A stretch of 40,000 nt of DNA from contig NZ_CP026681.1 of NCBI RefSeq assembly GCF_002949735.1, positions 5,660,771 to 5,700,770 on the forward strand, read 5' to 3'. A model generated the notes under the pieces. That model saw nothing but the letters and a program-made list of their open reading frames with translations. It searched no databases and was not told where the DNA came from. Positions 1 to 40,000 of the stretch are shown in pieces. The DNA comes from Nostoc sp. 'Peltigera membranacea cyanobiont' N6 (GTDB lineage: Bacteria; Cyanobacteriota; Cyanobacteriia; Cyanobacteriales; Nostocaceae). Numbering within the stretch: position 1 is the first letter of the stretch; each line of letters opens with the position of its first letter. The position numbers and the translations under genes are program-made.

Positions 1-51
1 CAAATGAGCGTAGGGAAAGAGGACGCGAATTAGCTAAAAGCAAATACAGAT

Positions 52-837
52 ATGAGTAATTCTCACACTGAAGAACTCGATTTAGACGATGAATTTTTGG
101 ATTCAGTTGCTGCTAGAGGCAAAGGACTGAGCCAAATTCCTTACCCAACTTTATTAGATTTAGCGATTCGAGGTAAAGATGATTCATTTAAAGCTAGGGT
201 TTGGGAAATTGTAGTCCAAACCGGACTTGACCCTGATGACCCAGCATTTCTGATGATGATTGCTACTGGCAGGCTACAAGTGCTGTTGGAAGACAATCCC
301 AAAGAAATGGAAGCAATGTTTGACCTGTGGCAAACGCAGCTTTATGACCATCTCCAGACATATGAAAAGGCAGCAGTAAAAGGTCAGCAAAAAGCGATCG
401 CTCAGGCTGTGACAGGATTAATTAGGCGTACTGAATTTGAGCGTGCTATTCATTCAGTTCCTTCTCTAATTGCTGCGGGAATACTGCTATTAATTGCAGC
501 TGGAGTGGGTGGACTGGTAAGTGTAGGCGGAATGTCTTGGTATCAATCCAGTCATCTAGATCCTGCTGGGCCACGCCAACTCACACAAGCCCAAGCCAAT
601 GCTTTGGAATGGGCAACCAGTAATGAAGGTAAGTTTGCTCACAACCTAATGCAATGGAATCAAGATTTGCTGAGTCGTGACCAAAACGGTCAACTTACTT
701 GTGCTAAGGATGTCAAGCGTTTGGGGGTAACACTGGAAATTGGAGCAAGTAGCAGAAAAGCCTCATCCGGGTTCTGCACGTTATGGACATCACCTGCTAA
801 TCAGCGCCAGTTTGTATCTAAACCGCGTCTACCTTGA
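52..837 (+). CDS. hypothetical protein, acidic N-terminus, one predicted membrane segment
   Basis: Long ORF with an ATG start. It has one hydrophobic stretch (VPSLIAAGILLLIAAGVGGLVSVGG). No catalytic motif recognised. Confidence 0.45.
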   Translation: MSNSHTEELDLDDEFLDSVAARGKGLSQIPYPTLLDLAIRGKDDSFKARVWEIVVQTGLDPDDPAFLMMIATGRLQVLLEDNPKEMEAMFDLWQTQLYDHLQTYEKAAVKGQQKAIAQAVTGLIRRTEFERAIHSVPSLIAAGILLLIAAGVGGLVSVGGMSWYQSSHLDPAGPRQLTQAQANALEWATSNEGKFAHNLMQWNQDLLSRDQNGQLTCAKDVKRLGVTLEIGASSRKASSGFCTLWTSPANQRQFVSKPRLP

Positions 838-989
838 AAACCATAGTTTTTTGGAATTAGAGTAAAGCTCAGAACTCAAGCGACGAACGAATAATACACT
901 CTCCTTAAAAACTCCAGGTTTCAAAATGGACGGGATTTAAGTTAAAAAATTAGTTGTCAATTTCTCAATCGTAGAAGAGGATTCAGCAG

Positions 990-1529
990 ATGTTTACCTG
1001 CAAAGTTAACTGGCTTTGGCTGCTGGTAATAGGAGGTATAGTTACAGCTTGTACCCCTACTACTGTAAATGTCAGTGGCAAGGATGAGAGGAATACGACT
1101 CAAGCTCAAACTGTGCCTGATTATCCGCCGATGTATGATGTGGATGTTAAAGTTTGTGGCAACATCATTGCCCCGCTAAAAGATGGAAAACGTTGTGTAA
1201 ATCAACAATTGCGTTTGTGGGGCCCAGTAGGAGAGGCAAAATTAGTTCGTGCTGGTATTTCTCTGCCATCAGTTTCTAGCGTAGAACATAAATTAGCGAT
1301 CGCCTCAAAAGGCTGTTATCCTGTTTATTCCCAACCTAACCAGCAGCAGTTTTATTGGGCTAATTCCATTATTCAAGTCAACAGGGGAGGAACTGCACCC
1401 ACAGTCGAAGTCAAGCCAACTCAACTTTCAAACCAGCAGATTGATGAGTTAATGACTAGTAAACTTTCCAGTCGGACAATTACAACATTTGGTGGGGTGG
1501 GATGCGAAGCTGCATCTTCGGTAAAATAA
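990..1529 (+). CDS. putative secreted protein or lipoprotein
   Basis: The N-terminal hydrophobic signal-like segment WLWLLVIGGIVTAC ends in a lipobox-like Cys. The rest of the protein is hydrophilic. Confidence 0.45.
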   Translation: MFTCKVNWLWLLVIGGIVTACTPTTVNVSGKDERNTTQAQTVPDYPPMYDVDVKVCGNIIAPLKDGKRCVNQQLRLWGPVGEAKLVRAGISLPSVSSVEHKLAIASKGCYPVYSQPNQQQFYWANSIIQVNRGGTAPTVEVKPTQLSNQQIDELMTSKLSSRTITTFGGVGCEAASSVK

Positions 1530-1566
1530 AGCTTTTACGGTTGAGGGTGGGTGGGCAAAAAAGTTA

Positions 1567-1584
1567 CCCCACTAAAATGTGGGG
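1567..1584. terminator. short hairpin between convergent genes (ccccac-taaaat-gtgggg)
   Basis: Perfect 6-bp stem with a 6-nt loop, between the stop at 1529 (+) and the stop at 1608 (-). There is no clear U-tract, so terminator function is uncertain. Confidence 0.3.
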
Positions 1585-1607
1585 CTACCGTGAGAGCCAG
1601 CAGATAA

Positions 1608-1931
1608 TTATGAAGCTTCAGCCCATCTAGCTGTACGTTGTTGTTTATGAGCTTTGCGCCGCTCCCGTACTGCATCCAAATCTTTCAGTCCATACAGACG
1701 TTTGGCGTATGCTAGTAGTTCATTGATGGGAGTTTCGCTATAATCCTGGCGAAACTGAATGTTATGTTCGTTCCAATCAAACTCTTGCTGATTAAAACGT
1801 GCTTGAGCAGCAAGTTCTCTGCCTGATTCCTCACGTAAAACTTCCAGTACCATTAATCGCACTTTATCCTGATAACCTATTACTTGATCCAACGCTTTTG
1901 TTTGTTGCTGATTACGAGTCATCTGAGTCAT
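1608..1931 (-). CDS. small conserved protein, paralogue A of a local two-member family
   Basis: About 70% identical over ~85 aa to ORF 2117..2548 (shared YQxKVxLMVxEVLREESGRELAAxARFNxQEFDWxxHNxQFRxDY...LYGL...RxRR). A conserved palindrome lies upstream. Confidence 0.6.
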   Translation of the reverse strand: MTQMTRNQQQTKALDQVIGYQDKVRLMVLEVLREESGRELAAQARFNQQEFDWNEHNIQFRQDYSETPINELLAYAKRLYGLKDLDAVRERRKAHKQQRTARWAEAS

Positions 1932-2116
1932 TTGATTATCCTTTGATTAACGAATTAATACATCTCACCTAGACAGCATCGACAGATGCCTTCTGAGTTA
2001 GAGTTCACTTTTAAATCTCTTGAATTCAGCAGCAATCGCTGCCTTCAATTCTGTTTATTGAATGCGGGTGGATGGGAAATAGAATGCCCAGAATTAGATA
2101 ATTCAGGGCATCATAA

Positions 2117-2548
2117 TTAATCGTCAATTTCTATATCTTCGTCATCTTCATCTTGGTCAAAATCGTCATTTATCGAGTCATCAGAGTTATTACTCAAACT
2201 ATTGAGTCCGTCCATGCGTTTAGACCGAGCAGCTTTATGAGAAGCACGTCTATCTCGAATTTCATCAAGATTATTCAAGCCGTAAAGTTTGCGGGCATAA
2301 TTCACCAGTTCTTTTAATGGTGTATTTACATAGTCCTTACGGAATTGGGAATTGTGTTTGTCCCAATCAAACTCTTGTCCGTTAAATCTGGCTGCTGCTG
2401 CTAATTCTCTTCCTGATTCTTCCCGCAATACTTCAATTACCATCAGGTGTACTTTTTCCTGATAAGTCATTACTCGTTCTAAAGCAGGAATATGCCTTTC
2501 AATTTTACGTGATGCTTTAGCCGTTTTGCGAACGTTAGCGTTAACCAT
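2117..2548 (-). CDS. small conserved protein, paralogue B, with acidic C-terminal tail
   Basis: Paralogue of ORF 1608..1931 with a C-terminal D/E-rich tail (DDSINDDFDQDEDDEDIEIDD). Confidence 0.6.
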   Translation of the reverse strand: MVNANVRKTAKASRKIERHIPALERVMTYQEKVHLMVIEVLREESGRELAAAARFNGQEFDWDKHNSQFRKDYVNTPLKELVNYARKLYGLNNLDEIRDRRASHKAARSKRMDGLNSLSNNSDDSINDDFDQDEDDEDIEIDD

Positions 2549-2720
2549 GAGAATTACTCCTCAATATTTAGTATTTTTCTCATATAAACAGCATCGAAAG
2601 ATGCAATTCTCTCCATTTTAAATTCTTTATTATGCAAAAAAATAACCTGTATTGTTTGAGGCAATACATGGTTATTTTGGGTTATTATTCTGTCAATTAC
2701 TGAGAATAAGTCAGAATTAT

Positions 2721-3347
2721 TTACTCGTCTTCATCTTCTTCATCTAATTCGTCATCTTCATCTAAATCTTCGTCGAGTTCATCTTCGATATCCTCCTCAT
2801 CTTCATCCAGGTCTTCGTCTAGTTCGTCATCTAAATCGTCAAGTTCTTCCTCTTCTTGTTCTTGGAAAGAATTACGACGTTCCAGAGATGCGCGGTTGAA
2901 TTCCACTAAATCTGCTATTGCTTGCTCTGGGTCAGTGCTGATAGTGTCGTACAGCATACTCATGAAAATTGCTACTACTTCTGGTGCATATTTGAGTGCA
3001 TCTGGTTGTCCAAACAATTTAGTAAATAATTTGGTATTCCATTTTTGCCAATCAAACTTTTTGTTACCACCTTTCTTTTTCACCTGAGCAGCAATATCAA
3101 GTCCGAGTTTTTCACGGGCTGCATGACCGATTTTTGTGGAAACACGGGAATCGCGTAGTTGTAATTTAACGCCGTATTCCTTGAAGATTAGGTTCCGCAA
3201 TTCCTTCAACAATGCTAATGCCTCTTCTTGTGGTGAAGCATTCGCTACTTTTGATTTAGTTGTAGCGGATGTGCCATTGGTTTTGGCAGATGTTTTAGCA
3301 TTAACTGCGTTGCGATTGTTATTGGTTCTAGCTTTAGCGATAGCCAT
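2721..3347 (-). CDS. hypothetical protein with basic N-terminus and ~45-aa poly-acidic C-terminal tail
   Basis: Long ORF with the tail EEEELDDLDDELDEDLDEDEEDIEDELDEDLDEDDELDEEDEDE. It shows only a weak FDWxKxN resemblance to the two neighbouring paralogues. Confidence 0.55.
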   Translation of the reverse strand: MAIAKARTNNNRNAVNAKTSAKTNGTSATTKSKVANASPQEEALALLKELRNLIFKEYGVKLQLRDSRVSTKIGHAAREKLGLDIAAQVKKKGGNKKFDWQKWNTKLFTKLFGQPDALKYAPEVVAIFMSMLYDTISTDPEQAIADLVEFNRASLERRNSFQEQEEEELDDLDDELDEDLDEDEEDIEDELDEDLDEDDELDEEDEDE

Positions 3348-3528
3348 TTTACAACTTCCTTTAATGAAGTAAATTTTTCACCTCCTTGCCGCAATCGCGG
3401 CTTTCACATCCATTTCATTTCAATTTCATTTTTTTGCGATTTCAAACCTGTCTTTGCTGCGACAAATTTATGCTTTTAAGAGATAAAGAAGCGGATTAGG
3501 AGCAGTTTCCGAAATTAACACTGTACTG

Positions 3529-3562
3529 GAGGCGATGCCTGCGGCGGGCGTAGCCATCGCTC
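3529..3562. repeat. GC-rich short dispersed-repeat-like element
   Basis: ggaggcgatgcctgcggcgggcgtagccatcgctc is a GC-rich island in an AT-rich spacer. It has a gcgatg/catcgc stem. It resembles cyanobacterial intergenic repeat families. Confidence 0.35.
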
Positions 3563-3673
3563 TTTTTCACACAAGAAATATAGCCAACCCGTTAGTAGTA
3601 ATTATCCGTCTGGCTAAAGCATCAGTAATAAATTTGCTCTACAAGGGGAAAGTAAGTTGTTGAAGTCAGATTT

Positions 3674-5308
3674 ATGAAGTTGACAGACTGGCCTGCTCTA
3701 GCTAACCAAAATACTCCAATTGTGGCTGTGGAGTATCATACGCCTGACAGAATGCAAATACTACAGCAGTTTTACCATTGGGGTGAAGAACGGTCTTTGT
3801 CAGTCTTTGTCTGGAATCCTGGCTACTGTGGACTACAGCAATTAATTCAGCATCAAGGTCAGTACATCTTACAGTCAACTGACAGGGGTAAAGACGGGGA
3901 CATTATTCAGTATCTTCTGGAGGAATATCAATCGGGTATTTATTTACTGGAGGGAGTGCTAAATGAGGGTGATGGTAGCAAAATAAGTCAAAAATGTAGC
4001 TATCAATTACTCAATGCCTGTCATCAAGCTCTCTGGAGTCAACAACGTCATTACTGGGTGTTATTGGAAACTTACATTCAACTACCTCTAGGATTACAGC
4101 CTTTTATTCCTGTGCTATCAAATCCACTTCCAGACCAACAGCAGGTGCAGATAGTTGTGGAGCAGTTTTGTGATACCTGGGTTGGGCGTAGTCATCCCTG
4201 GCTTGAGCAGTTTGCGGAGTGCGATCGCGATTACCTCGCCGTAACGGATCGCAATTCTTGGTTAAAGACAACAGAAAAAACATCAGCACTGCAATTGCTC
4301 TTTCTTGCCTGTCAGGGTTTACCCATAGGCGAGATCAATATGCTACTACAGCAATGTCTGGGTTTTGCAGAGCAGCTTGAGGAAATCTCCCAATTAGTGC
4401 TAGAGCATAAAGTTAGCAAACTGCGGGGTCGGGGTTTAGAGTACATTGCTCAACCGGATGTACCTTCAGCCGGGGGATTAGATTTACTGGAGAAAAGGTT
4501 GGAAACTATTACCTGTCTACTTCAACCTAAAGCAAAGCAATATGGATTAAAGTTTCCCACTGGGATGCTCTTATGGGGGCCACCGGGTACTGGTAAAAGT
4601 CTTTCTGCCAAGTTAGCAGCTAAGAAAATGGGATTGCCACTGTTAGCAGCTAATTGGGGTGTACTACTGGGCGATCCTCATCCCGACAGAGCATTAAAGG
4701 AGTTTATTGCTTTGGTAACTTCCCTTTCTCCCTGCGTACTTTATTGGGATGACTTTGATAAAGGCTTTGCTGGCTGGGATTCCAATGCAGATGGAGGTGT
4801 AGCACGGCGGCTATCTGCGGCTTTGTTGACTTGGATGCAAGAGCATCAAGAGCCAGTTTATACCATTGCTACTGTCAATCGCTTGTCAATGCTACCTGCG
4901 GAATTAGTTCGCCGTTTTGATGATATCTTTTTTGTGGACTTACCCCATGAAGGGGCAAGATATGAAATTTTCAATCTACATCTAGCTAAGTATTTTCCAG
5001 CGTTTCGAGACAATAACTCACCTTGGAGCGATGAGCAATGGCGTAGACTGTTGGCTGAATATCGCATTTGCAGTCCGGCAGAAATTGGTAATGCAGTCCG
5101 TCGTTGTGCTGAGTCGGCTTTTTATCAAGATAGACCTGGGGAAATTGAGTTTGAGGATTTGCTGAAACAGCGACAAGAATTCACACCAGCTATGGAGCGA
5201 GAGTCAGAACAGATACAGGCAATTCGCAATCAGGCTATTTATGCTAAACCTGTAGCTAGTCTGGATGTTTCTCGATTTGCTTATCAGCATCGGGAGTTAT
5301 TTGGGTGA
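3674..5308 (+). CDS. AAA+ family ATPase with ~290-aa N-terminal domain of unknown function
   Basis: Walker A LLWGPPGTGKSLSAK, Walker B VLYWDDFDK, sensor-1-like ATVNR, and RRFD in the second region of homology. Confidence 0.8.
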   Translation: MKLTDWPALANQNTPIVAVEYHTPDRMQILQQFYHWGEERSLSVFVWNPGYCGLQQLIQHQGQYILQSTDRGKDGDIIQYLLEEYQSGIYLLEGVLNEGDGSKISQKCSYQLLNACHQALWSQQRHYWVLLETYIQLPLGLQPFIPVLSNPLPDQQQVQIVVEQFCDTWVGRSHPWLEQFAECDRDYLAVTDRNSWLKTTEKTSALQLLFLACQGLPIGEINMLLQQCLGFAEQLEEISQLVLEHKVSKLRGRGLEYIAQPDVPSAGGLDLLEKRLETITCLLQPKAKQYGLKFPTGMLLWGPPGTGKSLSAKLAAKKMGLPLLAANWGVLLGDPHPDRALKEFIALVTSLSPCVLYWDDFDKGFAGWDSNADGGVARRLSAALLTWMQEHQEPVYTIATVNRLSMLPAELVRRFDDIFFVDLPHEGARYEIFNLHLAKYFPAFRDNNSPWSDEQWRRLLAEYRICSPAEIGNAVRRCAESAFYQDRPGEIEFEDLLKQRQEFTPAMERESEQIQAIRNQAIYAKPVASLDVSRFAYQHRELFG

Positions 5309-5358
5309 GTCGAATGTAATTTTTGAAATTCAGCTTGTGTTGGATTTTAACCCACATT

Positions 5359-5382
5359 CCGCAGGTGCGATCGCACCTGCGG
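5359..5382. repeat. perfect 24-bp palindrome centred on a HIP1 octamer
   Basis: ccgcaggtgcgatcgcacctgcgg equals its own reverse complement. It lies 51 nt after the AAA+ stop and could act as a terminator hairpin, though no U-tract follows. Confidence 0.85.
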
Positions 5383-5504
5383 AGGGTGATTCTGTAGTAG
5401 CACCCGTCGAGAAAGCGAATGTTTTGGCAATGCTTTATGAGGTGACGAGTTTAAAAGATGTCCACAAGCTGGCATCAGATGAAGATGTACAAAAATGGCA
5501 AAGT

Positions 5505-5588
5505 GCGACGCCGATAGCGTTCGCGTAGCGTCTCGTAGAGAAGCGGTAGCGAGTCATCGAGCGTCATAGCCCGTCGTAGATATCGCTC
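5505..5588. repeat. GC-rich short dispersed-repeat-like element
   Basis: gcgacgccgatagcgttcgcgtagcgtctcgtagagaagcggtagcgagtcatcgagcgtcatagcccgtcgtagatatcgc has reiterated CGTAG cores. Its composition is unlike the flanking DNA. Confidence 0.4.
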
Positions 5589-5832
5589 AATACATTGTTC
5601 ATTTTGAAGATGAGATTTCTTTAACTAAACTCCAAGGTGGATTAAAAATGCCGATGTAGAAGTATGGTTGGGATTATTGCTGGGTGGTTTACATTATAAC
5701 AACGTGGTGATTTTTATCACAACCAAAATGTCTGGGTGAAAAGCTCAGAAACTACGACTGGTGACATCGTTGGGCGCTGACTCTAAGACTACAGCACGAG
5801 CTGACCAACCTCACGGAAGCCATATTTTTCCT

Positions 5833-6123
5833 TTACAAATCAAAATCAAGGCTGAAGGTTTGGTCATCAGAATCCTCTGGTTTAGAGTCTGTAGATGGCT
5901 CTTTAATCGGCTGAATAAGTTGGTTTGACTCAGTATTAATCGGCGTAAAAGCTACTTTTTGTGCTGGTAATCCACCCTTTATGAAAACAAAATAACAATC
6001 AATGATAAAGTAAAGCGTCTCCAGGTAACTTTTACCTAGTTGTTGGGACTCTGCAAATATGCGTTCTCGGTAGTTATCTTTGAGCCGAATTTTTACCGGA
6101 GCTAAGTCTTGTTTATCTGTCAT
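5833..6123 (-). CDS. putative ParR-like centromere-binding adaptor (ribbon-helix-helix-like N-terminus)
   Basis: Starts 10 nt downstream of the actin-like ATPase gene on the same strand. The N-terminus VKIRLKDNYRERIFAESQQLG fits a beta-strand-helix RHH pattern, and the tail is acidic. Confidence 0.4.
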   Translation of the reverse strand: MTDKQDLAPVKIRLKDNYRERIFAESQQLGKSYLETLYFIIDCYFVFIKGGLPAQKVAFTPINTESNQLIQPIKEPSTDSKPEDSDDQTFSLDFDL

Positions 6124-6133
6124 TGTTATAACT

Positions 6134-7102
6134 TCACTTAAGAGATGTGTTTGGTGAATTCTTGCTAATAATGGTTTTTGCCATTTCTAGAAGCCCAAAG
6201 ACATTAGCTTCCACTGGATTATCCAGTATTTTGAAGCCATTCTTTTCTAACAACTTTTTAAATCCAGGTAAGAGGCAGCCTCCACCTATCGCCCAGATTT
6301 CGTCCCCTTGGTGCTTGGCATCAAGTGTCAGATTCACCACTTTCTTCAAGTATTTTTCATACCAATCTTTCAAACAAGCACTGTATATATCTTTGATATC
6401 GATGTCACGGCTGTACTTGGTATGTCCCATTTCCAGACAAAATCGGATTTTGGAGGCATCCCCGATTTTTCCGCCATTTAAATGTTTCATTTTTTGGGAG
6501 ATATCATCGATGAGAACTTCTACACCAATGGGGTAAGCGGTATGAACTTCTCGCTGACCTCGGTTATAACGAGAATACAAGGTCGTACCATTGCCAAAGT
6601 CTAAAATGGTTAATTTTTTTGGTAGTGGATGCCCAAACAATGCACCCATACCCTCTAGTACAACTTTCAGGACTTCGATCTTCACTTCTGATTGTTTGCC
6701 AGCAAGTATCGGCTGATATTCTCCATTGAGTACTTTTTGTAGTTCTGATGCCAGACCAACATCATGTAAGCTGACGACTAATTTTAAGTGCCAAGCCTTA
6801 CGGTATGGAAGATGTGCCAATGCACCAAATAAAGTCAACAACGCATTATTGACTTTGTTTTCATTGTTGTCTGTGTTCCGATCAAAATGATAACCTGTGC
6901 GGAAAGCTGATTCTCCGACTGTATAAGCACTACCGTTAAAAACTACCCGGACGGGTACATCTTCCATTTCGGCATTGGTTATATAGCTGGGGACACGAAC
7001 AACTTCAAAGCCATCGACTAAAAGTTTTAAGCTTCCGTAACCGTTATCAAAGCCAGCAGGAAAAATTTTTTGCAAGGCGTGAATGTTTGACATAGGGATC
7101 AA
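6134..7102 (-). CDS. actin-like plasmid segregation ATPase (ParM/Alp family)
   Basis: Actin-fold motifs in order: phosphate-1 FDNGYGSLKL, phosphate-2 ILDFGNGTT, adenosine motif WAIGGGCLL. Confidence 0.7.
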   Translation of the reverse strand: MIPMSNIHALQKIFPAGFDNGYGSLKLLVDGFEVVRVPSYITNAEMEDVPVRVVFNGSAYTVGESAFRTGYHFDRNTDNNENKVNNALLTLFGALAHLPYRKAWHLKLVVSLHDVGLASELQKVLNGEYQPILAGKQSEVKIEVLKVVLEGMGALFGHPLPKKLTILDFGNGTTLYSRYNRGQREVHTAYPIGVEVLIDDISQKMKHLNGGKIGDASKIRFCLEMGHTKYSRDIDIKDIYSACLKDWYEKYLKKVVNLTLDAKHQGDEIWAIGGGCLLPGFKKLLEKNGFKILDNPVEANVFGLLEMAKTIISKNSPNTSLK

Positions 7103-7290
7103 GTCAATACGTTTTGATTTGTGAAAGTTATCTGTTCAGATTATCTAGGGGAGCAGGAAAGCAGGGGAGAGAAGAATAACTTGCTATGAGTCTTTCCCCA
7201 GAACTCTGCCCCTTCCTTCTCTAACCTCAAGAGCTTATCATAACCCCTTGGGGGCTAAGTGGGGTACATTTGCTTAGATGACACTTTGCA

Positions 7291-7392
7291 CCCCATATAG
7301 ACCCCATATAGCACCCATATAGGTGTCAAATTTTCATCAAAGTTCTAGTCTATTTTTGGGGTACATATAGCCCCCATATAGCCCCCATCAGC
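7291..7392. repeat. parC-like centromere: two clusters of three 11-bp iterons (CCCCATATAG-N)
   Basis: Cluster 1: ccccatatag-a, ccccatatag-c, acccatatag-g (7291-7323). Cluster 2: gtacatatag-c, ccccatatag-c, ccccatcagc (7361-7392). A ~38-bp AT-rich spacer separates them. The array lies ~190 bp upstream of the ParM-like start. Confidence 0.55.
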
Positions 7393-7702
7393 AATTTTTG
7401 AAATCTTTTCTATCAACGCAGTAGAAATTAACTTACAAAAAAATAGAGAAGAAGGAATAAAAAACTTTAGTTGTGGATCTAAGCCCGCTTAAAAAAATAT
7501 TTATTTCGAGACGCATAGCGCGAAATACAAAGCGTCCTTGCTTCAATCCCGCGTTTCAAAACGTTGGTTCCCTACACCCTCTAAAATGGTTGACTGTTTG
7601 ATTTATACTCTACTGTTAATGTCTTTGCTATTAAATTAGCTTCCCGCAAGATGTCTAGCCCTAGCTCTGATACAGTTGGAATTTATCGTAGATAAATTGT
7701 AG

Positions 7703-8014
7703 CTTTCCGAGGCTATTGCCAGAGTAAGAGATTGTCTACACAAGACTTGTAAGGTCAATGCAAAACTTGATAAGCAAAACGATTCTCAAGTGCAACAACT
7801 ACTAGAGCATTCCCCAACTAGGGCTGAACTAGCTGCCGAGGTAAATAAAACAGAAGCATAGTTAACCCAAATCCAAAAGCTTGGTCAACTGGCTAAACAA
7901 AAAATGATTACCGCCAACCTCCGATTAGTGGTTGCGGTAGCTAAAAAATGTCGCTGGAGTAACCTGGAATTTCTGGATCTGATTGAAGAGGGAGCAATAG
8001 GTTTGGTTTTATAA
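7703..8014 (+). pseudogene. truncated group-1/2 sigma-70 factor fragment (regions 1.2 to 2.2 only) with internal stop
   Basis: The frame reads ...[68 protein letters not shown]. This matches the sigma-70 signature KMxxANLRLVVSxAKKY...LDLIQEGxxGL. There is an in-frame TAG at 7859-7861. Similarity stops before regions 2.3-4. Confidence 0.7.
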
Positions 8015-8365
8015 AGAATCGCTGTTGTAGAAAACACTTCTCCCGTACACACTCTAATAGCAGTTTGCTCAAAGTTGGGGCATTGAACTTTATCTTGGAT
8101 GATTGAAGATCGTCCATTATATTCTTCAACTACAGGCTCACCCGTAAACTCACAAAGTATCTTCTCTTAGCAGTGTCAGCATTCAAATATAATTCGGCTC
8201 ACTGCTTTGTCGCAGTCTAGAAATCTCACATGCTGAAACCGTTCAGCTGATAATTCTGGTTTGACTCTGCGGGATTCAGGCGAAAGCCATTTGGGTAGTT
8301 TAGATAGGCACTCATAGATTACATGGACATCTCCGGCTCAGTAAACTAAGTCGGACGAGATAGTA

Positions 8366-9517
8366 TTAGTCCAACTTTTTCCGAATCTCTTTTGCCTTAG
8401 CTTCTAATACAGCCAATAAATCTCTCAGTTGCTCTTGCTGGATATCTTCGACCTTAGTTGCTGAGACATCTCGAATTAGAGAACTGATTTGGTGACTTGG
8501 TTTAGGTTTTGTTTCAGGAGCATGTTCAGCAATAGTTTGGGCAACTAGAAAACGAGTTTGAGCGACTGTTAGCTTTTCTTGCAAAACCTGTGATGTAGCA
8601 TCTTGTCGGATTTTAAGAGCTTTAGTTTCCTCAATTTTTAAATTTTTAGAATTTAGTTTTTGGAGTGACCGGGCATGGTTTGCACCAAGTCCTGATTCTC
8701 TAATCGCAATTTTTAAGTCTTCTGAAAGCCGTAAGCAAGGAAAGACATTTGCATCTACTGATGCTGGATTTTGTTGAAAACGTAGTAACAACAGAAGAAT
8801 ACTTTGTTCTATTTCGTCTAAATTAAATTCTTTAATGCCTTCTGACTGCTCTTTTCTAGTTAAAATAACCAATTCAGTTAATTGGGGCAACAGTTTTTTT
8901 GCGTTTAATCTAGCTATTGCTCTCCTAAGCGCTCTAACTACTTCTTCCTGTTCAAATTCCAAAGCTAACTTAGCCTGTTGAATCAAACCTTCGGCTAAAT
9001 CTAGCTCATTCAAGCCTTCTCGGTGAAGACTAGTTAATAAAGTGCGTGTATGTAATTCCTCTTCAGAAAGAACTTTCTGAAGCATCACTGCATCCAGTGT
9101 TTCAATTTCTGGCTGTAACTCTTCTGCAACGGATCTCCATCTCCGTTCTCCATCAAAAATGAGATTTCCCGGTAGTAAAATAATCGGCTGTTGTTGCCCT
9201 GACTCTCTAATGGAAACAGCCATACTCCGAATACTATCCGAAGTAAATGTTTGCCTTGCTTGTTTCGGATTGGGTCTTACTTCACTATAGTGAATTTTAA
9301 AAATTCCAGATGCTTTCAAATGTTCTCGTAGGTCTTCAATAGTTTGATTGAGGAGTGTACGTTCTTCTTCAGCAAGCTTTCCCTGTGCTTGTTCATCTTT
9401 TAATCTTGTAATCTCTGCCTGTAAATCTTCTACTCGTTCTTCAAGCTCAAATATCTGTTGTGAATCAGCAGCAGAAGCAAACATTCCAAGTACACTCGGT
9501 TTGTTTAATTTTGTCAT
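8366..9517 (-). CDS. parB: ParB-family partition protein with N-terminal coiled coil
   Basis: ParB N-domain signature VRPNPKQARQTF...SIRESGQQQPIILLPGNLIFDGERRWRS. The gene starts 3 nt after the parA stop. Confidence 0.8.
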   Translation of the reverse strand: MTKLNKPSVLGMFASAADSQQIFELEERVEDLQAEITRLKDEQAQGKLAEEERTLLNQTIEDLREHLKASGIFKIHYSEVRPNPKQARQTFTSDSIRSMAVSIRESGQQQPIILLPGNLIFDGERRWRSVAEELQPEIETLDAVMLQKVLSEEELHTRTLLTSLHREGLNELDLAEGLIQQAKLALEFEQEEVVRALRRAIARLNAKKLLPQLTELVILTRKEQSEGIKEFNLDEIEQSILLLLLRFQQNPASVDANVFPCLRLSEDLKIAIRESGLGANHARSLQKLNSKNLKIEETKALKIRQDATSQVLQEKLTVAQTRFLVAQTIAEHAPETKPKPSHQISSLIRDVSATKVEDIQQEQLRDLLAVLEAKAKEIRKKLD

Positions 9518-9520
9518 CGA

Positions 9521-10369
9521 TTAACCTCTTATTAGCTTAAGTTCTTGAACTAGTGCATCAACAATTGGCAGAAAATCTCCTCTTGCCTCTTTACCTGGTC
9601 TGTAAATTCCCAGAGGTAGCCCTCTACCAGAAGCATTAAGAATATCAGCTGATTCTCGAATTGGGCTAAAATACTGAATTCCCAAATTTTTACAGACTAG
9701 GGGAAGTTCCTCAACAATACTTCTATGCGCTCCCCAATCACTTTTCCAACGAGTAGGAACTATACCTAATATTTTTGGAGTCGGTTTCAATCTTAGCCGC
9801 TTGCAGTTGAAATAGTACCACTCAATCATCGCCGCAGCACTTTGAGAAGCCTTGTATTCAGGTTGAATGGGAATTAATACGTGACTAGAAGCTGCAAGAG
9901 CAGTCAGTGGTAAAGGCTCCAATGTTGCAGGACAATCGATAATTACAAAATCGTGAGATAAGGGGTAATCACTCAACCGATCTGCAAGAGTATAAGCTCC
10001 ACGCAGATCCTTTGAAACTTCCCGAATTGTTTCGTGTAATTCTTTTCCGCCTTTACAAACTTGAATTTTGTCAATCTTACCTTGCCAAGCTGTAACTAAA
10101 GGCCAGTTCCCATTGAAGTCTGGATGGTAAACATTAGCCATTGTTCCCTGAGTTTTAAATTCTCCCAATCCGCAAAATAATGTCAATGATTCGTTAGGAT
10201 CGATGTCTAATAGTGCCACTGAATAGCCACGAACGCCCAATTCATACGCAAGATTGTATGAAATAGTACTTTTCGCCACTCCTCCAGCGTTTGTCTCAAT
10301 CGAAAGGGTCAAATTGGCAGGCATAATCTTTTCTCTTTCTTGATTACTATATTTCCGACTCCCAGTCAT
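9521..10369 (-). CDS. parA: ParA/Soj-type partition ATPase
   Basis: Deviant Walker A NAGGVAKST and Walker B VIIDCPATLE. The true start is possibly the internal ATG at 10324 (MPANLTLSIE), because the first 17-bp operator-like repeat begins at 10370, directly abutting the annotated start. Confidence 0.85.
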   Translation of the reverse strand: MTGSRKYSNQEREKIMPANLTLSIETNAGGVAKSTISYNLAYELGVRGYSVALLDIDPNESLTLFCGLGEFKTQGTMANVYHPDFNGNWPLVTAWQGKIDKIQVCKGGKELHETIREVSKDLRGAYTLADRLSDYPLSHDFVIIDCPATLEPLPLTALAASSHVLIPIQPEYKASQSAAAMIEWYYFNCKRLRLKPTPKILGIVPTRWKSDWGAHRSIVEELPLVCKNLGIQYFSPIRESADILNASGRGLPLGIYRPGKEARGDFLPIVDALVQELKLIRG

Positions 10370-10421
10370 GAGATAACGTTATATCAGTTTAGGCGAAGAA
10401 TTTTGAGATAATGTTATATCA
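10370..10421. promoter_or_regulatory. two 17-bp direct repeats (GAGATAAYGTTATATCA) upstream of parA; candidate operator or parS
   Basis: gagataacgttatatca (10370-10386) and gagataatgttatatca (10405-10421). The first contains the 10-bp palindrome ataacgttat. Confidence 0.4.
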
Positions 10422-10554
10422 TTTTTCTGATTTCTCTAACAAGGATTGCTATCAAAACAGACTGGACTTTGGACTAAAAGGCTAGAGAAAAGCAGTCAGC
10501 AGTAACACTGACTGCCGTAAAGTCAATGAAAGTAATCGATAAATCATTGACGCG

Positions 10555-11174
10555 ATGATCCTGACACAACTAGAAAAATTCCGCCAAGCTGTCTATGATT
10601 GTTTAGGGAAGGCCAAAGATCCAGTATTTGAATTGATGAATGCAGTATTGACAAGTCCTTCTATTCCATCATTTGTAAGCTTGTCACAAAGCCCAGTATT
10701 TCGACGGCAATGGTCAAGCATTTATGCAGCACTGCATGATAGTCGTCCACCGATAATGTTGCTGATGAAGCTGCTGGTACAGGAGGTAGGGACGGATGAA
10801 CAGCCATTTCTGGCAGGAGATCATAGCTTTTGGGCACGGACAGAAGCAAAGACACTAAAAGAAAGAACTTTTCATGGGGATAGAGGGGGGAGCATAGGCA
10901 TCGGACTTTCGTTACAGTACATTAGCGAATGGGAGTTGGGCATTGCCGTTAAAACATGAACGGATAACCAGCTTTGAAACGCCCACTAATTTTAGCCGCA
11001 TTCCAACTAAAACTTGTAACCCGTGAGTTAGGAAAAAGACCACTTGCCGCTTATGACCGAGGCTACGGCAATGCCAAATTTGTCCAAGCCACGGAGGAGA
11101 TTAACGCAGACCTGTTAGTCTACGTCCTAATCTTCATGGCTATAGCTATATTGCCAAGCGATCGGCTACGGTGA
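10555..11174 (+). pseudogene. degraded, frameshifted and 3'-truncated IS4/IS701-like DDE transposase
   Basis: Two consecutive ORFs in different frames (10555..10959 and 10974..11174). The content is transposase-like (FRRQWSSIYAALHD, LAGDHSFWARTEAKTLKERTF, LAAYDRGYGNAKFVQATEE). It is far shorter than an intact DDE transposase. The family call is from memory. Confidence 0.55.
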
Positions 11175-11459
11175 AAAAATATCCCACTACCCTCAGAAGC
11201 TGCATCATAACGAAGCATTTTTACCCGCATCTTACCTGCTGGTGTATCAAATCCTCGAAACGCATCCTTCAACCGCACTTGTAACTGTTCTTTGTCTTGC
11301 ATTTCACCGGGCGGCAGCAGGATGCTCCGCTGATAACTGAGCGCGGCCGTTGTGCAGGCTGTTCGGTATCACATTTTCCCTTTAAGAGTATCTCATCGCT
11401 ACCATGCCAAAAAACGAACTAAAGGCATAAGCTTGTTAGCCCCATTCCTCCTCTAAAAA

Positions 11460-11726
11460 TTAACCCGCTCCCTCTGTCTTATCTTCTGAGGAATTCTGGG
11501 AAGAAATTTTTTTGGCGATCGCATCCAATATCGTTGATATCTGATCGGGACTATTTAAATTAACTTGATATACATTCGTAGCATGAACTTGATTACTCCC
11601 TATTACCACTTGTAACCCAGGTTCACCCAGCAGATGCTTGATTAACTTAGCTTTTCCCTCGGCATCCAAGTGATCGCAGTTTTCCATTAATTTTTCTAAA
11701 AAATCATCCTCACCCTTATTTACCAC
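11460..11726 (-). CDS. hypothetical small protein
   Basis: ORF lying 39 nt downstream of the HTH gene on the same strand. No motif recognised. Confidence 0.35.
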   Translation of the reverse strand: MVNKGEDDFLEKLMENCDHLDAEGKAKLIKHLLGEPGLQVVIGSNQVHATNVYQVNLNSPDQISTILDAIAKKISSQNSSEDKTEGAG

Positions 11727-11765
11727 AATAAGCGCCTAAGTGTATATGAAAAATTTCTCAGGCTA

Positions 11766-12119
11766 TCATACTGCTACTTGCAGGTCTGTAGTATCCGTAT
11801 TTTTTCCAGATATGGCCCCTGGTTGTAATACCCAAGCGGCAATCGCTTGTAGTATTTCAGCCTTTTCTTTAGGTGTGGCAGATTCAATTAGTTGAATAGG
11901 CGTTAACTCAACTACTCCTATTCTCGCTAGTGCTGGAATTCTACAATTTTCTGGCAGGGCATGAAGGATTTTGAAGTAATTACCAGCTTTTAGGTCGTTT
12001 TTGCCATCAAGAAACTTACTAATAGTACTCTCGTGGACACCAGCCCTAACAGAAATCTCTCTTGCTGTTAAGCAACTTTCCCTAATTGCTGTAATTAATA
12101 TTTCTTGATGTTTATCCAT
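11766..12119 (-). CDS. helix-turn-helix DNA-binding protein (XRE/Cro-like)
   Basis: HTH segment LTAREISVRAGVHESTISKFLDGK. The gene is divergent from the Rep-like gene. Confidence 0.6.
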   Translation of the reverse strand: MDKHQEILITAIRESCLTAREISVRAGVHESTISKFLDGKNDLKAGNYFKILHALPENCRIPALARIGVVELTPIQLIESATPKEKAEILQAIAAWVLQPGAISGKNTDTTDLQVAV

Positions 12120-12306
12120 ATTGCCACTACTTGCTTTTTTTCAAGTTATTGAATACTATCAAATCTGTCTAGAAAATACAATTTAGCAAAAATCACACTG
12201 GCTTAATGGTGCTGGGGTGACAGTTTTGTGAAATTTTAGCGACTTTTACAACAAACTAGCTCTATTTGCATATGCGGGTAAGGGCAAAACTCATTTTATC
12301 CATATT

Positions 12307-13107
12307 ATGACAGACACAAAGATTCAGGGGAAGTTCTACCCGCTCCAACATGAAGAATGGCTAAGAGCCTGCCGGGAACTAACCCCAGCACAGAGGGATG
12401 TACTCTACTACCTTCGCACTCTCGACCCATACAGCACCGGAATGGAAGTATCACCCTCAAGGATTGCCAAGGATTTATCTACCGCAGAAAAGCCAGTTCA
12501 CCGCAGCACTGTAGGGCGTGCCCTCAAAGCGTTGGATGAAAAGGGATTTGTCGATATGGAGCTTCTTAAGGTTAAGGTTCACGTTCTTACCAAAGGCTTG
12601 CACTGTTGCGATGAGGCAACAAGTTGTGATGAGGCAACAGGTTGTGATGAGGCAACAGGTTGTGATGAGACAACTTTGTTGCCTGACGGCAACTTAGGTG
12701 ATCATGACGCAACTTGCGCGATCGCTACGCAACTTGCGCGATCGCCACGCAACAAGCACGAGCCAGAAGTATTGCCAGATAAAGATTCCAGCACACCTAA
12801 GATTAATAAGACTTATTTAGAATTTATAGACTCTCTCTCAGAAACCGAGCGAGCGAATTTTTTGAATTTTTGTGAGGAAAAGACAAAGAATCTTAGCCAG
12901 CCAGTGAATGACATTGAGGCTTGGTTAGCTCACACCACTAAAGCTGGACAGAACCGTTGGGAAGTTTATTACAAAAAATTTGTTACGTACCAACAAGCCG
13001 AGTCCAAAAAATCTCAAAGTAGCCGTAGCAGTCAAATGAAAAAGTTTCAAGAGGAACTTGAGCAACAACGACAGCAAGCTATGTCCATGTACGGCAACAC
13101 AGTATGA
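12307..13107 (+). CDS. putative plasmid replication initiator-like winged-helix protein
   Basis: Winged-helix-like segment SRIAKDLSTAEKPVHRSTVGRALKALDEKGFV. Internal DNA repeats are present. The gene sits directly upstream of dnaB. Confidence 0.5.
   Translation: MTDTKIQGKFYPLQHEEWLRACRELTPAQRDVLYYLRTLDPYSTGMEVSPSRIAKDLSTAEKPVHRSTVGRALKALDEKGFVDMELLKVKVHVLTKGLHCCDEATSCDEATGCDEATGCDETTLLPDGNLGDHDATCAIATQLARSPRNKHEPEVLPDKDSSTPKINKTYLEFIDSLSETERANFLNFCEEKTKNLSQPVNDIEAWLAHTTKAGQNRWEVYYKKFVTYQQAESKKSQSSRSSQMKKFQEELEQQRQQAMSMYGNTV
12607..12757. repeat. iteron-like repeat block inside the Rep-like ORF (3.5 x 18 bp, then 2.5 x 20 bp, all with GCAAC cores)
   Basis: 18-bp units tgYgatgaggcaacaRgt start at 12607, 12625 and 12643, with a partial unit at 12661. 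20-bp units acgcaacttgcgcgatcgcY start at 12707 and 12727, with a partial unit at 12747. Confidence 0.85.
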
Positions 13108-13132
13108 ATCAATCTAAAATCTCAACTAGCTT

Positions 13133-14506
13133 ATGGCTGAACAACTAAGTTTTCATTCTTCAGGTAGCGATCGCCTGCCACCCCAAAATATTGAGGCGGA
13201 AGAGGCGATTTTAGGCGGTATCATGCTTGACCCAGAAGCAATAGGTAGAGTGAGCGATTCTTTGATTCCAGAAGCTTTTTACATCAGCGCTCACAAAGAT
13301 ATCTATCAAGCAGCGCTGCGCCTTCACAGCCAGGGTAAACCTACAGACTTGCTCTCTGTCACCAGTTGGCTGACTGACTATGAAATACTAGTCCGTATTG
13401 GCGGGAGAAATAAATTAGCAACTCTGGTAGACCGCACGGTGTCAGCTGTGAACATCGACGCTTTGGCAGGGTTAGTAATGGAAAAATACCTGCGGCGGCA
13501 GTTAATCAAGGCTGGCAATGAAATTGTGCATCTGGGTTACGAAACTGAAACTGAGTTACCCAAAATCCTTGACCAATCGCAACAGAAAGTATTCCAGCTT
13601 TCTAACCAAAGCTTTGGTTCAAACACCGAACACAACAGCACAATTACTATTGCAGCTTACAAGGAATTAGATTCAGGAAGCCCTATCTACTCTACAGGAC
13701 TTGATGAACTCGATAATTTAATGGTTGGATTTGAAGGCGGTACGCTCACCATAGTTGCGGGTAGACCGTCAATGGGAAAGTCCCAGATTTCGTTGCAACT
13801 AGCTCTCAAGATGATATTGCTCCACGATTTACCTGTGGCTATCTTCTCGCTGGAGATGACAAAGAAACAATTAGAGTACAGGCTGTGGAGTTTAATTAGC
13901 GTCACCAATGCCTACAAACATTTAGGATTAACGCCACTAAGGAGCGATCGCATCCGCAGACATCGAGCCAAATTTCAACCTTTAGCAGATTGGGAATTCA
14001 CGCTTATTGCCAAAATCGTTGATATTGCCTCAGAACTGCCGCTTTATATGAATGATTCAAGGGGCATCACCGTTTCACAAATTGCATCAGAATGCCGTCA
14101 AATTAAGGCCAAAGAGGGAAAACTGGGGTTAGTTGTAGTTGATTACCTGCAAATGATGGCAGAGGACTCTGGAGTCAACCGCAGCTATGAACTAGGAGAT
14201 GTGGCCAGGGGACTTTACAAAATGGCAGGGGAACTGGATGTACCCGTGTTAGCACTGTCGCAAATCTCTAGGGGAGTTGAGGGCAGACAGAATAAGCGCC
14301 CAATGATGAGCGACCTTAGCCAATCGGGAATTTTAGAAATGGTTGCAGACAATATTATTCTCGCTTACCGGGATGAGTACTACAACCCAGACACTACAGA
14401 GCAAGGAATATTAGAACTCATCATGGCTAAGGCACGACACGGCGAAACAGGCACAGCAACGGTATTTTTTGACAAGTCCTATGGAATTATCCAGAATTTG
14501 CGGTGA
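13133..14506 (+). CDS. dnaB: replicative DNA helicase DnaB
   Basis: N-terminal PPQNIEAEEAILGGIMLDPEA, Walker A GRPSMGKSQ, Walker B VVVDYLQMM and SQISRGVE. The length (457 aa) is typical. Confidence 0.95.
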   Translation: MAEQLSFHSSGSDRLPPQNIEAEEAILGGIMLDPEAIGRVSDSLIPEAFYISAHKDIYQAALRLHSQGKPTDLLSVTSWLTDYEILVRIGGRNKLATLVDRTVSAVNIDALAGLVMEKYLRRQLIKAGNEIVHLGYETETELPKILDQSQQKVFQLSNQSFGSNTEHNSTITIAAYKELDSGSPIYSTGLDELDNLMVGFEGGTLTIVAGRPSMGKSQISLQLALKMILLHDLPVAIFSLEMTKKQLEYRLWSLISVTNAYKHLGLTPLRSDRIRRHRAKFQPLADWEFTLIAKIVDIASELPLYMNDSRGITVSQIASECRQIKAKEGKLGLVVVDYLQMMAEDSGVNRSYELGDVARGLYKMAGELDVPVLALSQISRGVEGRQNKRPMMSDLSQSGILEMVADNIILAYRDEYYNPDTTEQGILELIMAKARHGETGTATVFFDKSYGIIQNLR

Positions 14507-15284
14507 TGGAATATCGGAGTCCTCAAACTCCTGTCAAAACCATCCGCCTCCTGTATCGGAACTTTTACTGGGGGGTATTGATAATAGCCCTAGTAAAAAT
14601 TTTGAAGAAGTAGGGATACCCCCCAGTAAAAATAGCCCTAGTAAAAACTCTCAACAAATAGAGATAACTCCAAGTATTGACAACCCTAGTAAAAAGCGCA
14701 GAAATTGGGGTGAGGGTAACGGCACTATTCATTGGCGCACTATTACTAGGGGTGGAAAGGACTATCCCCAGGCTTATTATCATTGGCAGGAAAAAGGGAG
14801 CAAGAAGACCAAGTACATTCCCAAGCATTTACTGGGGGATATTCAAGAAGCAGAGTTCAGGAAGCGCCCAATTATAGAAATTTTGATATTACTGGGTGTT
14901 GTGCCTAGCCCTAGTAAAAACACATTACTGGGGGATATCGAAAACAGCCCTAGTAAAAATAGACGACACAAAGAAATACCCCCCAGTAAAAATAACCCTA
15001 GTAACGATGTCGAACAGTCAGAAATATCCCCCAGTAAAAATAACCCTAGTAAAACTAGACGACACAAAGGATTAGGTAGTGGCTCCATTCAGTGGAAAAC
15101 CATCACCCTTCACGGCAAAGATTATCCCCAAGCTTGGTATCACTATGAGTTTTGGAAAGATGGCGATCGCTTGGTTAAAAAGTGCAAGTATATTCCAAAA
15201 CGATTATTAGGGAGAATAGAGAAGCTAGAAGCAAATAAAGCGCCAGTCAAAGAGATTTTGTCAATATTGCGAGTAAAATTATAG
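14469..15284 (+). CDS. PSKN-repeat protein with an internally duplicated C-terminal-type domain
   Basis: About 10 PSKN/PSK motifs. A duplicated module is present (GxGxIxWxTITxxGKDYPQAxYHxxxxxxGxxxxKxKYIPKxLLGxI). The start is uncertain, with ATGs at 14469 and 14481, and the ORF overlaps the dnaB 3' end. Confidence 0.6.
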   Translation: MTSPMELSRICGDGISESSNSCQNHPPPVSELLLGGIDNSPSKNFEEVGIPPSKNSPSKNSQQIEITPSIDNPSKKRRNWGEGNGTIHWRTITRGGKDYPQAYYHWQEKGSKKTKYIPKHLLGDIQEAEFRKRPIIEILILLGVVPSPSKNTLLGDIENSPSKNRRHKEIPPSKNNPSNDVEQSEISPSKNNPSKTRRHKGLGSGSIQWKTITLHGKDYPQAWYHYEFWKDGDRLVKKCKYIPKRLLGRIEKLEANKAPVKEILSILRVKL

Positions 15285-15646
15285 AAAAACCTCATTCTTA
15301 GAAAAGCCGCGCAAATCGTAAATATCGGCTAACTTTATTACAGGGTTACAATAATAATTATCATTTTTGCTTAATAGGATGCTGTAGTTGCGTTTGTCTG
15401 TGATCCAGGATTGCAACCTATTAATAATGAAGCTGAACCTGCCCTAAGATATGCTTTTTGTCATTGCACGGCGTATTAGCTATGGTATATGGTACGCGTA
15501 CCTCTGAAGGTAGTTTGGCTTACTGTTCTGTCTTGGGACTTTAGGAGATGATGCAGAAGTACCCTTTAAGGCAATGAAGTAGCAATCAGTACTGAAATTG
15601 CTGAATGTGGGCTTTAATTTTGTGTTGGTAGATAAAGGAATACTAA

Positions 15647-16036
15647 ATGCCTAAATGGAAACTAGTAACAGAATTTACATTTGATAGCGCCCATTACATT
15701 AAAGATTATGATGGGCCATGTGGTAGGATGCACGGGCACAGTTACAAAGTGCGAATTGAGGCAACATCATCGAAGCTACACTCTTCACAATATTGTCCCC
15801 ATCCAGTTATGGTTGCTGATTTCAAAACCTTACGCTGGGCTAAACAAGACGTTACAAAAGGCGGGCTAGATCATTGTGTTCTCAATGAGGTATTGCCTCC
15901 TGAGTATGAAACGACAGCGGAGATGATTGCCAAATACATCTATGACGTAACTAAGAAGCAAGTGCCTTCTGATGTGCAGCTAAAAGTTGCAGTATCAGAA
16001 ACCTCCAATTCTTGGGTAGAGTATGAAGATGACTAA
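15647..16036 (+). CDS. queD: 6-carboxy-5,6,7,8-tetrahydropterin synthase (QueD/PTPS family)
   Basis: EFTFDSAHYIKDYDGPCGRMHGHSYKVRIE, then LDHCVLNEV, TAEMIAKYIY and VAVSETSN. These are collinear with E. coli QueD motifs. Confidence 0.9.
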   Translation: MPKWKLVTEFTFDSAHYIKDYDGPCGRMHGHSYKVRIEATSSKLHSSQYCPHPVMVADFKTLRWAKQDVTKGGLDHCVLNEVLPPEYETTAEMIAKYIYDVTKKQVPSDVQLKVAVSETSNSWVEYEDD

Positions 16037-18203
16037 ATCACCCTTAACAAAACCCTTGGTTTCAACTAGCACAATTTCATGCCCTCGTATACTAATTATT
16101 ACTTCTTGTACTGGAAAAAAGCTTCATAACCCAACAAATCAGCTGACAATAGAAGATTTTAAAGACACAGAGAGATTAAAAGAACGCACACAATCACTTT
16201 CAGAATTCTCTTGTCCGTCTGGCCAGATGTACACAGGGCTGCAACATCTACGGCTAATGGAGGGGGTGGATATCCTGCGATCTGCCCTTGGCGGCAGCGC
16301 TTCGCTATCGCATTTTGGAAAAGAAGCAGTGGATGTAAAAATCATTTCAGCAGGTTATGGGCTAATCCCGGAAGACAAAGCGATCGTTCCCTACTCTGTC
16401 ACCTTTAATTCGATGAAGAATGATGAAGTCTATTCGTGGGGGAATTATCTCAGAATCCATGAAGATTTTCAACAGGAAATTGTCGGATATGATTTAATAT
16501 TTGTCTTACTTGGGGATAAATACCTGCGTACTTTAAAGCTACCAGTTAAGACTCATTCCCACCAAACTTTCATTTTTTTTGCTTCAAATAAAAGTATAAA
16601 TTATATAGATTCAGGTAATGCCAAGCTATTAACTTTAACTCTTTCCAATAAGTCTGCATCGCGTTTTAGCTGTGCCTTAGTGGGTTTAAAGGGGCATCTG
16701 CTAAAGCTGATTGCTACTGAAGCCAGCAGAGTTTCACATTTATTGGAAAGTATATATAATAATCCAGAAACATTAGAAGAACTTCTAAATAAACAACCAA
16801 ATCCGTTAGAACTACCTCTTGGAATTTCATTTTCAACGGAGAGGAAATTAAATTTTCAGAATAAAAGCCATAGAAAAAGTAAATATACAGAAGAAGAGTT
16901 ATGTTCTATTCTAAAATTACCAGTTGCAGTTAATCAGCATTTAAAAATGCAATATTTTATTCCTGAATGGGATGATAAAGTAGATGCTGGATATGACTTT
17001 TTACAGGATAAATTTAGTCCTAATCGTAAGGCTTGCAAAGATGACATTTATGCTCATGAAGAAAAAATATATGAAAAGCCCAACTATGACGGTATTTTAG
17101 TATCTAAGATAGTTGTTGATAAGAGAAAATCCAAAAGAAATGATATAGAAGCAGCAGGAGGCATCCAAAAATATTTAAAATTCTCAGGAGAAATTATGGG
17201 GGATTGTGGAGCTTTTGGATATATCAAGCAGCCAGAACCTCCATATAATACTATAGAAATTTTAGATTATTATCAGCGGCTAGGCTTCCATTATGGGGTA
17301 AGTATTGACCACTTAATTGTTGGTCCATTTGCACAGCCTGGAATTAGAGAAGAACGTTACGATCTTACTTTGCGAAACGCAGAGGAATTTATATCAAAAC
17401 ACCAAAAATTTGGATATACATTTACCCCTATTGGTGTCGCTCAAGGTTGGAGTCCTGAAACTTATGCTGAGGCAGTAAAAAAACTGGTTGAAATGGAATA
17501 TGACTATATTGCTATAGGAGGAGTTGCCAGGACACCAACCATAGAAATTCTAGAAATATTGAAAGAAGTTTATCAACATTTAACATCCAAAACTAGATTA
17601 CATTTATTTGGAGTAGGACGTATTGATGCTCTTCCTTATTTCCGCCATTTGGGGGTAACTAGTTTTGACTCAGCAAGCCCATTACGTAAAGCTTGGTTTG
17701 ATGCAGTAGAGAATTATCATACTTTAAGTGGTAAAGCTTACGCTGCTGTGCGTATTCCTTTTGTAGATAAGCAGTCACAACGAATTAAACATTTGTTATC
17801 GTCAGGTTATGAACGTGAAACTCTCAAGCAGCTTGAGCAAGAAGCATTAAAAGCTATTCGGGAATATGATAAAGGCAATATATCACTAGATGAATCTCTT
17901 AAGAAATTACTTGCTTACGATGAGTTATTAGAATTACCTCGCGACGGTATAGTAAACCCGACAGCTAAAGCTAGGCGTTTAAGACAACACACTCAATTGT
18001 ATAGGGAATTATTAGAAGTAAAACCTTGGCAGGAATGTGAGTGTAAAATCTGTCAAAACCCAGACTGTAGAGTAGAAACAATTATTTTTCGTGGTAATGA
18101 CCGTAATCGTAGACGTGGTTTTCACAACACTTATGTATTTTATAAGCGGTTTCGAGAATTTCTGAATGCTGAAAATTGTAATATTGATAGTACGAAAGAG
18201 TAA
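16023..18203 (+). CDS. dpdA: fusion protein: N-terminal YaaA/DUF328-like (or DUF6884-like) domain plus C-terminal TGT-fold DNA transglycosylase-like (DpdA-like) domain
   Basis: N-terminal half: ILIITSCTGKK, MYTGL, IISAGYGLIPEDKAIVPYSVTF and FVLLGDKYLRTL parallel YaaA's [35 protein letters not shown] and NLASDEYFKSV. C-terminal half: YFIPEWDD, GDCGAFGY (TGT DSGGFQ), IAIGGVAR (GGLSVGE), VTSFDSASP (catalytic Asp segment), and the zinc site CECKIC...GFHN (CxCxxC...H). The ORF overlaps the queD stop by 8-14 nt. Confidence 0.7.
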   Translation: MKMTKSPLTKPLVSTSTISCPRILIITSCTGKKLHNPTNQLTIEDFKDTERLKERTQSLSEFSCPSGQMYTGLQHLRLMEGVDILRSALGGSASLSHFGKEAVDVKIISAGYGLIPEDKAIVPYSVTFNSMKNDEVYSWGNYLRIHEDFQQEIVGYDLIFVLLGDKYLRTLKLPVKTHSHQTFIFFASNKSINYIDSGNAKLLTLTLSNKSASRFSCALVGLKGHLLKLIATEASRVSHLLESIYNNPETLEELLNKQPNPLELPLGISFSTERKLNFQNKSHRKSKYTEEELCSILKLPVAVNQHLKMQYFIPEWDDKVDAGYDFLQDKFSPNRKACKDDIYAHEEKIYEKPNYDGILVSKIVVDKRKSKRNDIEAAGGIQKYLKFSGEIMGDCGAFGYIKQPEPPYNTIEILDYYQRLGFHYGVSIDHLIVGPFAQPGIREERYDLTLRNAEEFISKHQKFGYTFTPIGVAQGWSPETYAEAVKKLVEMEYDYIAIGGVARTPTIEILEILKEVYQHLTSKTRLHLFGVGRIDALPYFRHLGVTSFDSASPLRKAWFDAVENYHTLSGKAYAAVRIPFVDKQSQRIKHLLSSGYERETLKQLEQEALKAIREYDKGNISLDESLKKLLAYDELLELPRDGIVNPTAKARRLRQHTQLYRELLEVKPWQECECKICQNPDCRVETIIFRGNDRNRRRGFHNTYVFYKRFREFLNAENCNIDSTKE

Positions 18204-18252
18204 ATCTAATCTAGAATTTAGATAAACTCAATTCTACTTTATTAAGATAGAT

Positions 18253-19080
18253 ATGAATATTGAACATAAGTTCCTTCCAGTATTTTCAGTAGACTGGTTA
18301 GGTTTATTCAATAGATTAAGGAATTTACAAGGTAATTACGGTATCTTGGCACCTATCTCATCTAACAAAAGTCTTTTAAGAGATATCCGTAATTTTAATA
18401 AACCTTTTTTTATAGATAGTGGCGTTTTTGGTAATCAAGATTTTCCTTGGTATTATGAAACATATTCTGAATACTTTTATAATCGTTGGGTACGTAAACG
18501 AAAATTTGCTTCTGAACAACATTTGCGGCATAAAATCAGAGAATATCTAGAACGCTGCGATCAATTTTCGCCTGATTTTATTTTTACACAAGATATTTTT
18601 GGAGAGCCATTACTATCACTTCATTTAGCTAGATTAACTTGGGAAGAGTATTGGCAAAAGCCAAGGAAATATACTTTGATTGGTGTTGTTCAAGTAGGAT
18701 ATTCAATTTATAATTGGCAACAAAAGTTGGTTCCTCAATTAAATTCTTTTCCTCCTCATTATGATTCACCCAAAAGTTTTTTAACTTCTTTGATTAGTGT
18801 TTATCGGGATATTGGTTATGATTACATCGCCTTGGGCGGATTGTTGAAAGTTGATAAAACTAGAACTACAGGCTTAAAATTTGGTTTGTCTGTAGAGCAA
18901 CTTGATGAACTATTAGCTTGGAGCCGACCAGAATTTGTCTTGGGAGGACTGTCGTTAACCCGAACAGAAGTGTTGAGAAAACACAATGTCTGGGCAGATT
19001 CTACTGGTTGGTTGTGGTGGAACGAGCAATATGACAGCAAGTTTCGTAACAGGAATGGTTTCCAAGAAGTTTTAATGTAG
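18253..19080 (+). CDS. second, short TGT-fold (DpdA-like) paralogue lacking the C-terminal zinc site
   Basis: FFIDSGVFGN (DSGGFQ-like), YIALGGLLKV (GGLSVGE-like) and VWADSTGW (FDSxxP-like Asp). The protein ends without a CxCxxC...H motif. Confidence 0.5.
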   Translation: MNIEHKFLPVFSVDWLGLFNRLRNLQGNYGILAPISSNKSLLRDIRNFNKPFFIDSGVFGNQDFPWYYETYSEYFYNRWVRKRKFASEQHLRHKIREYLERCDQFSPDFIFTQDIFGEPLLSLHLARLTWEEYWQKPRKYTLIGVVQVGYSIYNWQQKLVPQLNSFPPHYDSPKSFLTSLISVYRDIGYDYIALGGLLKVDKTRTTGLKFGLSVEQLDELLAWSRPEFVLGGLSLTRTEVLRKHNVWADSTGWLWWNEQYDSKFRNRNGFQEVLM

Positions 19081-19485
19081 CTACTATTTGTTATTTATCC
19101 AGTACTTTTACTGATTTCTGTGTTTAGAACAATAAATTATTGGTTTTTCTTTTTAAGGAAAGCATAATAAATATATACTTATCTACCTCTGGGTGCCTAC
19201 TGGTAAATTTATTGTGATGCAAATTGCTTTCTTACAAACCAAGCTGCAAAAATTAGCAAATTGGAAAATATATGGTGACAAGTTAGTTTGTGACTCACCT
19301 TTTACCACAGTAGTAGGACACCTAGAGTTATGCTGTTGCCTAAGTTTAGATTATGCTAGGCTCCGCGTTAACGGTGTCTCTCTGTTAGAGAAGCTATCTT
19401 GGAAGAAGCGAATAGCACGCGGATACGAGACGCTATGTGCGTGCTACAGGAAGGTTAATGCTAACGTACTTAGTGGACTTGGAGT

Positions 19486-22400
19486 ATGATAACACTTGGT
19501 TCGTTGGTACGTTCCCGAAACAACAGCTTGGGCATAGGGAAGGTAATCGATATATCTGATACCCAGGCAAATGTTGAGTATTTTTGCTCAGTTGGGCAAC
19601 GGATAGAAAAAAGCTTACCCTTAAGTTCGCTATCTCAGTTGAAACTAGAGCGCCAAACTCGATGCTATATTTACCCGGAAAGCCAAGAAGCATGGCTGAT
19701 TGGCAGAATTTACGAGTGGGATGAGGAACTTTATCAGTATCGCATTGACTTACCTGATAAAAAGACGATCGCAGTTAGCGAAGAACAAGTATACGTGCGT
19801 TGCAATTTACCTCAAGCAGACCCCATCGAGACTCTAGCAATGAAGGGGCAAGAAACGCCCTATTTTCACGATAGACGCTTTGCTTTTGTTAAATGCTTAA
19901 TTTTACAACGCGCTGTCAGTCGGGGAATGACGGGATTAATTTCCGCCAATATTAAGCTTTATCCACATCAAGTTGAAGTTGTCCGTCGTGTACTCGAAGA
20001 TCCGATTCAACGATATTTATTAGCGGATGAAGTTGGACTGGGAAAAACCATCGAAGCTGGTGCTATTCTTCGTCAATATTTATTAGATGAACCTTCTGGA
20101 CGTGCGGTAGTGCTAGTTCCGCAATATTTACTGGAACAATGGCAGCAGGAATTAGAAAATAAGTTTTACATCTCCCACTTTCTCAAACGGGTAGCAGTGC
20201 TGGCGGTTGAGGATATCCACAAAATCAACCCAAAAGCGAATATTGGCTTGCTAATTTTAGATGAAGCACACCACATTGCAGCAATGGCGACTTCTAAGGA
20301 TACAACTGTGCTACAGCGTTTTGAGACTTGCAAAAATATTGCCCATAAAAGCGATCGCCTGCTTCTACTCTCGGCTACCCCGGTTCTCAACCACGAGCAG
20401 GATTTTCTCGCCATGCTGCATCTGCTCGATCCGACAACCTATAAACTTGATGACTTAGCAGGTTTTCGTGAAAGGGTAGTAAAACGCCAAGATATTGGTC
20501 GAATTCTCCTGTCATTTAAAGAAGGTGCAAACCCTTTCGTCTTGAAAACTAATCTCAAAAATCTCCGTAACCTGTTTGCTCAAGATAACTATTTACTGGA
20601 ATTGGCTGACAATCTAGAAAATAGTTTACAAGCAAAGGCTGGCGATACAGTTGAAATTGTCAGGGCAATTCGTATCCATATTAGCGATACCTACAGACTT
20701 CACAGAAGGATGCTTCGCAATCGTCGTGCTTCTGTAGAAGATGTAATTTTTGACCGTAATATTACACTGAGAACTGAGTATGATTTAGATGAGCGATCGC
20801 CTGACATCCACGAACTAATTGAAGAGTGGCGTGATGTAGCTCCTGATGACAAACAATATCACCACATTTTTTTATTGTTTTTCCGTGCTTCTGGTACTTG
20901 GCTGGGTATTTTAAAACAGGTAATTCAAGCACGTTTAAGTAGTGAGACAGCGCTGCGGGAGGGTTTCCCTCCGCAGGCGACTGCGTTCCCCGAAGGGGTT
21001 CTCGAAGAGTACACGAAGGGTATATCCACTGCGGAATTAATTCAGGAGTTTGGCGCTGATAGTGTTCGCATCCTGACTGAAACTCCTAAATTTGCTGGGG
21101 AAGCAGAGATTTTGCAAAGCCTACTGCAAATTATAGAACAACCTTCAGAGGATGGCGATCGCCTTGAATTACTCAAGACAGTTATCCTCTATCAACTCTG
21201 CGAACCTTTAAAATTACAATCCTTGAAATCCAACCTCCCTAAATTGCTTGCAGAGGTTCAAAAACGGCTAAAAAGACCGATGCCGGGAGATAGTCTGCCC
21301 AAAATTGTTATATTTACCAGTTTTGTGCAAACTTGCGCTGAAATTGTCCGTTATTTGAGCGATCGTTTTGGTGAGGGGACTATCGTCAGTCATCAAGTTG
21401 GACAAACTCCCTCTCAAGTAGAGGAGAACTTAAATCGGTTTAAAAAAGACCCCAAATGCTTTATTTTAGTTTGCGACTCCTCCGGCGAAGAAGGTCGTAA
21501 CTTACAATTTACCAACTACATGATATGTTTTGACTTGCCTTGGTCGCCAAATCGCCTAGAACAAAGAATTGGTAGGATAGATCGGATTGGTCGTCTATTG
21601 AAAGTTGAGTTTACAGTATTTGCTGGCGTAGACTTACCCGATAGTCTCCATGATGCATGGTATCGCTTATTAAAAGAAGGGTTTAATATCTTTAGACAAT
21701 CTATTGCTAGTCTCCAATTTTATGTAGATGAAAAATTACCTGTATTAGCAGAAATATTGTTTAAATCGGGTGCAAATGGACTATTAGAAAGTATAGAAGT
21801 AATTCAAAAAGAAATTGAGCAGGAACAAGTCAAAATTAGCGAACAGAACGCCCTAGATGAAATTGATGCTCTGGATGAGAATGCTACCCAATATTTTCAA
21901 GCTTTAGACGATTATGATGCCCGTCATCAGGAAATCCAGCAAGTAACTGAAGATTGGATTTGTGGTGCGTTGGGATTTGAGTCAATTACTAATCCTAATT
22001 TATCGGCACTAAAGCGTTATAAACCTACCGGAAATACATTAATTCCAGCAAATGATTTAAGCAGCAATTTTGCACGGGTTTTAGAAGAATTTGGGACTTT
22101 TAACCGTAGGGTAGCAAATCAACAGCTTGGTGCAAAACTCTACCGCATTGGTGAAAAATTTGTAGACGCACTATCATCTTATATTCATTGGGACGACCGG
22201 GGTCAAGCCTTTGCTATGTGGCGAGTTGCAGAAACTTGGGATTCTGGGGAAGGTGAAGAGTGGTATGGTTTCCGATTGAATTACGTTATTGAAACAAATT
22301 TAACGAATTACAAAAACACCACAAAAGATAAAACTTTGCAAAGACGCGTAGATGGGTTATTCCCTCCAATTGTAGAAAGTGTATTTATTGATGCACGATA

Positions 22401-22869
22401 TGAACCAATGTGTGCGGTTGAAGATGAAACACTATTAAATATCTTGCAACGTCCTTATAATGGCAAGGGCGGTAAATATCGAGATTACAACTTAGCCAAA
22501 AGTCGTTTATCTATTCTTGATAATTTTATTGAGCCTAGCAGTTGGCAAGAATTTTGCCATCAGACGCGTGACACATCTTTAGAATTACTCAGTCAGCGTC
22601 CTGAATTTATTTCATTATGTGAAAATAGCGCCATCCGTGCTGGACAAAAATTAGGTAAGAGACTAGACCAATTGCGCTTGCGTCTCAACCGACTTACTAA
22701 CCAAGAGCGTATTTCTAATAACGTACTGGAGCAAGAACTCAATAACGAAATGGCATTAAACCAAGTAATTATCGAAGGAATTCGTCATCCTACCATTCGT
22801 CTTGATTCTGTTGGTTTTATTATCGTTTCTGGGCGACCTCCAGCTAAATCTGAGGAGGATGATTTATGA
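19486..22869 (+). CDS. dpdE: SNF2/RapA-family helicase, DpdE-like by position
   Basis: Motif I LLADEVGLGKTIEAG, motif II LILDEAHHI, motif III LLLSATP, motif V GEEGRNLQF, motif VI RLEQRIGRIDRIG. Confidence 0.8.
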   Translation: MITLGSLVRSRNNSLGIGKVIDISDTQANVEYFCSVGQRIEKSLPLSSLSQLKLERQTRCYIYPESQEAWLIGRIYEWDEELYQYRIDLPDKKTIAVSEEQVYVRCNLPQADPIETLAMKGQETPYFHDRRFAFVKCLILQRAVSRGMTGLISANIKLYPHQVEVVRRVLEDPIQRYLLADEVGLGKTIEAGAILRQYLLDEPSGRAVVLVPQYLLEQWQQELENKFYISHFLKRVAVLAVEDIHKINPKANIGLLILDEAHHIAAMATSKDTTVLQRFETCKNIAHKSDRLLLLSATPVLNHEQDFLAMLHLLDPTTYKLDDLAGFRERVVKRQDIGRILLSFKEGANPFVLKTNLKNLRNLFAQDNYLLELADNLENSLQAKAGDTVEIVRAIRIHISDTYRLHRRMLRNRRASVEDVIFDRNITLRTEYDLDERSPDIHELIEEWRDVAPDDKQYHHIFLLFFRASGTWLGILKQVIQARLSSETALREGFPPQATAFPEGVLEEYTKGISTAELIQEFGADSVRILTETPKFAGEAEILQSLLQIIEQPSEDGDRLELLKTVILYQLCEPLKLQSLKSNLPKLLAEVQKRLKRPMPGDSLPKIVIFTSFVQTCAEIVRYLSDRFGEGTIVSHQVGQTPSQVEENLNRFKKDPKCFILVCDSSGEEGRNLQFTNYMICFDLPWSPNRLEQRIGRIDRIGRLLKVEFTVFAGVDLPDSLHDAWYRLLKEGFNIFRQSIASLQFYVDEKLPVLAEILFKSGANGLLESIEVIQKEIEQEQVKISEQNALDEIDALDENATQYFQALDDYDARHQEIQQVTEDWICGALGFESITNPNLSALKRYKPTGNTLIPANDLSSNFARVLEEFGTFNRRVANQQLGAKLYRIGEKFVDALSSYIHWDDRGQAFAMWRVAETWDSGEGEEWYGFRLNYVIETNLTNYKNTTKDKTLQRRVDGLFPPIVESVFIDARYEPMCAVEDETLLNILQRPYNGKGGKYRDYNLAKSRLSILDNFIEPSSWQEFCHQTRDTSLELLSQRPEFISLCENSAIRAGQKLGKRLDQLRLRLNRLTNQERISNNVLEQELNNEMALNQVIIEGIRHPTIRLDSVGFIIVSGRPPAKSEEDDL
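20941..21018. repeat. GC-rich short dispersed-repeat-like element embedded in-frame in the SNF2 helicase ORF
   Basis: gagacagcgctgcgggagggtttccctccgcaggcgactgcgttccccgaaggggttctcgaagagtacacgaag has an imperfect hairpin, ctgcgggaggg-ttt-ccctccgcag (20953-20976). It encodes SETALREGFPPQATAFPEGVLEEYTK. Its composition is unlike the rest of the gene. Confidence 0.45.
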
Positions 22870-25415
22870 TTGACTCATTCTCAGAACTTCGGGAAATTCT
22901 CAAAACAGGTAAAATTCCTGAAGATATTAGCCATGTTTCAGAAGCCTGTCATCGGCGCTTGTTGGATGCACTGCGAAACTCGCCTGGGTCTGCGGATATT
23001 GTTAGTCTAGTGCGTCATGTGTTGCGACGGGAAGATGAAAAACAAGGTGGAAGTTCTGCAACGACTCTTTTAGTACCCCGCAAATCGCCTTTTCCTAATC
23101 GCAGTATTTGGGAGTCGGCTAGCATAACCGTGCTGCGCGAAGATAAAGAACACTATCTCATTAGCGCCCGTCCTTGGCAACCAGAATGGCTTGACCTGGC
23201 TGACCAATATCCGCCAGATGCACCTTTATTTAAAGAAGAAAACCGGCGGAATTATGAACCAGTTGCGGGCGACCCGTTTTTGCAACTCGTAGAGCTAGAC
23301 GCTTATCGTAGTATTGGACAGCGTGAAGCAATTCGCGCTGTTTTGACTGCTCCTGATAATTCAACTTTAGTAATTAACTTACCTACGGGTGCTGGAAAAA
23401 GCCTTTGCGCTCAATTACCTGCATTGCTGAACTCCAGAAATAATAATGGTGTCAGCGTGGTAGTTGTTCCGACTACAGCATTGGCTATTGACCAACAACG
23501 GGCATTAAAACCTTTTGTACACCATGCCACAGCTTATTATAGCGATGATTCTGTCGAGGGTAAAGAAAGAAGAGAAGGGATACGCGATCGCATTCGCGCC
23601 GGAACCCAAAGGATAATTTTTACCTCTCCTGAAAGTTTAATGGATTCTCTGGCATCTGCTCTGTATGAAGCAGCCAAACTAGGGATATTACGGTATTTTA
23701 TTATCGATGAAGCGCACATGGTAGAGCAATGGGGTGATGATTTTCGTCCCGCCTTTCAAGAAATTCCTGGTTTGCGAAGAGATTTATTGCGTCTTAATTC
23801 TTTCACAACTTTATTGCTAACAGCAACTTTAACAGAATCTTGTTTAGATACCCTGGAAACATTATTTGGTCAAGATTTACAAGTTATATCTGCTGTACAG
23901 TTGCGACCAGAGCCTGCTTATTGGTTTAAGAAATGTGAGACTGAAGAACTTAGAAAAGAAAGGCTACTTGAGGCAGTCTATCATCTTCCCCGTCCGTTAA
24001 TTATTTACGGAACTAAAGTTAAAGATGTAGAGGATTGGAAACGAGAATTAACCCGCGCTGGATTTAAAAGATGTGACCTGATGACAGGTAAATCTACTCC
24101 TCAGCAACGGGAGCAACTAATTGAAACATGGCGAGAAGGAAAGATTGATATAGTTGTTGCTACTTCTGCCTTTGGATTAGGTATTGACCAATCAGGTGTC
24201 AGAGCAGTAATTCATGTTTGTATTCCCGAAACCATTGACCGTTTCTATCAAGAAGTTGGACGGGGAGGAAGGGATGGAAAAGCATGTATGTCGCTAACAT
24301 TATATACAACTGAGGACTTCGGAATTGCTCGTGGTTTAAACGAAAAATCGACAATTACTATCGAGAGAGGATTGCAGCGTTGGCAAAGTATGTTTGCGAA
24401 AAAAGAACCCCTAAAAGACGGTAAATATCGCGTGCCTATTAATAATCCTCCCTCTTTACTAGAAACAGATATTGATATGCGAAGTGACCAAAACAGGGCT
24501 TGGAATATCCGCACTTTAACGTTGATGAACCGAGCAAATCTAATTGAAATCGACTCAGAAGAACCTCCCCAGAAAAAAAACTCTGAATCAGAATCTGAAG
24601 AAGCTTATCAAGCAGCTTGGGATTTATACCGAAATTCTCGTAGTATTCGTATCCGCAATCAGCTTCACTTAGAAAAATTCACTTGGGAATCTGAAGTTGA
24701 ACCAGTGCGCCAGGAACGCCAAAACTGGAGTTATAAAAATCTGCAACTAATGAAAGAGGCTTTAAAAGCTAAACGTTGTATTTCAGAAATATTTGAGGAA
24801 GCTTATAGTATTCCCTCACGTCACACTCCAGAAACCAGAAGTCCAGTGAGAGCCTATCGCGCTTGTGGGGGTTGTCCTGTTTGTAGAGAAAATGGGGTGA
24901 AACCGTTTCCAGGAATTATGCCTGGAATTATGCCTGAACCAAGCTCCGTTTGGCAAAAACCAAAATTTTTTGTCGGTGAAGAACTGCAACGCTTGTTGTT
25001 GGGCGATAATTTAATGCTTATTTTTTATGAATATTTAGAAGATAAAAGTAGGAAGCGCCGCATAAATAAAGTGTTGAAATGGTTTGTAGAACAAGGGATG
25101 ATAAATATTATTATCCCTTGTGAGTTACAGGAAACATTGATTAAGGAAGTAAACAGAATTCCAAACGCTTTCATATTTTTATGGGAAACCTATCAGCCAA
25201 GAAAAATGCCACATATTCCTACTCTTATTTTCCATCCTGAAGCAGAACAATTACCTTACAATTATTTATCAAAAAATAGTATGTTTAAGGCTCCGCGCGT
25301 TATTTTACTACCTAAAGATACACCAGATCCCAGTCGAACTGACCGACGACTGATTGATATTTTTTCAGGACGGCAGTTTAAATTTGACTCCTTTTCTACG
25401 GAGATTGGTGTATGA
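22866..25415 (+). CDS. dpdF: RecQ-like DEAD/DEAH-box helicase with ~330-aa C-terminal extension, DpdF-like by position
   Basis: Motif I NLPTGAGKSLCAQLPAL, motif II FIIDEAHMVEQWGDDFRPAF (RecQ DEAHCxSQWGHDFRPxY), LLTATL, VATSAFGLGIDQSGVRAVIH and YQEVGRGGRDG. A Cys cluster CGGCPVC is present. Confidence 0.8.
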   Translation: MIDSFSELREILKTGKIPEDISHVSEACHRRLLDALRNSPGSADIVSLVRHVLRREDEKQGGSSATTLLVPRKSPFPNRSIWESASITVLREDKEHYLISARPWQPEWLDLADQYPPDAPLFKEENRRNYEPVAGDPFLQLVELDAYRSIGQREAIRAVLTAPDNSTLVINLPTGAGKSLCAQLPALLNSRNNNGVSVVVVPTTALAIDQQRALKPFVHHATAYYSDDSVEGKERREGIRDRIRAGTQRIIFTSPESLMDSLASALYEAAKLGILRYFIIDEAHMVEQWGDDFRPAFQEIPGLRRDLLRLNSFTTLLLTATLTESCLDTLETLFGQDLQVISAVQLRPEPAYWFKKCETEELRKERLLEAVYHLPRPLIIYGTKVKDVEDWKRELTRAGFKRCDLMTGKSTPQQREQLIETWREGKIDIVVATSAFGLGIDQSGVRAVIHVCIPETIDRFYQEVGRGGRDGKACMSLTLYTTEDFGIARGLNEKSTITIERGLQRWQSMFAKKEPLKDGKYRVPINNPPSLLETDIDMRSDQNRAWNIRTLTLMNRANLIEIDSEEPPQKKNSESESEEAYQAAWDLYRNSRSIRIRNQLHLEKFTWESEVEPVRQERQNWSYKNLQLMKEALKAKRCISEIFEEAYSIPSRHTPETRSPVRAYRACGGCPVCRENGVKPFPGIMPGIMPEPSSVWQKPKFFVGEELQRLLLGDNLMLIFYEYLEDKSRKRRINKVLKWFVEQGMINIIIPCELQETLIKEVNRIPNAFIFLWETYQPRKMPHIPTLIFHPEAEQLPYNYLSKNSMFKAPRVILLPKDTPDPSRTDRRLIDIFSGRQFKFDSFSTEIGV

Positions 25416-26320
25416 GTGTACTCAAAGAACCTCTCGCTACACCCAGTAGAGTTAGAGGCATTTTTAGATACTTATTACAAAAAAAAGGACAAAAGGAGAA
25501 AAGAGAAGTTTTAGAAAAAATTCTTTCTCCTGATGAACTTGTGAAAGACGCGCCTTCTGGTCGCCCTATGTTCCGTAAAACAATCAATCAAATAAAAAAT
25601 AGAATCGTCAATGGAGTTCACAATATAGGTCTTTTGATTGAAGAGGAAGATGAAATAGCGATAAATCCAAGTCTTACCGAGGATTCTATAAATCCTCAAA
25701 TTGGTGACCAATTATTACCTAATACACTAGCTACCCTATTTTTTGCCTCTGGTAATACAGATGAGGAAGACTTTGGTCTTGTTTGTGCTTGGTACTTGGC
25801 ACAAAATATTTATGATGCTCCTGGAAATTGGGAAGCGATTCAAAATCAGGTCAGTGAACAACAAGTTGGTGAGTTACTAAGAATGACGAATAGCACTCTT
25901 TACGGTCAAATGGATGACTGGATGTGCTACATGGGTTTAGCTTGGGGCCATGCTTTGGGAGGAAAAAGAGTAACTGTTCCTGACCCTACGCTTTATATAA
26001 AACGAAATTTGAAGAATTTATTCAATGATCAGGTTGGTGCAAAACTTCTCATTCGAGAATTTATTGATAGATTAGCAAAAAAATGCCCTCTATTTGAAAC
26101 AGGTAAGTTTCGAGAAATAATTGAAATAAATATTGGTGGCCGTCAACTTAATTATTTATCTACTAGCACTGCGTTTGCTTTGTTTCGCTTACGAGATGAA
26201 GGTTATATCCAGCTTAAAAGAGAATCTGATGCTGACCTAATGATTCTACCAAAAGCGAATAACCAAGTCGATGATGATGGGCGAATTTCTCATATTACTT
26301 GGCAAGGAGAGAACTCATGA
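25412..26320 (+). CDS. hypothetical protein in the DpdG position
   Basis: ATGA start/stop overlaps at both ends tie it to the neighbouring genes. No motif recognised. Confidence 0.5.
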   Translation: MSVLKEPLATPSRVRGIFRYLLQKKGQKEKREVLEKILSPDELVKDAPSGRPMFRKTINQIKNRIVNGVHNIGLLIEEEDEIAINPSLTEDSINPQIGDQLLPNTLATLFFASGNTDEEDFGLVCAWYLAQNIYDAPGNWEAIQNQVSEQQVGELLRMTNSTLYGQMDDWMCYMGLAWGHALGGKRVTVPDPTLYIKRNLKNLFNDQVGAKLLIREFIDRLAKKCPLFETGKFREIIEINIGGRQLNYLSTSTAFALFRLRDEGYIQLKRESDADLMILPKANNQVDDDGRISHITWQGENS

Positions 26321-29300
26321 CTTTTGAAAAGTTTGTTTGCTGGAATTTGGAAAGAGTTCGCCGGGTTATGGATGTGGAAGCAACCCAACCCCCAAATCAT
26401 CTGTTTTTGGCGACTCACCATCCCATCGCCATGTATCGCCAAGAACTTATAAAGGCATCATCGCAGATTGAATACGATGAGCAGAAATTCCTCAAGGATT
26501 TTCTCGCAGAAAAAGATTTTGCTTTCGTGCCAGTTTTAGGCGGTTCTGGTACAGGTAAATCGCACCTAATACGTTGGTTGGCGGCTAATATAAAATCGAC
26601 GGAGAAACGCAAGGTATTATTGATTCCTAAAATCGGTACAAATCTGAAAGATATTGTCAGTCTTATCCTCGAAGGTATGGAGGGAGAAAGATTTGATGAA
26701 TACCGGGAAAGAGTAAAACGAGCAACTAATACCTTAACTGAAACTCAGGCGCGGGTACAACTTCTCAATCAACTGGCAGCAGCAGTAGGTGATGATGGGA
26801 AACGTGATAGAACGCAACTAACTGATGAGCATAATTACCTCATTGATGAGCTTGATTCTCTTCTATATGACCCATTTTTTCGGGAACATTATTGGCTTCG
26901 AGATAATGGTATTATTCATCGCTTAGTCATCCATATTTTGGGACGTAGAGATACGGTAGAGATTGTCGAAGAAAGGCGAGAATTTTCTATTGATGACTTG
27001 CCTAATAACCTTTTATATTTGGAAAAAGCTGGAGAAAGGTCTCGAAGTTTTTATACTGAGCTTTGGAGTAGCGATGAAATCAAGAAAATAACCGTAGACT
27101 GGTTGAACCAGCACCTAAATGAAGCCATTACCCAAGTGTTGAATTTGGGTCGGGAAGACCTGCGAAGATTAATGTGCGAAGTTCGGGAGATATTGGCAGA
27201 ACAAAATGTCGAATTAGTTCTGTTAATTGAAGACTTTGCGAAGTTACAAGGTATAGACCTAGAAGTATTAGAAGCAGTTTTGGCACGACCTCAACAATTA
27301 GGAAGTAAACCAATGTGTGCCATCCGCACGGCCTTGGCTTGTACTACAGGTTATTTTGAGAGTTTAATTGATACAGTAAAACAGCGTCTTACCTTCAGTG
27401 TTAATCTTGATGTTGGCACAGTTGGGGATCAATCTTTAATTACCCAAGATGATATTCAAGACTTTGTTGCTAGATATCTGAATACAGTTCGTTTAGAAGA
27501 TAAAGTTATTCTTGATTGGGCAACTTCTAACAATCACGAAGATAATTTTCAAAATGAACCTCTTGTAAGTGCTTGTAGCGATTGCGAACACCGCGAAGCT
27601 TGTCACGCTGGTTTTGAAAATGTGAATGGAATAGGTTTATATCCTTTTACACCCAAAGCTTTAGAGCAAATGCAGCATAGAGTTAACACTGGTAATTTTA
27701 ATCCGCGAATTTTGATTAAAGATGTGTTGAAGTACACTCTTGAAAATGGATTAGATAATATTAAAAAAGGGCTTTTTCCTTCTGTAAGCCTGCGAGAGCA
27801 TTTCGGTAAAATGCGGCTGAGTGCGATGTTACAGGCAGACATAAAAGCTAAAGATCCCCAAAACTTTGACCGTCGTGAAATACTAATAGATTTATGGACT
27901 GACAGCAATGAGCTTTGTGATTTACCCATACAAATTCACACAGCTTTAAATCTACCTCCGCTTGGAGTCAAAATTAAGCAGACTGAAATTAAGCGTGTTA
28001 TACCACAATCTCAAATTAGTCATGTACTACCACGAGTCACAGAAGCTGTAAAAAGCTATCAAACGACACGTGAAGAAACAGAAGATGTTCAGAAAGAAAT
28101 TCTTCCAAATAAACTAGCAGAACAAATAAAGCTTTTAGATAATTGGAACAATCAAGAAATTTTACATCAAGACTTAGGAAAACCACTACGCGAATTTATT
28201 TATCCTGCAATTATTGAAAGAATTAATTGGGATTCAGAGATTTTGCTTCAAGGAAGTTTTGCCAGATCCTCCAAGTCACGGGAGGATGTTGATAAAGGTA
28301 ATAAAATTTTTAAACAAAGAAATATAGTCTTTTATAGTCCAAGGGTTACAAGAGAAACAATTGCTGGAGTGAAGTTATCACTTCCGCTTAATCCTGATGA
28401 TGTGGACGAGTTTCGTACAACTGCGATCGCCTTTCAAGGTATCCTACTATATAGCCATTATAAAAACTGGAAGTTTGAAAATGGCGATCGCTATTTCCGT
28501 ACCTACACTCGACAATTAGAAAAATGGAGCCAGTACGTCTTAGAGCAAATTCGCCTTTACCCTCGTGAGTTTGGAGAAGCTTGGAACCCAGTACCAGCAG
28601 CAGTAGAATTACTGGCGATAACCTCCACGATGGCGGGACATCCTACAAATTCCTTGGAAGACGTGATTAATGCTTTGTTTTTAGACGTAGAAAATAATAA
28701 CGATGAAAATCGTGCTTTAAGTTGGAAACAATTATTTAAATCACTCAAAAAATATCGTAAAGACTTATTAGAAATTGTTCAAAGTCGAATTGCTTGTACC
28801 AAAGGAAGCTCAACCCAATTTCAAATTATTGATGCAATCCAAATTATCGAACCTCTAGAGAAGGTTAGAAAAACTTGGCAGCCTCAATGTGAAATTCCCG
28901 AAGATATCCGCGATAATAAACTTTTCCAGGATATCTACAAAGCACGCCAGCAAGTAGATGAACTCCTAGAGAAAGCTATCGAAGAAGAGTACGAACGACA
29001 GTTAGATATCTATCAGCGTCTAATATCCGAATTGGGAGAAAACATTAAGACAAAGGATGTTATTGACGCTCTCAAAGCTGCAATGGAAGCTGCACAAGAT
29101 GCAGCTGTATTTCGTGGACAAAAAGACTTTGATGGTATGACAAATGTGTTAAATAAATTCATGCCAAGAGCAATTAAAACTTATAGAGACACAATGAAGC
29201 GTGTACAAACGGAGAAAGAAAATCCAGAAAGTAACATCGGTAAATTACTTCAGTACTTGAGTGAAGATTATCAAAATGTCATTACTACTTCTTCAGAATT

Positions 29301-29472
29301 CATTGACAACACTAATGATTTTTTGCATACTTCGATTCTTGAAGTAAAAAGTCGTATTGTGGAGTTAGAACAATCTGGTGGTACAACGAGAGAATCTAGT
29401 CATAAAGAAATTCGTGATGGTTTAGCTAATTTACGGATTCTAATGAATGAAATTAAAGGAGATACAAAATGA
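26317..29472 (+). CDS. large P-loop NTPase in the DpdH position
   Basis: Walker A VLGGSGTGKSHL, Walker B-like VLLIEDFAK, and a Cys/His cluster CSDCEHREACH. I prefer the ATG at 26317 (RBS aaggagag; ATGA overlap with the upstream stop) to the TTG at 26299 given in the ORF track. That gives 1051 aa, against 1057 aa from the track's TTG. Confidence 0.6.
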   Translation: MTFEKFVCWNLERVRRVMDVEATQPPNHLFLATHHPIAMYRQELIKASSQIEYDEQKFLKDFLAEKDFAFVPVLGGSGTGKSHLIRWLAANIKSTEKRKVLLIPKIGTNLKDIVSLILEGMEGERFDEYRERVKRATNTLTETQARVQLLNQLAAAVGDDGKRDRTQLTDEHNYLIDELDSLLYDPFFREHYWLRDNGIIHRLVIHILGRRDTVEIVEERREFSIDDLPNNLLYLEKAGERSRSFYTELWSSDEIKKITVDWLNQHLNEAITQVLNLGREDLRRLMCEVREILAEQNVELVLLIEDFAKLQGIDLEVLEAVLARPQQLGSKPMCAIRTALACTTGYFESLIDTVKQRLTFSVNLDVGTVGDQSLITQDDIQDFVARYLNTVRLEDKVILDWATSNNHEDNFQNEPLVSACSDCEHREACHAGFENVNGIGLYPFTPKALEQMQHRVNTGNFNPRILIKDVLKYTLENGLDNIKKGLFPSVSLREHFGKMRLSAMLQADIKAKDPQNFDRREILIDLWTDSNELCDLPIQIHTALNLPPLGVKIKQTEIKRVIPQSQISHVLPRVTEAVKSYQTTREETEDVQKEILPNKLAEQIKLLDNWNNQEILHQDLGKPLREFIYPAIIERINWDSEILLQGSFARSSKSREDVDKGNKIFKQRNIVFYSPRVTRETIAGVKLSLPLNPDDVDEFRTTAIAFQGILLYSHYKNWKFENGDRYFRTYTRQLEKWSQYVLEQIRLYPREFGEAWNPVPAAVELLAITSTMAGHPTNSLEDVINALFLDVENNNDENRALSWKQLFKSLKKYRKDLLEIVQSRIACTKGSSTQFQIIDAIQIIEPLEKVRKTWQPQCEIPEDIRDNKLFQDIYKARQQVDELLEKAIEEEYERQLDIYQRLISELGENIKTKDVIDALKAAMEAAQDAAVFRGQKDFDGMTNVLNKFMPRAIKTYRDTMKRVQTEKENPESNIGKLLQYLSEDYQNVITTSSEFIDNTNDFLHTSILEVKSRIVELEQSGGTTRESSHKEIRDGLANLRILMNEIKGDTK

Positions 29473-30170
29473 TCATAGAAAAATCACGGAAACTAGTTGA
29501 GTTATCTCAACTCAAAAAAACTCTGCAAAAATCTTTAGATGATCTTCAAAATGTTCAAACTAGGCAAAAGCAAATAACTGAGGCTGTTGCAGCTATTCAA
29601 CCACTTGTAGAAGTATTAAAAGCTTTTCGTCAAAGAGGTATTACTATTGATTTGACTCATAAGGCAGATAAACTCTTAAATTTTATTATCAACATAGAGG
29701 ATGAATTTAGTAGCAATCCTGATTGGATTCTTGATCCGGAAAATTTTCAAGGCAATATTTTAAAATCCCAGGTAGTATACCTAAAAACTCAGCTAAAGGA
29801 GCAATTGAGTGAATCTTGGAAAAGCTACCGAGATCAAAAAATGCCTAGCACTAATAATGAAGTACTCAAGGTTCTGGCTAAATTAGAAGCTTTTAAAAAA
29901 ACCGTTTTGCAAATTCAGATTATAGATAGAGATATAAAAAACGTTACTTATCCTAAAAATAATGCTGAATTTGAAATGTATGAACTTAAAATAGAGCAAT
30001 TAAACTACTCTTGGAAGAGTCTCAAGTCTGATGAATTTCCAGAAGCCGTATCGCATTTCCTCCAAGCGGCATCTGATCAAGGCTCGCCTTTAACTCTTTT
30101 AACTCCAGAAGTTCAAGATTGGATTAATCAAAATGGCATTTCTGATTCTTTTAAAATTCGCTTGATTTAA
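29469..30170 (+). CDS. hypothetical coiled-coil protein in the DpdI position
   Basis: ATGA overlap with the upstream gene. The sequence is heptad-rich and K/E/Q-rich. No motif recognised. Confidence 0.5.
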   Translation: MIIEKSRKLVELSQLKKTLQKSLDDLQNVQTRQKQITEAVAAIQPLVEVLKAFRQRGITIDLTHKADKLLNFIINIEDEFSSNPDWILDPENFQGNILKSQVVYLKTQLKEQLSESWKSYRDQKMPSTNNEVLKVLAKLEAFKKTVLQIQIIDRDIKNVTYPKNNAEFEMYELKIEQLNYSWKSLKSDEFPEAVSHFLQAASDQGSPLTLLTPEVQDWINQNGISDSFKIRLI

Positions 30171-30193
30171 AATAAAGTAAGGGCAGGGCAAGG

Positions 30194-33100
30194 GTGACTA
30201 CCAACTGGGATAAAATAATTAGAGAATTTTTAGATAAGTTGGAACGCCAGGAAGTTCAACTTTTGACGTGGGGAATTGTTGATGGTGGATTTTCTGAAGA
30301 TGAAATTGAAGAACTTGCGGAAAATTTTCTGAATACTTGCGAGATTGATGAAGATGTTTGGGATTTTATAGACCAAATCCTCGATCGCAAATTGTTGTTT
30401 GAGTTCAACCTCAGAGGCGATCGCCTTTTCCGCACCCGAATGGCGGAAGCGGTGAGATTATTTGCCCGTCTTCGCCAACTGTTCCCGAATAATAATTGGC
30501 AAACATCTCCTACCTTAGTTGCTGATTATCGCCTACAAATCCGTCCGAGAATTTATCCCAAAAGGTATATTACGCCAGAAGCAGTAATTCAGCAGTTGGA
30601 AGCAGACAAACTGCTAACTCCCATACAGCAAAAAGCCGTTACAGCGATACTGCGATCGCCATTGCGCGGTGAGGTTCAACTTGCAGATTTCCAGCTACGC
30701 GCTACAAGCCGGATGCTGCGGGATTTAAACAGTACAAAAAGTCGTGGGATGATTGTCTGTGCTGGGACAGGAACGGGGAAGACTTTATCTTTTTACCTAC
30801 CAGCATTAGCGCATATTGCCGCTTTCTTGAAAAAGGATGAGTATTGGAGTAAAGGACTGGCAATTTATCCCCGTAACGAACTTCTCAAAGACCAATTTTC
30901 TGAAACCTATCAAGAAGCACGTCGTCTCGATGCTGTCCTCAAAGCAGAAGGTAAGCGTAAAATTCTCATTGGTGCATTTTTTGGCTTAACTCCCAGAAGC
31001 GCAATTTTGGATCGGGTGCAGGATAAATGGAAAGCTGAAAGTAGTGGGTTTACTTGTCCTTACCTGCGGTGTCCCAGATGTGAAGGTGCGCTATCTTGGC
31101 GACGGGCTGATGTGGAAGCTGGTAGAGAAAAACTTTCTTGTCTCAACCCATCCTGTAGTGCTGTTATCCAAGAAGATGAAGTAATTTTAACACGCGATCG
31201 CATGGCGAAAACTCCTCCAGACCTAGTTTTTACCAGCACAGAAATGCTAAATCGATCTATGGGAGACTCCCGTTACGGTCATGTATTTGGCATCGCGGCG
31301 GCGAAAAAGCCTCAGATAGTTTTGTTGGATGAAGTGCATACTTATACAGGTATCCACGGCGCACAAGTTGCTTACCTGCTGCGGCGTTGGCAGAAAATCA
31401 TTCACAAGAAAGTCCAATTTACTGGACTTTCGGCAACTCTAGAAAGTGCAGCAGAATTTTTCAGTCAACTTACAGGTTTAAACCCTGGTTCAGTGGAAGA
31501 AATTTCTCCTGGTGAAGACCAAATTGCTGAAGGAATGGAGTATCAATTGGTTCTCAGGGGCGACCCAGTATCAGGAACAAGTCTTTTATCTACCAGCATC
31601 CAAACGGCGATGCTGCTGCGGCGTGTACTCGACCCATCTGAAGACCCCCCTAGCAAAGGTTTCTATGGTTCCCGTGTTTTCGCCTTCACTGATGACTTAG
31701 ATGTTACCAATCGCTTATTCCATAACCTTTTGGATGCTGAAGGTCGAGACAGTTGGGGTCGTCCCTTGCGAGGAAGACAGCCATTAGCAGCTTTGCGATC
31801 GCATGGTGCAACTAATGGTAGAGAAAGGCTGATTGCCGCACAATCCTGGCTATTGTGTGAAGAAATCGGTCACGGTTTGCAACTTCCTTTGAATATTGGG
31901 CGCACTAGTTCCCAAGATACCGGAGTTACGCCAAATGCAGATGTGATTGTGGCTACTGCATCTCTGGAAGTGGGATTTAACGACCCAGAAGTTGGAGGTG
32001 TCATCCAGCACAAAGCACCGCGAGATATGGCATCTTTCCTGCAACGCAAAGGACGGGCGGGACGACGCAGAACTATGCGACCTTGGACGGTGGTAGTGCT
32101 TTCTGATTACGGACGGGACAGAATCGCCTATCAAGGCTACGATATGCTGTTTAACCCAGTTTTAGAAAAGCGATCGCTTCCCATCGCCAACCGCTATGTT
32201 ATTCGCATTCAAGCGGTTTTCGCCTTTATGGATTGGGTTAGACGGCAATTAGCGGCAACTATAGGAAGTGTCTGGAGAGACTTTGCTACTACTGATTTAT
32301 ACTTAATTAACCGTCAGCGACTAGAAATAAAACTGATCAAAAACATCCTGGAAACAGAAGCAGGACAACGCAACTTAGAAACATATCTGCAATCAGCACT
32401 ACACCTTACCAAAGATGAAGTCGAAGCAATTCTTTGGGAACCACCGAGATCATTGATGATGGCGGTGCTTCCGACTTTGCTACGGCGTTTAGAGTCTGGT
32501 TGGAAACGCCTTCCCATTCAGCAAGATGAATCAGACAAAGACTATCAAACCCGTGACCCGTTACCTGATTTTGTTCCCCCGAATTTATTTAGTGACCTGC
32601 TGTTGCCAGAAGTAACGATTACTACACCAGCACAGACGCGCAACAGTGAGCCGGATATTAACCCCATGCCCATTATCCAAGCCCTGAAAACCTTTACTCC
32701 AGGCAGGGCGACGCGCCGTTTCGGGGTGCAGCATATCTATGCAACTCACTGGATTGCACCGCCAGATTTACAACAAAGAGAACAAGAATTGCCTGTAGAA
32801 GACTATTGTGCCGAGTTTGAAGAAGCAGGGTATTTTCAATTATGGCAAGATGGGCAAGTTGTAGATATTCGCTGTATTCGACCTTGGGCAATTAATCCTA
32901 CCCAAGTTCCGCCTAATATTTCAATTACCTCTAACGCCCAATTGGAATGGCGCAGTCAAATTATACCACCCGACTTGGGAATAAAACTCGAACTGCCTCA
33001 AGGTTCCCCGTGGTGCAAAATTATCACAGAAGTTTGTTGTTTTACTCACACTCAACAATCGCCCGTGGAAGTGCGGCGGTTTGCGATCGCCTCTCATGCT

Positions 33101-34717
33101 AACATCCGCTTCGATAATGGCCAGGAACTCGATACGACAATTCGCTTCACCCAGAGACAGGATCGTAGTCCTGCGGCTGTAGGATTTGCCCAATCTGTTG
33201 ACGGTTTAGTATTTCGCTTTTGTATTCCGCCCAATTTCAGCATCAGTCCCAACGATTCCAATCAAGAGAAAATTCGGGCGTTTCGCACGGCATATTTCCG
33301 ATATCGGGTATTGACAGATACCAGATTGTGTGAGTTAACAAATGTCTTTCAACGAGAGTGGCTTTATCAAATATATATATCGATGCTGACCGCCCGTGCC
33401 TTGACAGCCCAAATCTCTCTACGTGAAGCTTTTGAGACGCTTTTGGGTGAAAATATGGGTCAAGAAATGGCAAGGGTTCTGGACAATATCTTTCAAACCT
33501 TGAATGTCGAAGAAACCCTACTGGAAGAAGGGGAATCTGCACCGGAACAAATTCAGGGACGGCAGAGGGTACATGATAGGTTGCTGGCACTTGCCAACGC
33601 AGATATCATCCAAACTATATTAAATGATCTTGCACCGATTCTCTGGTCAGAACCTGATGAAGAGTGGCACTCTTGGGCAGCATTACGTTTTAAAGCGACC
33701 TTGGGAGGGGCGCTGCTGGATGCTTGCGGGCAATTGTGTCCCCACTTTGATTTGGGCGACCTGATTTTAGATATCGATCCTGGCCCGCGTCCACCAGATG
33801 CACCTGCTATTTCAGAGGGAGTAGAGGAAATTTGGATAACTGAGTCTACCATTGGTGGCGGTGGGGTGATTGAGGAAATCTTGCGGCGCTATGCTGCTGA
33901 TCCGGCGAATTTTTTCCGATTGGCGGGGAGTGCGTTGTCACCTGCGGATTTTGAGATTGTGGACTCGGAACTGACGCGGTTACTGGAGTTAACCCAAACC
34001 AGTGCAGATGTTGCCGATGCAATGGCAGATGTGCGGTTAGCCGAAGGACATGGTGAATTAAAACAAGCAAGCGATCGCCTCCGTAAAGTCCTGTCCTCTG
34101 AGGGTATTTTGGTAACGCATCCGGTGATGACTGCAATAAACGCACGGGTTTTGCGTCCTGGAAGTACGCCGGAAACCGATAAACTACTGCTGGATTTGAT
34201 TCGTTTGTGGCATCAAGAAGAAGCGCGTTTAGGTATTGAAATTGATGCGCGGGTGTTTGCTTATGTCGCCAGCAACGATGACCAGTTGGATCGGGCATTG
34301 TTGCATCTTGGTTTAGTGCAGCCTAATCCCTATTGGCGGTTTCAAGTGATTTATGGGCTGTTGTGGGCGAGGGGAAATATTATTCGTTCTCGCGCCTTAT
34401 CTTCCTATAATCCTTTTGCTGTGGTTGCCGATGCTGATAGAGAAATTTTACTGGATGTTTTGCAAGTCGGCGATCGCACAGTTTGGCTGAATGAACCCAA
34501 CTGGCGAGAACAGGTGGAGGAAGCATTTAAGCAAGGTGCATCGGTTTCGCTGATAGCGCCTCCTGATGCGAGAGGAGATTTAAAGTCAGCGATTTTGAGT
34601 TTAGCAGTCGAACCAATGGAACTTGGGTTTTTGCAGGTTTACCCATTGATGGAGGGGGTGCAGAGGTATCCGCGAGGGTTTGGGGTGAGGCTACGAGTCA
34701 GGGAGCTAGTGCAGTAA
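30194..34717 (+). CDS. dpdJ: very large DEAD/DEAH-box helicase with inserted zinc ribbon and DUF1998-like C-terminal region, DpdJ-like by position
   Basis: Motif I VCAGTGTGKTLSFYLPAL, zinc ribbon CPYLRCPRC...CLNPSC, motif II VLLDEVHTY, GLSATL, and ASLEVGFNDPEVGGVIQHKAPRDMASFLQRKGRAGRR. The C-terminal region TLGGALLDACGQLCPHFDLGDL...ESTIGGGGVIEEI resembles the DUF1998 core of MrfA/DrmB-type proteins. GTG start. Confidence 0.75.
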   Translation: MTTNWDKIIREFLDKLERQEVQLLTWGIVDGGFSEDEIEELAENFLNTCEIDEDVWDFIDQILDRKLLFEFNLRGDRLFRTRMAEAVRLFARLRQLFPNNNWQTSPTLVADYRLQIRPRIYPKRYITPEAVIQQLEADKLLTPIQQKAVTAILRSPLRGEVQLADFQLRATSRMLRDLNSTKSRGMIVCAGTGTGKTLSFYLPALAHIAAFLKKDEYWSKGLAIYPRNELLKDQFSETYQEARRLDAVLKAEGKRKILIGAFFGLTPRSAILDRVQDKWKAESSGFTCPYLRCPRCEGALSWRRADVEAGREKLSCLNPSCSAVIQEDEVILTRDRMAKTPPDLVFTSTEMLNRSMGDSRYGHVFGIAAAKKPQIVLLDEVHTYTGIHGAQVAYLLRRWQKIIHKKVQFTGLSATLESAAEFFSQLTGLNPGSVEEISPGEDQIAEGMEYQLVLRGDPVSGTSLLSTSIQTAMLLRRVLDPSEDPPSKGFYGSRVFAFTDDLDVTNRLFHNLLDAEGRDSWGRPLRGRQPLAALRSHGATNGRERLIAAQSWLLCEEIGHGLQLPLNIGRTSSQDTGVTPNADVIVATASLEVGFNDPEVGGVIQHKAPRDMASFLQRKGRAGRRRTMRPWTVVVLSDYGRDRIAYQGYDMLFNPVLEKRSLPIANRYVIRIQAVFAFMDWVRRQLAATIGSVWRDFATTDLYLINRQRLEIKLIKNILETEAGQRNLETYLQSALHLTKDEVEAILWEPPRSLMMAVLPTLLRRLESGWKRLPIQQDESDKDYQTRDPLPDFVPPNLFSDLLLPEVTITTPAQTRNSEPDINPMPIIQALKTFTPGRATRRFGVQHIYATHWIAPPDLQQREQELPVEDYCAEFEEAGYFQLWQDGQVVDIRCIRPWAINPTQVPPNISITSNAQLEWRSQIIPPDLGIKLELPQGSPWCKIITEVCCFTHTQQSPVEVRRFAIASHANIRFDNGQELDTTIRFTQRQDRSPAAVGFAQSVDGLVFRFCIPPNFSISPNDSNQEKIRAFRTAYFRYRVLTDTRLCELTNVFQREWLYQIYISMLTARALTAQISLREAFETLLGENMGQEMARVLDNIFQTLNVEETLLEEGESAPEQIQGRQRVHDRLLALANADIIQTILNDLAPILWSEPDEEWHSWAALRFKATLGGALLDACGQLCPHFDLGDLILDIDPGPRPPDAPAISEGVEEIWITESTIGGGGVIEEILRRYAADPANFFRLAGSALSPADFEIVDSELTRLLELTQTSADVADAMADVRLAEGHGELKQASDRLRKVLSSEGILVTHPVMTAINARVLRPGSTPETDKLLLDLIRLWHQEEARLGIEIDARVFAYVASNDDQLDRALLHLGLVQPNPYWRFQVIYGLLWARGNIIRSRALSSYNPFAVVADADREILLDVLQVGDRTVWLNEPNWREQVEEAFKQGASVSLIAPPDARGDLKSAILSLAVEPMELGFLQVYPLMEGVQRYPRGFGVRLRVRELVQ

Positions 34718-34751
34718 AGTTAACATTTTTTAAACAAAAATTTAAAAATAT

Positions 34752-34778
34752 CTTGTTTTGGGGTATGTTTAAAACAAG
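34752..34778. promoter_or_regulatory. inverted repeat cttgtttt-N11-aaaacaag within an AT-rich TTTAAA(A)CA repeat region upstream of the MerR-like gene
   Basis: 8-bp perfect arms. At least four TTTAAA(A)CA copies lie between 34728 and 34810. The element could be the dpdJ-like terminator or a MerR-type operator. Confidence 0.35.
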
Positions 34779-34844
34779 TGTTTAAAACTTAGACTAAAAT
34801 TTAAACAAAACATCGCTGTATTTCGATGGAGTATAAAACTTTTT

Positions 34845-35318
34845 ATGGCTAGTGGATTTACTAGACAAGAAACCATCGCTCTGACTGGCATAAGCTCTGG
34901 CAGACTAAGCTACTTAGACAGAACAGAGTTGGTAGTGCCAGAAAAGTTTGGTAATCCTCAGCACCCTAAAGTCGTTTATAAGTGGCAGCAAATTCTAGAA
35001 ATAAAAACTATTGAAAGTTTAAGACAGAAGCTTTCATTACAAGAAATTAGAAAAGTTTTATATTTTTTAAAATTCAGAGATTATGAATATTCTTTTTTTA
35101 AGCATCGTCTTGTTTTTGTTAATTCACAACTTTATTTAATTGAAGATATGCAAGACTTCGGTTTGATGATTTTAGAAACATCTGGAAAAAATCAGGGGCA
35201 AGTTGTAATTCATGAAATTGGAGAAATAGGAGATGTGATTACAGAATTAGCAATAGAAGCAGAGAAACATCATGTTTTAGATTTTGATAAACGGACAGGA
35301 ATAGTTTTGAAGGGGTAA
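34845..35318 (+). CDS. MerR-like HTH protein
   Basis: The N-terminus FTRQETIALTGISSGRLSYLDRTELVVPEK fits the MerR HTH pattern (xTIGEVAxLTGVSxxTLRYYExxGLLxP). The C-terminal domain is unknown. Confidence 0.5.
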   Translation: MASGFTRQETIALTGISSGRLSYLDRTELVVPEKFGNPQHPKVVYKWQQILEIKTIESLRQKLSLQEIRKVLYFLKFRDYEYSFFKHRLVFVNSQLYLIEDMQDFGLMILETSGKNQGQVVIHEIGEIGDVITELAIEAEKHHVLDFDKRTGIVLKG

Positions 35319-35355
35319 GAGAAATACATATAAGAATCACAAGGAGAAACCAGTA

Positions 35356-38300
35356 ATGAGTTCTAATATAGCTGTAAATAAAATATACCAGCGAGTAATG
35401 GAGCATACTGGCTTCTATCATGATGGTGTGCCAACTACAGGAGTTACAGAAGCGGAAGATATTCGCAATAAAAATGAATATTTATACAAGTGCATTAAAT
35501 ATAGTGCTGTAATTAATCCTGAGCAAATTAACGCTACAGCAATCTATGAATTATCTGGTTCACCTTGTATTTATTTCACTCAATTAAATGAACCTAACCC
35601 TAGAGAGTTAGCTAAACTACATAAACTGTCTTGGAATCATGGTTCAGCCCCAATGTTGTGGGTAATTACACCTGAGCAGGTATTACTTTATAACTGTTAT
35701 TCTCAACCCACTAAACAAGATGAAAATGATCCAAACCGACATTTAATCGAGAGCTTTGAAACTACTGAAAGTGACTTGAACCGCATGAATCAATTCGCTA
35801 GTCGTCTGCAAATTGAATCAGGTGAGTTTTGGCAAAAGGTAGAAGCAAAGCAAATTGATCGTCAGCAAAGAGTAGATTCAGTTCTTGTAAAAGATTTGAA
35901 TCAGGCTGAAGAGAAATTAACAAAAGAAAAAAAATTAGAGCGTCAATTTGCTCACGCTCTTTTAATACGTTCTGTTTTTGTTGCTTATCTGCAAGATAGA
36001 GATATCTTAAATCAAGAATTTTTCTCTAGCCGCTTTGGAGTAGATTCATTTAATGAACTCCTAAATGATAAACTAGCTACTTATGAGTTATTTGAGTGGT
36101 TGCAAACGATTTTCAATGGGGATTTATTTCCTGTTTCAATAAAAGAAAGAGATGCTGTAGCCAAAAAACATCTTGAAGTTGCACAAAGTTTAATAGGTGG
36201 TGTAGAAGAAATAGGAACAGGTCAACAACGTCTATGGCGAGCTTATGATTTCAAAGTTATACCCATAGAATTGATTAGTTCAATTTATGAAAGTTTTATT
36301 TATGCTACTGATTCAAAATCAGCAAAAGAAAATAGTACACATTATACACCTATAAATTTAGTTGATTTGGTACTTTCTGAAGTATTTAAAGAACTTGATG
36401 GCGATGCTAAAGTTCTAGATTTAGCTTGTGGTTCAGGTGTATTTTTAGTTGAATCTCTGCGGAGATTAGTTGTTAAACGCTGGACTAATGGAGAATCACA
36501 AACTCGCCATCTAATTCGTGAAACTCTTTACAATCAAATTTATGGTGTAGATATTAATCCAGAAGCAGTTCAGATTGCGGCTTTTAGTCTTTACCTTACT
36601 GCTTTGGAATTAGATTATGAATTAGAGCAACATCGTCAATTAGCAGATGATTTAAAATTTCAAAAGCTAATAGGTAATAATTTATTTGCCAGTGACGCAT
36701 TTGATGAAACAGCAGAATTTAATCAAATAGAACAATTTACACATAAACAATTTAGTGCAATCGTTGGTAATCCACCTTGGACAAAACCTAAATCAAATAA
36801 ATCAGCAGAACAATATTGTGAGCGTAAGCGTCCTGATTCAGGTTATCCAGACGGATATCCTACAGCTTATGGTACACCTCCAGACCAAGCATTTTTATGG
36901 CGTATTGGCGACTTTGCTAATAATAAAACTTGCATTGGTTTAATTTTGCATGGCAAGCCTTTTTTCAGTAATGACACAGCAGCTACAAAAGCAAAAGAAT
37001 CTCTGTTGATGAGGTTTAAACCAAAAGTTATTGTTAATTTATCCAAACTGCGTAGAGAGCATATATTTCCTAATTCTGAAGCTCCAGCCATGATTTTAAT
37101 AGCAGAAGGTAAATATTCAGAACAGAGAGATTCTTTTTACTTTGTATGTCCAGAACGTTCTATAGATTTTCGACGACATGGCATTGTTGAAATTGGAGCA
37201 GAGCATATTAAAAAACTTCCGGTTTTTAGTACAGCATTAGAATCAAATATGCTAAAAATTGCTACTTGGGGTAGTGCTAGAGATATGTGCCTGATCCAAA
37301 AATTAGCAGATTTTACAAACATTAAACAAATTGCAGGAAATCCACCTAAGAATGGATTTAACTATGGAAATAAGCAAGAAATCCCACAAGAATTGATGAA
37401 TAAAAAATGTCTGCCTTCTAGCAAAATGCCCAGATATCAAATTGATGTAGATAAACTAGATTTCCCACCTGCAACAATGGAGTCTCCAAGGGATTCGCAA
37501 ATTTATAAAGCTCCATTGGTTATAATCTCACTAAGTGTTGATGGAAATGATGCCTTTTCTGCTTTTAGTCAAGAAGATGTTGTTTACACACAAAGATATT
37601 CAGGTATTTCTTTTGCAAAAGATCAAGTCAATTTAGCTCATTACTTGAATGGTGTTATCAATTCATCAATTATAAGTTACTTTTTATTCTTTACAGCTTC
37701 ATCATGGGGTATTGAGCGTAATGAAATAAAAACACAAGACTTAGGAATACTTCCTGTTCCTAAGCCAAATGAAGAAAACGAAAGATTTATTACTCAAATT
37801 ATTGAAATAGAAGGTAGATTGCGTGAATCTACCAATAAATCTGTTGAGAAAGATTTTAAAAAACAACTTGATGAAGCTGTATTTAATCTATACGGTTTAG
37901 ATGATAAAGAACGTATTTTAGTTGAAGACACTACGCAAATCACGATTGATTGGTATATGAATCGTGAGAAATCTACAACATTAAGAAGACCTAAAACTGC
38001 TGATTTAGAAGCGTATTCTATACAATTCATGAGTGTTATTAAACCATTTCTTCAGACACTTAACGAAAGAAGTATAGTTGCTGATATATTTAGTATTCCT
38101 AAAACAACATTAGAGGTGGTTAAGTTTAGCATAGTACCATACCTAGATCGTGAGCCAATTATACAAACTGTTCAGGCTGGGGATTTGGTGACTGTGCTGA
38201 AAAGCATTGCGGAACAACTACCGCCAAACTTGGCTGACCGCGTTTTCACCCGCCGTAATGCCAGAATTTATAACGGCGAATATTTATATATTATTAAACC

Positions 38301-38382
38301 TGCTCAACTGCGCTACTGGAGTCGTTCTGCTGGGTTAAATGATGCCGATACTGTTTTAGCTGAACATTTTAGGAATCGTTAA
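35356..38382 (+). CDS. gamma-class N6-adenine DNA methyltransferase, Eco57I/type IIG-like or PglX/DrmMI-like large architecture
   Basis: Motif X IYESFIY, HYTPINLV, motif I VLDLACGSGVFLVE, GVDINP, and motif IV IVGNPPW. About 330 aa precede the MTase core and about 500 aa follow it. Confidence 0.85.
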   Translation: MSSNIAVNKIYQRVMEHTGFYHDGVPTTGVTEAEDIRNKNEYLYKCIKYSAVINPEQINATAIYELSGSPCIYFTQLNEPNPRELAKLHKLSWNHGSAPMLWVITPEQVLLYNCYSQPTKQDENDPNRHLIESFETTESDLNRMNQFASRLQIESGEFWQKVEAKQIDRQQRVDSVLVKDLNQAEEKLTKEKKLERQFAHALLIRSVFVAYLQDRDILNQEFFSSRFGVDSFNELLNDKLATYELFEWLQTIFNGDLFPVSIKERDAVAKKHLEVAQSLIGGVEEIGTGQQRLWRAYDFKVIPIELISSIYESFIYATDSKSAKENSTHYTPINLVDLVLSEVFKELDGDAKVLDLACGSGVFLVESLRRLVVKRWTNGESQTRHLIRETLYNQIYGVDINPEAVQIAAFSLYLTALELDYELEQHRQLADDLKFQKLIGNNLFASDAFDETAEFNQIEQFTHKQFSAIVGNPPWTKPKSNKSAEQYCERKRPDSGYPDGYPTAYGTPPDQAFLWRIGDFANNKTCIGLILHGKPFFSNDTAATKAKESLLMRFKPKVIVNLSKLRREHIFPNSEAPAMILIAEGKYSEQRDSFYFVCPERSIDFRRHGIVEIGAEHIKKLPVFSTALESNMLKIATWGSARDMCLIQKLADFTNIKQIAGNPPKNGFNYGNKQEIPQELMNKKCLPSSKMPRYQIDVDKLDFPPATMESPRDSQIYKAPLVIISLSVDGNDAFSAFSQEDVVYTQRYSGISFAKDQVNLAHYLNGVINSSIISYFLFFTASSWGIERNEIKTQDLGILPVPKPNEENERFITQIIEIEGRLRESTNKSVEKDFKKQLDEAVFNLYGLDDKERILVEDTTQITIDWYMNREKSTTLRRPKTADLEAYSIQFMSVIKPFLQTLNERSIVADIFSIPKTTLEVVKFSIVPYLDREPIIQTVQAGDLVTVLKSIAEQLPPNLADRVFTRRNARIYNGEYLYIIKPAQLRYWSRSAGLNDADTVLAEHFRNR

Positions 38383-38385
38383 ATT

Positions 38386-39042
38386 ATGTTGCCATTGGAT
38401 GATTCAGGTGCTGTTGGACAACCATCAATTATTCAGCGATATGACATTATCGCAACAGTCCTTGATCTCATTCAAGCAGCTTGGATTAAAGTATGTCAAA
38501 AACCAGAGATTAATACCCAAAGTGACGAAGATACTATTGCTGGAGCTTTACATAATGAGATGTGGGCTGAAAAGGAACGCCGGGGTATATATGGGCCACC
38601 AAGAATTGAGAATGAAGCAGCAACAAGACGTTCTGACAAGAGCTTGAAGCCAGATGGTTTTATAGATTTTAAAATGGTTTATTCATGGAATATTGAAGAT
38701 TATTTTGGTCTAGAGTGCAAGAGAATAAGCAGTACAAAACCAGATAGAGATTTAGCAACAAAATATGTTTTAGAGGGTGTAAAAAGATTTGTTGTAGGAA
38801 CTTACAGTATAGGTCATGACTATGCAGCCATGCTAGGTTTTGTGATTGATGGTAAGGTTACTGAGTGTATTGATTTGATTTGCGATCGCCTTAATAAATA
38901 TAAAAATGAGATATCTTTGAAAGAAGATTGGGTTGACGAGCCAGGTTTTGGAACAACACAAAATATATATCGTACTCGTCATATTCAAGACGGTCAAAAT
39001 GATTTAATGACGATTCTCCATTTATTTCTCGTAGTTAATTAG
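38386..39042 (+). CDS. putative PD-(D/E)xK nuclease (candidate restriction endonuclease partner)
   Basis: KPDGFIDF is followed ~20 aa later by GLECKRIS, a PD...ExK arrangement. The gene starts 3 nt after the MTase stop. Confidence 0.5.
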   Translation: MLPLDDSGAVGQPSIIQRYDIIATVLDLIQAAWIKVCQKPEINTQSDEDTIAGALHNEMWAEKERRGIYGPPRIENEAATRRSDKSLKPDGFIDFKMVYSWNIEDYFGLECKRISSTKPDRDLATKYVLEGVKRFVVGTYSIGHDYAAMLGFVIDGKVTECIDLICDRLNKYKNEISLKEDWVDEPGFGTTQNIYRTRHIQDGQNDLMTILHLFLVVN

Positions 39043-39170
39043 ATTTTTATCCTTTGCATAGAATAATTTAAGCGTGGTATCATCACACTCCTCCACAACA
39101 CTATAATCCACAACGCTATAATCATTGATTAATTGAGGCACAATAGAACCAAAGGCACTGTGAATACACA

Positions 39171-39440
39171 ATGACTACTCAATTGATGGTTCAACCCTCA
39201 TCCTTAATGTCTTCTGGTATCAGGATGAGCGAATTCGGTGATATTTATCTTTTTAAATTTACCGATGAGCTACAGTCTCGCTTTGAAGAACTGTTGCAGA
39301 AGAAAAAAGCTGATGCGCTCACTCCTGAAGAAGAAGCTGAATATGTAGGCATTTCCGAACTTGAGCGAATATTTACCTTGATTAACGCTCAACTAGCAGC
39401 CAAAAGTAAATGGTGTCCGAACAAACTCGAAGACTTGTAA
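39171..39440 (+). CDS. hypothetical small protein preceding the HNH endonuclease
   Basis: ORF overlapping the HNH gene start by 31 nt. No motif recognised. Confidence 0.4.
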   Translation: MTTQLMVQPSSLMSSGIRMSEFGDIYLFKFTDELQSRFEELLQKKKADALTPEEEAEYVGISELERIFTLINAQLAAKSKWCPNKLEDL

Positions 39441-39856
39441 GAAAACGATCTGAATATCTCTGCGAATACTGTCACTCTCCAGAATACTTGAGTCCAGACC
39501 GTTTTACCATTGACCATATCATGCCGCAGTCTTTGGGTGGCTCTGATGAATTGGATAATTTGGCATTAGCTTGTCATCGCTGTAATGAGCGTCACTATAA
39601 TTTTACAGTAGGTACTGATCCCAACACTCAAAAACAAGTCCCTCTATTTCATCCCCGTCAGCAACAATGGTCTGAGCATTTTATTTGGACAAAAGACGGG
39701 ACAAAAATTGTCGGTACAACTTCTACAGGGAGAGCTACTAGCGATCGTTTTGACTTCAATGATGAACGTCGGGATGAGCCTTCGATTCAAGTTGCTCGTC
39801 GTTTTTGGGTAGAAGCGGGTTGGCATCCGCCCCAGTTAGATCCACGTCAAGAATAA
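39410..39856 (+). CDS. HNH endonuclease
   Basis: CEYCHSP...DHIMPQSLGGSDELDNLALACHRCNERH, a CxxC...DH...N...CxxCN HNH/zinc signature. Confidence 0.85.
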   Translation: MVSEQTRRLVRKRSEYLCEYCHSPEYLSPDRFTIDHIMPQSLGGSDELDNLALACHRCNERHYNFTVGTDPNTQKQVPLFHPRQQQWSEHFIWTKDGTKIVGTTSTGRATSDRFDFNDERRDEPSIQVARRFWVEAGWHPPQLDPRQE

Positions 39857-39862
39857 GAAGAA

Positions 39863-40000
39863 ATGTCATCCCGCTATATTCACTCCCGCCTAAGTTCCCG
39901 CCAAATCCCTGACTTACTCCAAACAATCTTCGTCGCCGAACTTATCACCCCCAGCCAATGCGTGTGGCTTGTTTCTCCGTGGATATCTGACATCCCCGTT
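39863..40000 (+). CDS. 5' fragment of an ORF running off the window
   Basis: ATG at 39863, open to the window edge (MSSRYIHSRLSSRQIPDLLQTIFVAELITPSQCVWLVSPWISDIPV). The xxxVWLVSPWIS segment resembles the first strand of PLD-type or other nuclease domains in defence proteins. This is unverified. Confidence 0.3.
   Translation, partial: MSSRYIHSRLSSRQIPDLLQTIFVAELITPSQCVWLVSPWISDIPV

Follow-up and report, generated by a model that had tools for sequence, protein, structure and literature searches.

A probable cyanobacterial-type Dpd island on a Nostoc-type plasmid, with an undescribed 275-aa TGT-like protein in its modification module

Background

To our knowledge, Dpd is the largest and least understood of the restriction-modification systems, and only its proteobacterial version has been studied biochemically. 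This version, described in Salmonella enterica sv. Montevideo, is made up of the genes dpdA-K (Thiaville 2016; Yuan 2018; Gedara 2023, PMC10164549).

Here we analysed a stretch of 40,000 nt of Nostoc DNA (hereafter the window, meaning the whole stretch), for which an original prediction, made from the letters alone, had proposed a plasmid-borne relative of Dpd. The locus shares with the S. Montevideo system the families DpdA, DpdE, F, G, H and J and probably DpdC (as a domain), DpdI and DpdK, as well as the DpdA catalytic residues, a queD alongside and the order dpdE-J, as originally predicted. The ORF coordinates were all confirmed. All the features given below with coordinates lie on the + strand, and positions are those of the window.

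The island and its plasmid setting

We consider it likely that positions 15647-40000 of the window hold most of a Dpd island of the cyanobacterial type, carried by a plasmid of the Nostoc type, and this judgement covers jointly the whole of our best explanation, i.e. the identity of the island, its layout, the inferences from synteny, the mechanism and the role of the mini-TGT described below. The order of the genes is queD, a DpdC-DpdA fusion, the mini-TGT, orf90, dpdE-F-G-H-I-J, a cassette with a MerR-like gene and a type IIG restriction-modification gene, an 89-aa ORF with an HNH gene and the start of dpdK. The island is adjoined by ParA, ParB, a ParM-like gene and DnaB, with a backbone common to many Nostoc plasmids, in agreement with the plasmid location that had been proposed.

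The relationship to Dpd was borne out by profile searches against NCBIfam and PADLOC. Precisely, the ORFs at 19486-34717 matched DpdE-J strongly, the equivalog cut-offs of NCBIfam were exceeded by DpdA, E, F, G, H and J, and the PADLOC models agreed with NCBIfam on the Dpd identity. None of the sequence-based findings that had been named in advance as refuting the prediction was obtained. In plasmids 88-89% identical, dpdE, F, G, H, J, K and D were annotated by PGAP.

The modification half had been read as rebuilt. This is so only in part: the mini-TGT is new, but DpdC is probably present as a fusion, the lack of DpdD is probably an effect of the window edge and a lone queD is typical. Far from being peculiar to this plasmid, the layout is the usual one for Dpd in cyanobacteria and recurs in 41 genome loci, and the genes that seem to be missing probably lie beyond the edge of the window.

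queD and the DpdC-DpdA fusion

The first gene is queD-like (6-carboxytetrahydropterin synthase, PTPS family; 129 aa, 15647..16036), with 99.7 bits against Pfam PTPS (cut-off 22.4) and 75 bits, below the cut-off of 89, against TIGR03367 QueD. It is found in the same position in many related loci, its Allocoleopsis homologue was named 6-carboxytetrahydropterin synthase by PGAP, and it overlaps the start of the 726-aa ORF, as had been seen, by 14 nt. No queC, queE or folE was found among the window ORFs scanned, hence queD remains the only preQ0 gene detected, but it is no sign of a different product, because 78% of dpd islands have a queD alone with them (PMC11888242).

The 726-aa ORF (16023..18203) is a DpdC-DpdA fusion, with an N-terminal DUF6884/DpdC-type domain at aa ~20-196 and a C-terminal DNA-guanine transglycosylase DpdA domain at aa ~307-716. 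The C-terminal half, in which TGT signatures had been noticed, is DpdA: the ORF scored 460.5 bits against NF041059 DpdA (cut-off 200), 52.6 bits against arcTGT and 34.9 bits against bTGT, so that its large TGT domain belongs with the DNA-specific DpdA and not with the tRNA enzymes, and it matched PADLOC DpdA at E 5e-121 and S. Montevideo DpdA (PDB 7ui4) at E 2e-82. Asp95, Phe99, Asp130 and Asp256 of 7ui4 correspond to D394, F398, D429 and D549 of the fusion, and the C-terminal Cys cluster (CECKIC) is kept.

As for the domain fused to DpdA, which had been left unnamed, its profile matches (Pfam DUF6884, 34.0 bits with a cut-off of 30; PADLOC DpdC, E 1.9e-9) indicate that it is a DpdC-type DUF6884. 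There is indeed no free-standing DpdC, as had been stated, but DpdC is probably present as this N-terminal domain. It matched none of the NCBIfam DpdC models, which leaves dADG uncertain as the product. Most of the 41 related loci have the same fusion, and a few have separate genes.

The mini-TGT

The ORF that follows the fusion (18253..19080, 275 aa), which we call mini-TGT, is the novel part of the island, being an undescribed protein that accompanies Dpd systems across cyanobacteria. No description of it was found in the accessible literature, and it was unmatched by Pfam (including PF01702), the NCBIfam TGT/DpdA models, PADLOC (including DpdA), PHROGs and sequence searches of the PDB. Its 128 homologues are all named 'hypothetical' and the organism name, where given, is always cyanobacterial.

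A second, shorter TGT-like ORF had been predicted here, and it was borne out by structural and profile-profile comparison only, with no match in the HMM libraries; the island has two proteins of the TGT superfamily, one of them fused, as proposed. The AlphaFold2 model (pLDDT 85, pTM 0.85) has a TGT-like (beta/alpha)8 barrel, and the top 41 matches of its Foldseek search against the PDB were all bacterial TGT (E 6e-8); S. Montevideo DpdA (7ui4) was absent from the top 50 matches. The alignment of the mini-TGT with DpdA domains by hhalign had a probability of 94% and an E of 9e-8, with a supported core of the central 49 columns only, and paired D55, F59, D108, Q147, GGL and D249 with D394, F398, D429, Q, GGV and D549 of DpdA. 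Intermediates linking the mini-TGT transitively matched PADLOC DpdA at E 1e-7 to 3e-14. Taken by sequence, the apparent link of the mini-TGT to TGT is weak, with no HMM match, a TM-score of only ~0.5, an identity of 13% and the short hhalign core.

Neither the zinc-binding subdomain (CxCxxC...H) nor a DpdA-type DNA-binding insertion was found in the mini-TGT, which ends ~25 residues past the nucleophile Asp and has a single invariant Cys (C102). On the basis of the model, the hhalign match and the intermediates, we place it as a divergent, putative barrel-only paralogue of TGT/DpdA, with the catalytic aspartates, the base-recognition Gln and the GGL, and without the zinc subdomain.

These same absences could suggest that the mini-TGT is a non-catalytic structural partner of the QTRT2 kind, which only scaffolds DpdA or DpdB, and TGT enzymes act as dimers, with a non-catalytic paralogue in the eukaryotic TGT (cited in PMC10164549). 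We consider this unlikely, since D55, F59, Q147, G195-L197 and D249 are invariant among 40 sequences reaching down to ~50% identity, and all the positions paired by hhalign, D108 included, are invariant or at least 90% conserved; moreover, the same motifs survive in very distant short-barrel relatives, and pseudoenzymes usually lose such residues.

Judging by its neighbourhood, the mini-TGT is an additional part of the modification module that is conserved in cyanobacteria. It adjoins dpd genes in 40 of the 41 genome loci; DpdA is upstream of it in 33 (immediately adjacent in 31), and DpdB is adjacent or within 5 kb in 26. In one locus (L037) its gene overlaps dpdB, and the sizes of the two cyanobacterial families are nearly equal (128 mini-TGT and 132 DpdB proteins). 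In four loci (L040, L041, L043 and L044) the mini-TGT comes after dpdD with no DpdA nearby, and is paired with DpdB where downstream sequence exists, so that it may have DpdB, and not DpdA, as its partner.

The pairing with DpdB bears also on a possible action of the mini-TGT on a substrate other than DNA, i.e. a nucleoside or nucleotide precursor, in salvage, or tRNA, by which it would feed or tune the 7-deazaguanine pool used by DpdA. The barrel-only model, with no obvious nucleic-acid-binding extension, would suit such a role, and so would the presence of queD alone in the island, by which the precursor supply rests on the host. Against it stand the tight linkage to DpdB, a DNA-acting ATPase (including the overlapping pair in L037), the finding of distant relatives in DNA-targeting defence loci beside HerA-type translocases, and the fact that queD is the sole preQ0 biosynthesis gene detected beside the mini-TGT, so we regard this role as quite improbable.

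The role that we hold most likely, as a hypothesis, is a joint action of the mini-TGT with DpdA and DpdB, in which it would be an obligate partner or else a second transglycosylase subunit with catalytic activity. A further proposal, which we advance only tentatively, is that the cyanobacterial Dpd is a two-transglycosylase system, in which the mini-TGT, perhaps the ancestral minimal form, is itself active as a DNA transglycosylase, has DpdB as its partner and inserts a 7-deazaguanine in another motif, in another form of DNA or with another base than the fusion does. If this were true, the mini-TGT and its DUF6884-fused relatives of the HerA loci would be a new family of barrel-only enzymes of DNA base exchange.

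orf90 and the dpdE-J block

A spacer of 405 nt had been described before the six packed ORFs. It is not empty, as it holds orf90 (~90 aa, Cys-rich, ATG 19217..19489; the start in the ORF listing is GTG 19193), whose stop overlaps the ATG of dpdE. This ORF is conserved in seven of the related loci (L003, L006-L008, L010, L013 and L014) at E 1e-20 to 1e-57, with an in-frame 3-nt indel in L003 and a frame-breaking indel upstream of ATG 19217. No family match for it was found in PADLOC and Pfam profile searches.

Of the six packed co-oriented ORFs, five are DpdE, F, G, H and J, as NCBIfam and PADLOC indicate, and the remaining one is probably a divergent DpdI. Precisely, these are dpdE (SNF2-type helicase, 1127 aa, 19486..22869; NF041062 1163 bits, cut-off 500; PADLOC DpdE E 2.5e-233), dpdF (RecQ-like DEAD helicase, 849 aa, 22866..25415; NF041063 1001 bits, cut-off 550; PADLOC DpdF E 2.3e-228), dpdG (302 aa, 25412..26320; NF041064 122 bits, cut-off 80; PADLOC DpdG E 1e-16), dpdH (P-loop ATPase, 1051 aa, ATG 26317..29472; NF041065 903 bits, cut-off 450; PADLOC DpdH E 1.8e-139), a dpdI-like coiled-coil gene (233 aa, 29469..30170) and dpdJ (YprA-family helicase, 1507 aa, 30194..34717; NF041067 2035 bits, cut-off 800; PADLOC DpdJ 1714 bits). 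In the mechanical ORF listing, dpdH starts at TTG 26299.

The dpdI-like ORF scored 38.9 bits against NF041066, below the cut-off of 150, and had no match in PADLOC. It aligns with NF041066 end to end (8-230 to 9-239 of 239), its slot and size are right, and the corresponding ORF of the Nostoc C057 plasmid is 67% identical to it; judged by its sequence, it is probably a divergent DpdI. ATGA start/stop overlaps join orf90-dpdE, dpdE-dpdF, dpdF-dpdG, dpdG-dpdH and dpdH-dpdI.

The downstream end

Between dpdJ and dpdK there is a cargo insertion (34845..39042), outside Dpd, with a MerR-like HTH gene (34845-35318), a type IIG restriction-methyltransferase (35356-38382; PADLOC REase_MTase_IIG E 6e-72; Pfam Eco57I and N6_Mtase) and a 218-aa ORF (38386-39042). 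The GC content of the cargo is 0.34 and that of dpdE-J is 0.42, and no counterpart was found in three relatives (L001, L050 and L057). Directly upstream of dpdK are an 89-aa ORF (39171-39440) and an HNH endonuclease (39410-39856; Pfam HNH E 1e-14), the latter 98% identical to the one that precedes dpdK in the Nostoc C057 plasmid. The 5′ end of dpdK (PLD-type nuclease, 39863..40000) is cut by the end of the window, and 46 of its 46 residues are those of the annotated DpdK of the C057 plasmid p057_I.

The absence of DpdD, which had been noted, is probably a truncation effect, because dpdK starts at the window edge and dpdD follows dpdK in the relatives. In fact, this was the case in five of them (C057, N. 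flagelliforme, Amazonocrinis, L058 and L060), and by synteny dpdD would lie just past the window.

The foreign restriction-modification cassette between dpdJ and dpdK, together with the demonstrable loss of the modification module in close relatives, could also be read as signs of decay, the island being a remnant or no longer functional, as with the clusters of the C057 and N. flagelliforme plasmids, which are restriction-only. This is very unlikely in our opinion, as the Dpd ORFs of the window all have their full length and align with full-length models from one end to the other, the start/stop overlaps are intact and the gene set is kept across genera.

The position of DpdB

We considered as DpdB a ParB/DndB-like ATPase with the DGQ[QH]R motif. 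None was found in the 40-kb window, where tblastn with the Scytonema DpdB gave a best E of 2.4 and there was no HMM match, so that the original prediction was right for the window. Beyond it the picture differs: three relatives with sequence beyond dpdD (L057, L058 and L060) have a DndB-type DpdB on the opposite strand, ~2.8 kb after dpdD, and one of the three, Amazonocrinis CENA67 (L010 and L057), has a layout identical to that of the window. A DpdB-independent mechanism is not established, because these three relatives carry DpdB past dpdD.

It could be argued that the Dpd of this plasmid truly works without DpdB, with the exchange driven otherwise (the mini-TGT replacing DpdB, or forming a self-sufficient heterodimer with DpdA) and maybe with a different 7-deazaguanine. 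Besides the absence from the window, this would agree with the last 900 nt of the window being closest (99%) to the Nostoc C057 plasmid, since no DpdB or NACHT remnant was found after dpdD in the C057 and N. flagelliforme plasmids, and with the phage DpdAs, which are not described as needing DpdB (PMC10516641). However, both these DpdB-free plasmids have also lost the modification module (DpdA, DpdC and mini-TGT), and two other loci that first seemed DpdB-less (Aliterella and the L031 lineage) carry DpdB elsewhere in the island, on the same contig. Furthermore, the mini-TGT co-occurs with DpdB, in the 26 loci above, and does not replace it. Considering also the three relatives, one of which shares the layout of the window, we hold a DpdB-less system to be improbable. 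We find it rather probable, by comparison with these relatives, that a convergent DndB-type dpdB lies beyond dpdD here too. Past dpdB, synteny would place a second module, with a YprA-like helicase, a PLD nuclease and a DpdD-like protein.

Proposed mechanism and significance

By analogy with the S. Montevideo system (PMC10164549), we infer the following mechanism. The preQ0 would come from the queuosine pathway of the host, boosted by the plasmid QueD, and the DpdA domain would put it in the place of guanine in DNA, with D549 as nucleophile, D394 as general acid/base and the DpdB ATPase helping. The fused DUF6884/DpdC domain would then hydrate the nitrile in cis to give dADG, and DNA without the mark would be restricted by DpdD-K.

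Cyanobacteria carry a distinct and widespread version of Dpd (41 genome loci, often on plasmids), with a DpdC-DpdA fusion and a modification module that always has a third protein, 'hypothetical' to the annotation pipelines. Should the mini-TGT prove catalytic, no smaller enzyme of the TGT fold would be known, and a single system would have two activities of DNA base exchange. As an adaptor, it could account for the coupling between DpdA and the DpdB ATPase, which is still not clear in the Salmonella system. Surveys demanding separate dpdA, dpdB and dpdC genes will miscount the cyanobacterial islands, which probably contribute to the poor transformability of Nostocales.

Comparison with known systems

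With respect to the S. Montevideo Dpd, DpdC here forms the N-terminal part of a fusion with DpdA, the next gene after dpdA is an additional one for the mini-TGT, the small orf90 precedes dpdE, and dpdK (with dpdD, judging by relatives) comes after dpdJ, behind a cargo hotspot. In addition, dpdB is not beside dpdA, being absent from the window and convergent beyond dpdD in relatives, and the relatives add the second module with a helicase, a PLD nuclease and a DpdD-like protein.

The compact Dpd-like islands of cyanobacteria, such as those of Allocoleopsis PCC 7113 (pMIC7113.07) and Scytonema NIES-4073 (plasmid1), have the same queD, DpdC-DpdA fusion and mini-TGT, with 64-85% identity. In these islands the mini-TGT is followed directly by a convergent DndB/DpdB, a ~1660-aa helicase and a PLD nuclease, with also a ~730-aa DpdD-like protein in Scytonema, and dpdE-I are absent, whereas the lineage of the window has the dpdE-J-K-D block in that place.

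The eukaryotic TGT heterodimer QTRT1/QTRT2 is a precedent for two TGT-fold paralogues acting together. However, QTRT2 has lost the catalytic residues and kept the zinc site, while the mini-TGT, which is without a zinc subdomain, has kept the catalytic residues; the presumed substrate in this case is DNA.

The nearest non-cyanobacterial relatives of the mini-TGT (E 1e-9 to 1e-3) are the TGT components of the HerA/FtsK-centred BRC defence systems (PMC12839542) and related short TGT-like/DUF6884 fusions. These relatives and the mini-TGT have in common the motifs DxGxxxDV, AQG, GGLL and D[SY]KGW, and the relatives often carry a fused DUF6884 domain of the DpdC type. Unlike the mini-TGT, they are recognised by the PADLOC DpdA model, and they lie beside a DUF87/HerA ATPase or in phage-like contigs, unlinked to dpdE-K. 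The phage DpdAs (Hutinet 2019; Cui 2023, PMC10516641) are likewise shorter DNA transglycosylases of the TGT superfamily, which insert 7-deazaguanines; the mini-TGT differs from them in having no PHROGs match and only weak structural matches in BFVD.

Identity and plasmid setting of the island

All the ORF coordinates proposed earlier for this region were reproduced by our ORF map, and a profile scan found the strong similarity to dpdE-J that had been predicted, with PADLOC and NCBIfam assignments concordant throughout for the large ORFs. The NCBIfam scores (cut-off in brackets) were 1163 bits (500) for dpdE at 19486-22869, 1001 bits (550) for dpdF at 22866-25415, 122 bits (80) for dpdG at 25412-26320, 903 bits (450) for dpdH at 26317-29472 and 2035 bits (800) for dpdJ at 30194-34717. 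The 233-aa coiled-coil ORF matched the DpdI model weakly (38.9 bits, cut-off 150), yet aligned with it end to end, and it shared 67% identity with the ORF that occupies this slot in a Nostoc plasmid. Since these ORFs match the DpdE-J models, the window carries a Dpd island, and we considered it a real one, belonging to a known kind of system. Over dpdE-J, the DNA of the island shares 88-89% identity with plasmids from Nostoc sp. C057 and N. flagelliforme, on which the PGAP annotation already names dpdE, F, G, H, J, K and D. Operon-style coupling is indicated by ATGA start/stop overlaps, which join a small upstream ORF (orf90) to dpdE and then run from gene to gene, dpdE through dpdI.

The island is also plasmid-borne, as expected: a ParM-like gene, ParB, ParA, an HTH gene and DnaB lie upstream, and window 1-15300 is piecewise 90-95% identical to dozens of Nostocales plasmids. 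Base composition was unremarkable except for a low-GC block at 35-38 kb, and no structured RNAs or tRNAs were found in the window. Upstream of the ParM-like gene (6134-7102, minus strand), in a stretch without ORFs, there are 11-nt iterated repeats (CCCCATATAGN, at least 5 units, 7283-7388) with an inverted copy at 7249-7264, and this array may be the parC-type centromere of an actin-like partition system. DnaB (13133-14506, 457 aa) is intein-free; in a closely related Nostoc MAG contig (L003, 5077-7554; L-numbers denote related loci) DnaB is 825 aa long and contains an intein, with Intein_splicing and LAGLIDADG matches.

The DpdC-DpdA fusion and queD

The queD gene (15647-16036; PTPS family, Pfam 99.7 bits) overlaps by 14 nt the 726-aa ORF (16023-18203, plus strand), here called dpdCA. 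The C-terminal part of this protein (aa 307-716) is DpdA: it scored 460 bits with NF041059 (cut-off 200) against 35-53 bits with the tRNA TGT models, and matched 7ui4, the solved S. Montevideo DNA-guanine transglycosylase, with an E of 2e-82. The key residues of S. Montevideo DpdA have been defined experimentally (PMC10164549); allowing for a 20-residue tag offset, Asp95, Phe99, Asp130 and Asp256 correspond to D394, F398, D429 and D549 of the fusion, and His181 to a Gln. Both the scores and the mapped residues bear out the view that the fused TGT is not a tRNA-type enzyme.

The N-terminal part (aa 20-196) matched DUF6884 (34 bits vs 30), to which Pfam assigns DpdC, and the PADLOC DpdC models (E 1.9e-9). 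The free-standing DpdC reported as missing would therefore be the "other domain" of the fusion itself. Since the NCBIfam DpdC models gave no match in this part, orthology to DpdC, and dADG as the product, are points that we infer. The lone queD had been listed as a further oddity; it turns out to be an ordinary feature, because 78% of the dpd islands surveyed are accompanied by queD alone (PMC11888242), and it implies dependence on the host preQ0 pathway.

Homology of the mini-TGT

For the second TGT-like ORF (18253-19080, plus strand; 275 aa, here mini-TGT) no match was obtained in PADLOC, Pfam, NCBIfam, PHROGs or PDB sequences, whether the query was a single sequence or a profile. Its kinship with TGTs, proposed earlier, is nevertheless backed by predicted structure, profile-profile comparison and transitive homology. 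The AlphaFold2 model, built with 40 homologues, had a pLDDT of 85 and a pTM of 0.85, and the top 41 Foldseek matches to it in the PDB were all bacterial TGTs (E 6e-8 to 1e-5), with TM-scores of only about 0.5 and identity of about 13%. By hhalign, the family aligned with the DpdA domains of related loci at 94% probability (E 9e-8) over an "IGVxQ ... YIAxGG" core. The extended alignment placed D55, F59 and D108 opposite DpdA D394, F398 and D429, and Q147, G195-L197 and D249 opposite the DpdA Gln, GGV and D549, all these mini-TGT positions being invariant or at least 90% conserved across the family. When 1.84 billion representatives were searched exhaustively with a profile, only four full-length mini-TGT clusters and a weak tail (E 1e-9 to 1e-3) came up; 10 of the 10 tail relatives tested matched PADLOC DpdA (E 1e-7 to 3e-14), and these keep the motifs DxGxxxDV, AQG, GGLL and D[SY]KGW.

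The mini-TGT is probably catalytic. Its chain stops about 25 residues past the putative nucleophile, with a single invariant cysteine, so that it lacks both the zinc subdomain and the large DNA-binding insertion of DpdA. Membership of a known phage DpdA family was rejected, as there was no PHROGs match and the BFVD matches were weak.

Distribution and gene neighbourhoods of the mini-TGT

The 128 mini-TGT homologues were all annotated as hypothetical, and all those bearing organism names were cyanobacterial. We scanned one genome per species, which gave 41 mini-TGT loci, and tabulated the dpd components at each. The mini-TGT adjoins dpd genes in 40 of the 41, the exception being L045 (46% identity), at a contig end, where no dpd genes were seen beside it. 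On the upstream side, 33 loci have the DpdC-DpdA fusion or, rarely, dpdC and dpdA as separate genes; it stands right next to the mini-TGT in 31 of them and at a distance of 1-2 kb in L038 and L039. Downstream, 21 loci have a convergent DndB-type DpdB within about 1.5 kb and another 4 have one within 5 kb, whereas the DpdB of L037 lies directly upstream in the same orientation. In four loci (L040, L041, L043 and L044) dpdD precedes the mini-TGT and DpdA is absent nearby, and the convergent DpdB follows in all three that have downstream sequence. The compact form is seen on a complete 26-kb Allocoleopsis plasmid, where queD, fusion and mini-TGT are followed by an unknown gene, then by DndB, a helicase of 1672 aa and a PLD nuclease. 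With 132 and 128 proteins, respectively, the cyanobacterial DpdB family and the mini-TGT family are nearly equal in size.

In the Myxacorys locus L038 a short DpdA-like ORF (7737-8759, minus strand; 341 aa, E 3e-44 to the DpdA domain) sits between the fusion and the mini-TGT, and this island may encode three TGT-superfamily proteins. A 6.7-kb contig (L006, CAZZZY010000340.1), 99% identical to the modification module of the window, belongs to a MAG labelled "uncultured Acetobacteraceae", probably a binning error since all other carriers are cyanobacterial.

The spacer, the cargo and the window edge

The 405-nt interval between the mini-TGT and dpdE holds orf90 (19217-19489), a conserved, Cys-rich ORF of 90 aa with the motifs CDSP, HLELCCC and CAC, whose stop codon overlaps the dpdE start. 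It had no family matches, and it occurs only in the Nostocales sub-lineage having dpdE directly after the mini-TGT. A DpdB remnant in this spacer was rejected, as orf90 is unrelated to DpdB.

Between dpdJ and dpdK (34845-39042, GC 0.34) there are a MerR-like HTH gene, a 1008-aa type IIG restriction-methyltransferase gene and an unknown 218-aa ORF. We considered this cassette a cargo insertion because it is absent from three relatives and has low GC; the same interval holds DUF4365 proteins, small-ORF sets or an 801-aa protein in relatives, and looks like a cargo hotspot. An 89-aa ORF and an HNH gene before dpdK are also present in C057 (98% identity). The insertion displaced dpdK, and presumably dpdD, past the window edge: dpdK starts at 39863 and runs beyond the end, and its first 46 residues agree without a difference with the DpdK annotated on the C057 plasmid, on which dpdD comes directly after it. 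The supposed absence of DpdD is thus probably an effect of truncation, and much of the apparent oddity of the window is due to its edge and to the cargo.

The position of DpdB

The original observation of no DpdB stands for the 40-kb window, in which tblastn with cyanobacterial DpdB found nothing. The ParB at 8366-9517 was rejected as a candidate, being a partition ParB paired with ParA and not a DGQHR protein. We also rejected a DpdB-less clade made of the loci with dpdE after the mini-TGT, because a DpdB homologue search located the gene at another place on these contigs: in Aliterella it stands between dpdI and the helicase that follows, and in the L031 lineage about 2 kb past dpdD, on the other strand. 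The best comparator for the region downstream of the window is Amazonocrinis/Nostoc sp. CENA67 (L010), with the identical layout of queD, fusion, mini-TGT, orf90 and dpdE onward; there dpdJ, small ORFs, dpdK and dpdD are followed by convergent NACHT and DndB/DpdB genes, and then by an 84-aa ORF, a 1655-aa helicase, a PLD nuclease and a 728-aa protein. The series dpdJ-dpdK-dpdD, NACHT, DpdB recurs in Nostoc "Peltigera cyanobiont 213" and in one metagenomic contig, so that a NACHT NTPase lies between dpdD and dpdB in three relatives.

DpdB could instead be truly absent beyond dpdD, as in the C057-type plasmids: in those of C057 and N. flagelliforme no remnant of DpdB or NACHT follows dpdD, and the last 900 nt of the window are closest to C057 (99%). 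Both plasmids, however, have also lost queD, dpdCA and the mini-TGT and kept the dpdE-J-K-D restriction operon. In each, all that is left of the mini-TGT gene is its final ~50 nt, followed by an intact spacer and dpdE-J-K-D (L001 ~11950-12460 and L050 ~16950-17460, equivalent to window 19029-19485), a deletion scar which shows that the modification module was lost and a restriction-only cluster remained. On balance we lean towards a DpdB gene just beyond the window end.

A second module adjoins dpdB in cyanobacterial Dpd islands (L057 12257-22268; L060; L058; L049 6604-12422), with a small ORF, a YprA-like helicase of ~1650 aa, a PLD nuclease and a DpdD-like protein of ~730 aa. The helicase is 27% identical to DpdJ, and compact islands have no restriction module besides this one. 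The simplest model has two steps, in which a core island of queD, dpdCA, mini-TGT, convergent dpdB and the helicase/PLD/DpdD-like module would have received, in the lineage of the window, the orf90-dpdE...J-K-D block between mini-TGT and dpdB.

Proposed mechanism

Gene content, domain architecture and the preservation of the DpdA catalytic residues are directly established, as is the fact that the mini-TGT is conserved and linked to dpd genes. By analogy with the Salmonella system (PMC10164549), host-made preQ0 would be exchanged into DNA by the DpdA domain with the DpdB ATPase, the fused DpdC domain would convert the inserted preQ0 to dADG in cis, and DpdD-K would restrict DNA lacking the mark. 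We hypothesise that the mini-TGT acts with DpdA and DpdB, as a second catalytic subunit or an obligate partner. A pure scaffold is disfavoured by the invariant catalytic positions, and a small-molecule role by the tight linkage to DpdB and to DNA-targeting systems.

Comparison with known systems

The window exemplifies a distinct cyanobacterial Dpd variant with a conserved, unannotated mini-TGT. In the accessible literature on Dpd, phage DpdA, YprA helicases, BREX/BRC and the GATOR-GC dpd survey we found neither a DpdC-DpdA fusion nor a second TGT-like Dpd component, although a prior mention is possible. The GATOR-GC survey, which required dpdA and dpdB as anchors, called a cyanobacterial island "missing dpdC" (PMC11888242), and this may reflect the fusion.

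Outside cyanobacteria, several proteins of the weak tail have a short TGT-like barrel fused to DUF6884, in either order, so that short barrels and DpdC-type domains are recurrently paired; another tail protein is in a phage-like contig. Two of the fusions directly follow a DUF87/HerA ATPase (L051 6257-7387 and L054 5709-7508), with an ORC/Cdc6-SIR2 protein also present in L051. These loci resemble the HerA-centred BRC systems with TGT components, for which no DpdC homologue was reported (PMC12839542), and they suggest that a DpdC-type domain can occur in HerA-linked loci as a fusion.

Follow-up and report, generated by a model that had tools for sequence, protein, structure and literature searches.

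We identified a putative modification and restriction gene cluster in a 40-kb stretch of cyanobacterial DNA, the whole of which is referred to here as the window. The genes and features from queD to dpdJ all lie on the forward (+) strand. The modification operon opens with queD (15647..16036), which encodes a 6-carboxytetrahydropterin synthase of 129 amino acids (Pfam PTPS, E 1.4e-28). The end of queD and the beginning of the next gene share 14 nt, an arrangement also found in the related loci L001, L006 and L007. This next gene (16023..18203) is an ATG-initiated open reading frame encoding a protein of 726 amino acids, in which Pfam and NCBIfam searches delimit a DUF6884/DpdC-like domain, a linker and a DpdA domain. 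Directly downstream of this fusion gene lies a gene for a protein of 275 amino acids (p275; 18253..19080), and downstream of both lies a restriction module, dpdE-J (19486..34717). This module consists of dpdE (19486..22869), dpdF (22866..25415), dpdG (25412..26320), dpdH (26299..29472), a dpdI-like gene (29469..30170) and dpdJ (30194..34717). The dpdE, dpdF, dpdG, dpdH and dpdJ products were recognized by NCBIfam equivalog models above their cut-offs, in agreement with PADLOC, and the dpdI-like product scored 38.9 bits with the DpdI model, below the cut-off of 150. In an Rfam scan of the whole window no family reached its threshold, and no riboswitch (e.g., preQ1) was found upstream of queD.

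A previous reading of the letters (the sequence-only reading) had described the product of 16023..18203 as one polypeptide, encoded within a dpd cluster, in which a DpdC-family domain precedes a complete DpdA, and both the open reading frame and the domain searches agree with this description. The four motifs it quoted were all found in the translation in the order claimed: ILIITSCTGKK (residues 23-33), MYTGL (residues 69-73), IISAGYGLIPEDKAIVPYSVTF (residues 107-128) and FVLLGDKYLRTL (residues 160-171). Residues 1 to approximately 21 are unstructured and missing from most homologues, and the true start codon may therefore lie slightly downstream. The reading frame is unbroken across the junction of the two domains, both Pfam domains are present in the same architecture in all 120 best database relatives (protein clusters, from independent sources), and a single CDS is annotated for the fusion on RefSeq complete plasmids. 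In 76 of 80 related species-level genome loci from many phyla both domains are encoded by one ORF, which excludes the sequencing-error frameshift that had been named as a possible refutation. Adjacent, split or rearranged halves occur at the remaining four loci (L040, L060, L063, and L080) and the fusion at L031 is interrupted by a contig end, but against the 120 two-domain relatives and the 76 single-ORF loci the chance that a frameshift or assembly error merged neighboring dpdC and dpdA genes is negligible.

The C-terminal part of the protein (residues 309-726; 16947..18200) is a DpdA (DNA-guanine transglycosylase) domain. The NCBIfam DpdA model (NF041059) matched with 460.5 bits (cut-off 200), positions 1-405 of its 406 being aligned to residues 309-712, and the PADLOC DpdA model scored 402 bits for the fusion. 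A tblastn search showed 38% identity over 407 residues to an enterobacterial DpdA which is a close relative of the crystallized protein, and the crystal structure of Salmonella DpdA (PDB 7UI4) was retrieved with E 8.8e-82, giving a residue-level alignment to the fusion. In Salmonella DpdA, Asp95 and Asp256 are described as catalytic, and Asp130, His181/Gly182, Gly206/Gly207 and Phe99 as base-binding (PMC10164549). The active-site residues of the fusion are D394, F398, D429, Q474/G475, G499/G500 and D549, and all of these are conserved with respect to the Salmonella set except Gln474, which takes the place of the base-contacting His181. Glutamine at this position is the TGT state and is nearly invariant among the fusions. 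The same holds for the zinc-site residues C672, C674, C677 and H701 (18036..18125), which align to the CxCxxC...H of Salmonella DpdA. The claim of a complete TGT-type domain with its zinc site was thus borne out by the near full-length model match and by these four residues.

The N-terminal domain (residues 22-256; 16086..16790) was delimited by Pfam, hhalign, the AlphaFold2 (AF2) model and invariant alignment columns. The Pfam model PF21818 (DUF6884) scored 34.0 bits with the whole protein and 36.2 bits with residues 1-260, above the gathering cut-off of 30, and it matched all 120 best relatives of the fusion. The pLDDT of the AF2 model is mostly above 90 over residues 21-260, except for a loop at residues 91-100. 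Invariance was assessed in an alignment of 71 sequences (40-75% identity); invariant residues include C29, K33, Y70, G72, Q74 and H75, and further S109, A110, Y112, G113, P123, Y124 and F128. The signature motifs given for DUF6884 by Pfam, CxxxK and LSAxxG (PMC11701544), correspond to C29-T-G-K-K33 and I107-S-A-G-Y-G113, respectively, in which C29, K33, S109, A110 and G113 do not vary among the 71 sequences. Bacillus subtilis YfjM is an example of this family; the window domain resembles the family in its score above the gathering threshold and the invariant CxxxK/SAxxG residues, may also share its YaaA-like alpha/beta fold, and differs from YfjM in being fused to DpdA and in belonging to a subfamily linked to preQ0 and TGT genes.

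YaaA/DUF328 had been proposed as the family of this domain, with DUF6884 as an alternative, and it is the alternative that holds. No PF03883 match was found at E<=1, the NCBIfam YaaA model (NF002543) reached no more than 16-17 bits (cut-off 204), and Escherichia coli YaaA (DUF328/UPF0246, 5CAJ) was not retrieved when PDB sequences were searched with a profile. The domain therefore lacks membership of the YaaA family at the sequence level. YaaA is, however, the only significant structural neighbor in the PDB: a Foldseek search with the domain returned 5CAJ as its sole significant match (E 1.2e-4, probability 1.00), with a TM score of 0.35-0.40. The structural comparison with YaaA which had been suggested thus yielded a resemblance, but a remote one. 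The DUF6884 and YaaA families are distantly related according to Pfam (PMC11701544).

Kinship with DpdC, the other part of the original proposal, was retained at the level of homology. When the N-terminal domain was compared by hhalign with a profile of 80 canonical DpdC proteins, a probability of 97.6% and an E-value of 3.5e-12 were obtained over 194 columns, fusion residues 21-235 being aligned to residues 2-234 of the 318 in DpdC with 19% identity. Canonical DpdC proteins themselves match PF21818, and the GATOR-GC paper places DpdC under DUF6884, whereas older papers assign it to DUF328 (PMC5699537, PMC12839542); by current models the family is DUF6884. The C-terminal ~85 residues of DpdC (235-318) are without counterpart in the fusion, and the DpdC-specific insertions are also missing. 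The PADLOC DpdC model scored 35 bits (E 1.9e-9) with the N-terminal domain, compared to 470 bits with Enterobacter DpdC. DpdC models score the fusion domain no higher than stand-alone DUF6884 proteins of Pelobacter and Marinobacter plasmids, the genes of which lie outside dpd or queuosine contexts, and the CxxxK/SAxxG motifs are shared across DUF6884 rather than being specific for DpdC. On these sequence comparisons the N-terminal domain is a homologue of DpdC, not an orthologue.

The two domains are connected by a linker comprising residues 257-308 (16791..16946), which is predicted to be largely disordered (pLDDT 49-74) and is poorly conserved, with few conserved columns. A K/E-rich linker of about 100 residues had been described; its existence and a mild enrichment (7 K and 5 E in 52 residues) were confirmed, but its length is approximately 50 residues, as the N-terminal fold in the AF2 model extends to about residue 256 and low confidence is restricted to residues 257-300.

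The p275 protein gave no Pfam, NCBIfam or PADLOC match. Its AF2 model (pLDDT 86) returned TGT structures for all of the top ~40 Foldseek matches in the PDB (E 2e-7), and hhalign against the DpdA domain gave 93.6%. p275 is a mini TGT-fold protein that lacks the zinc subdomain and retains catalytic-type residues. Of 53 cyanobacterial loci, 30 have p275 beside the fusion, and the protein probably belongs to the modification module.

In the 40-kb window no gene for DpdB (a DndB/ParB-like ATPase) was found by tblastn with three DndB/DpdB proteins or with an HMM, and DpdD and DpdK were not found either. Several candidates for a hidden DpdB were considered and rejected. The only ParB-like gene (ParB_N, 8366..9517) pairs with parA and encodes a partition protein; the 405-bp spacer between p275 and dpdE holds no remnant of a DndB gene and is kept as a spacer in close relatives; and p275 as well as a Bacillota protein, p265, gave hhalign probabilities of only 0.5-5% against DndB. 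At the 66 fused loci where the presence of DpdB could be assessed, 47 are without it within 10 kb and 19 keep a DndB/DpdB gene (19 of the 80 loci overall, with the gene after the fusion). No DpdB is present within 10 kb at 12 of the 13 cyanobacterial loci which carry DpdE/F like this window, and in one relative DUF6884, TGT and DndB form a triple fusion in that order. The suggestion that DpdB is missing on account of the fusion was therefore not established, as the 19 loci and the triple fusion retain it.

Fusions with the DUF6884-TGT order were found in Cyanobacteria, Bacillota, Deinococcota, Chloroflexota, Planctomycetota, Myxococcota, Desulfobacterota and Proteobacteria, and the class is common both in cyanobacteria and in public genomes. 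On haloarchaeal plasmids the two domains are joined the other way round (TGT-DUF6884), which points to an independent fusion event. An additional DUF6884/DpdC ORF was not present at any fused locus. A phmmer search with the N-terminal domain identified 716 clusters at E<=0.001 in a library of 50%-identity representatives. Stand-alone relatives of the domain (38-42% identity) adjoin queC, queD or queT and TGT-like genes: one is translationally coupled to queC within a queD-queC operon (L097), one lies near a queT transporter gene (L098), and one is found together with separate DpdA and DndB genes (L099). The dpd-related papers that were searched for a fusion do not mention one, and no report of dADG or dPreQ0 in the DNA of a cyanobacterium was found in the literature.

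Taken as a whole, we consider it likely, with a probability of roughly 0.6, that the fusion is a bifunctional DNA-modification enzyme which supplies the modification functions of a Dpd (7-deazaguanine) restriction-modification system, borne by a plasmid-like replicon of a cyanobacterium. In the proposed mechanism the operon runs queD, fusion, p275 and dpdE-J, and the queD copy would supplement the host preQ0 pathway. By analogy to Salmonella DpdA, the DpdA domain would exchange guanine in double-stranded DNA for preQ0 by the double displacement chemistry of TGT, in which D549 would be the nucleophile and D394 the general acid/base. The tethered DUF6884 domain may then act on the inserted base, most likely hydrating the nitrile of dPreQ0 to give the amide of dADG, in an active site that would be formed by the invariant motifs, C29/K33 and SAxxG. 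Base insertion and conversion would in this way be housed in one polypeptide, and DpdE-J would restrict unmarked DNA, as proposed from the Salmonella system. Judged from sequence, insertion of preQ0 into DNA followed by its conversion to dADG is the most likely activity of the fusion. Salmonella DpdC is described as converting dPreQ0 in DNA into dADG independently of DpdA and DpdB (PMC10164549). A functional link between the two domains is supported by their fusion in both orders, by the lack of a second DUF6884/DpdC ORF at fused loci and by the stand-alone relatives beside que and TGT-like genes, and the downstream dpdE-J genes also speak for the bifunctional reading. Confidence in a DpdC-like function is lowered because the N-terminal domain is so distant from canonical DpdC and is without its C-terminal extension, and because its motifs are family-wide and DUF6884 proteins from outside dpd contexts score equally well. 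The bifunctional reading is further weakened because preQ0 insertion in Salmonella requires DpdB according to the same study (PMC10164549), and the window is without DpdB.

The latter observation implies that the enzyme works without DpdB, that it uses a DpdB encoded elsewhere, or that p275 helps. A specific version, in which the fusion and p275 together make up a 7-deazaguanine DNA-modification machine that is free of DpdB and hence of an ATPase, with p275 as a second transglycosylase/glycosylase or as an obligatory partner of DpdA (cf. QTRT2-QTRT1), is an unlikely but specific proposal. If it is true, base insertion into duplex DNA would not in itself need the ATP that the Salmonella system requires.

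Two other functions of the DUF6884 domain have to be weighed against on-DNA conversion. The domain could act on preQ0 before insertion, e.g., by converting it to ADG, or could make a derivative other than ADG, after which DpdA would insert the product. The coupling of the L097 relative to queC and the position of the L098 relative near queT are what is expected for a step at the level of the free base, the N-terminal domain is only distant kin of canonical DpdC, and phage DpdA families are reported to insert several different 7-deazaguanines (PMC10516641). However, the sole characterized homologue is described as acting on preQ0 in DNA, the YaaA-like fold and the Pfam description of the family suggest a DNA-binding cleft, and the attachment to a DNA enzyme, whichever domain comes first, is in keeping with DNA as the common substrate. 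Action on the free base is improbable. Somewhat less probable still is that the domain is a DNA-binding or base-flipping module which loads DpdA and replaces DpdB, leaving dPreQ0 as the final mark. YaaA, its only fold relative, binds DNA; Pfam proposes base flipping or DNA-lesion recognition for the DUF6884 member YfjM (PMC11701544); DpdB is missing from the window and from most of the assessable fused loci; certain validated dpd islands yield dPreQ0 only, as reported in the GATOR-GC paper; and some close stand-alone DUF6884 proteins are found outside a preQ0 context. In contrast, invariance of Cys, Lys, Tyr and Ser across sequences as divergent as those in the alignment argues for catalysis over mere binding, the fused loci that keep DndB/DpdB argue against a general replacement of DpdB, and the homologue DpdC is described as a proven DNA-acting enzyme.

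To our knowledge, no restriction-modification system larger than Dpd has been described, and its biochemistry has so far been studied with Salmonella enzymes only. The window shares with Salmonella enterica serovar Montevideo a DpdA with the catalytic aspartates, the zinc site and the large Ins8 insertion region of 7UI4, an N-terminal domain homologous to DpdC, downstream dpdE-J equivalogs (the dpdI-like gene being below cut-off) and a linked queD. Linkage of queD is reported for 78% of dpd islands in the GATOR-GC paper. The two systems differ in that DpdC and DpdA are separate proteins in Salmonella and one polypeptide in the window, that the fused N-terminal domain represents a distant subfamily (19% identity to canonical DpdC, the C-terminal extension of which it lacks), that DpdB, DpdD and DpdK are all missing from the window, and that the window has the additional mini-TGT gene p275. 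The haloarchaeal TGT-DUF6884 proteins (e.g., the 968-amino-acid protein of a Halobaculum marinum plasmid) resemble the fusion in having the two domains in one protein and adjoin queC, queD, queE and folE, but their domain order is reversed and other restriction genes surround them. Their home is in loci of the Dpd-like 'BRIGADE' type (bioRxiv 10.1101/2025.09.15.676423).

The Dpd system itself is known, and the single-chain DpdC-like/DpdA form is a variant of it. Surveys which demand both dpdA and dpdB miss this class, and one survey with that requirement gives a single cyanobacterial island in its account. The RefSeq name 'DpdA' for the fusions conceals their second domain. The fusion also provides a compact construct for testing whether DpdB and ATP are needed for base exchange in duplex DNA. 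That DpdC-like and DpdA domains occur in a single chain, in either order and across many phyla, is evidence of the Rosetta-stone type that both activities work on one substrate, and the working definition of DpdC is widened from one narrow family of enterobacteria to a far larger subfamily of DUF6884.

The ORF at 16023..18203 (+) begins at an ATG and runs for 726 residues in one uninterrupted frame, as the sequence-only reading had stated, and the four motifs quoted there follow each other in the given order (residues 23-33, 69-73, 107-128, and 160-171). The gene is a member of a co-directional gene run in a window with a G+C content of ~35-47%. Its start overlaps queD by 14 nt, the gene for a 275-aa protein (p275; 18253..19080, +) starts 49 nt past it, and dpdE, F, G, H, a dpdI-like gene and dpdJ come next, with starts that overlap or are tightly spaced. 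The gene at the dpdI position (29469..30170, +) is a divergent DpdI, which matches the DpdI equivalog weakly (38.9 bits; cut-off 150) and is not matched by PADLOC. Upstream lie plasmid-type maintenance genes encoding a ParB-like protein (8366..9517, -), ParA (9521..10369, -) and a DnaB-type helicase (13133..14506, +), together with a transposase truncated to a fragment that covers model positions 1-108 of 439 (10555..10959). A 271-aa ORF with a TTG start (14469..15284, +) has no family match; PSKN repeats are numerous in it, and a ~70-residue module (G.G.I.W.TIT..GKDYPQA.YH...KYIPK.LLG.I) occurs twice. Downstream of dpdJ are genes for a MerR-like protein (34845..35318, +), a type IIG restriction-methyltransferase of 1008 aa (35356..38382, +), a 218-aa protein without assignment (38386..39042, +) and an HNH endonuclease (39410..39856, +). 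The defence-type genes at 34845..39856 (+) form a defence island with dpdE-J.

The C-terminal domain is a bona fide DpdA on every feature that can be tested from sequence. NF041059, the NCBIfam equivalog for DpdA, aligns end to end with residues 309-712 (460.5 bits, cut-off 200, model 1-405 of 406), and the zinc site CxCxxC...H is present as C672, C674, C677, and H701, which bears out the complete TGT-fold domain proposed earlier. The PADLOC DpdA model scored 402 bits and the Pfam TGT model E 2e-15, and the top PDB-sequence match, the Salmonella Montevideo DNA-guanine transglycosylase 7UI4, covered the domain entirely (E 8.8e-82). The DpdA active-site residues named in a passage of PMC10164549 (Asp95, Phe99, Asp130, His181/Gly182, Gly206/Gly207, and Asp256) correspond to D394, F398, D429, Q474/G475, G499/G500, and D549, which are invariant or nearly so across the fusions. 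The sole change is at the base-contacting His181 of the Salmonella enzyme, where this protein has Q474 (nt 17442..17444) and almost every fused DpdA domain a Gln. Gln at this position is the state of tRNA-guanine transglycosylases, and the replacement may affect substrate specificity.

The N-terminal domain had been assigned to YaaA/DUF328, with DUF6884 as the alternative, and it is the alternative that held. Pfam DUF6884 (PF21818) matched residues 100-181 with 34-36 bits (gathering score 30), whereas the Pfam search gave no match to PF03883 (YaaA/DUF328) and NCBIfam YaaA scored 16-17 bits (cut-off 204). A remote resemblance in fold is what is left of the YaaA assignment: the AlphaFold2 model (71 sequences; mean pLDDT 87, >90 across most of residues 21-260, lower in the 91-100 loop) has E. 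coli YaaA (5CAJ) as its sole significant PDB neighbour (E 1.2e-4, probability 1.00, TM 0.35-0.40), and YaaA was absent from the results of a sequence-profile search of the domain against the PDB. DpdC is called DUF328 in passages of older papers (PMC5699537, PMC12839542) and is placed under DUF6884 in a passage of the GATOR-GC paper; in the Pfam description, DUF6884 is distantly related to YaaA and bears CxxxK and LSAxxG motifs (PMC11701544). Both motifs are invariant in the fusions (C29...K33 and S109-A110-x-x-G113), and in a nine-sequence alignment these motifs, Y70, G72, Y124, and F128 were common to fusions, canonical DpdC and stand-alone DUF6884 proteins.

As canonical reference we used DpdC of an Enterobacter cloacae plasmid (L013), which carries dpdC-dpdA-dpdB and, on the other strand, dpdD, dpdK, and dpdJ. 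This protein scored 470 bits with the PADLOC DpdC model; PADLOC DpdC models matched the fused domain weakly (best E 1.9e-9, residues 22-196 vs. model 3-170 of 319). From the reference, 91 relatives were gathered, and when 121 fusion N-domains and 80 DpdC sequences were compared as profiles, hhalign gave a probability of 97.6% (E 3.5e-12) over 194 columns (N-domain 21-235 vs. DpdC 2-234 of 318, 19% identity). The fused domain is closer to the stand-alone ~230-aa DUF6884 type than to enterobacterial DpdC, which has extra insertions and a ~85-residue C-terminal extension. We conclude that the domain belongs to DUF6884 and is homologous to DpdC without being an orthologue of the characterised enzyme. 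A phmmer search with the domain against a 50%-identity representative library retrieved 716 clusters at E<=0.001 (408 at E<=1e-10), and most of the best 150 of these are stand-alone proteins of ~220-260 aa with 32-52% identity. All three stand-alone relatives placed on long contigs lie in preQ0 contexts: one follows queD and queC with a stop/start overlap and has a TGT-like ORF with it (L097), one accompanies the transporter gene queT together with a TGT-like gene (L098), and one is flanked by queD, queC, and GTP cyclohydrolase genes and, at the opposite flank, by separate genes for DpdA and DndB (L099). These contexts support a role equivalent to that of DpdC for the subfamily. DUF6884 proteins of Pelobacter and Marinobacter plasmids (32% identity), which have no que or dpd gene nearby, are counter-examples.

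The fusion is real and widespread. PF21818 and PF01702 are both present in all 120 best protein clusters, which NCBI names 'tRNA-guanine transglycosylase DpdA' or 'hypothetical'. Scanning one genome per species confirmed 277 relatives, the best 80 of which come from Cyanobacteria, Bacillota (Paenibacillus, Laceyella, Desulfosporosinus), Deinococcota, Chloroflexota, Planctomycetota, Myxococcota, Desulfobacterota, and Proteobacteria. Both domains are in one ORF in 76 of these 80 loci, and no additional DUF6884 or DpdC ORF was found within 10 kb in any of them. Haloarchaeal plasmids have the reverse order, TGT-DUF6884, as in a 968-aa protein of Halobaculum marinum (L014 7001..9907) adjoining queC, folE, queE, and queD, which points to an independent fusion event. 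In a 1205-aa triple fusion DUF6884-TGT-DndB (P0057, from a Logan assembly), DpdC-like, DpdA, and DpdB-like functions appear to be combined in one polypeptide. A further counter-example to the preQ0 contexts of the stand-alone relatives is Azospirillum argentinense plasmid p5 (L012), where a ~9000-aa 'AAA family ATPase' includes a DUF6884 domain with 31% identity to the N-domain.

The module downstream of the fused enzyme is of at least four kinds (L003, L009, L101, and the Bacillota loci L068-L086), namely dpdE-J; DndB with a ~1650-aa DEAD helicase and a PLD nuclease; helicase, 307-aa mini-TGT (TGT2) and helicase; and the protein p265 with mini-TGT, a P-loop protein and dpdJ. The fused enzyme therefore acts as a portable modification cassette. 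On Nostoc sp. C057 plasmid p057_I (L095, 12001..24474), dpdE-J is preceded by only the last 16 codons of p275 and the fused modification gene is gone, so that this is apparently an orphan restriction module. Its DpdE/F/J share 84-91% and its DpdG/H/I 62-67% protein identity with those of the window, and partial second copies of dpdF, dpdG, and dpdH are found upstream.

The neighbouring p275 has no Pfam, NCBIfam or PADLOC match, and its 128 cyanobacterial homologue clusters are all named 'hypothetical'. The ~40 best PDB matches of its AlphaFold2 model (pLDDT 86) are bacterial tRNA-guanine transglycosylases (E 2e-7, TM ~0.5), and hhalign gave 93.6% against the DpdA domain, across the Q-G and GG motifs, and 72-82% against the TGT2 proteins, which accompany the fusion in Bacillota and some cyanobacteria. 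Invariant D55 (FIDSGVF), Q147, G195/G196, and D249 (WADST) in the p275-TGT2 alignment occupy TGT catalytic positions, and p275 has the barrel of the TGT fold but lacks the zinc subdomain. Since p275 occurs in 30 of 53 cyanobacterial and TGT2 in 15 of 27 non-cyanobacterial survey loci, the fused enzyme is often accompanied by a second protein with a TGT fold.

No DndB/DpdB homologue, DpdD or DpdK was found in the window. According to a passage of PMC5699537, dpdB is present in 92% of dpdA genomes, and a published survey requiring dpdA and dpdB found a single cyanobacterial island. A convergent DndB gene lies right after p275 in related loci (L001, L004, L005, L006, and an Allocoleopsis plasmid). 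The p275-dpdE spacer (19081..19485), the site of this gene and a small ORF in other relatives, contains here an ORF of 98 aa with a GTG start (19193..19489) and keeps 84-96% nucleotide identity in L007, L015-L017, L022, L023, and L031; it may encode a small protein or be a regulatory region. The window shares the order queD, fusion, p275, spacer, dpdE-H, and the lack of dpdB in it, with both close relatives and more distant ones (L015-L017, L022, L023, L028, L030, L050, and L057); the absence of DpdB is therefore systematic and not an assembly accident. It had been suggested that the fusion explains this absence. DndB is indeed lacking in 12 of 13 cyanobacterial loci with dpdE/F like the window, but 19 of the 80 survey loci, all cyanobacterial, keep it (14 of the other 61 are too short downstream to judge), so being fused is not in itself enough to render DpdB unnecessary.

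The fusion architecture is abundant in databases, where its RefSeq name is 'DpdA', and was not described in the dpd literature searched for 'fused/fusion', a search outside which Thiaville 2016 and Yuan 2018 lie. We rate it as a new variant of the known Dpd system. The best-supported reading is that the locus is a plasmid-borne Dpd system with the fused enzyme as its modification module, which may work independently of DpdB. The DpdA domain would insert preQ0 into DNA, the DUF6884 domain would then convert it on the DNA, probably to dADG, and DpdE-J would restrict unmarked DNA.

Follow-up and report, generated by a model that had tools for sequence, protein, structure and literature searches.

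Organization of the locus

We analyzed a window of 40,000 nucleotides from Nostoc sp. 'Peltigera membranacea cyanobiont' N6 (contig NZ_CP026681.1), which contains a Dpd DNA-modification/restriction island. The Dpd system is currently described as comprising 11 genes (dpdA-K), with a single transglycosylase, which puts a 7-deazaguanine base in place of guanine and requires DpdB, a DndB/ParB-like (DGQHR) ATPase, and with DpdC as the enzyme that turns preQ0-DNA into ADG-DNA. The features of the island are as follows.

15647..16036, + strand: QueD (6-carboxytetrahydropterin synthase), which opens the modification operon (Pfam PTPS, 1e-28; TIGR03367)
16023..18203, + strand: 726-aa fusion of a DpdC-like domain (DUF6884, residues ~20-196) with a canonical DpdA (residues 309-712, Zn motif; NCBIfam DpdA, 4e-138)
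18253..19080, + strand: predicted zinc-less minimal TGT-fold protein, 275 aa (ORF with ATG start)
19486..34717, + strand: restriction module dpdE, dpdF, dpdG, dpdH, dpdI-like and dpdJ (NCBIfam, PADLOC)

The 275-aa product of the third feature is called T275 hereafter (alias 'mini-DpdA-like'). The 726-aa fusion is also matched by the Pfam TGT and DUF6884 models and by the PADLOC DpdC model, and it matches DpdA of the PDB entry 7UI4 with an E-value of 7e-83. Neither dpdB, dpdD nor dpdK was found in the window, where DpdB stayed absent also with relaxed E-values over all 40 kb, and no dpdB remnant lies in the 405-bp spacer between T275 and dpdE; the window is an island subtype without these three genes. 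No Rfam family (e.g. preQ1 riboswitches) was found in the window, and no terminator was found between dpdA and T275.

Conservation of T275 and its relationship to TGT and DpdA

A homologue search recovered 128 cyanobacterial homologues of T275 with 49-98% identity, and dN/dS values of 0.11-0.18 indicate purifying selection, which holds in DpdB-less islands too. On these two grounds T275 is a real, conserved gene. The pI of the family has a median of 7.75, its basic character being inconsistent across the members. The family is covered by no Pfam, NCBIfam or PADLOC model. In single-sequence searches, T275 stayed below the cutoffs of PF01702 and TIGR00449 and had no Pfam TGT match, the only NCBIfam hit was the DpdA model (NF041059) with 12.8 bits (E 0.038) versus a cutoff of 200 bits, and the DpdA/TGT matches in NCBIfam, PADLOC and PHROGs were marginal (E 0.02-0.35). 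A phmmer search of T275 against the PDB found nothing, and neither tblastn against phage genomes nor the PHROGs search returned anything significant.

The TGT fold proposed for this protein in the initial annotation is borne out by profile and structure searches. The AF2 model of T275 is a (beta/alpha)8 barrel (pLDDT 85.9, pTM 0.85), and the best 50 Foldseek matches of this model in the PDB were all Z. mobilis TGT (E 5e-8 to 7e-6, prob 1.0), with a TM-score to TGT of only ~0.5. Local-mode hhalign between the T275 family profile and a DpdA profile gave a probability of 93.6% over 202 columns (E 2e-7), and 99.2% (E 2.6e-19) after the wider mini-TGT relatives described below had been added; the same family aligned to one DpdA sequence gave 4%. 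When an HMM of the T275 family together with stand-alone relatives was searched against the PDB, the best sequence was DpdA 7UI4 (E 3e-6), and the sole match of an HMM of the family alone was NKG2-D, which we attribute to chance. Taken together with the homologues and their dN/dS, the Foldseek, hhalign and 7UI4 results indicate that T275 has the TGT fold and that its likeness to TGT and DpdA goes beyond chance. We also considered that T275 might have arisen by recent duplication of the barrel of DpdA, and rejected this origin on the ~20% identity between the two and on the closest relatives of T275, which belong to the mini-TGT clade, not to DpdA.

Predicted active site of T275

The motifs of T275 and their counterparts in DpdA and Z. 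mobilis TGT are listed below, all on the + strand.

18271..18297, + strand: beta1 strand FLPVFSVDW, residues 7-15, counterpart of DpdA YFIPEWDD (MAFFT and hhalign; F7 and P9 near-invariant)
18406..18435, + strand: FFIDSGVFGN, residues 52-61; D55 corresponds to DpdA D95 and Z. mobilis TGT D102, and F59 to DpdA F99 (alignment to 7UI4); D55 is the predicted general acid/base and F59 the predicted base-stacking 'gate' (roles from PMC10164549)
18454..18507, + strand: basic, aromatic beta-hairpin, residues 68-85, YETYSEYFYNRWVRKRKF, at the Ins3 position (AF2 strands E68-75 and E78-85)
18592..18594, + strand: D114 codon (APDI/TQDI), predicted base-recognition Asp, corresponding to DpdA D130 and Z. 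mobilis TGT D156 (alignments; 119/119)
18682..18699, + strand: GVVQVG; Q147 corresponds to DpdA H181 and Z. mobilis TGT Q203, predicted Watson-Crick edge reader (alignments; Q147 invariant)
18694..18768, + strand: family-specific loop, residues 148-172, without counterpart in DpdA or the mini-TGT relatives (pLDDT <50 at 159-163)
18826..18852, + strand: IALGGLLKV, residues 192-200, Gly-rich 7-substituent loop (GGLLK), aligned with DpdA IAIGGVART / ITMGGMVPL
18994..19011, + strand: ADSTGW, residues 248-253; D249 is the predicted covalent nucleophile, corresponding to DpdA D256 and Z. mobilis TGT D280 (alignments)

The three motifs pointed out in the initial annotation, namely FFIDSGVFGN, IALGGLLKV and ADSTGW, are thus in place, and, as it had also noted, a CxCxxC...H zinc motif occurs nowhere in the 275-aa sequence; no Cys motif is present, and the protein ends 22 residues past ADSTGW and 26 past D249. 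Its further statement that T275 has no N-terminal FIPEWDD-type segment has to be corrected, since FLPVFSVDW aligns with this segment of DpdA, and what T275 misses is the Ins1 loop that follows the strand.

Residue conservation was scored over 119 homologues, and D55, F59, D114, Q147, G195-G196 and D249 are invariant (119/119), each active-site residue being located at the C-terminal end of the expected barrel strand according to the AF2 model and the alignment. In the 7-substituent loop, for which a GGhsbb versus GGhsG rule has been formulated (PMC10164549), G195, G196, L197 and L198 are invariant and position 199 is K, R or Q. T275 has GGLLK where the neighbouring DpdA has GGVART. The tail is rich in Trp, with W253, W255 and W256 as invariant as D249. 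The hairpin at residues 68-85, a family-specific insertion relative to both DpdA and the mini-TGT relatives in the alignment, has an invariant W79 and an Arg at position 81 in 108 of the 119 homologues, and might contact nucleic acid. The roles of D95, D130, H181 and D256 in DpdA come from mutagenesis and structure (PMC10164549). By the aligned positions, T275 retains the full catalytic residue set while its zinc domain is gone.

Genomic context of T275 in cyanobacteria

Across 65 distinct cyanobacterial T275 loci, the gene lies directly 3' of dpdA in 42, with a gap of -7 to +97 nt and at times overlapping the dpdA stop. In the architectures where it is not adjacent to dpdA, T275 adjoins dpdB or dpdD, and in about a quarter of the loci it does so at least 10 kb from any dpdA. 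In one architecture T275 closes the dpdH-I-J-K-D restriction operon, and islands with the order J-K-D-T275-B occur. DpdB is encoded in the same locus as T275 in 42 of the 65, mostly as an immediate convergent neighbour and sometimes as a co-directional, overlapping one. T275 and DpdA have diverged in parallel (r=0.92 for their pairwise divergences) and at an equal rate, and in the paired alignment the catalytic and Zn residues of the accompanying DpdA are invariant, so that both enzymes are kept. T275 is missing from two of the four cyanobacterial plasmids with DpdA in PLSDB and is thus not essential for Dpd in general.

T275 is an additional part, so far without annotation, of the Dpd islands for DNA modification and restriction in cyanobacteria. 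The initial annotation had viewed it as a zinc-less TGT paralogue that might partner the 726-aa enzyme in place of DpdB, and of this proposal the second, minimal TGT-fold paralogue and its tight linkage to the adjacent 726-aa fusion stand, whereas the replacement of DpdB and the non-catalytic role are not supported, for the reasons given below.

Zinc-less relatives outside cyanobacteria

We define here a mini-TGT clade by a TGT barrel that ends soon after the nucleophile Asp with D(S/Y)xxW, by a (F/P)FxV(D/N)R-type beta1 strand and by the absence of the Zn site; both the HMM search and the alignment place T275 in it. The nearest non-cyanobacterial relatives of T275 are zinc-less fusions of a mini-TGT to DUF6884 (HMM E 6e-9 to 7e-4) of methanogen and metagenome origin, which are annotated as 'YaaA' or as hypothetical. 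Canonical DpdA was not retrieved by the T275 HMM at E<1e-3 from 1.84 billion proteins. These fusions share with T275 the beta1 strand (PFFVVDR), the motifs DSGxF, GVAQG, AIGGLL and WADSKGW, an end soon after the nucleophile and the lack of a Zn site, but they are joined to a DpdC-like domain and miss both T275 insertions. Their operon also encodes a ~610-aa unknown protein and a HerA/DUF87 ATPase, and no canonical DpdA, DpdB or Dpd restriction genes were found in these operons. The fusion to a DpdC-like domain and the HerA operons without DpdA or DpdB argue that the mini-TGT clade may itself be a base-inserting enzyme.

Possible functions of T275

The reading that we prefer, with a probability of roughly 45%, is that T275 is a 'mini' transglycosylase of the TGT/DpdA superfamily which lacks zinc but is competent in catalysis, and that it serves as an additional enzyme of the cyanobacterial Dpd modification module; its DNA substrate, its chemistry and its division of labour with DpdA are what we infer. 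Among the ideas of the initial annotation, the alternative that a second, different base is inserted or that different sites are modified fits the evidence best. By homology, the target guanine nucleotide would be flipped into the mouth of the barrel, where D114 and Q147 would read the guanine's Watson-Crick edge and F59 would stack on it; D55 would then deprotonate N9 of the incoming 7-deazaguanine, and the intermediate would be resolved. The incoming base would be preQ0 or a close derivative, supplied by QueD and the host pathway. T275 most likely acts on sites or DNA forms, or with a base, beyond those of DpdA, possibly aided by DpdB or DpdA, a division of labour suggested by its lack of the DNA-clamping Ins1, Ins8 and Zn elements and by its own basic hairpin and Trp-rich tail. 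We counted against T275 as a second transglycosylase the inconsistently basic pI, the TM-score of ~0.5 and the two PLSDB plasmids without the gene. Precedents for such an enzyme are phage DpdA3 and Cap10, TGT homologues that are short or zinc-less and have a known or proposed function.

Several other readings have to be weighed against this enzyme. T275 might be an obligate partner subunit of DpdA in a hetero-oligomer, positioning DNA or tuning specificity, with its own site used in trans or for base binding only. The position immediately after dpdA, the occasional overlap with the dpdA stop and the correlated divergence of the two proteins would agree with this, as would the fact that bacterial and eukaryotic TGTs are dimers in which only one active site works on the tRNA (PMC6165067). 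Nevertheless, we regard such a subunit as unlikely, because DpdA of S. Montevideo is monomeric and requires only DpdB and ATP (PMC10164549), mini-TGT relatives occur without any DpdA, about a quarter of the loci place T275 by dpdB or dpdD far from dpdA, and the co-divergence is equally explained by shared inheritance of the island. As for the non-catalytic, QTRT2-like subunit of the initial annotation, invariance of all the catalytic residues would be unexpected in a scaffold, and a protein that keeps these residues and has lost the Zn subdomain, which QTRT2 retains, is the reverse of QTRT2. Replacement of DpdB, also suggested there, is the least probable of these readings and can hardly be upheld. 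It would have T275 stand in functionally for DpdB in islands without dpdB, and the window and 14 other distinct loci do have the order dpdC-dpdA-T275 with dpdE directly after it and a locus free of dpdB; however, the distribution speaks against it, since T275 accompanies DpdB in nearly two thirds of the loci (42/65), mostly as its immediate neighbour. Furthermore, T275 is alike in both island types (identity 83-95%, dN/dS ~0.15 in both), and it is a predicted TIM barrel without NTPase or other ATPase features versus the ParB-like ATPase DpdB.

A TGT pocket could also bind a 7-deazaguanine on a protein or in DNA without modifying DNA, so that T275 would either sense the state of modification on behalf of the restriction module or transfer a protein linked to the base. 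This is modelled on Cap10 of type IV CBASS, a zinc-less member of the TGT family that has been turned to binding a protein N-terminus modified with NDG and that conserves D73/S74, D122, K154 and D248, similar to the D-S...D...Q...D of the likewise zinc-less T275; the position of T275 as the last gene of the dpdH-I-J-K-D operon would suit such a role. We consider it improbable, more so than the partner subunit, since T275 is found predominantly in the modification operon, it is closest in sequence to DpdA and to the DpdC-fused mini-TGTs, relatives that suggest DNA chemistry, no sequence-level match to the Cap10 models (PADLOC, PDB) was obtained, and neither a QueC/Cap9-like conjugating enzyme nor a CD-NTase with a Gly-rich N-terminus was found in the window or related loci.

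Two identities within the known Dpd set were tried and rejected as well. T275 is not DpdB, having no DndB/ParB match, a predicted TIM-barrel fold and a distribution that is not mutually exclusive with DpdB, and it has no match to the 704-position DpdD model (NF041061); in one locus (L040), a separate 751-aa DpdD (E 4e-148) is encoded directly upstream of the T275 homologue.

Returning to T275 as an additional enzyme, a bolder version is conceivable, though we would sooner doubt it than accept it: T275 and its DpdC-fused archaeal relatives may form a new, zinc-independent class of DNA transglycosylases, with T275 adding a mark not written by DpdA. This second mark could be another kind of 7-deazaguanine, or the base that DpdA uses, placed at a second sequence motif or in a second form of DNA. 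The GGLLK loop with its conserved Lys/Arg might suit a carboxy or amido substituent. If a second mark is written, Dpd self-recognition would rest on two enzymatically distinct marks, and if the class is real, the HerA-linked mini-TGT-DpdC operons of methanogens would be an undescribed stand-alone system for 7-deazaguanine DNA modification.

Comparison with known systems

Among characterized proteins, DpdA of S. Montevideo (7UI4; NF041059) has in common with T275 the TIM-barrel TGT fold, the beta1 motif and an equivalent active-site set, and T275 shares its island and operon with a genuine DpdA. On the other hand, T275 has only ~20% identity to it, and is without Ins1, Ins2, Ins8, the four-helix bundle and the CxCxxC...H Zn site; features of its own are a beta-hairpin at 68-85, a loop at 148-172 and a C-terminus rich in Trp, and its 7-substituent loop reads GGLLK, not GGhsbb. 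To our knowledge, the Zn/Ins8 DNA-binding apparatus has been thought universal in DpdA. The bacterial DpdA family is defined by conserved Ins1, Ins2, Ins3 and Ins8 and by the Zn site (PMC10164549), and T275 falls outside NF041059 both by its score (12.8 versus 200 bits) and by the absence of Ins1, Ins2 and Ins8 in the alignment. Bacterial TGT (Z. mobilis) and archaeal TgtA, the top structural matches, share with T275 the motifs DSG(x)F, LD, GxxQ and GG as well as the nucleophile Asp, but T275 lacks their N-terminal beta-sheet lid and Zn subdomain, and it is found in a genomic setting of DNA modification and restriction rather than of tRNA. The eukaryotic pair QTRT1/QTRT2 resembles T275 and DpdA as two TGT-fold paralogues that might work together, and QTRT2 keeps the Zn domain while its catalytic Asp residues are lost (D279E, D105C) (PMC6165067). 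Cap10 likewise combines a zinc-less TGT fold, a defence system and conserved nucleobase-reading and nucleophile Asp residues, but it has no detectable sequence relationship to T275 and acts on a protein-linked base. Phage DpdA3 and DpdA4 are short, very divergent homologues of TGT for which insertion of 7-deazaguanines into DNA has been proposed (PMC10516641), and a 259-aa protein of Cellulophaga phage phiST is a weak structural match to T275 (rank 10); unlike them, T275 is cellular and occurs alongside a canonical DpdA. Reports of 7-deazaguanines in archaeal DNA have so far come from archaeal viruses (PMC10516641).

Compared with the 11-gene description of Dpd, a conserved, apparently catalytically intact, unannotated twelfth component would mean either that cyanobacterial Dpd has two base-exchange enzymes or that a TGT barrel free of Zn and Ins8 works on DNA. 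Since Pfam, NCBIfam and PADLOC do not detect the T275 family, it is missed by surveys of defence systems and modifications, and the DpdC-like-fused relatives beside HerA ATPases suggest wider, unexplored 7-deazaguanine DNA-modification modules, archaea included. As a minimal enzyme, T275 would be an attractive scaffold for the study or engineering of DNA base exchange.

T275 and its setting in the window

The 275-aa ORF at 18253-19080 has exactly the length and the three motifs initially annotated (FFIDSGVFGN at residues 52-61, IALGGLLKV at 192-200 and ADSTGW at 248-253), and its product, T275, indeed lacks a CxCxxC...H motif, its C-terminus lying 22 residues past ADSTGW. We found 128 homologues with 49-98% identity, every one annotated as hypothetical and without a Pfam domain, and pairwise dN/dS against orthologues is 0.11-0.18; on these grounds the gene is real. 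However, the N-terminal FIPEWDD-type segment reported as absent is present, since FLPVFSVDW aligns with YFIPEWDD of DpdA as barrel strand beta1; only the Ins1 loop that follows is missing. The window is cyanobacterial and plasmid-like in character (top protein match from Nostoc sp., 98% identity), with the following layout.

Main features of the window
6-14.5 kb: ParA, ParB, actin-like ALP and DnaB
15647-16036, +: QueD, start of the Dpd island
16023-18203, +: 726-aa fusion of a DpdC-like DUF6884 domain and a canonical DpdA (NCBIfam DpdA, E 4e-138; Zn motif present)
18253-19080, +: T275
19486-34717, +: DpdE, DpdF, DpdG, DpdH, a DpdI-like protein and DpdJ
After DpdJ, +: MerR-like gene, type IIG restriction-modification enzyme and HNH protein

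No dpdB, dpdD or dpdK was detected in the whole 40-kb window, even at relaxed thresholds, and dpdE-J are intact within 15647-34717 despite these absences. Directly 3' of the Dpd island, positions 35356-39856 encode the type IIG enzyme (1008 aa), a 218-aa protein without assignment and a PtuB/HNH-like nuclease (148 aa). In this region the plasmid-like replicon carries a composite defence island. Just 5' of dnaB, a 266-aa protein (12307-13107, +) with a LexA/wHTH-like N-terminus and a tandem CDEAT(S/G) peptide repeat may be a plasmid replication initiator. A 271-aa ORF 3' of dnaB (14469-15284, +; TTG start), for which no family match was found, carries two copies of a module of about 70 aa (G.G.I.W.TIT..GKDYPQA.YH...K.KYIPK.LLG.I...EA.K.P..EIL) separated by low-complexity PSKN repeats.

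T275 belongs to the TGT/DpdA superfamily

Single-sequence searches with T275 reached the DpdA profile over some 30 residues only (E 0.02-0.04) and gave no match in PDB. Four independent lines nevertheless establish homology to TGT/DpdA, as the initial annotation had supposed in calling T275 a zinc-less TGT-like protein. An AF2 model built from a 39-sequence alignment is a complete (beta/alpha)8 barrel (pLDDT 85.9, pTM 0.85), whose top 50 Foldseek matches in PDB are all Zymomonas mobilis TGT (E 5e-8 to 7e-6, probability 1.0, TM about 0.5). Searching 1.84 billion representative proteins with a profile returned very few full-length family clusters, surrounded by distant relatives (E 6e-9 to 7e-4) that in turn score 1e-6 to 1e-13 against the DpdA model. 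By hhalign, the family aligned with the DpdA profile at 93.6% probability (E 2e-7, 202 columns, T275 residues 3-261), rising to 99.2% (E 2.6e-19) when the distant relatives were added. Finally, an HMM of T275 and its stand-alone relatives ranked DpdA 7UI4 first among PDB sequences (E 3e-6), with TGTs next.

Active site and anatomy

We read the anatomy of T275 from its alignment to Salmonella Montevideo DpdA, whose residue roles have been established by structure and mutagenesis (PMC10164549).

Active-site correspondences
D55 and F59 (DpdA D95 and F99): general acid/base and stacking gate
D114 (DpdA D130): base recognition
G195-G196 (DpdA Gly-rich loop): 7-substituent loop
D249 (DpdA D256): covalent nucleophile

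These residues are invariant in 119/119 full-length homologues, and in the model each lies at the C-terminal end of the expected strand. T275 lacks the Zn site as well as Ins1, Ins2 and Ins8, insertions that make up 30% of DpdA, including a DNA-contacting helical bundle, and that the DpdA authors describe, with the Zn site, as conserved throughout the DpdA family (PMC10164549). The 7-substituent loop, GGLLK(V/A), lacks all the glycines that characterize preQ1/queuine enzymes and does not fit the GGhsbb rule of preQ0 enzymes (PMC10164549), to which the neighbouring DpdA conforms (GGVART). Relative to DpdA, T275 has gained a loop at residues 148-172, a Trp-rich C-terminal tail with invariant W253, W255 and W256, and, at the position of Ins3, a beta-hairpin of basic and aromatic character (residues 68-85). 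This position borders the substrate in TGTs.

Genomic context in other cyanobacteria

Metagenomes and one genome per species were scanned and yielded 76 T275 loci, which de-duplication reduced to 65 distinct genes. Of the 76, all are cyanobacterial but one, on a contig (CAZZZY010000340.1) that is labelled as an 'uncultured Acetobacteraceae' MAG, is 99% identical to the dpdA-T275-dpdE region of the window and, given the origin of all other homologues, is probably a binning error.

Neighbours of T275 in the 65 loci
dpdA immediately 5': 42
dpdD 5': 6
dpdB 5', co-directional: 4
dpdB as immediate convergent 3' neighbour: 29
dpdB elsewhere in the locus: 9
dpdE directly 3', locus without dpdB (window type): 15

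Three architectures recur: QueD-C-A-T275-E-F-G-H-I-J, as in the window; C-A-T275 and a convergent B, with a DpdJ-like helicase and a DpdK-like protein in addition; and ...H-I-J-K-D-T275 convergent with B. The number of distinct loci of the first type indicates that it is a stable subtype rather than a local deletion. T275 begins -7 to +97 nt from the dpdA stop codon (20 loci measured), pairwise distances of T275 and DpdA are correlated (r=0.92) with equal mean divergence, and DpdA in these loci retains its own catalytic and Zn residues. T275 is not universal, being carried by two of the four cyanobacterial DpdA plasmids in PLSDB. Nor is it DpdD, as a separate 751-aa DpdD lies 5' of the homologue in locus L040.

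Two loci deserve separate description. In L034 (8886-14023), dpdB overlaps a co-directional T275 homologue by 4 nt, followed by a 1023-aa TPR-CHAT (Csx29-like) protein, with dpdD, dpdK and dpdJ apart on the opposite strand. In L021 (319-7021), a QueD-DpdC-DpdA-T275 module occurs twice, head to head. This inverted duplication is almost perfect, contains DpdC and QueD pieces with frameshifts, and is either truly palindromic or an assembly artefact.

Mini-TGTs and other short TGTs

The distant relatives are Zn-less 'mini-TGTs' ending soon past the nucleophile, mainly from methanogenic archaea and metagenomes, that share with T275 the beta1 motif, DSGxF, GVAQG, AIGGLL and WADSKGW. They are annotated as YaaA or hypothetical, and the majority carry a fused DUF6884/DpdC-like domain; NCBI names the fusion 'peroxide stress protein YaaA'. 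A recurrent operon (loci L043, L047, L048 and L049) encodes, in this order, a ~610-aa protein, a ~600-aa DUF87/HerA ATPase and the fusion; no DpdA or DpdB was found near these operons in the metagenome and methanogen contigs. DpdC enzymes convert preQ0-DNA to ADG-DNA. The DpdC-like fusion and the adjacent ATPase, comparable to DpdB for DpdA, argue that the mini-TGT clade is itself the base-inserting enzyme. The three-gene operon may represent a module, so far undescribed, that modifies DNA with 7-deazaguanine on its own.

A short TGT paralogue other than T275, and only weakly related to it (315 aa, TIGR00449 E 1.7e-23), comes after a DpdC-DpdA fusion on plasmid pNOS3756_2 of Nostoc sp. NIES-3756 (9933-22376). 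It is flanked by two Hel308-like helicases, and its neighbours include an LlaJI-type endonuclease and a HerA-like ATPase. No dpdE-K genes were found in this locus, which appears to be a separate DpdA-based system equipped with a second TGT of its own.

Possible roles of T275

The initial suggestion of a QTRT2-like non-catalytic subunit is not supported: the catalytic Asp residues are gone from QTRT2 (D279E, D105C; PMC6165067), which still has its Zn domain, whereas T275 shows the reverse pattern. Likewise, the proposal that it replaces DpdB is contradicted by its fold and by the presence of dpdB in 42 of the 65 loci. We favour, at a probability of about 0.45, a second catalytically competent transglycosylase, which would sit in the modification module beside DpdA and use the double-displacement mechanism of TGT and DpdA. 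Its probable targets would be DNA sites or forms, or a 7-deazaguanine, outside the range of DpdA. That T275 instead forms a heteromer with DpdA is less likely; S. Montevideo DpdA is a monomer requiring only DpdB and ATP (PMC10164549). Even less probable would be a protein-directed or reader role by analogy with Cap10, which offers a precedent but requires partners that are missing here.

We found no description of the T275 family in the literature searched, and none of Pfam, NCBIfam, PADLOC and PHROG has a model capturing it; T275 is a new member of the TGT/DpdA superfamily. Two predictions follow, of a twelfth Dpd component and of a clade of Zn-independent DNA transglycosylases. Short or Zn-less TGT homologues of divergent sequence have precedents in phage DpdA3/DpdA4 (PMC10516641), Cap10, and the TGTs in HerA-centred BREX-related systems.

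Follow-up and report, generated by a model that had tools for sequence, protein, structure and literature searches.

Gene content of the Dpd locus

The window analysed here is a stretch of 40,000 nucleotides from Nostoc sp. 'Peltigera membranacea cyanobiont' N6 (NZ_CP026681.1, positions 5,660,771 to 5,700,770), on a replicon with a plasmid-like backbone (ParA, ParB, ALP and DnaB). Its part from 19486 to 34717 codes for the NCBIfam proteins DpdE, DpdF, DpdG, DpdH, DpdI and DpdJ, which, with the exception of DpdI, far exceed their equivalog cut-offs. The gene order of the window is queD, a dpdC-like/dpdA fusion, a gene for a 275-aa protein, dpdE-F-G-H-I-J, a variable slot and dpdK:

15647–16036, + strand: QueD-like 6-carboxytetrahydropterin synthase, preQ0 precursor supply (TIGR03367, E=4.8e-21, under the curated cut-off)
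16023–18203, + strand: fusion of DUF6884 (DpdC-like) and the DNA-guanine transglycosylase DpdA (NCBIfam, Pfam, PADLOC)
18253–19080, + strand: 275-aa protein without assigned function, conserved with cyanobacterial dpd loci (weak TGT-like 'YDYIAxGG' motif only)
19486–22869, + strand: DpdE, helicase of the SNF2 family in the Dpd restriction module (NF041062, 1163 bits, cut-off 500, full length)
22866–25415, + strand: DpdF, RecQ-like DEAD/DEAH helicase (NF041063, 1001 bits, cut-off 550; PADLOC DpdF, 759 bits)
25412–26320, + strand: DpdG (NCBIfam NF041064, 122 bits, cut-off 80)
26299–29472, + strand: DpdH, P-loop ATPase-like (NF041065, 903 bits, cut-off 450; Pfam AAA_22)
29469–30170, + strand: DpdI-like protein, assigned from position and weak similarity (NF041066, 38.9 bits)
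30194–34717, + strand: DpdJ, large DEAD/DEAH helicase (NF041067, 2035 bits, cut-off 800; PADLOC DpdJ, 1714 bits)
39863–40000, + strand: dpdK, first 46 codons of the PLD-like DpdK up to the window edge (NF041068, PADLOC)

A preceding sequence-only reading had placed 7-deazaguanine genes to the left of the helicases, and profile matches to QueD and to the fusion bear this out. In the fusion, the DpdA part spans residues 309–712 (NF041059, 460 bits, cut-off 200), while DUF6884, a DpdC domain (PMC12235509), lies in the N-terminal part at residues 100–181 (Pfam, 34 bits, cut-off 30); PADLOC matches of the fusion to DpdC models are weak (E=2e-9). The 275-aa protein scores against DpdA at E=0.038 (NCBIfam) and E=0.014 across 29 aa (BLASTP), has no match in a sequence search of the PDB, and has a 57%-identical homologue close to dpd genes in locus L031. 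The same reading had correctly seen an SNF2 helicase in DpdE, which carries the Pfam domains SNF2-rel_dom and Helicase_C and scores 776 bits with the PADLOC DpdE model; it was silent on DpdG, DpdH and DpdI, which sit between the helicases. The DpdI-like protein aligns with NF041066 over its full length, yet remains below the cut-off of 150 bits; the position of its gene in the dpdH–dpdJ interval matches all relatives. Finally, the open reading frame at the window edge, whose VWLVSPWIS segment had been called reminiscent of PLD-type domains, indeed belongs to a PLD-like family: it matches DpdK at profile positions 3–45 of 167 (NF041068, E=1.4e-15; PADLOC, E=9e-14). Its orthologue in L003, 97.8% identical over the window's 46 aa, is a 171-aa DpdK of 223 bits (cut-off 100) in which PLDc_2 is present.

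Neither DpdB, a ParB/DndB-like ATPase that S. Montevideo requires for preQ0 insertion, nor DpdD is visible within the window; in relatives, dpdD and a candidate for DpdB lie beyond its edge. There, dpdD comes after dpdK in all cases, with a full-length DpdD orthologue reaching 573 bits (cut-off 300), and is often accompanied by a gene of the DndB/DGQHR type on the other strand, which yields no DpdB equivalog match. A DpdB gene adjoining dpdA was not found in the window; the ParB-like protein encoded at 8366–9517 is paired with ParA and resembles a partition protein. Among the relatives, dpdE-F-G-H-J, dpdK and dpdD are annotated by PGAP on plasmid p057_I of Nostoc sp. C057 (90.6% nucleotide identity) and likewise on pNFSY08 of N. 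flagelliforme.

In Salmonella Montevideo, DpdA inserts preQ0 into DNA together with DpdB, DpdC converts preQ0 to ADG, and DpdD–K restrict unmodified DNA (PMC10164549). Like this system, the Nostoc locus has equivalog-level orthologues of DpdA, DpdE–H and DpdJ, along with a gene resembling dpdI and the N-terminus of DpdK, all in matching order; it also has an adjacent QueD and the same split between modification and restriction genes. It differs in the fusion of the DpdC-like DUF6884 to DpdA, the additional 275-aa gene, the plasmid-like backbone and the lack of DpdB beside DpdA, where relatives have their DndB/DGQHR gene after dpdD; some clusters may not need DpdB (PMC12839542). Moreover, loci of the Nostoc type place dpdD after dpdK, and a variable cargo slot splits dpdJ from dpdK. 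Judged by these profile matches, the genes from 19486 to 34717 and the start of dpdK, with QueD and the DUF6884-DpdA fusion upstream, are a canonical Dpd system.

Cargo in the dpdJ–dpdK slot

We surveyed the dpdJ–dpdK slot in 25 related loci of the Nostocales type, the window included, and in 7 more distant lineages. It is empty in two of the 25 (42 and 114 bp) and occupied in the other 23; in the distant lineages, dpdJ and dpdK are 2–105 bp apart in 7/7. The cargo comprises at least eight alternatives, one of which is the methylase cassette found in the window (four loci). The others include NsnABC-like genes (six loci), a DRT UG19 reverse transcriptase and DUF4365 (two each), and AbiU, a STAND NTPase and DUF262+HEPN (one each), the rest being other or small open reading frames. 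The methylase gene of this cassette is missing from 19 of the 23 occupied loci. The NsnABC-like genes in their six loci and the DUF262+HEPN cargo of L022 are encoded on the opposite strand, so co-transcription with the dpd genes is not required.

The dpdJ, dpdK and dpdD genes are 90–98% identical in relatives whose slots bear unrelated defence cargo. Similarity of the window to such loci ends at the dpdJ stop (about 34665–34723) and restarts either at 39106, where an HNH module begins, or at 39851, just before dpdK. Partial duplicates of the flanking genes occur at cargo borders, namely dpdK 5' fragments in L001, L005, L013, L018 and L040 and dpdJ 3' fragments in L014, L028 and L037, and these point to exchange by homologous recombination via the flanks. 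On this comparative evidence the slot is a recombination hotspot, whose cargo would be swapped through homologous recombination at dpdJ and dpdK. In the genome studied here it probably holds two independent mobile modules, the methylase cassette and a module of an 89-aa protein and an HNH endonuclease:

34718–34844, no strand: A/T-rich stretch that borders the inserted cassette on the left (TTTAAAC(A)AAA motifs recur; read from the sequence)
34845–35318, + strand: 157-aa MerR-like HTH protein, first cassette gene and candidate controller (Pfam MerR_1, 22.3 bits, cut-off 21.6)
35356–38382, + strand: 1008-aa gamma-class N6-adenine DNA methyltransferase, type IIG/PglX-like (Pfam Eco57I, N6_Mtase, MmeI_Mtase)
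38386–39042, + strand: 218-aa partner protein, candidate PD-(D/E)xK nuclease (invariant D...ExK motif)
39171–39440, + strand: 89-aa open reading frame, first gene of a mobile pair (overlaps the HNH gene start)
39410–39856, + strand: 148-aa HNH endonuclease directly upstream of dpdK (Pfam HNH, 54.8 bits)

The HNH gene is found in 9 of the 23 occupied slots, counting the window, and the copy on p057_I is named HNH endonuclease by PGAP. The 89-aa frame is kept with it in L001, L003, L005, L006, L008, L019, L028 and L040, and a copy of the pair lies apart from dpd on plasmid pCENA543b. Both genes, which precede the edge open reading frame, had previously gone unmentioned.

The methylase cassette

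The cassette spans about 4.3 kb and is low in G+C (33%, against 42–47% in the dpd genes). Its A/T-rich left boundary, which contains the repeats D10, I10 and I21, may be the promoter or operator of the MerR-like gene. The latter, another gene not mentioned before, always precedes the methylase gene (L003, L025, L034, L037, L039, L043, L044, L045 and L046), and the 218-aa gene always follows it, with a spacing of 3 bp or an overlap that is strictly kept.

The 1008-aa protein is an N6-adenine methyltransferase, as had been proposed. In addition to the Pfam domains listed it has a weak TaqI_C match, and the PADLOC model REase_MTase_IIG covers it end to end with 241 bits. Motif I (VLDLACGSG) and, following it, motif IV (NPPW) are invariant in 32 homologues. 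An AF2 model (pLDDT 78) has an alpha/beta N-terminal domain, and Foldseek matches it to CamA, M.BseCI, BrxX/PglX, BpuSI, DrdV and MmeI (E from 1e-16 to 1e-10), with 615–650 columns and E of about 1e-16 for CamA and M.BseCI. The overall layout is that of type IIG/IIL enzymes and the BREX proteins PglX/BrxX (BpuSI 3S1S, MmeI 5HR4, DrdV 7LO5, BrxX 9EWZ/8C45): an alpha/beta domain at the N-terminus, then a helical connector, the gamma-class N6A methyltransferase and a domain for target recognition. Of the features that define type IIG enzymes, the 1008-aa protein has the target-recognition domain fused to a gamma-class N6-adenine methyltransferase; the N-terminal PD-(D/E)xK motif expected in the same polypeptide is missing. 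No catalytic D...ExK is conserved within residues 1–140 across the 32 homologues, since the only invariant charged or polar residues there are K48, E65 and H89.

The cassette further differs from type IIG and PglX systems in having a MerR-like gene ahead of the methylase/218-aa pair and a D...ExK motif on the separate, strictly co-conserved 218-aa protein. The invariant residues of this protein are E77, D94, K96 and E110-C-K112, and E77, D94 and E110-x-K112 remain invariant across 37 sequences down to 49% identity. Its 166 homologues are all named 'hypothetical', profile searches assign it to no family, and Foldseek finds no significant match for its AF2 model (pLDDT 82.8), the best relevant one being R.SwaI at E=0.14. 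From the invariant motif only, we infer that the 218-aa protein is a nuclease, which would provide the function missing from the degenerate N-terminal domain of the methylase. The cassette would then carry out m6A restriction-modification autonomously, and the MerR-like protein may be its controller. No member of this cyanobacterial subfamily of methylase cassettes appears to have been characterised.

BrxX/PglX, which requires partners and does not cleave DNA, is among the closest full-length structural matches of the methylase, and this, together with the lack of a significant structural or family match for the 218-aa protein, speaks for something other than classical restriction-modification: an orphan, epigenetic or PglX-like methylase with a non-nuclease companion, or a modification-dependent or abortive pair. 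We consider this unlikely, given the strict conservation of the pair behind a regulator gene and the invariance of the putative catalytic residues of the 218-aa protein; moreover, even its weak best relevant fold match is a type II restriction enzyme.

Relationship between the cassette and the Dpd system

The putative restriction-modification cassette is mobile and self-contained and is also found apart from dpd genes. At least five sites carry it as one block without an intact dpd gene close by: in L039, L043, L044 and L046 its genes lie side by side and the surrounding 7 kb or so is free of dpd genes, and in L037 the sole dpd trace is a 160-bp remnant of the dpdJ 3' end. The four copies in dpdJ–dpdK slots represent one insertion event, as they belong to one lineage and are 88–98% identical. 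In L045, an independent homologue of the cassette (63% identity) has a DEAD/MZB helicase and a TGT fused to DUF6884 as neighbours 1.2 kb away, and this leaves room for a non-random association of the cassette with deazaguanine systems.

Of the two explanations offered by the sequence-only reading, simple stacking of two systems is well supported by the occurrence of the cassette away from dpd and by its being one of several alternative cargos, while no support for a helicase machinery that reads both marks was found in this sequence analysis. Nothing here points to a functional coupling of Dpd and the cassette. One could nevertheless imagine that auxiliary or back-up effectors dock at this slot and act together with Dpd, for instance when a phage evades or inhibits it, as proposed for BREX accessory effectors; the m6A cassette would then be a wired second layer. 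The annotatable cargo is of the defence type and is positioned within the operon, not beside it, nearly all Nostocales-type slots are filled, the recruitment of auxiliary effectors is a general pattern in a BREX survey (PMC12839542), and the cassette homologue of L045 adjoins another TGT-based module. However, the cargo occurs in both orientations, is unrelated between loci, is found elsewhere without Dpd and has no shared adaptor domain that we could see, and the operon is otherwise intact where the slot is empty, in two Nostocales loci and all seven distant lineages. We therefore regard a cooperating slot as quite improbable.

Comparison with DISARM

The helicases, methylase and PLD-like protein had been read as a DISARM-like set, that is, as equivalents of DrmD, DrmA, DrmB, DrmMI and DrmC. 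The window does resemble class 1 DISARM in combining an SNF2 and a large DEAD/DEAH helicase with a PLD-like protein and, close by, a large N6-adenine methylase, and also in the broad logic of a helicase/nuclease complex held back by a DNA mark. Yet every helicase or ATPase is an equivalog-level Dpd family member, and all window proteins stay under the DISARM thresholds. For DpdE, the DrmD models give 184 bits (NF038317, cut-off 610), 117 bits (NF038318, cut-off 950) and 153 bits (PADLOC), compared with 1163 for DpdE itself; DpdJ reaches at most 56 bits with PADLOC DrmA compared with 1714. The methylase reaches 35.7 bits with PADLOC DrmMI, in the catalytic motif region only, compared with 241 for type IIG; the DrmA and DrmMI models thus yield nothing but core-motif matches. 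The edge open reading frame, a candidate DrmC, proved to be a DpdK equivalog. As for the reported helicase with a DUF1998-like tail, DEAD/DEAH helicases are present at 22866–25415 and 30194–34717; the tail is not, as PF09369 (DUF1998/MZB) has no match in DpdE, F, G, H or J, even at E<=10. Since, in addition, nothing in DISARM corresponds to DpdG, H and I, and the methylase is missing from most related loci whose dpdE–K remain intact, a class 1 DISARM-like system or DISARM/Dpd hybrid is effectively refuted by these comparisons, the distant family-level similarities and the PLD-like frame notwithstanding, and we give it next to no probability. The self-mark of the helicase set would be 7-deazaguanine, not m6A, and the methylase unrelated cargo.

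Discussion

Genes for anti-phage functions embedded in other defence operons are known; prrC, for example, lies inside the EcoprrI hsd operon. Like other defence hotspots and like genes embedded in restriction-modification or BREX operons, the slot described here is a fixed site between conserved genes that receives interchangeable anti-phage modules. It differs in its location within a Dpd operon, where it separates dpdJ from dpdK in Nostocales, and in the duplicated fragments of flanking dpd genes at its borders; we found no report of such a hotspot in the literature searched. As the slot is variable and the cassette mobile, the two DNA marks would belong to two stacked systems, not to one hybrid. 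Very probably, then, this stretch of the Nostoc replicon encodes the restriction part of a Dpd system, with independent mobile modules lodged in its dpdJ–dpdK slot.

A standard Dpd operon on a plasmid-like element

From 15.6 kb to the end of the window every sizeable open reading frame (ORF) lies on the plus strand, and many junctions are tight or overlapping (22866/22869, 25412/25415, 26299/26320 and 29469/29472). The sequence-only reading had taken these genes for a DISARM-like set. NCBIfam equivalog models assign them to Dpd, the 7-deazaguanine DNA modification and restriction system, and the PADLOC models concur:

Dpd genes of the window (NCBIfam bits; cut-off)
15647-16036, +, QueD
16023-18203, +, DpdA (460; 200; residues 309-712)
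19486-22869, +, DpdE (1163; 500)
22866-25415, +, DpdF (1001; 550)
25412-26320, +, DpdG (122; 80)
26299-29472, +, DpdH (903; 450)
29469-30170, +, weakly DpdI-like protein (38.9; 150; full-length alignment, position right)
30194-34717, +, DpdJ (2035; 800)

The DpdA protein has an N-terminal DUF6884 domain, known as the domain of DpdC (PMC12235509). The ORF cut by the window end (39863-40000, MSSRYIHSRLSSRQIPDLLQTIFVAELITPSQCVWLVSPWISDIPV) matches the DpdK model over its first 45 positions (E=1.4e-15 with NCBIfam, 9e-14 with PADLOC). What lies downstream was inferred from L003, a related locus 97.9% identical to the window, and from other relatives; the L003 orthologue is 97.8% identical, 171 aa long, carries a PLDc_2 domain and reaches 223 bits with the DpdK model (cut-off 100). 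An identical gene order, dpdE, dpdF, dpdG, dpdH, a hypothetical gene, dpdJ ... dpdK, dpdD, is named by PGAP on plasmid p057_I of Nostoc sp. C057 (90.6% DNA identity) and on pNFSY08 of N. flagelliforme. In the Dpd system of Salmonella Montevideo, DpdA, B and C place dPreQ0 and dADG in DNA, and DpdD-K provide the restriction phenotype (PMC10164549).

The SNF2 helicase, the large helicase and the PLD-like edge ORF of the sequence-only reading are therefore real, being DpdE, DpdJ (or DpdF) and DpdK, respectively, and the edge ORF was rightly judged PLD-like, its identity being that of DpdK. Their assignment to DISARM did not hold, as the DISARM models score far below those for Dpd and type IIG enzymes. 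With DpdE, the top-scoring DrmD models give 184 bits (cut-off 610) and 117 bits (cut-off 950); DrmA gives at most 56 bits for DpdJ, compared to 1714 bits with the PADLOC DpdJ model; and DrmMI gives 35.7 bits for the N6-adenine methylase, which matches the PADLOC type IIG model over its full length with 241 bits. The DUF1998-like helicase tail likewise could not be recovered, PF09369 (DUF1998/MZB) being absent from DpdF and DpdJ, as well as from DpdE, DpdG and DpdH, in searches to E<=10. Finally, DpdG, DpdH and DpdI have no counterpart in DISARM. What had looked like a DISARM-like hybrid is a standard Dpd system, which removes the need for a new dual-mark defence logic.

The operon middle (dpdG, dpdH and dpdI; 25412-30170) is mosaic or fast-evolving. 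In the close relatives L001, L003, L019 and L021, DpdE, DpdF and DpdJ share 82-95% identity with their counterparts in the window, and DpdK and DpdD share 95-98% with those of another dpd locus, L034; DpdG, DpdH and DpdI are in most of the four merely 60-69% identical to the window, the exception being L021 (DpdG 91%, DpdH 78%, DpdI 67%). Recombination may have produced this segment, or it may serve in specificity or sensing.

Between dpdA and dpdE, a 275-aa protein (18253-19080) belongs to no family and found no match in a PDB sequence search. Its stretch YDYIALGG weakly recalls the TGT/DpdA motif YDYIAIGG (E=0.014 to 0.04), and in locus L031 a homologue with 57% identity is found close to dpd genes. 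The protein may act as a divergent TGT-like accessory, or may stand in for the DpdB that is missing beside DpdA. We also considered the ParB-like protein of the window as DpdB; it is paired with ParA and matches partition-type ParB models only, and was set aside.

To the left of the operon lies a replicon backbone:

Replicon genes of the window
6134-7102, -, actin-like ALP/ParM-type protein
8366-9517, -, ParB
9521-10369, -, ParA
12307-13107, Rep-like protein, 266 aa, with a CDEAT(S/G) tandem peptide repeat
13133-14506, DnaB helicase

This backbone, together with the fact that the nearest annotated relatives are Nostoc plasmids, marks the element as plasmid-like. A 271-aa ORF (14469-15284) overlapping the end of dnaB is rich in PSKN(S/N) peptide repeats and holds a segment of about 60 aa twice (WRTITRGGKDYPQAYYHW and WKTITLHGKDYPQAWYHY); a family search with it found no match.

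A methylase cassette between dpdJ and dpdK

Between the dpdJ stop at 34717 and the dpdK start at 39863 lie four genes and one small ORF, the first three genes forming what we call the cassette:

Genes between dpdJ and dpdK
34845-35318, +, 157-aa MerR-like protein (Pfam MerR_1, barely above threshold)
35356-38382, +, 1008-aa methylase (Eco57I, N6_Mtase and MmeI_Mtase domains)
38386-39042, +, 218-aa protein
39171-39440, +, 89-aa ORF
39410-39856, +, 148-aa HNH endonuclease (HNH148)

The cassette has a G+C content of 33%, compared to 42-47% in the dpd genes. The AF2 model of the methylase (pLDDT 78) matches CamA, M.BseCI, BrxX/PglX, BpuSI, DrdV and MmeI, and its layout of N-domain, connector, gamma-MTase and TRD is that of type IIG enzymes and PglX. 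Across 32 homologues (56-89% identical), the N-terminal alpha/beta domain shows no invariant D...ExK motif, K48, E65 and H89 being the only invariant charged residues within positions 1-140. The 218-aa protein has 166 homologues, those with a name at source all being called 'hypothetical', with E77, D94, K96 and E110-C-K112 invariant, a signature of PD-(D/E)xK type. Its model is confident (pLDDT 82.8). Foldseek gave no significant match for it, R.SwaI, a type II enzyme, being the best relevant one (E=0.14), which makes the motif the basis of the nuclease call; a PDB sequence search likewise found no match. From these residues we infer that the 218-aa protein would be the nuclease partner of a methylase/specificity protein with a degenerate nuclease-like domain.

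The A/T-rich region upstream of the MerR-like gene (34718-34844) contains TTTAAAC(A)AAA motifs in repeated or inverted copies. It is conserved both in L003 and in L025, another locus with this cassette, and may be an operator for the MerR-like protein. Within 34400-40000, predicted promoters were no better than in shuffled sequence, and no convincing plus-strand terminator was found between dpdJ, cassette and dpdK.

The dpdJ-dpdK gap as a hotspot for defence cargo

We compared 33 loci fetched with DpdJ, plus L034, L040 and L042. The gene directly behind dpdK is always dpdD. A gap of 2-105 bp separates dpdJ from dpdK in seven lineages that are more distant (three Paenibacillaceae, two Planctomycetota, Limnothrix and one Pseudanabaenales MAG). 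Among the 25 Nostocales-type loci, including the window, the gap is empty in two (L026, 42 bp; L009, 114 bp) and holds 0.9-8.3 kb of low-GC DNA (27-41% G+C) in the other 23:

Cargo of the dpdJ-dpdK slot
MerR-like protein, methylase and 218-aa protein: window, L003, L025, L034
NsnA/NsnB/NsnC-like proteins (DUF262/GmrSD_N, AAA_15/DUF3696 and 285 aa), opposite strand: L001, L005, L011, L016, L018, L021
DRT UG19 reverse transcriptase: L015, L028
AbiU/AIPR: L014
STAND NTPase and 311-aa protein: L008
DUF262 and RiboL-PSP HEPN: L022
DUF4365 proteins: L040, L042
892-aa, DUF2887 and 188-aa proteins, of unknown function: L013
DUF2887 and 188-aa proteins, of unknown function, without the 892-aa protein: L010
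Small ORFs only: L006, L007, L019, L020

One of two alternative small modules adjoins dpdK: the 89-aa ORF with HNH148 in nine loci, or a 144-aa protein in eight, preceded in five of these by a 114-aa protein. The former pair (window 39171-39856) is a small mobile module, found also far from dpd genes on the unrelated Nostoc plasmid pCENA543b (L041, 6056-6741), beside parAB and an AAA-ATPase/DUF4276 pair; that its HNH gene acts as a homing-type driver of the hotspot is speculation. The 892-aa, 311-aa, 144-aa and 114-aa proteins match no Pfam, NCBIfam or PADLOC family and are, by position, candidate new defence genes (L013 15905-18583, L008 8311-9246, L007 16594-17362).

Compared with loci carrying other cargo, nucleotide similarity to the window ends at 34665-34723 and resumes at about 39106 (HNH module) or at 39851 (dpdK). 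At internal cargo borders of five loci we found partial duplicates of the dpdK 5' end, 75-84% identical:

Partial dpdK 5' duplicates
L001, 18065-18153
L005, 18308-18438
L013, 18800-18940
L018, 14642-14767
L040, 19162-19246

Partial duplicates of the dpdJ 3' end occur at cargo borders in L014 (14667-14791) and L028 (13070-13256), 83-90% identical, and also in L037, a cassette locus described below; the window itself has no such dpdJ or dpdK duplicates. Successive recombination or insertion events appear to have left them as scars, and repeated homologous-recombination exchange through the dpdJ and dpdK flanks would be expected to leave such traces. A repeat search found no flanking direct or inverted repeats of transposon or att type around the cassette, and the window contains no tRNA gene. 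The dpdJ-dpdK gap behaves as a hotspot for defence cargo.

The cassette away from Dpd

Looking up methylase homologues in their contigs, we found the cassette in the same gene order, with no dpd gene within about 7 kb, in five loci: L039 (61% identity), between urease/cyanase and glycosyltransferase genes; L043, from Cylindrospermum FACHB-282; L044, a metagenomic Nostocales contig; L046; and L037, on the Nostoc sp. MS1 chromosome (AP023441.1; 73% identity). In MS1, about 160 bp of the dpdJ 3' end (L037 7204-7363) borders the cassette on its left, where similarity to the window begins at 34558; neither dpdJ nor dpdK is present intact beside the cassette, and no Dpd family is on record elsewhere in the +/-8 kb locus. 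Given this footprint, which derives the MS1 copy from a Dpd slot, the cassette seems to have moved out with a piece of flank and to persist without the slot. The slot-borne copies in the window, L003 (98%), L025 (88%) and L034 (89%) are one lineage and count as one insertion.

An independent homologue (63% identity) was found in Phormidium sp. LEGE 05292 (L045, 11254-15429), 1.2 kb from a 450-aa TGT+DUF6884 fusion and a 913-aa DEAD/Helicase_C/MZB (DUF1998) helicase, in an element that also has PolB, DnaX and SSB genes. This may be a compact deazaguanine system of another type, and the second case in which cassette and TGT genes occur together. The three-gene cassette is a widespread, apparently uncharacterised cyanobacterial family of R-M-like type.

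Discussion

The two DNA marks of this region belong to two systems, Dpd being the resident operon and the m6A cassette one interchangeable guest of many. A machine with both marks built in is disfavoured because the cargo is unrelated between relatives whose DpdJ, DpdK and DpdD are 90-98% identical, because it is found on either strand, because the slot is empty in some loci, and because the cassette lives independently elsewhere.

Alternatively, the Nostocales dpdJ-dpdK gap could have the role of a docking site dedicated to auxiliary defence modules that are exchangeable and functionally coupled to Dpd. These would comprise R-M-like cassettes, NsnABC-like genes, DRT reverse transcriptases, AbiU, STAND NTPases, HEPN and DUF4365 proteins; homology arms formed by the dpdJ 3' and dpdK 5' ends would mediate their exchange, which the resident HNH gene might drive, and they would serve as a second layer or back-up effector for Dpd. 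If so, deazaguanine and m6A marks would together govern one machine here. For the auxiliary effectors of BREX loci, such cooperation has been put forward (PMC12839542), and the cassette homologue near the TGT-DUF6884 fusion in Phormidium keeps it slightly possible; as a whole, we consider coupling improbable and favour two separate systems.

Dpd as such is an established system that PGAP annotates by name automatically. The cyanobacterial version differs in its architecture, with a DpdC-like/DpdA fusion (seen at the one modification end examined, that of the window); dpdD lies behind dpdK, and the far side holds a DGQHR gene. In the literature searched we found no description of this architecture or of the dpdJ-dpdK hotspot, and a 2025 survey requiring dpdA and dpdB reported a single cyanobacterial island, without restriction genes (PMC12235509); the loci compared here show complete Dpd restriction operons to be common on Nostocales replicons. 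Architecture and hotspot extend known kinds modestly and do not make up a system of a new kind, and the main value of our analysis lies in correcting the reading as a DISARM-like hybrid. The slot could be mined for new anti-phage genes, such as those of the 892-aa, 311-aa, 144-aa and 114-aa proteins, and it provides a natural setting in which to ask whether a defence operon and the genes embedded in it cooperate.
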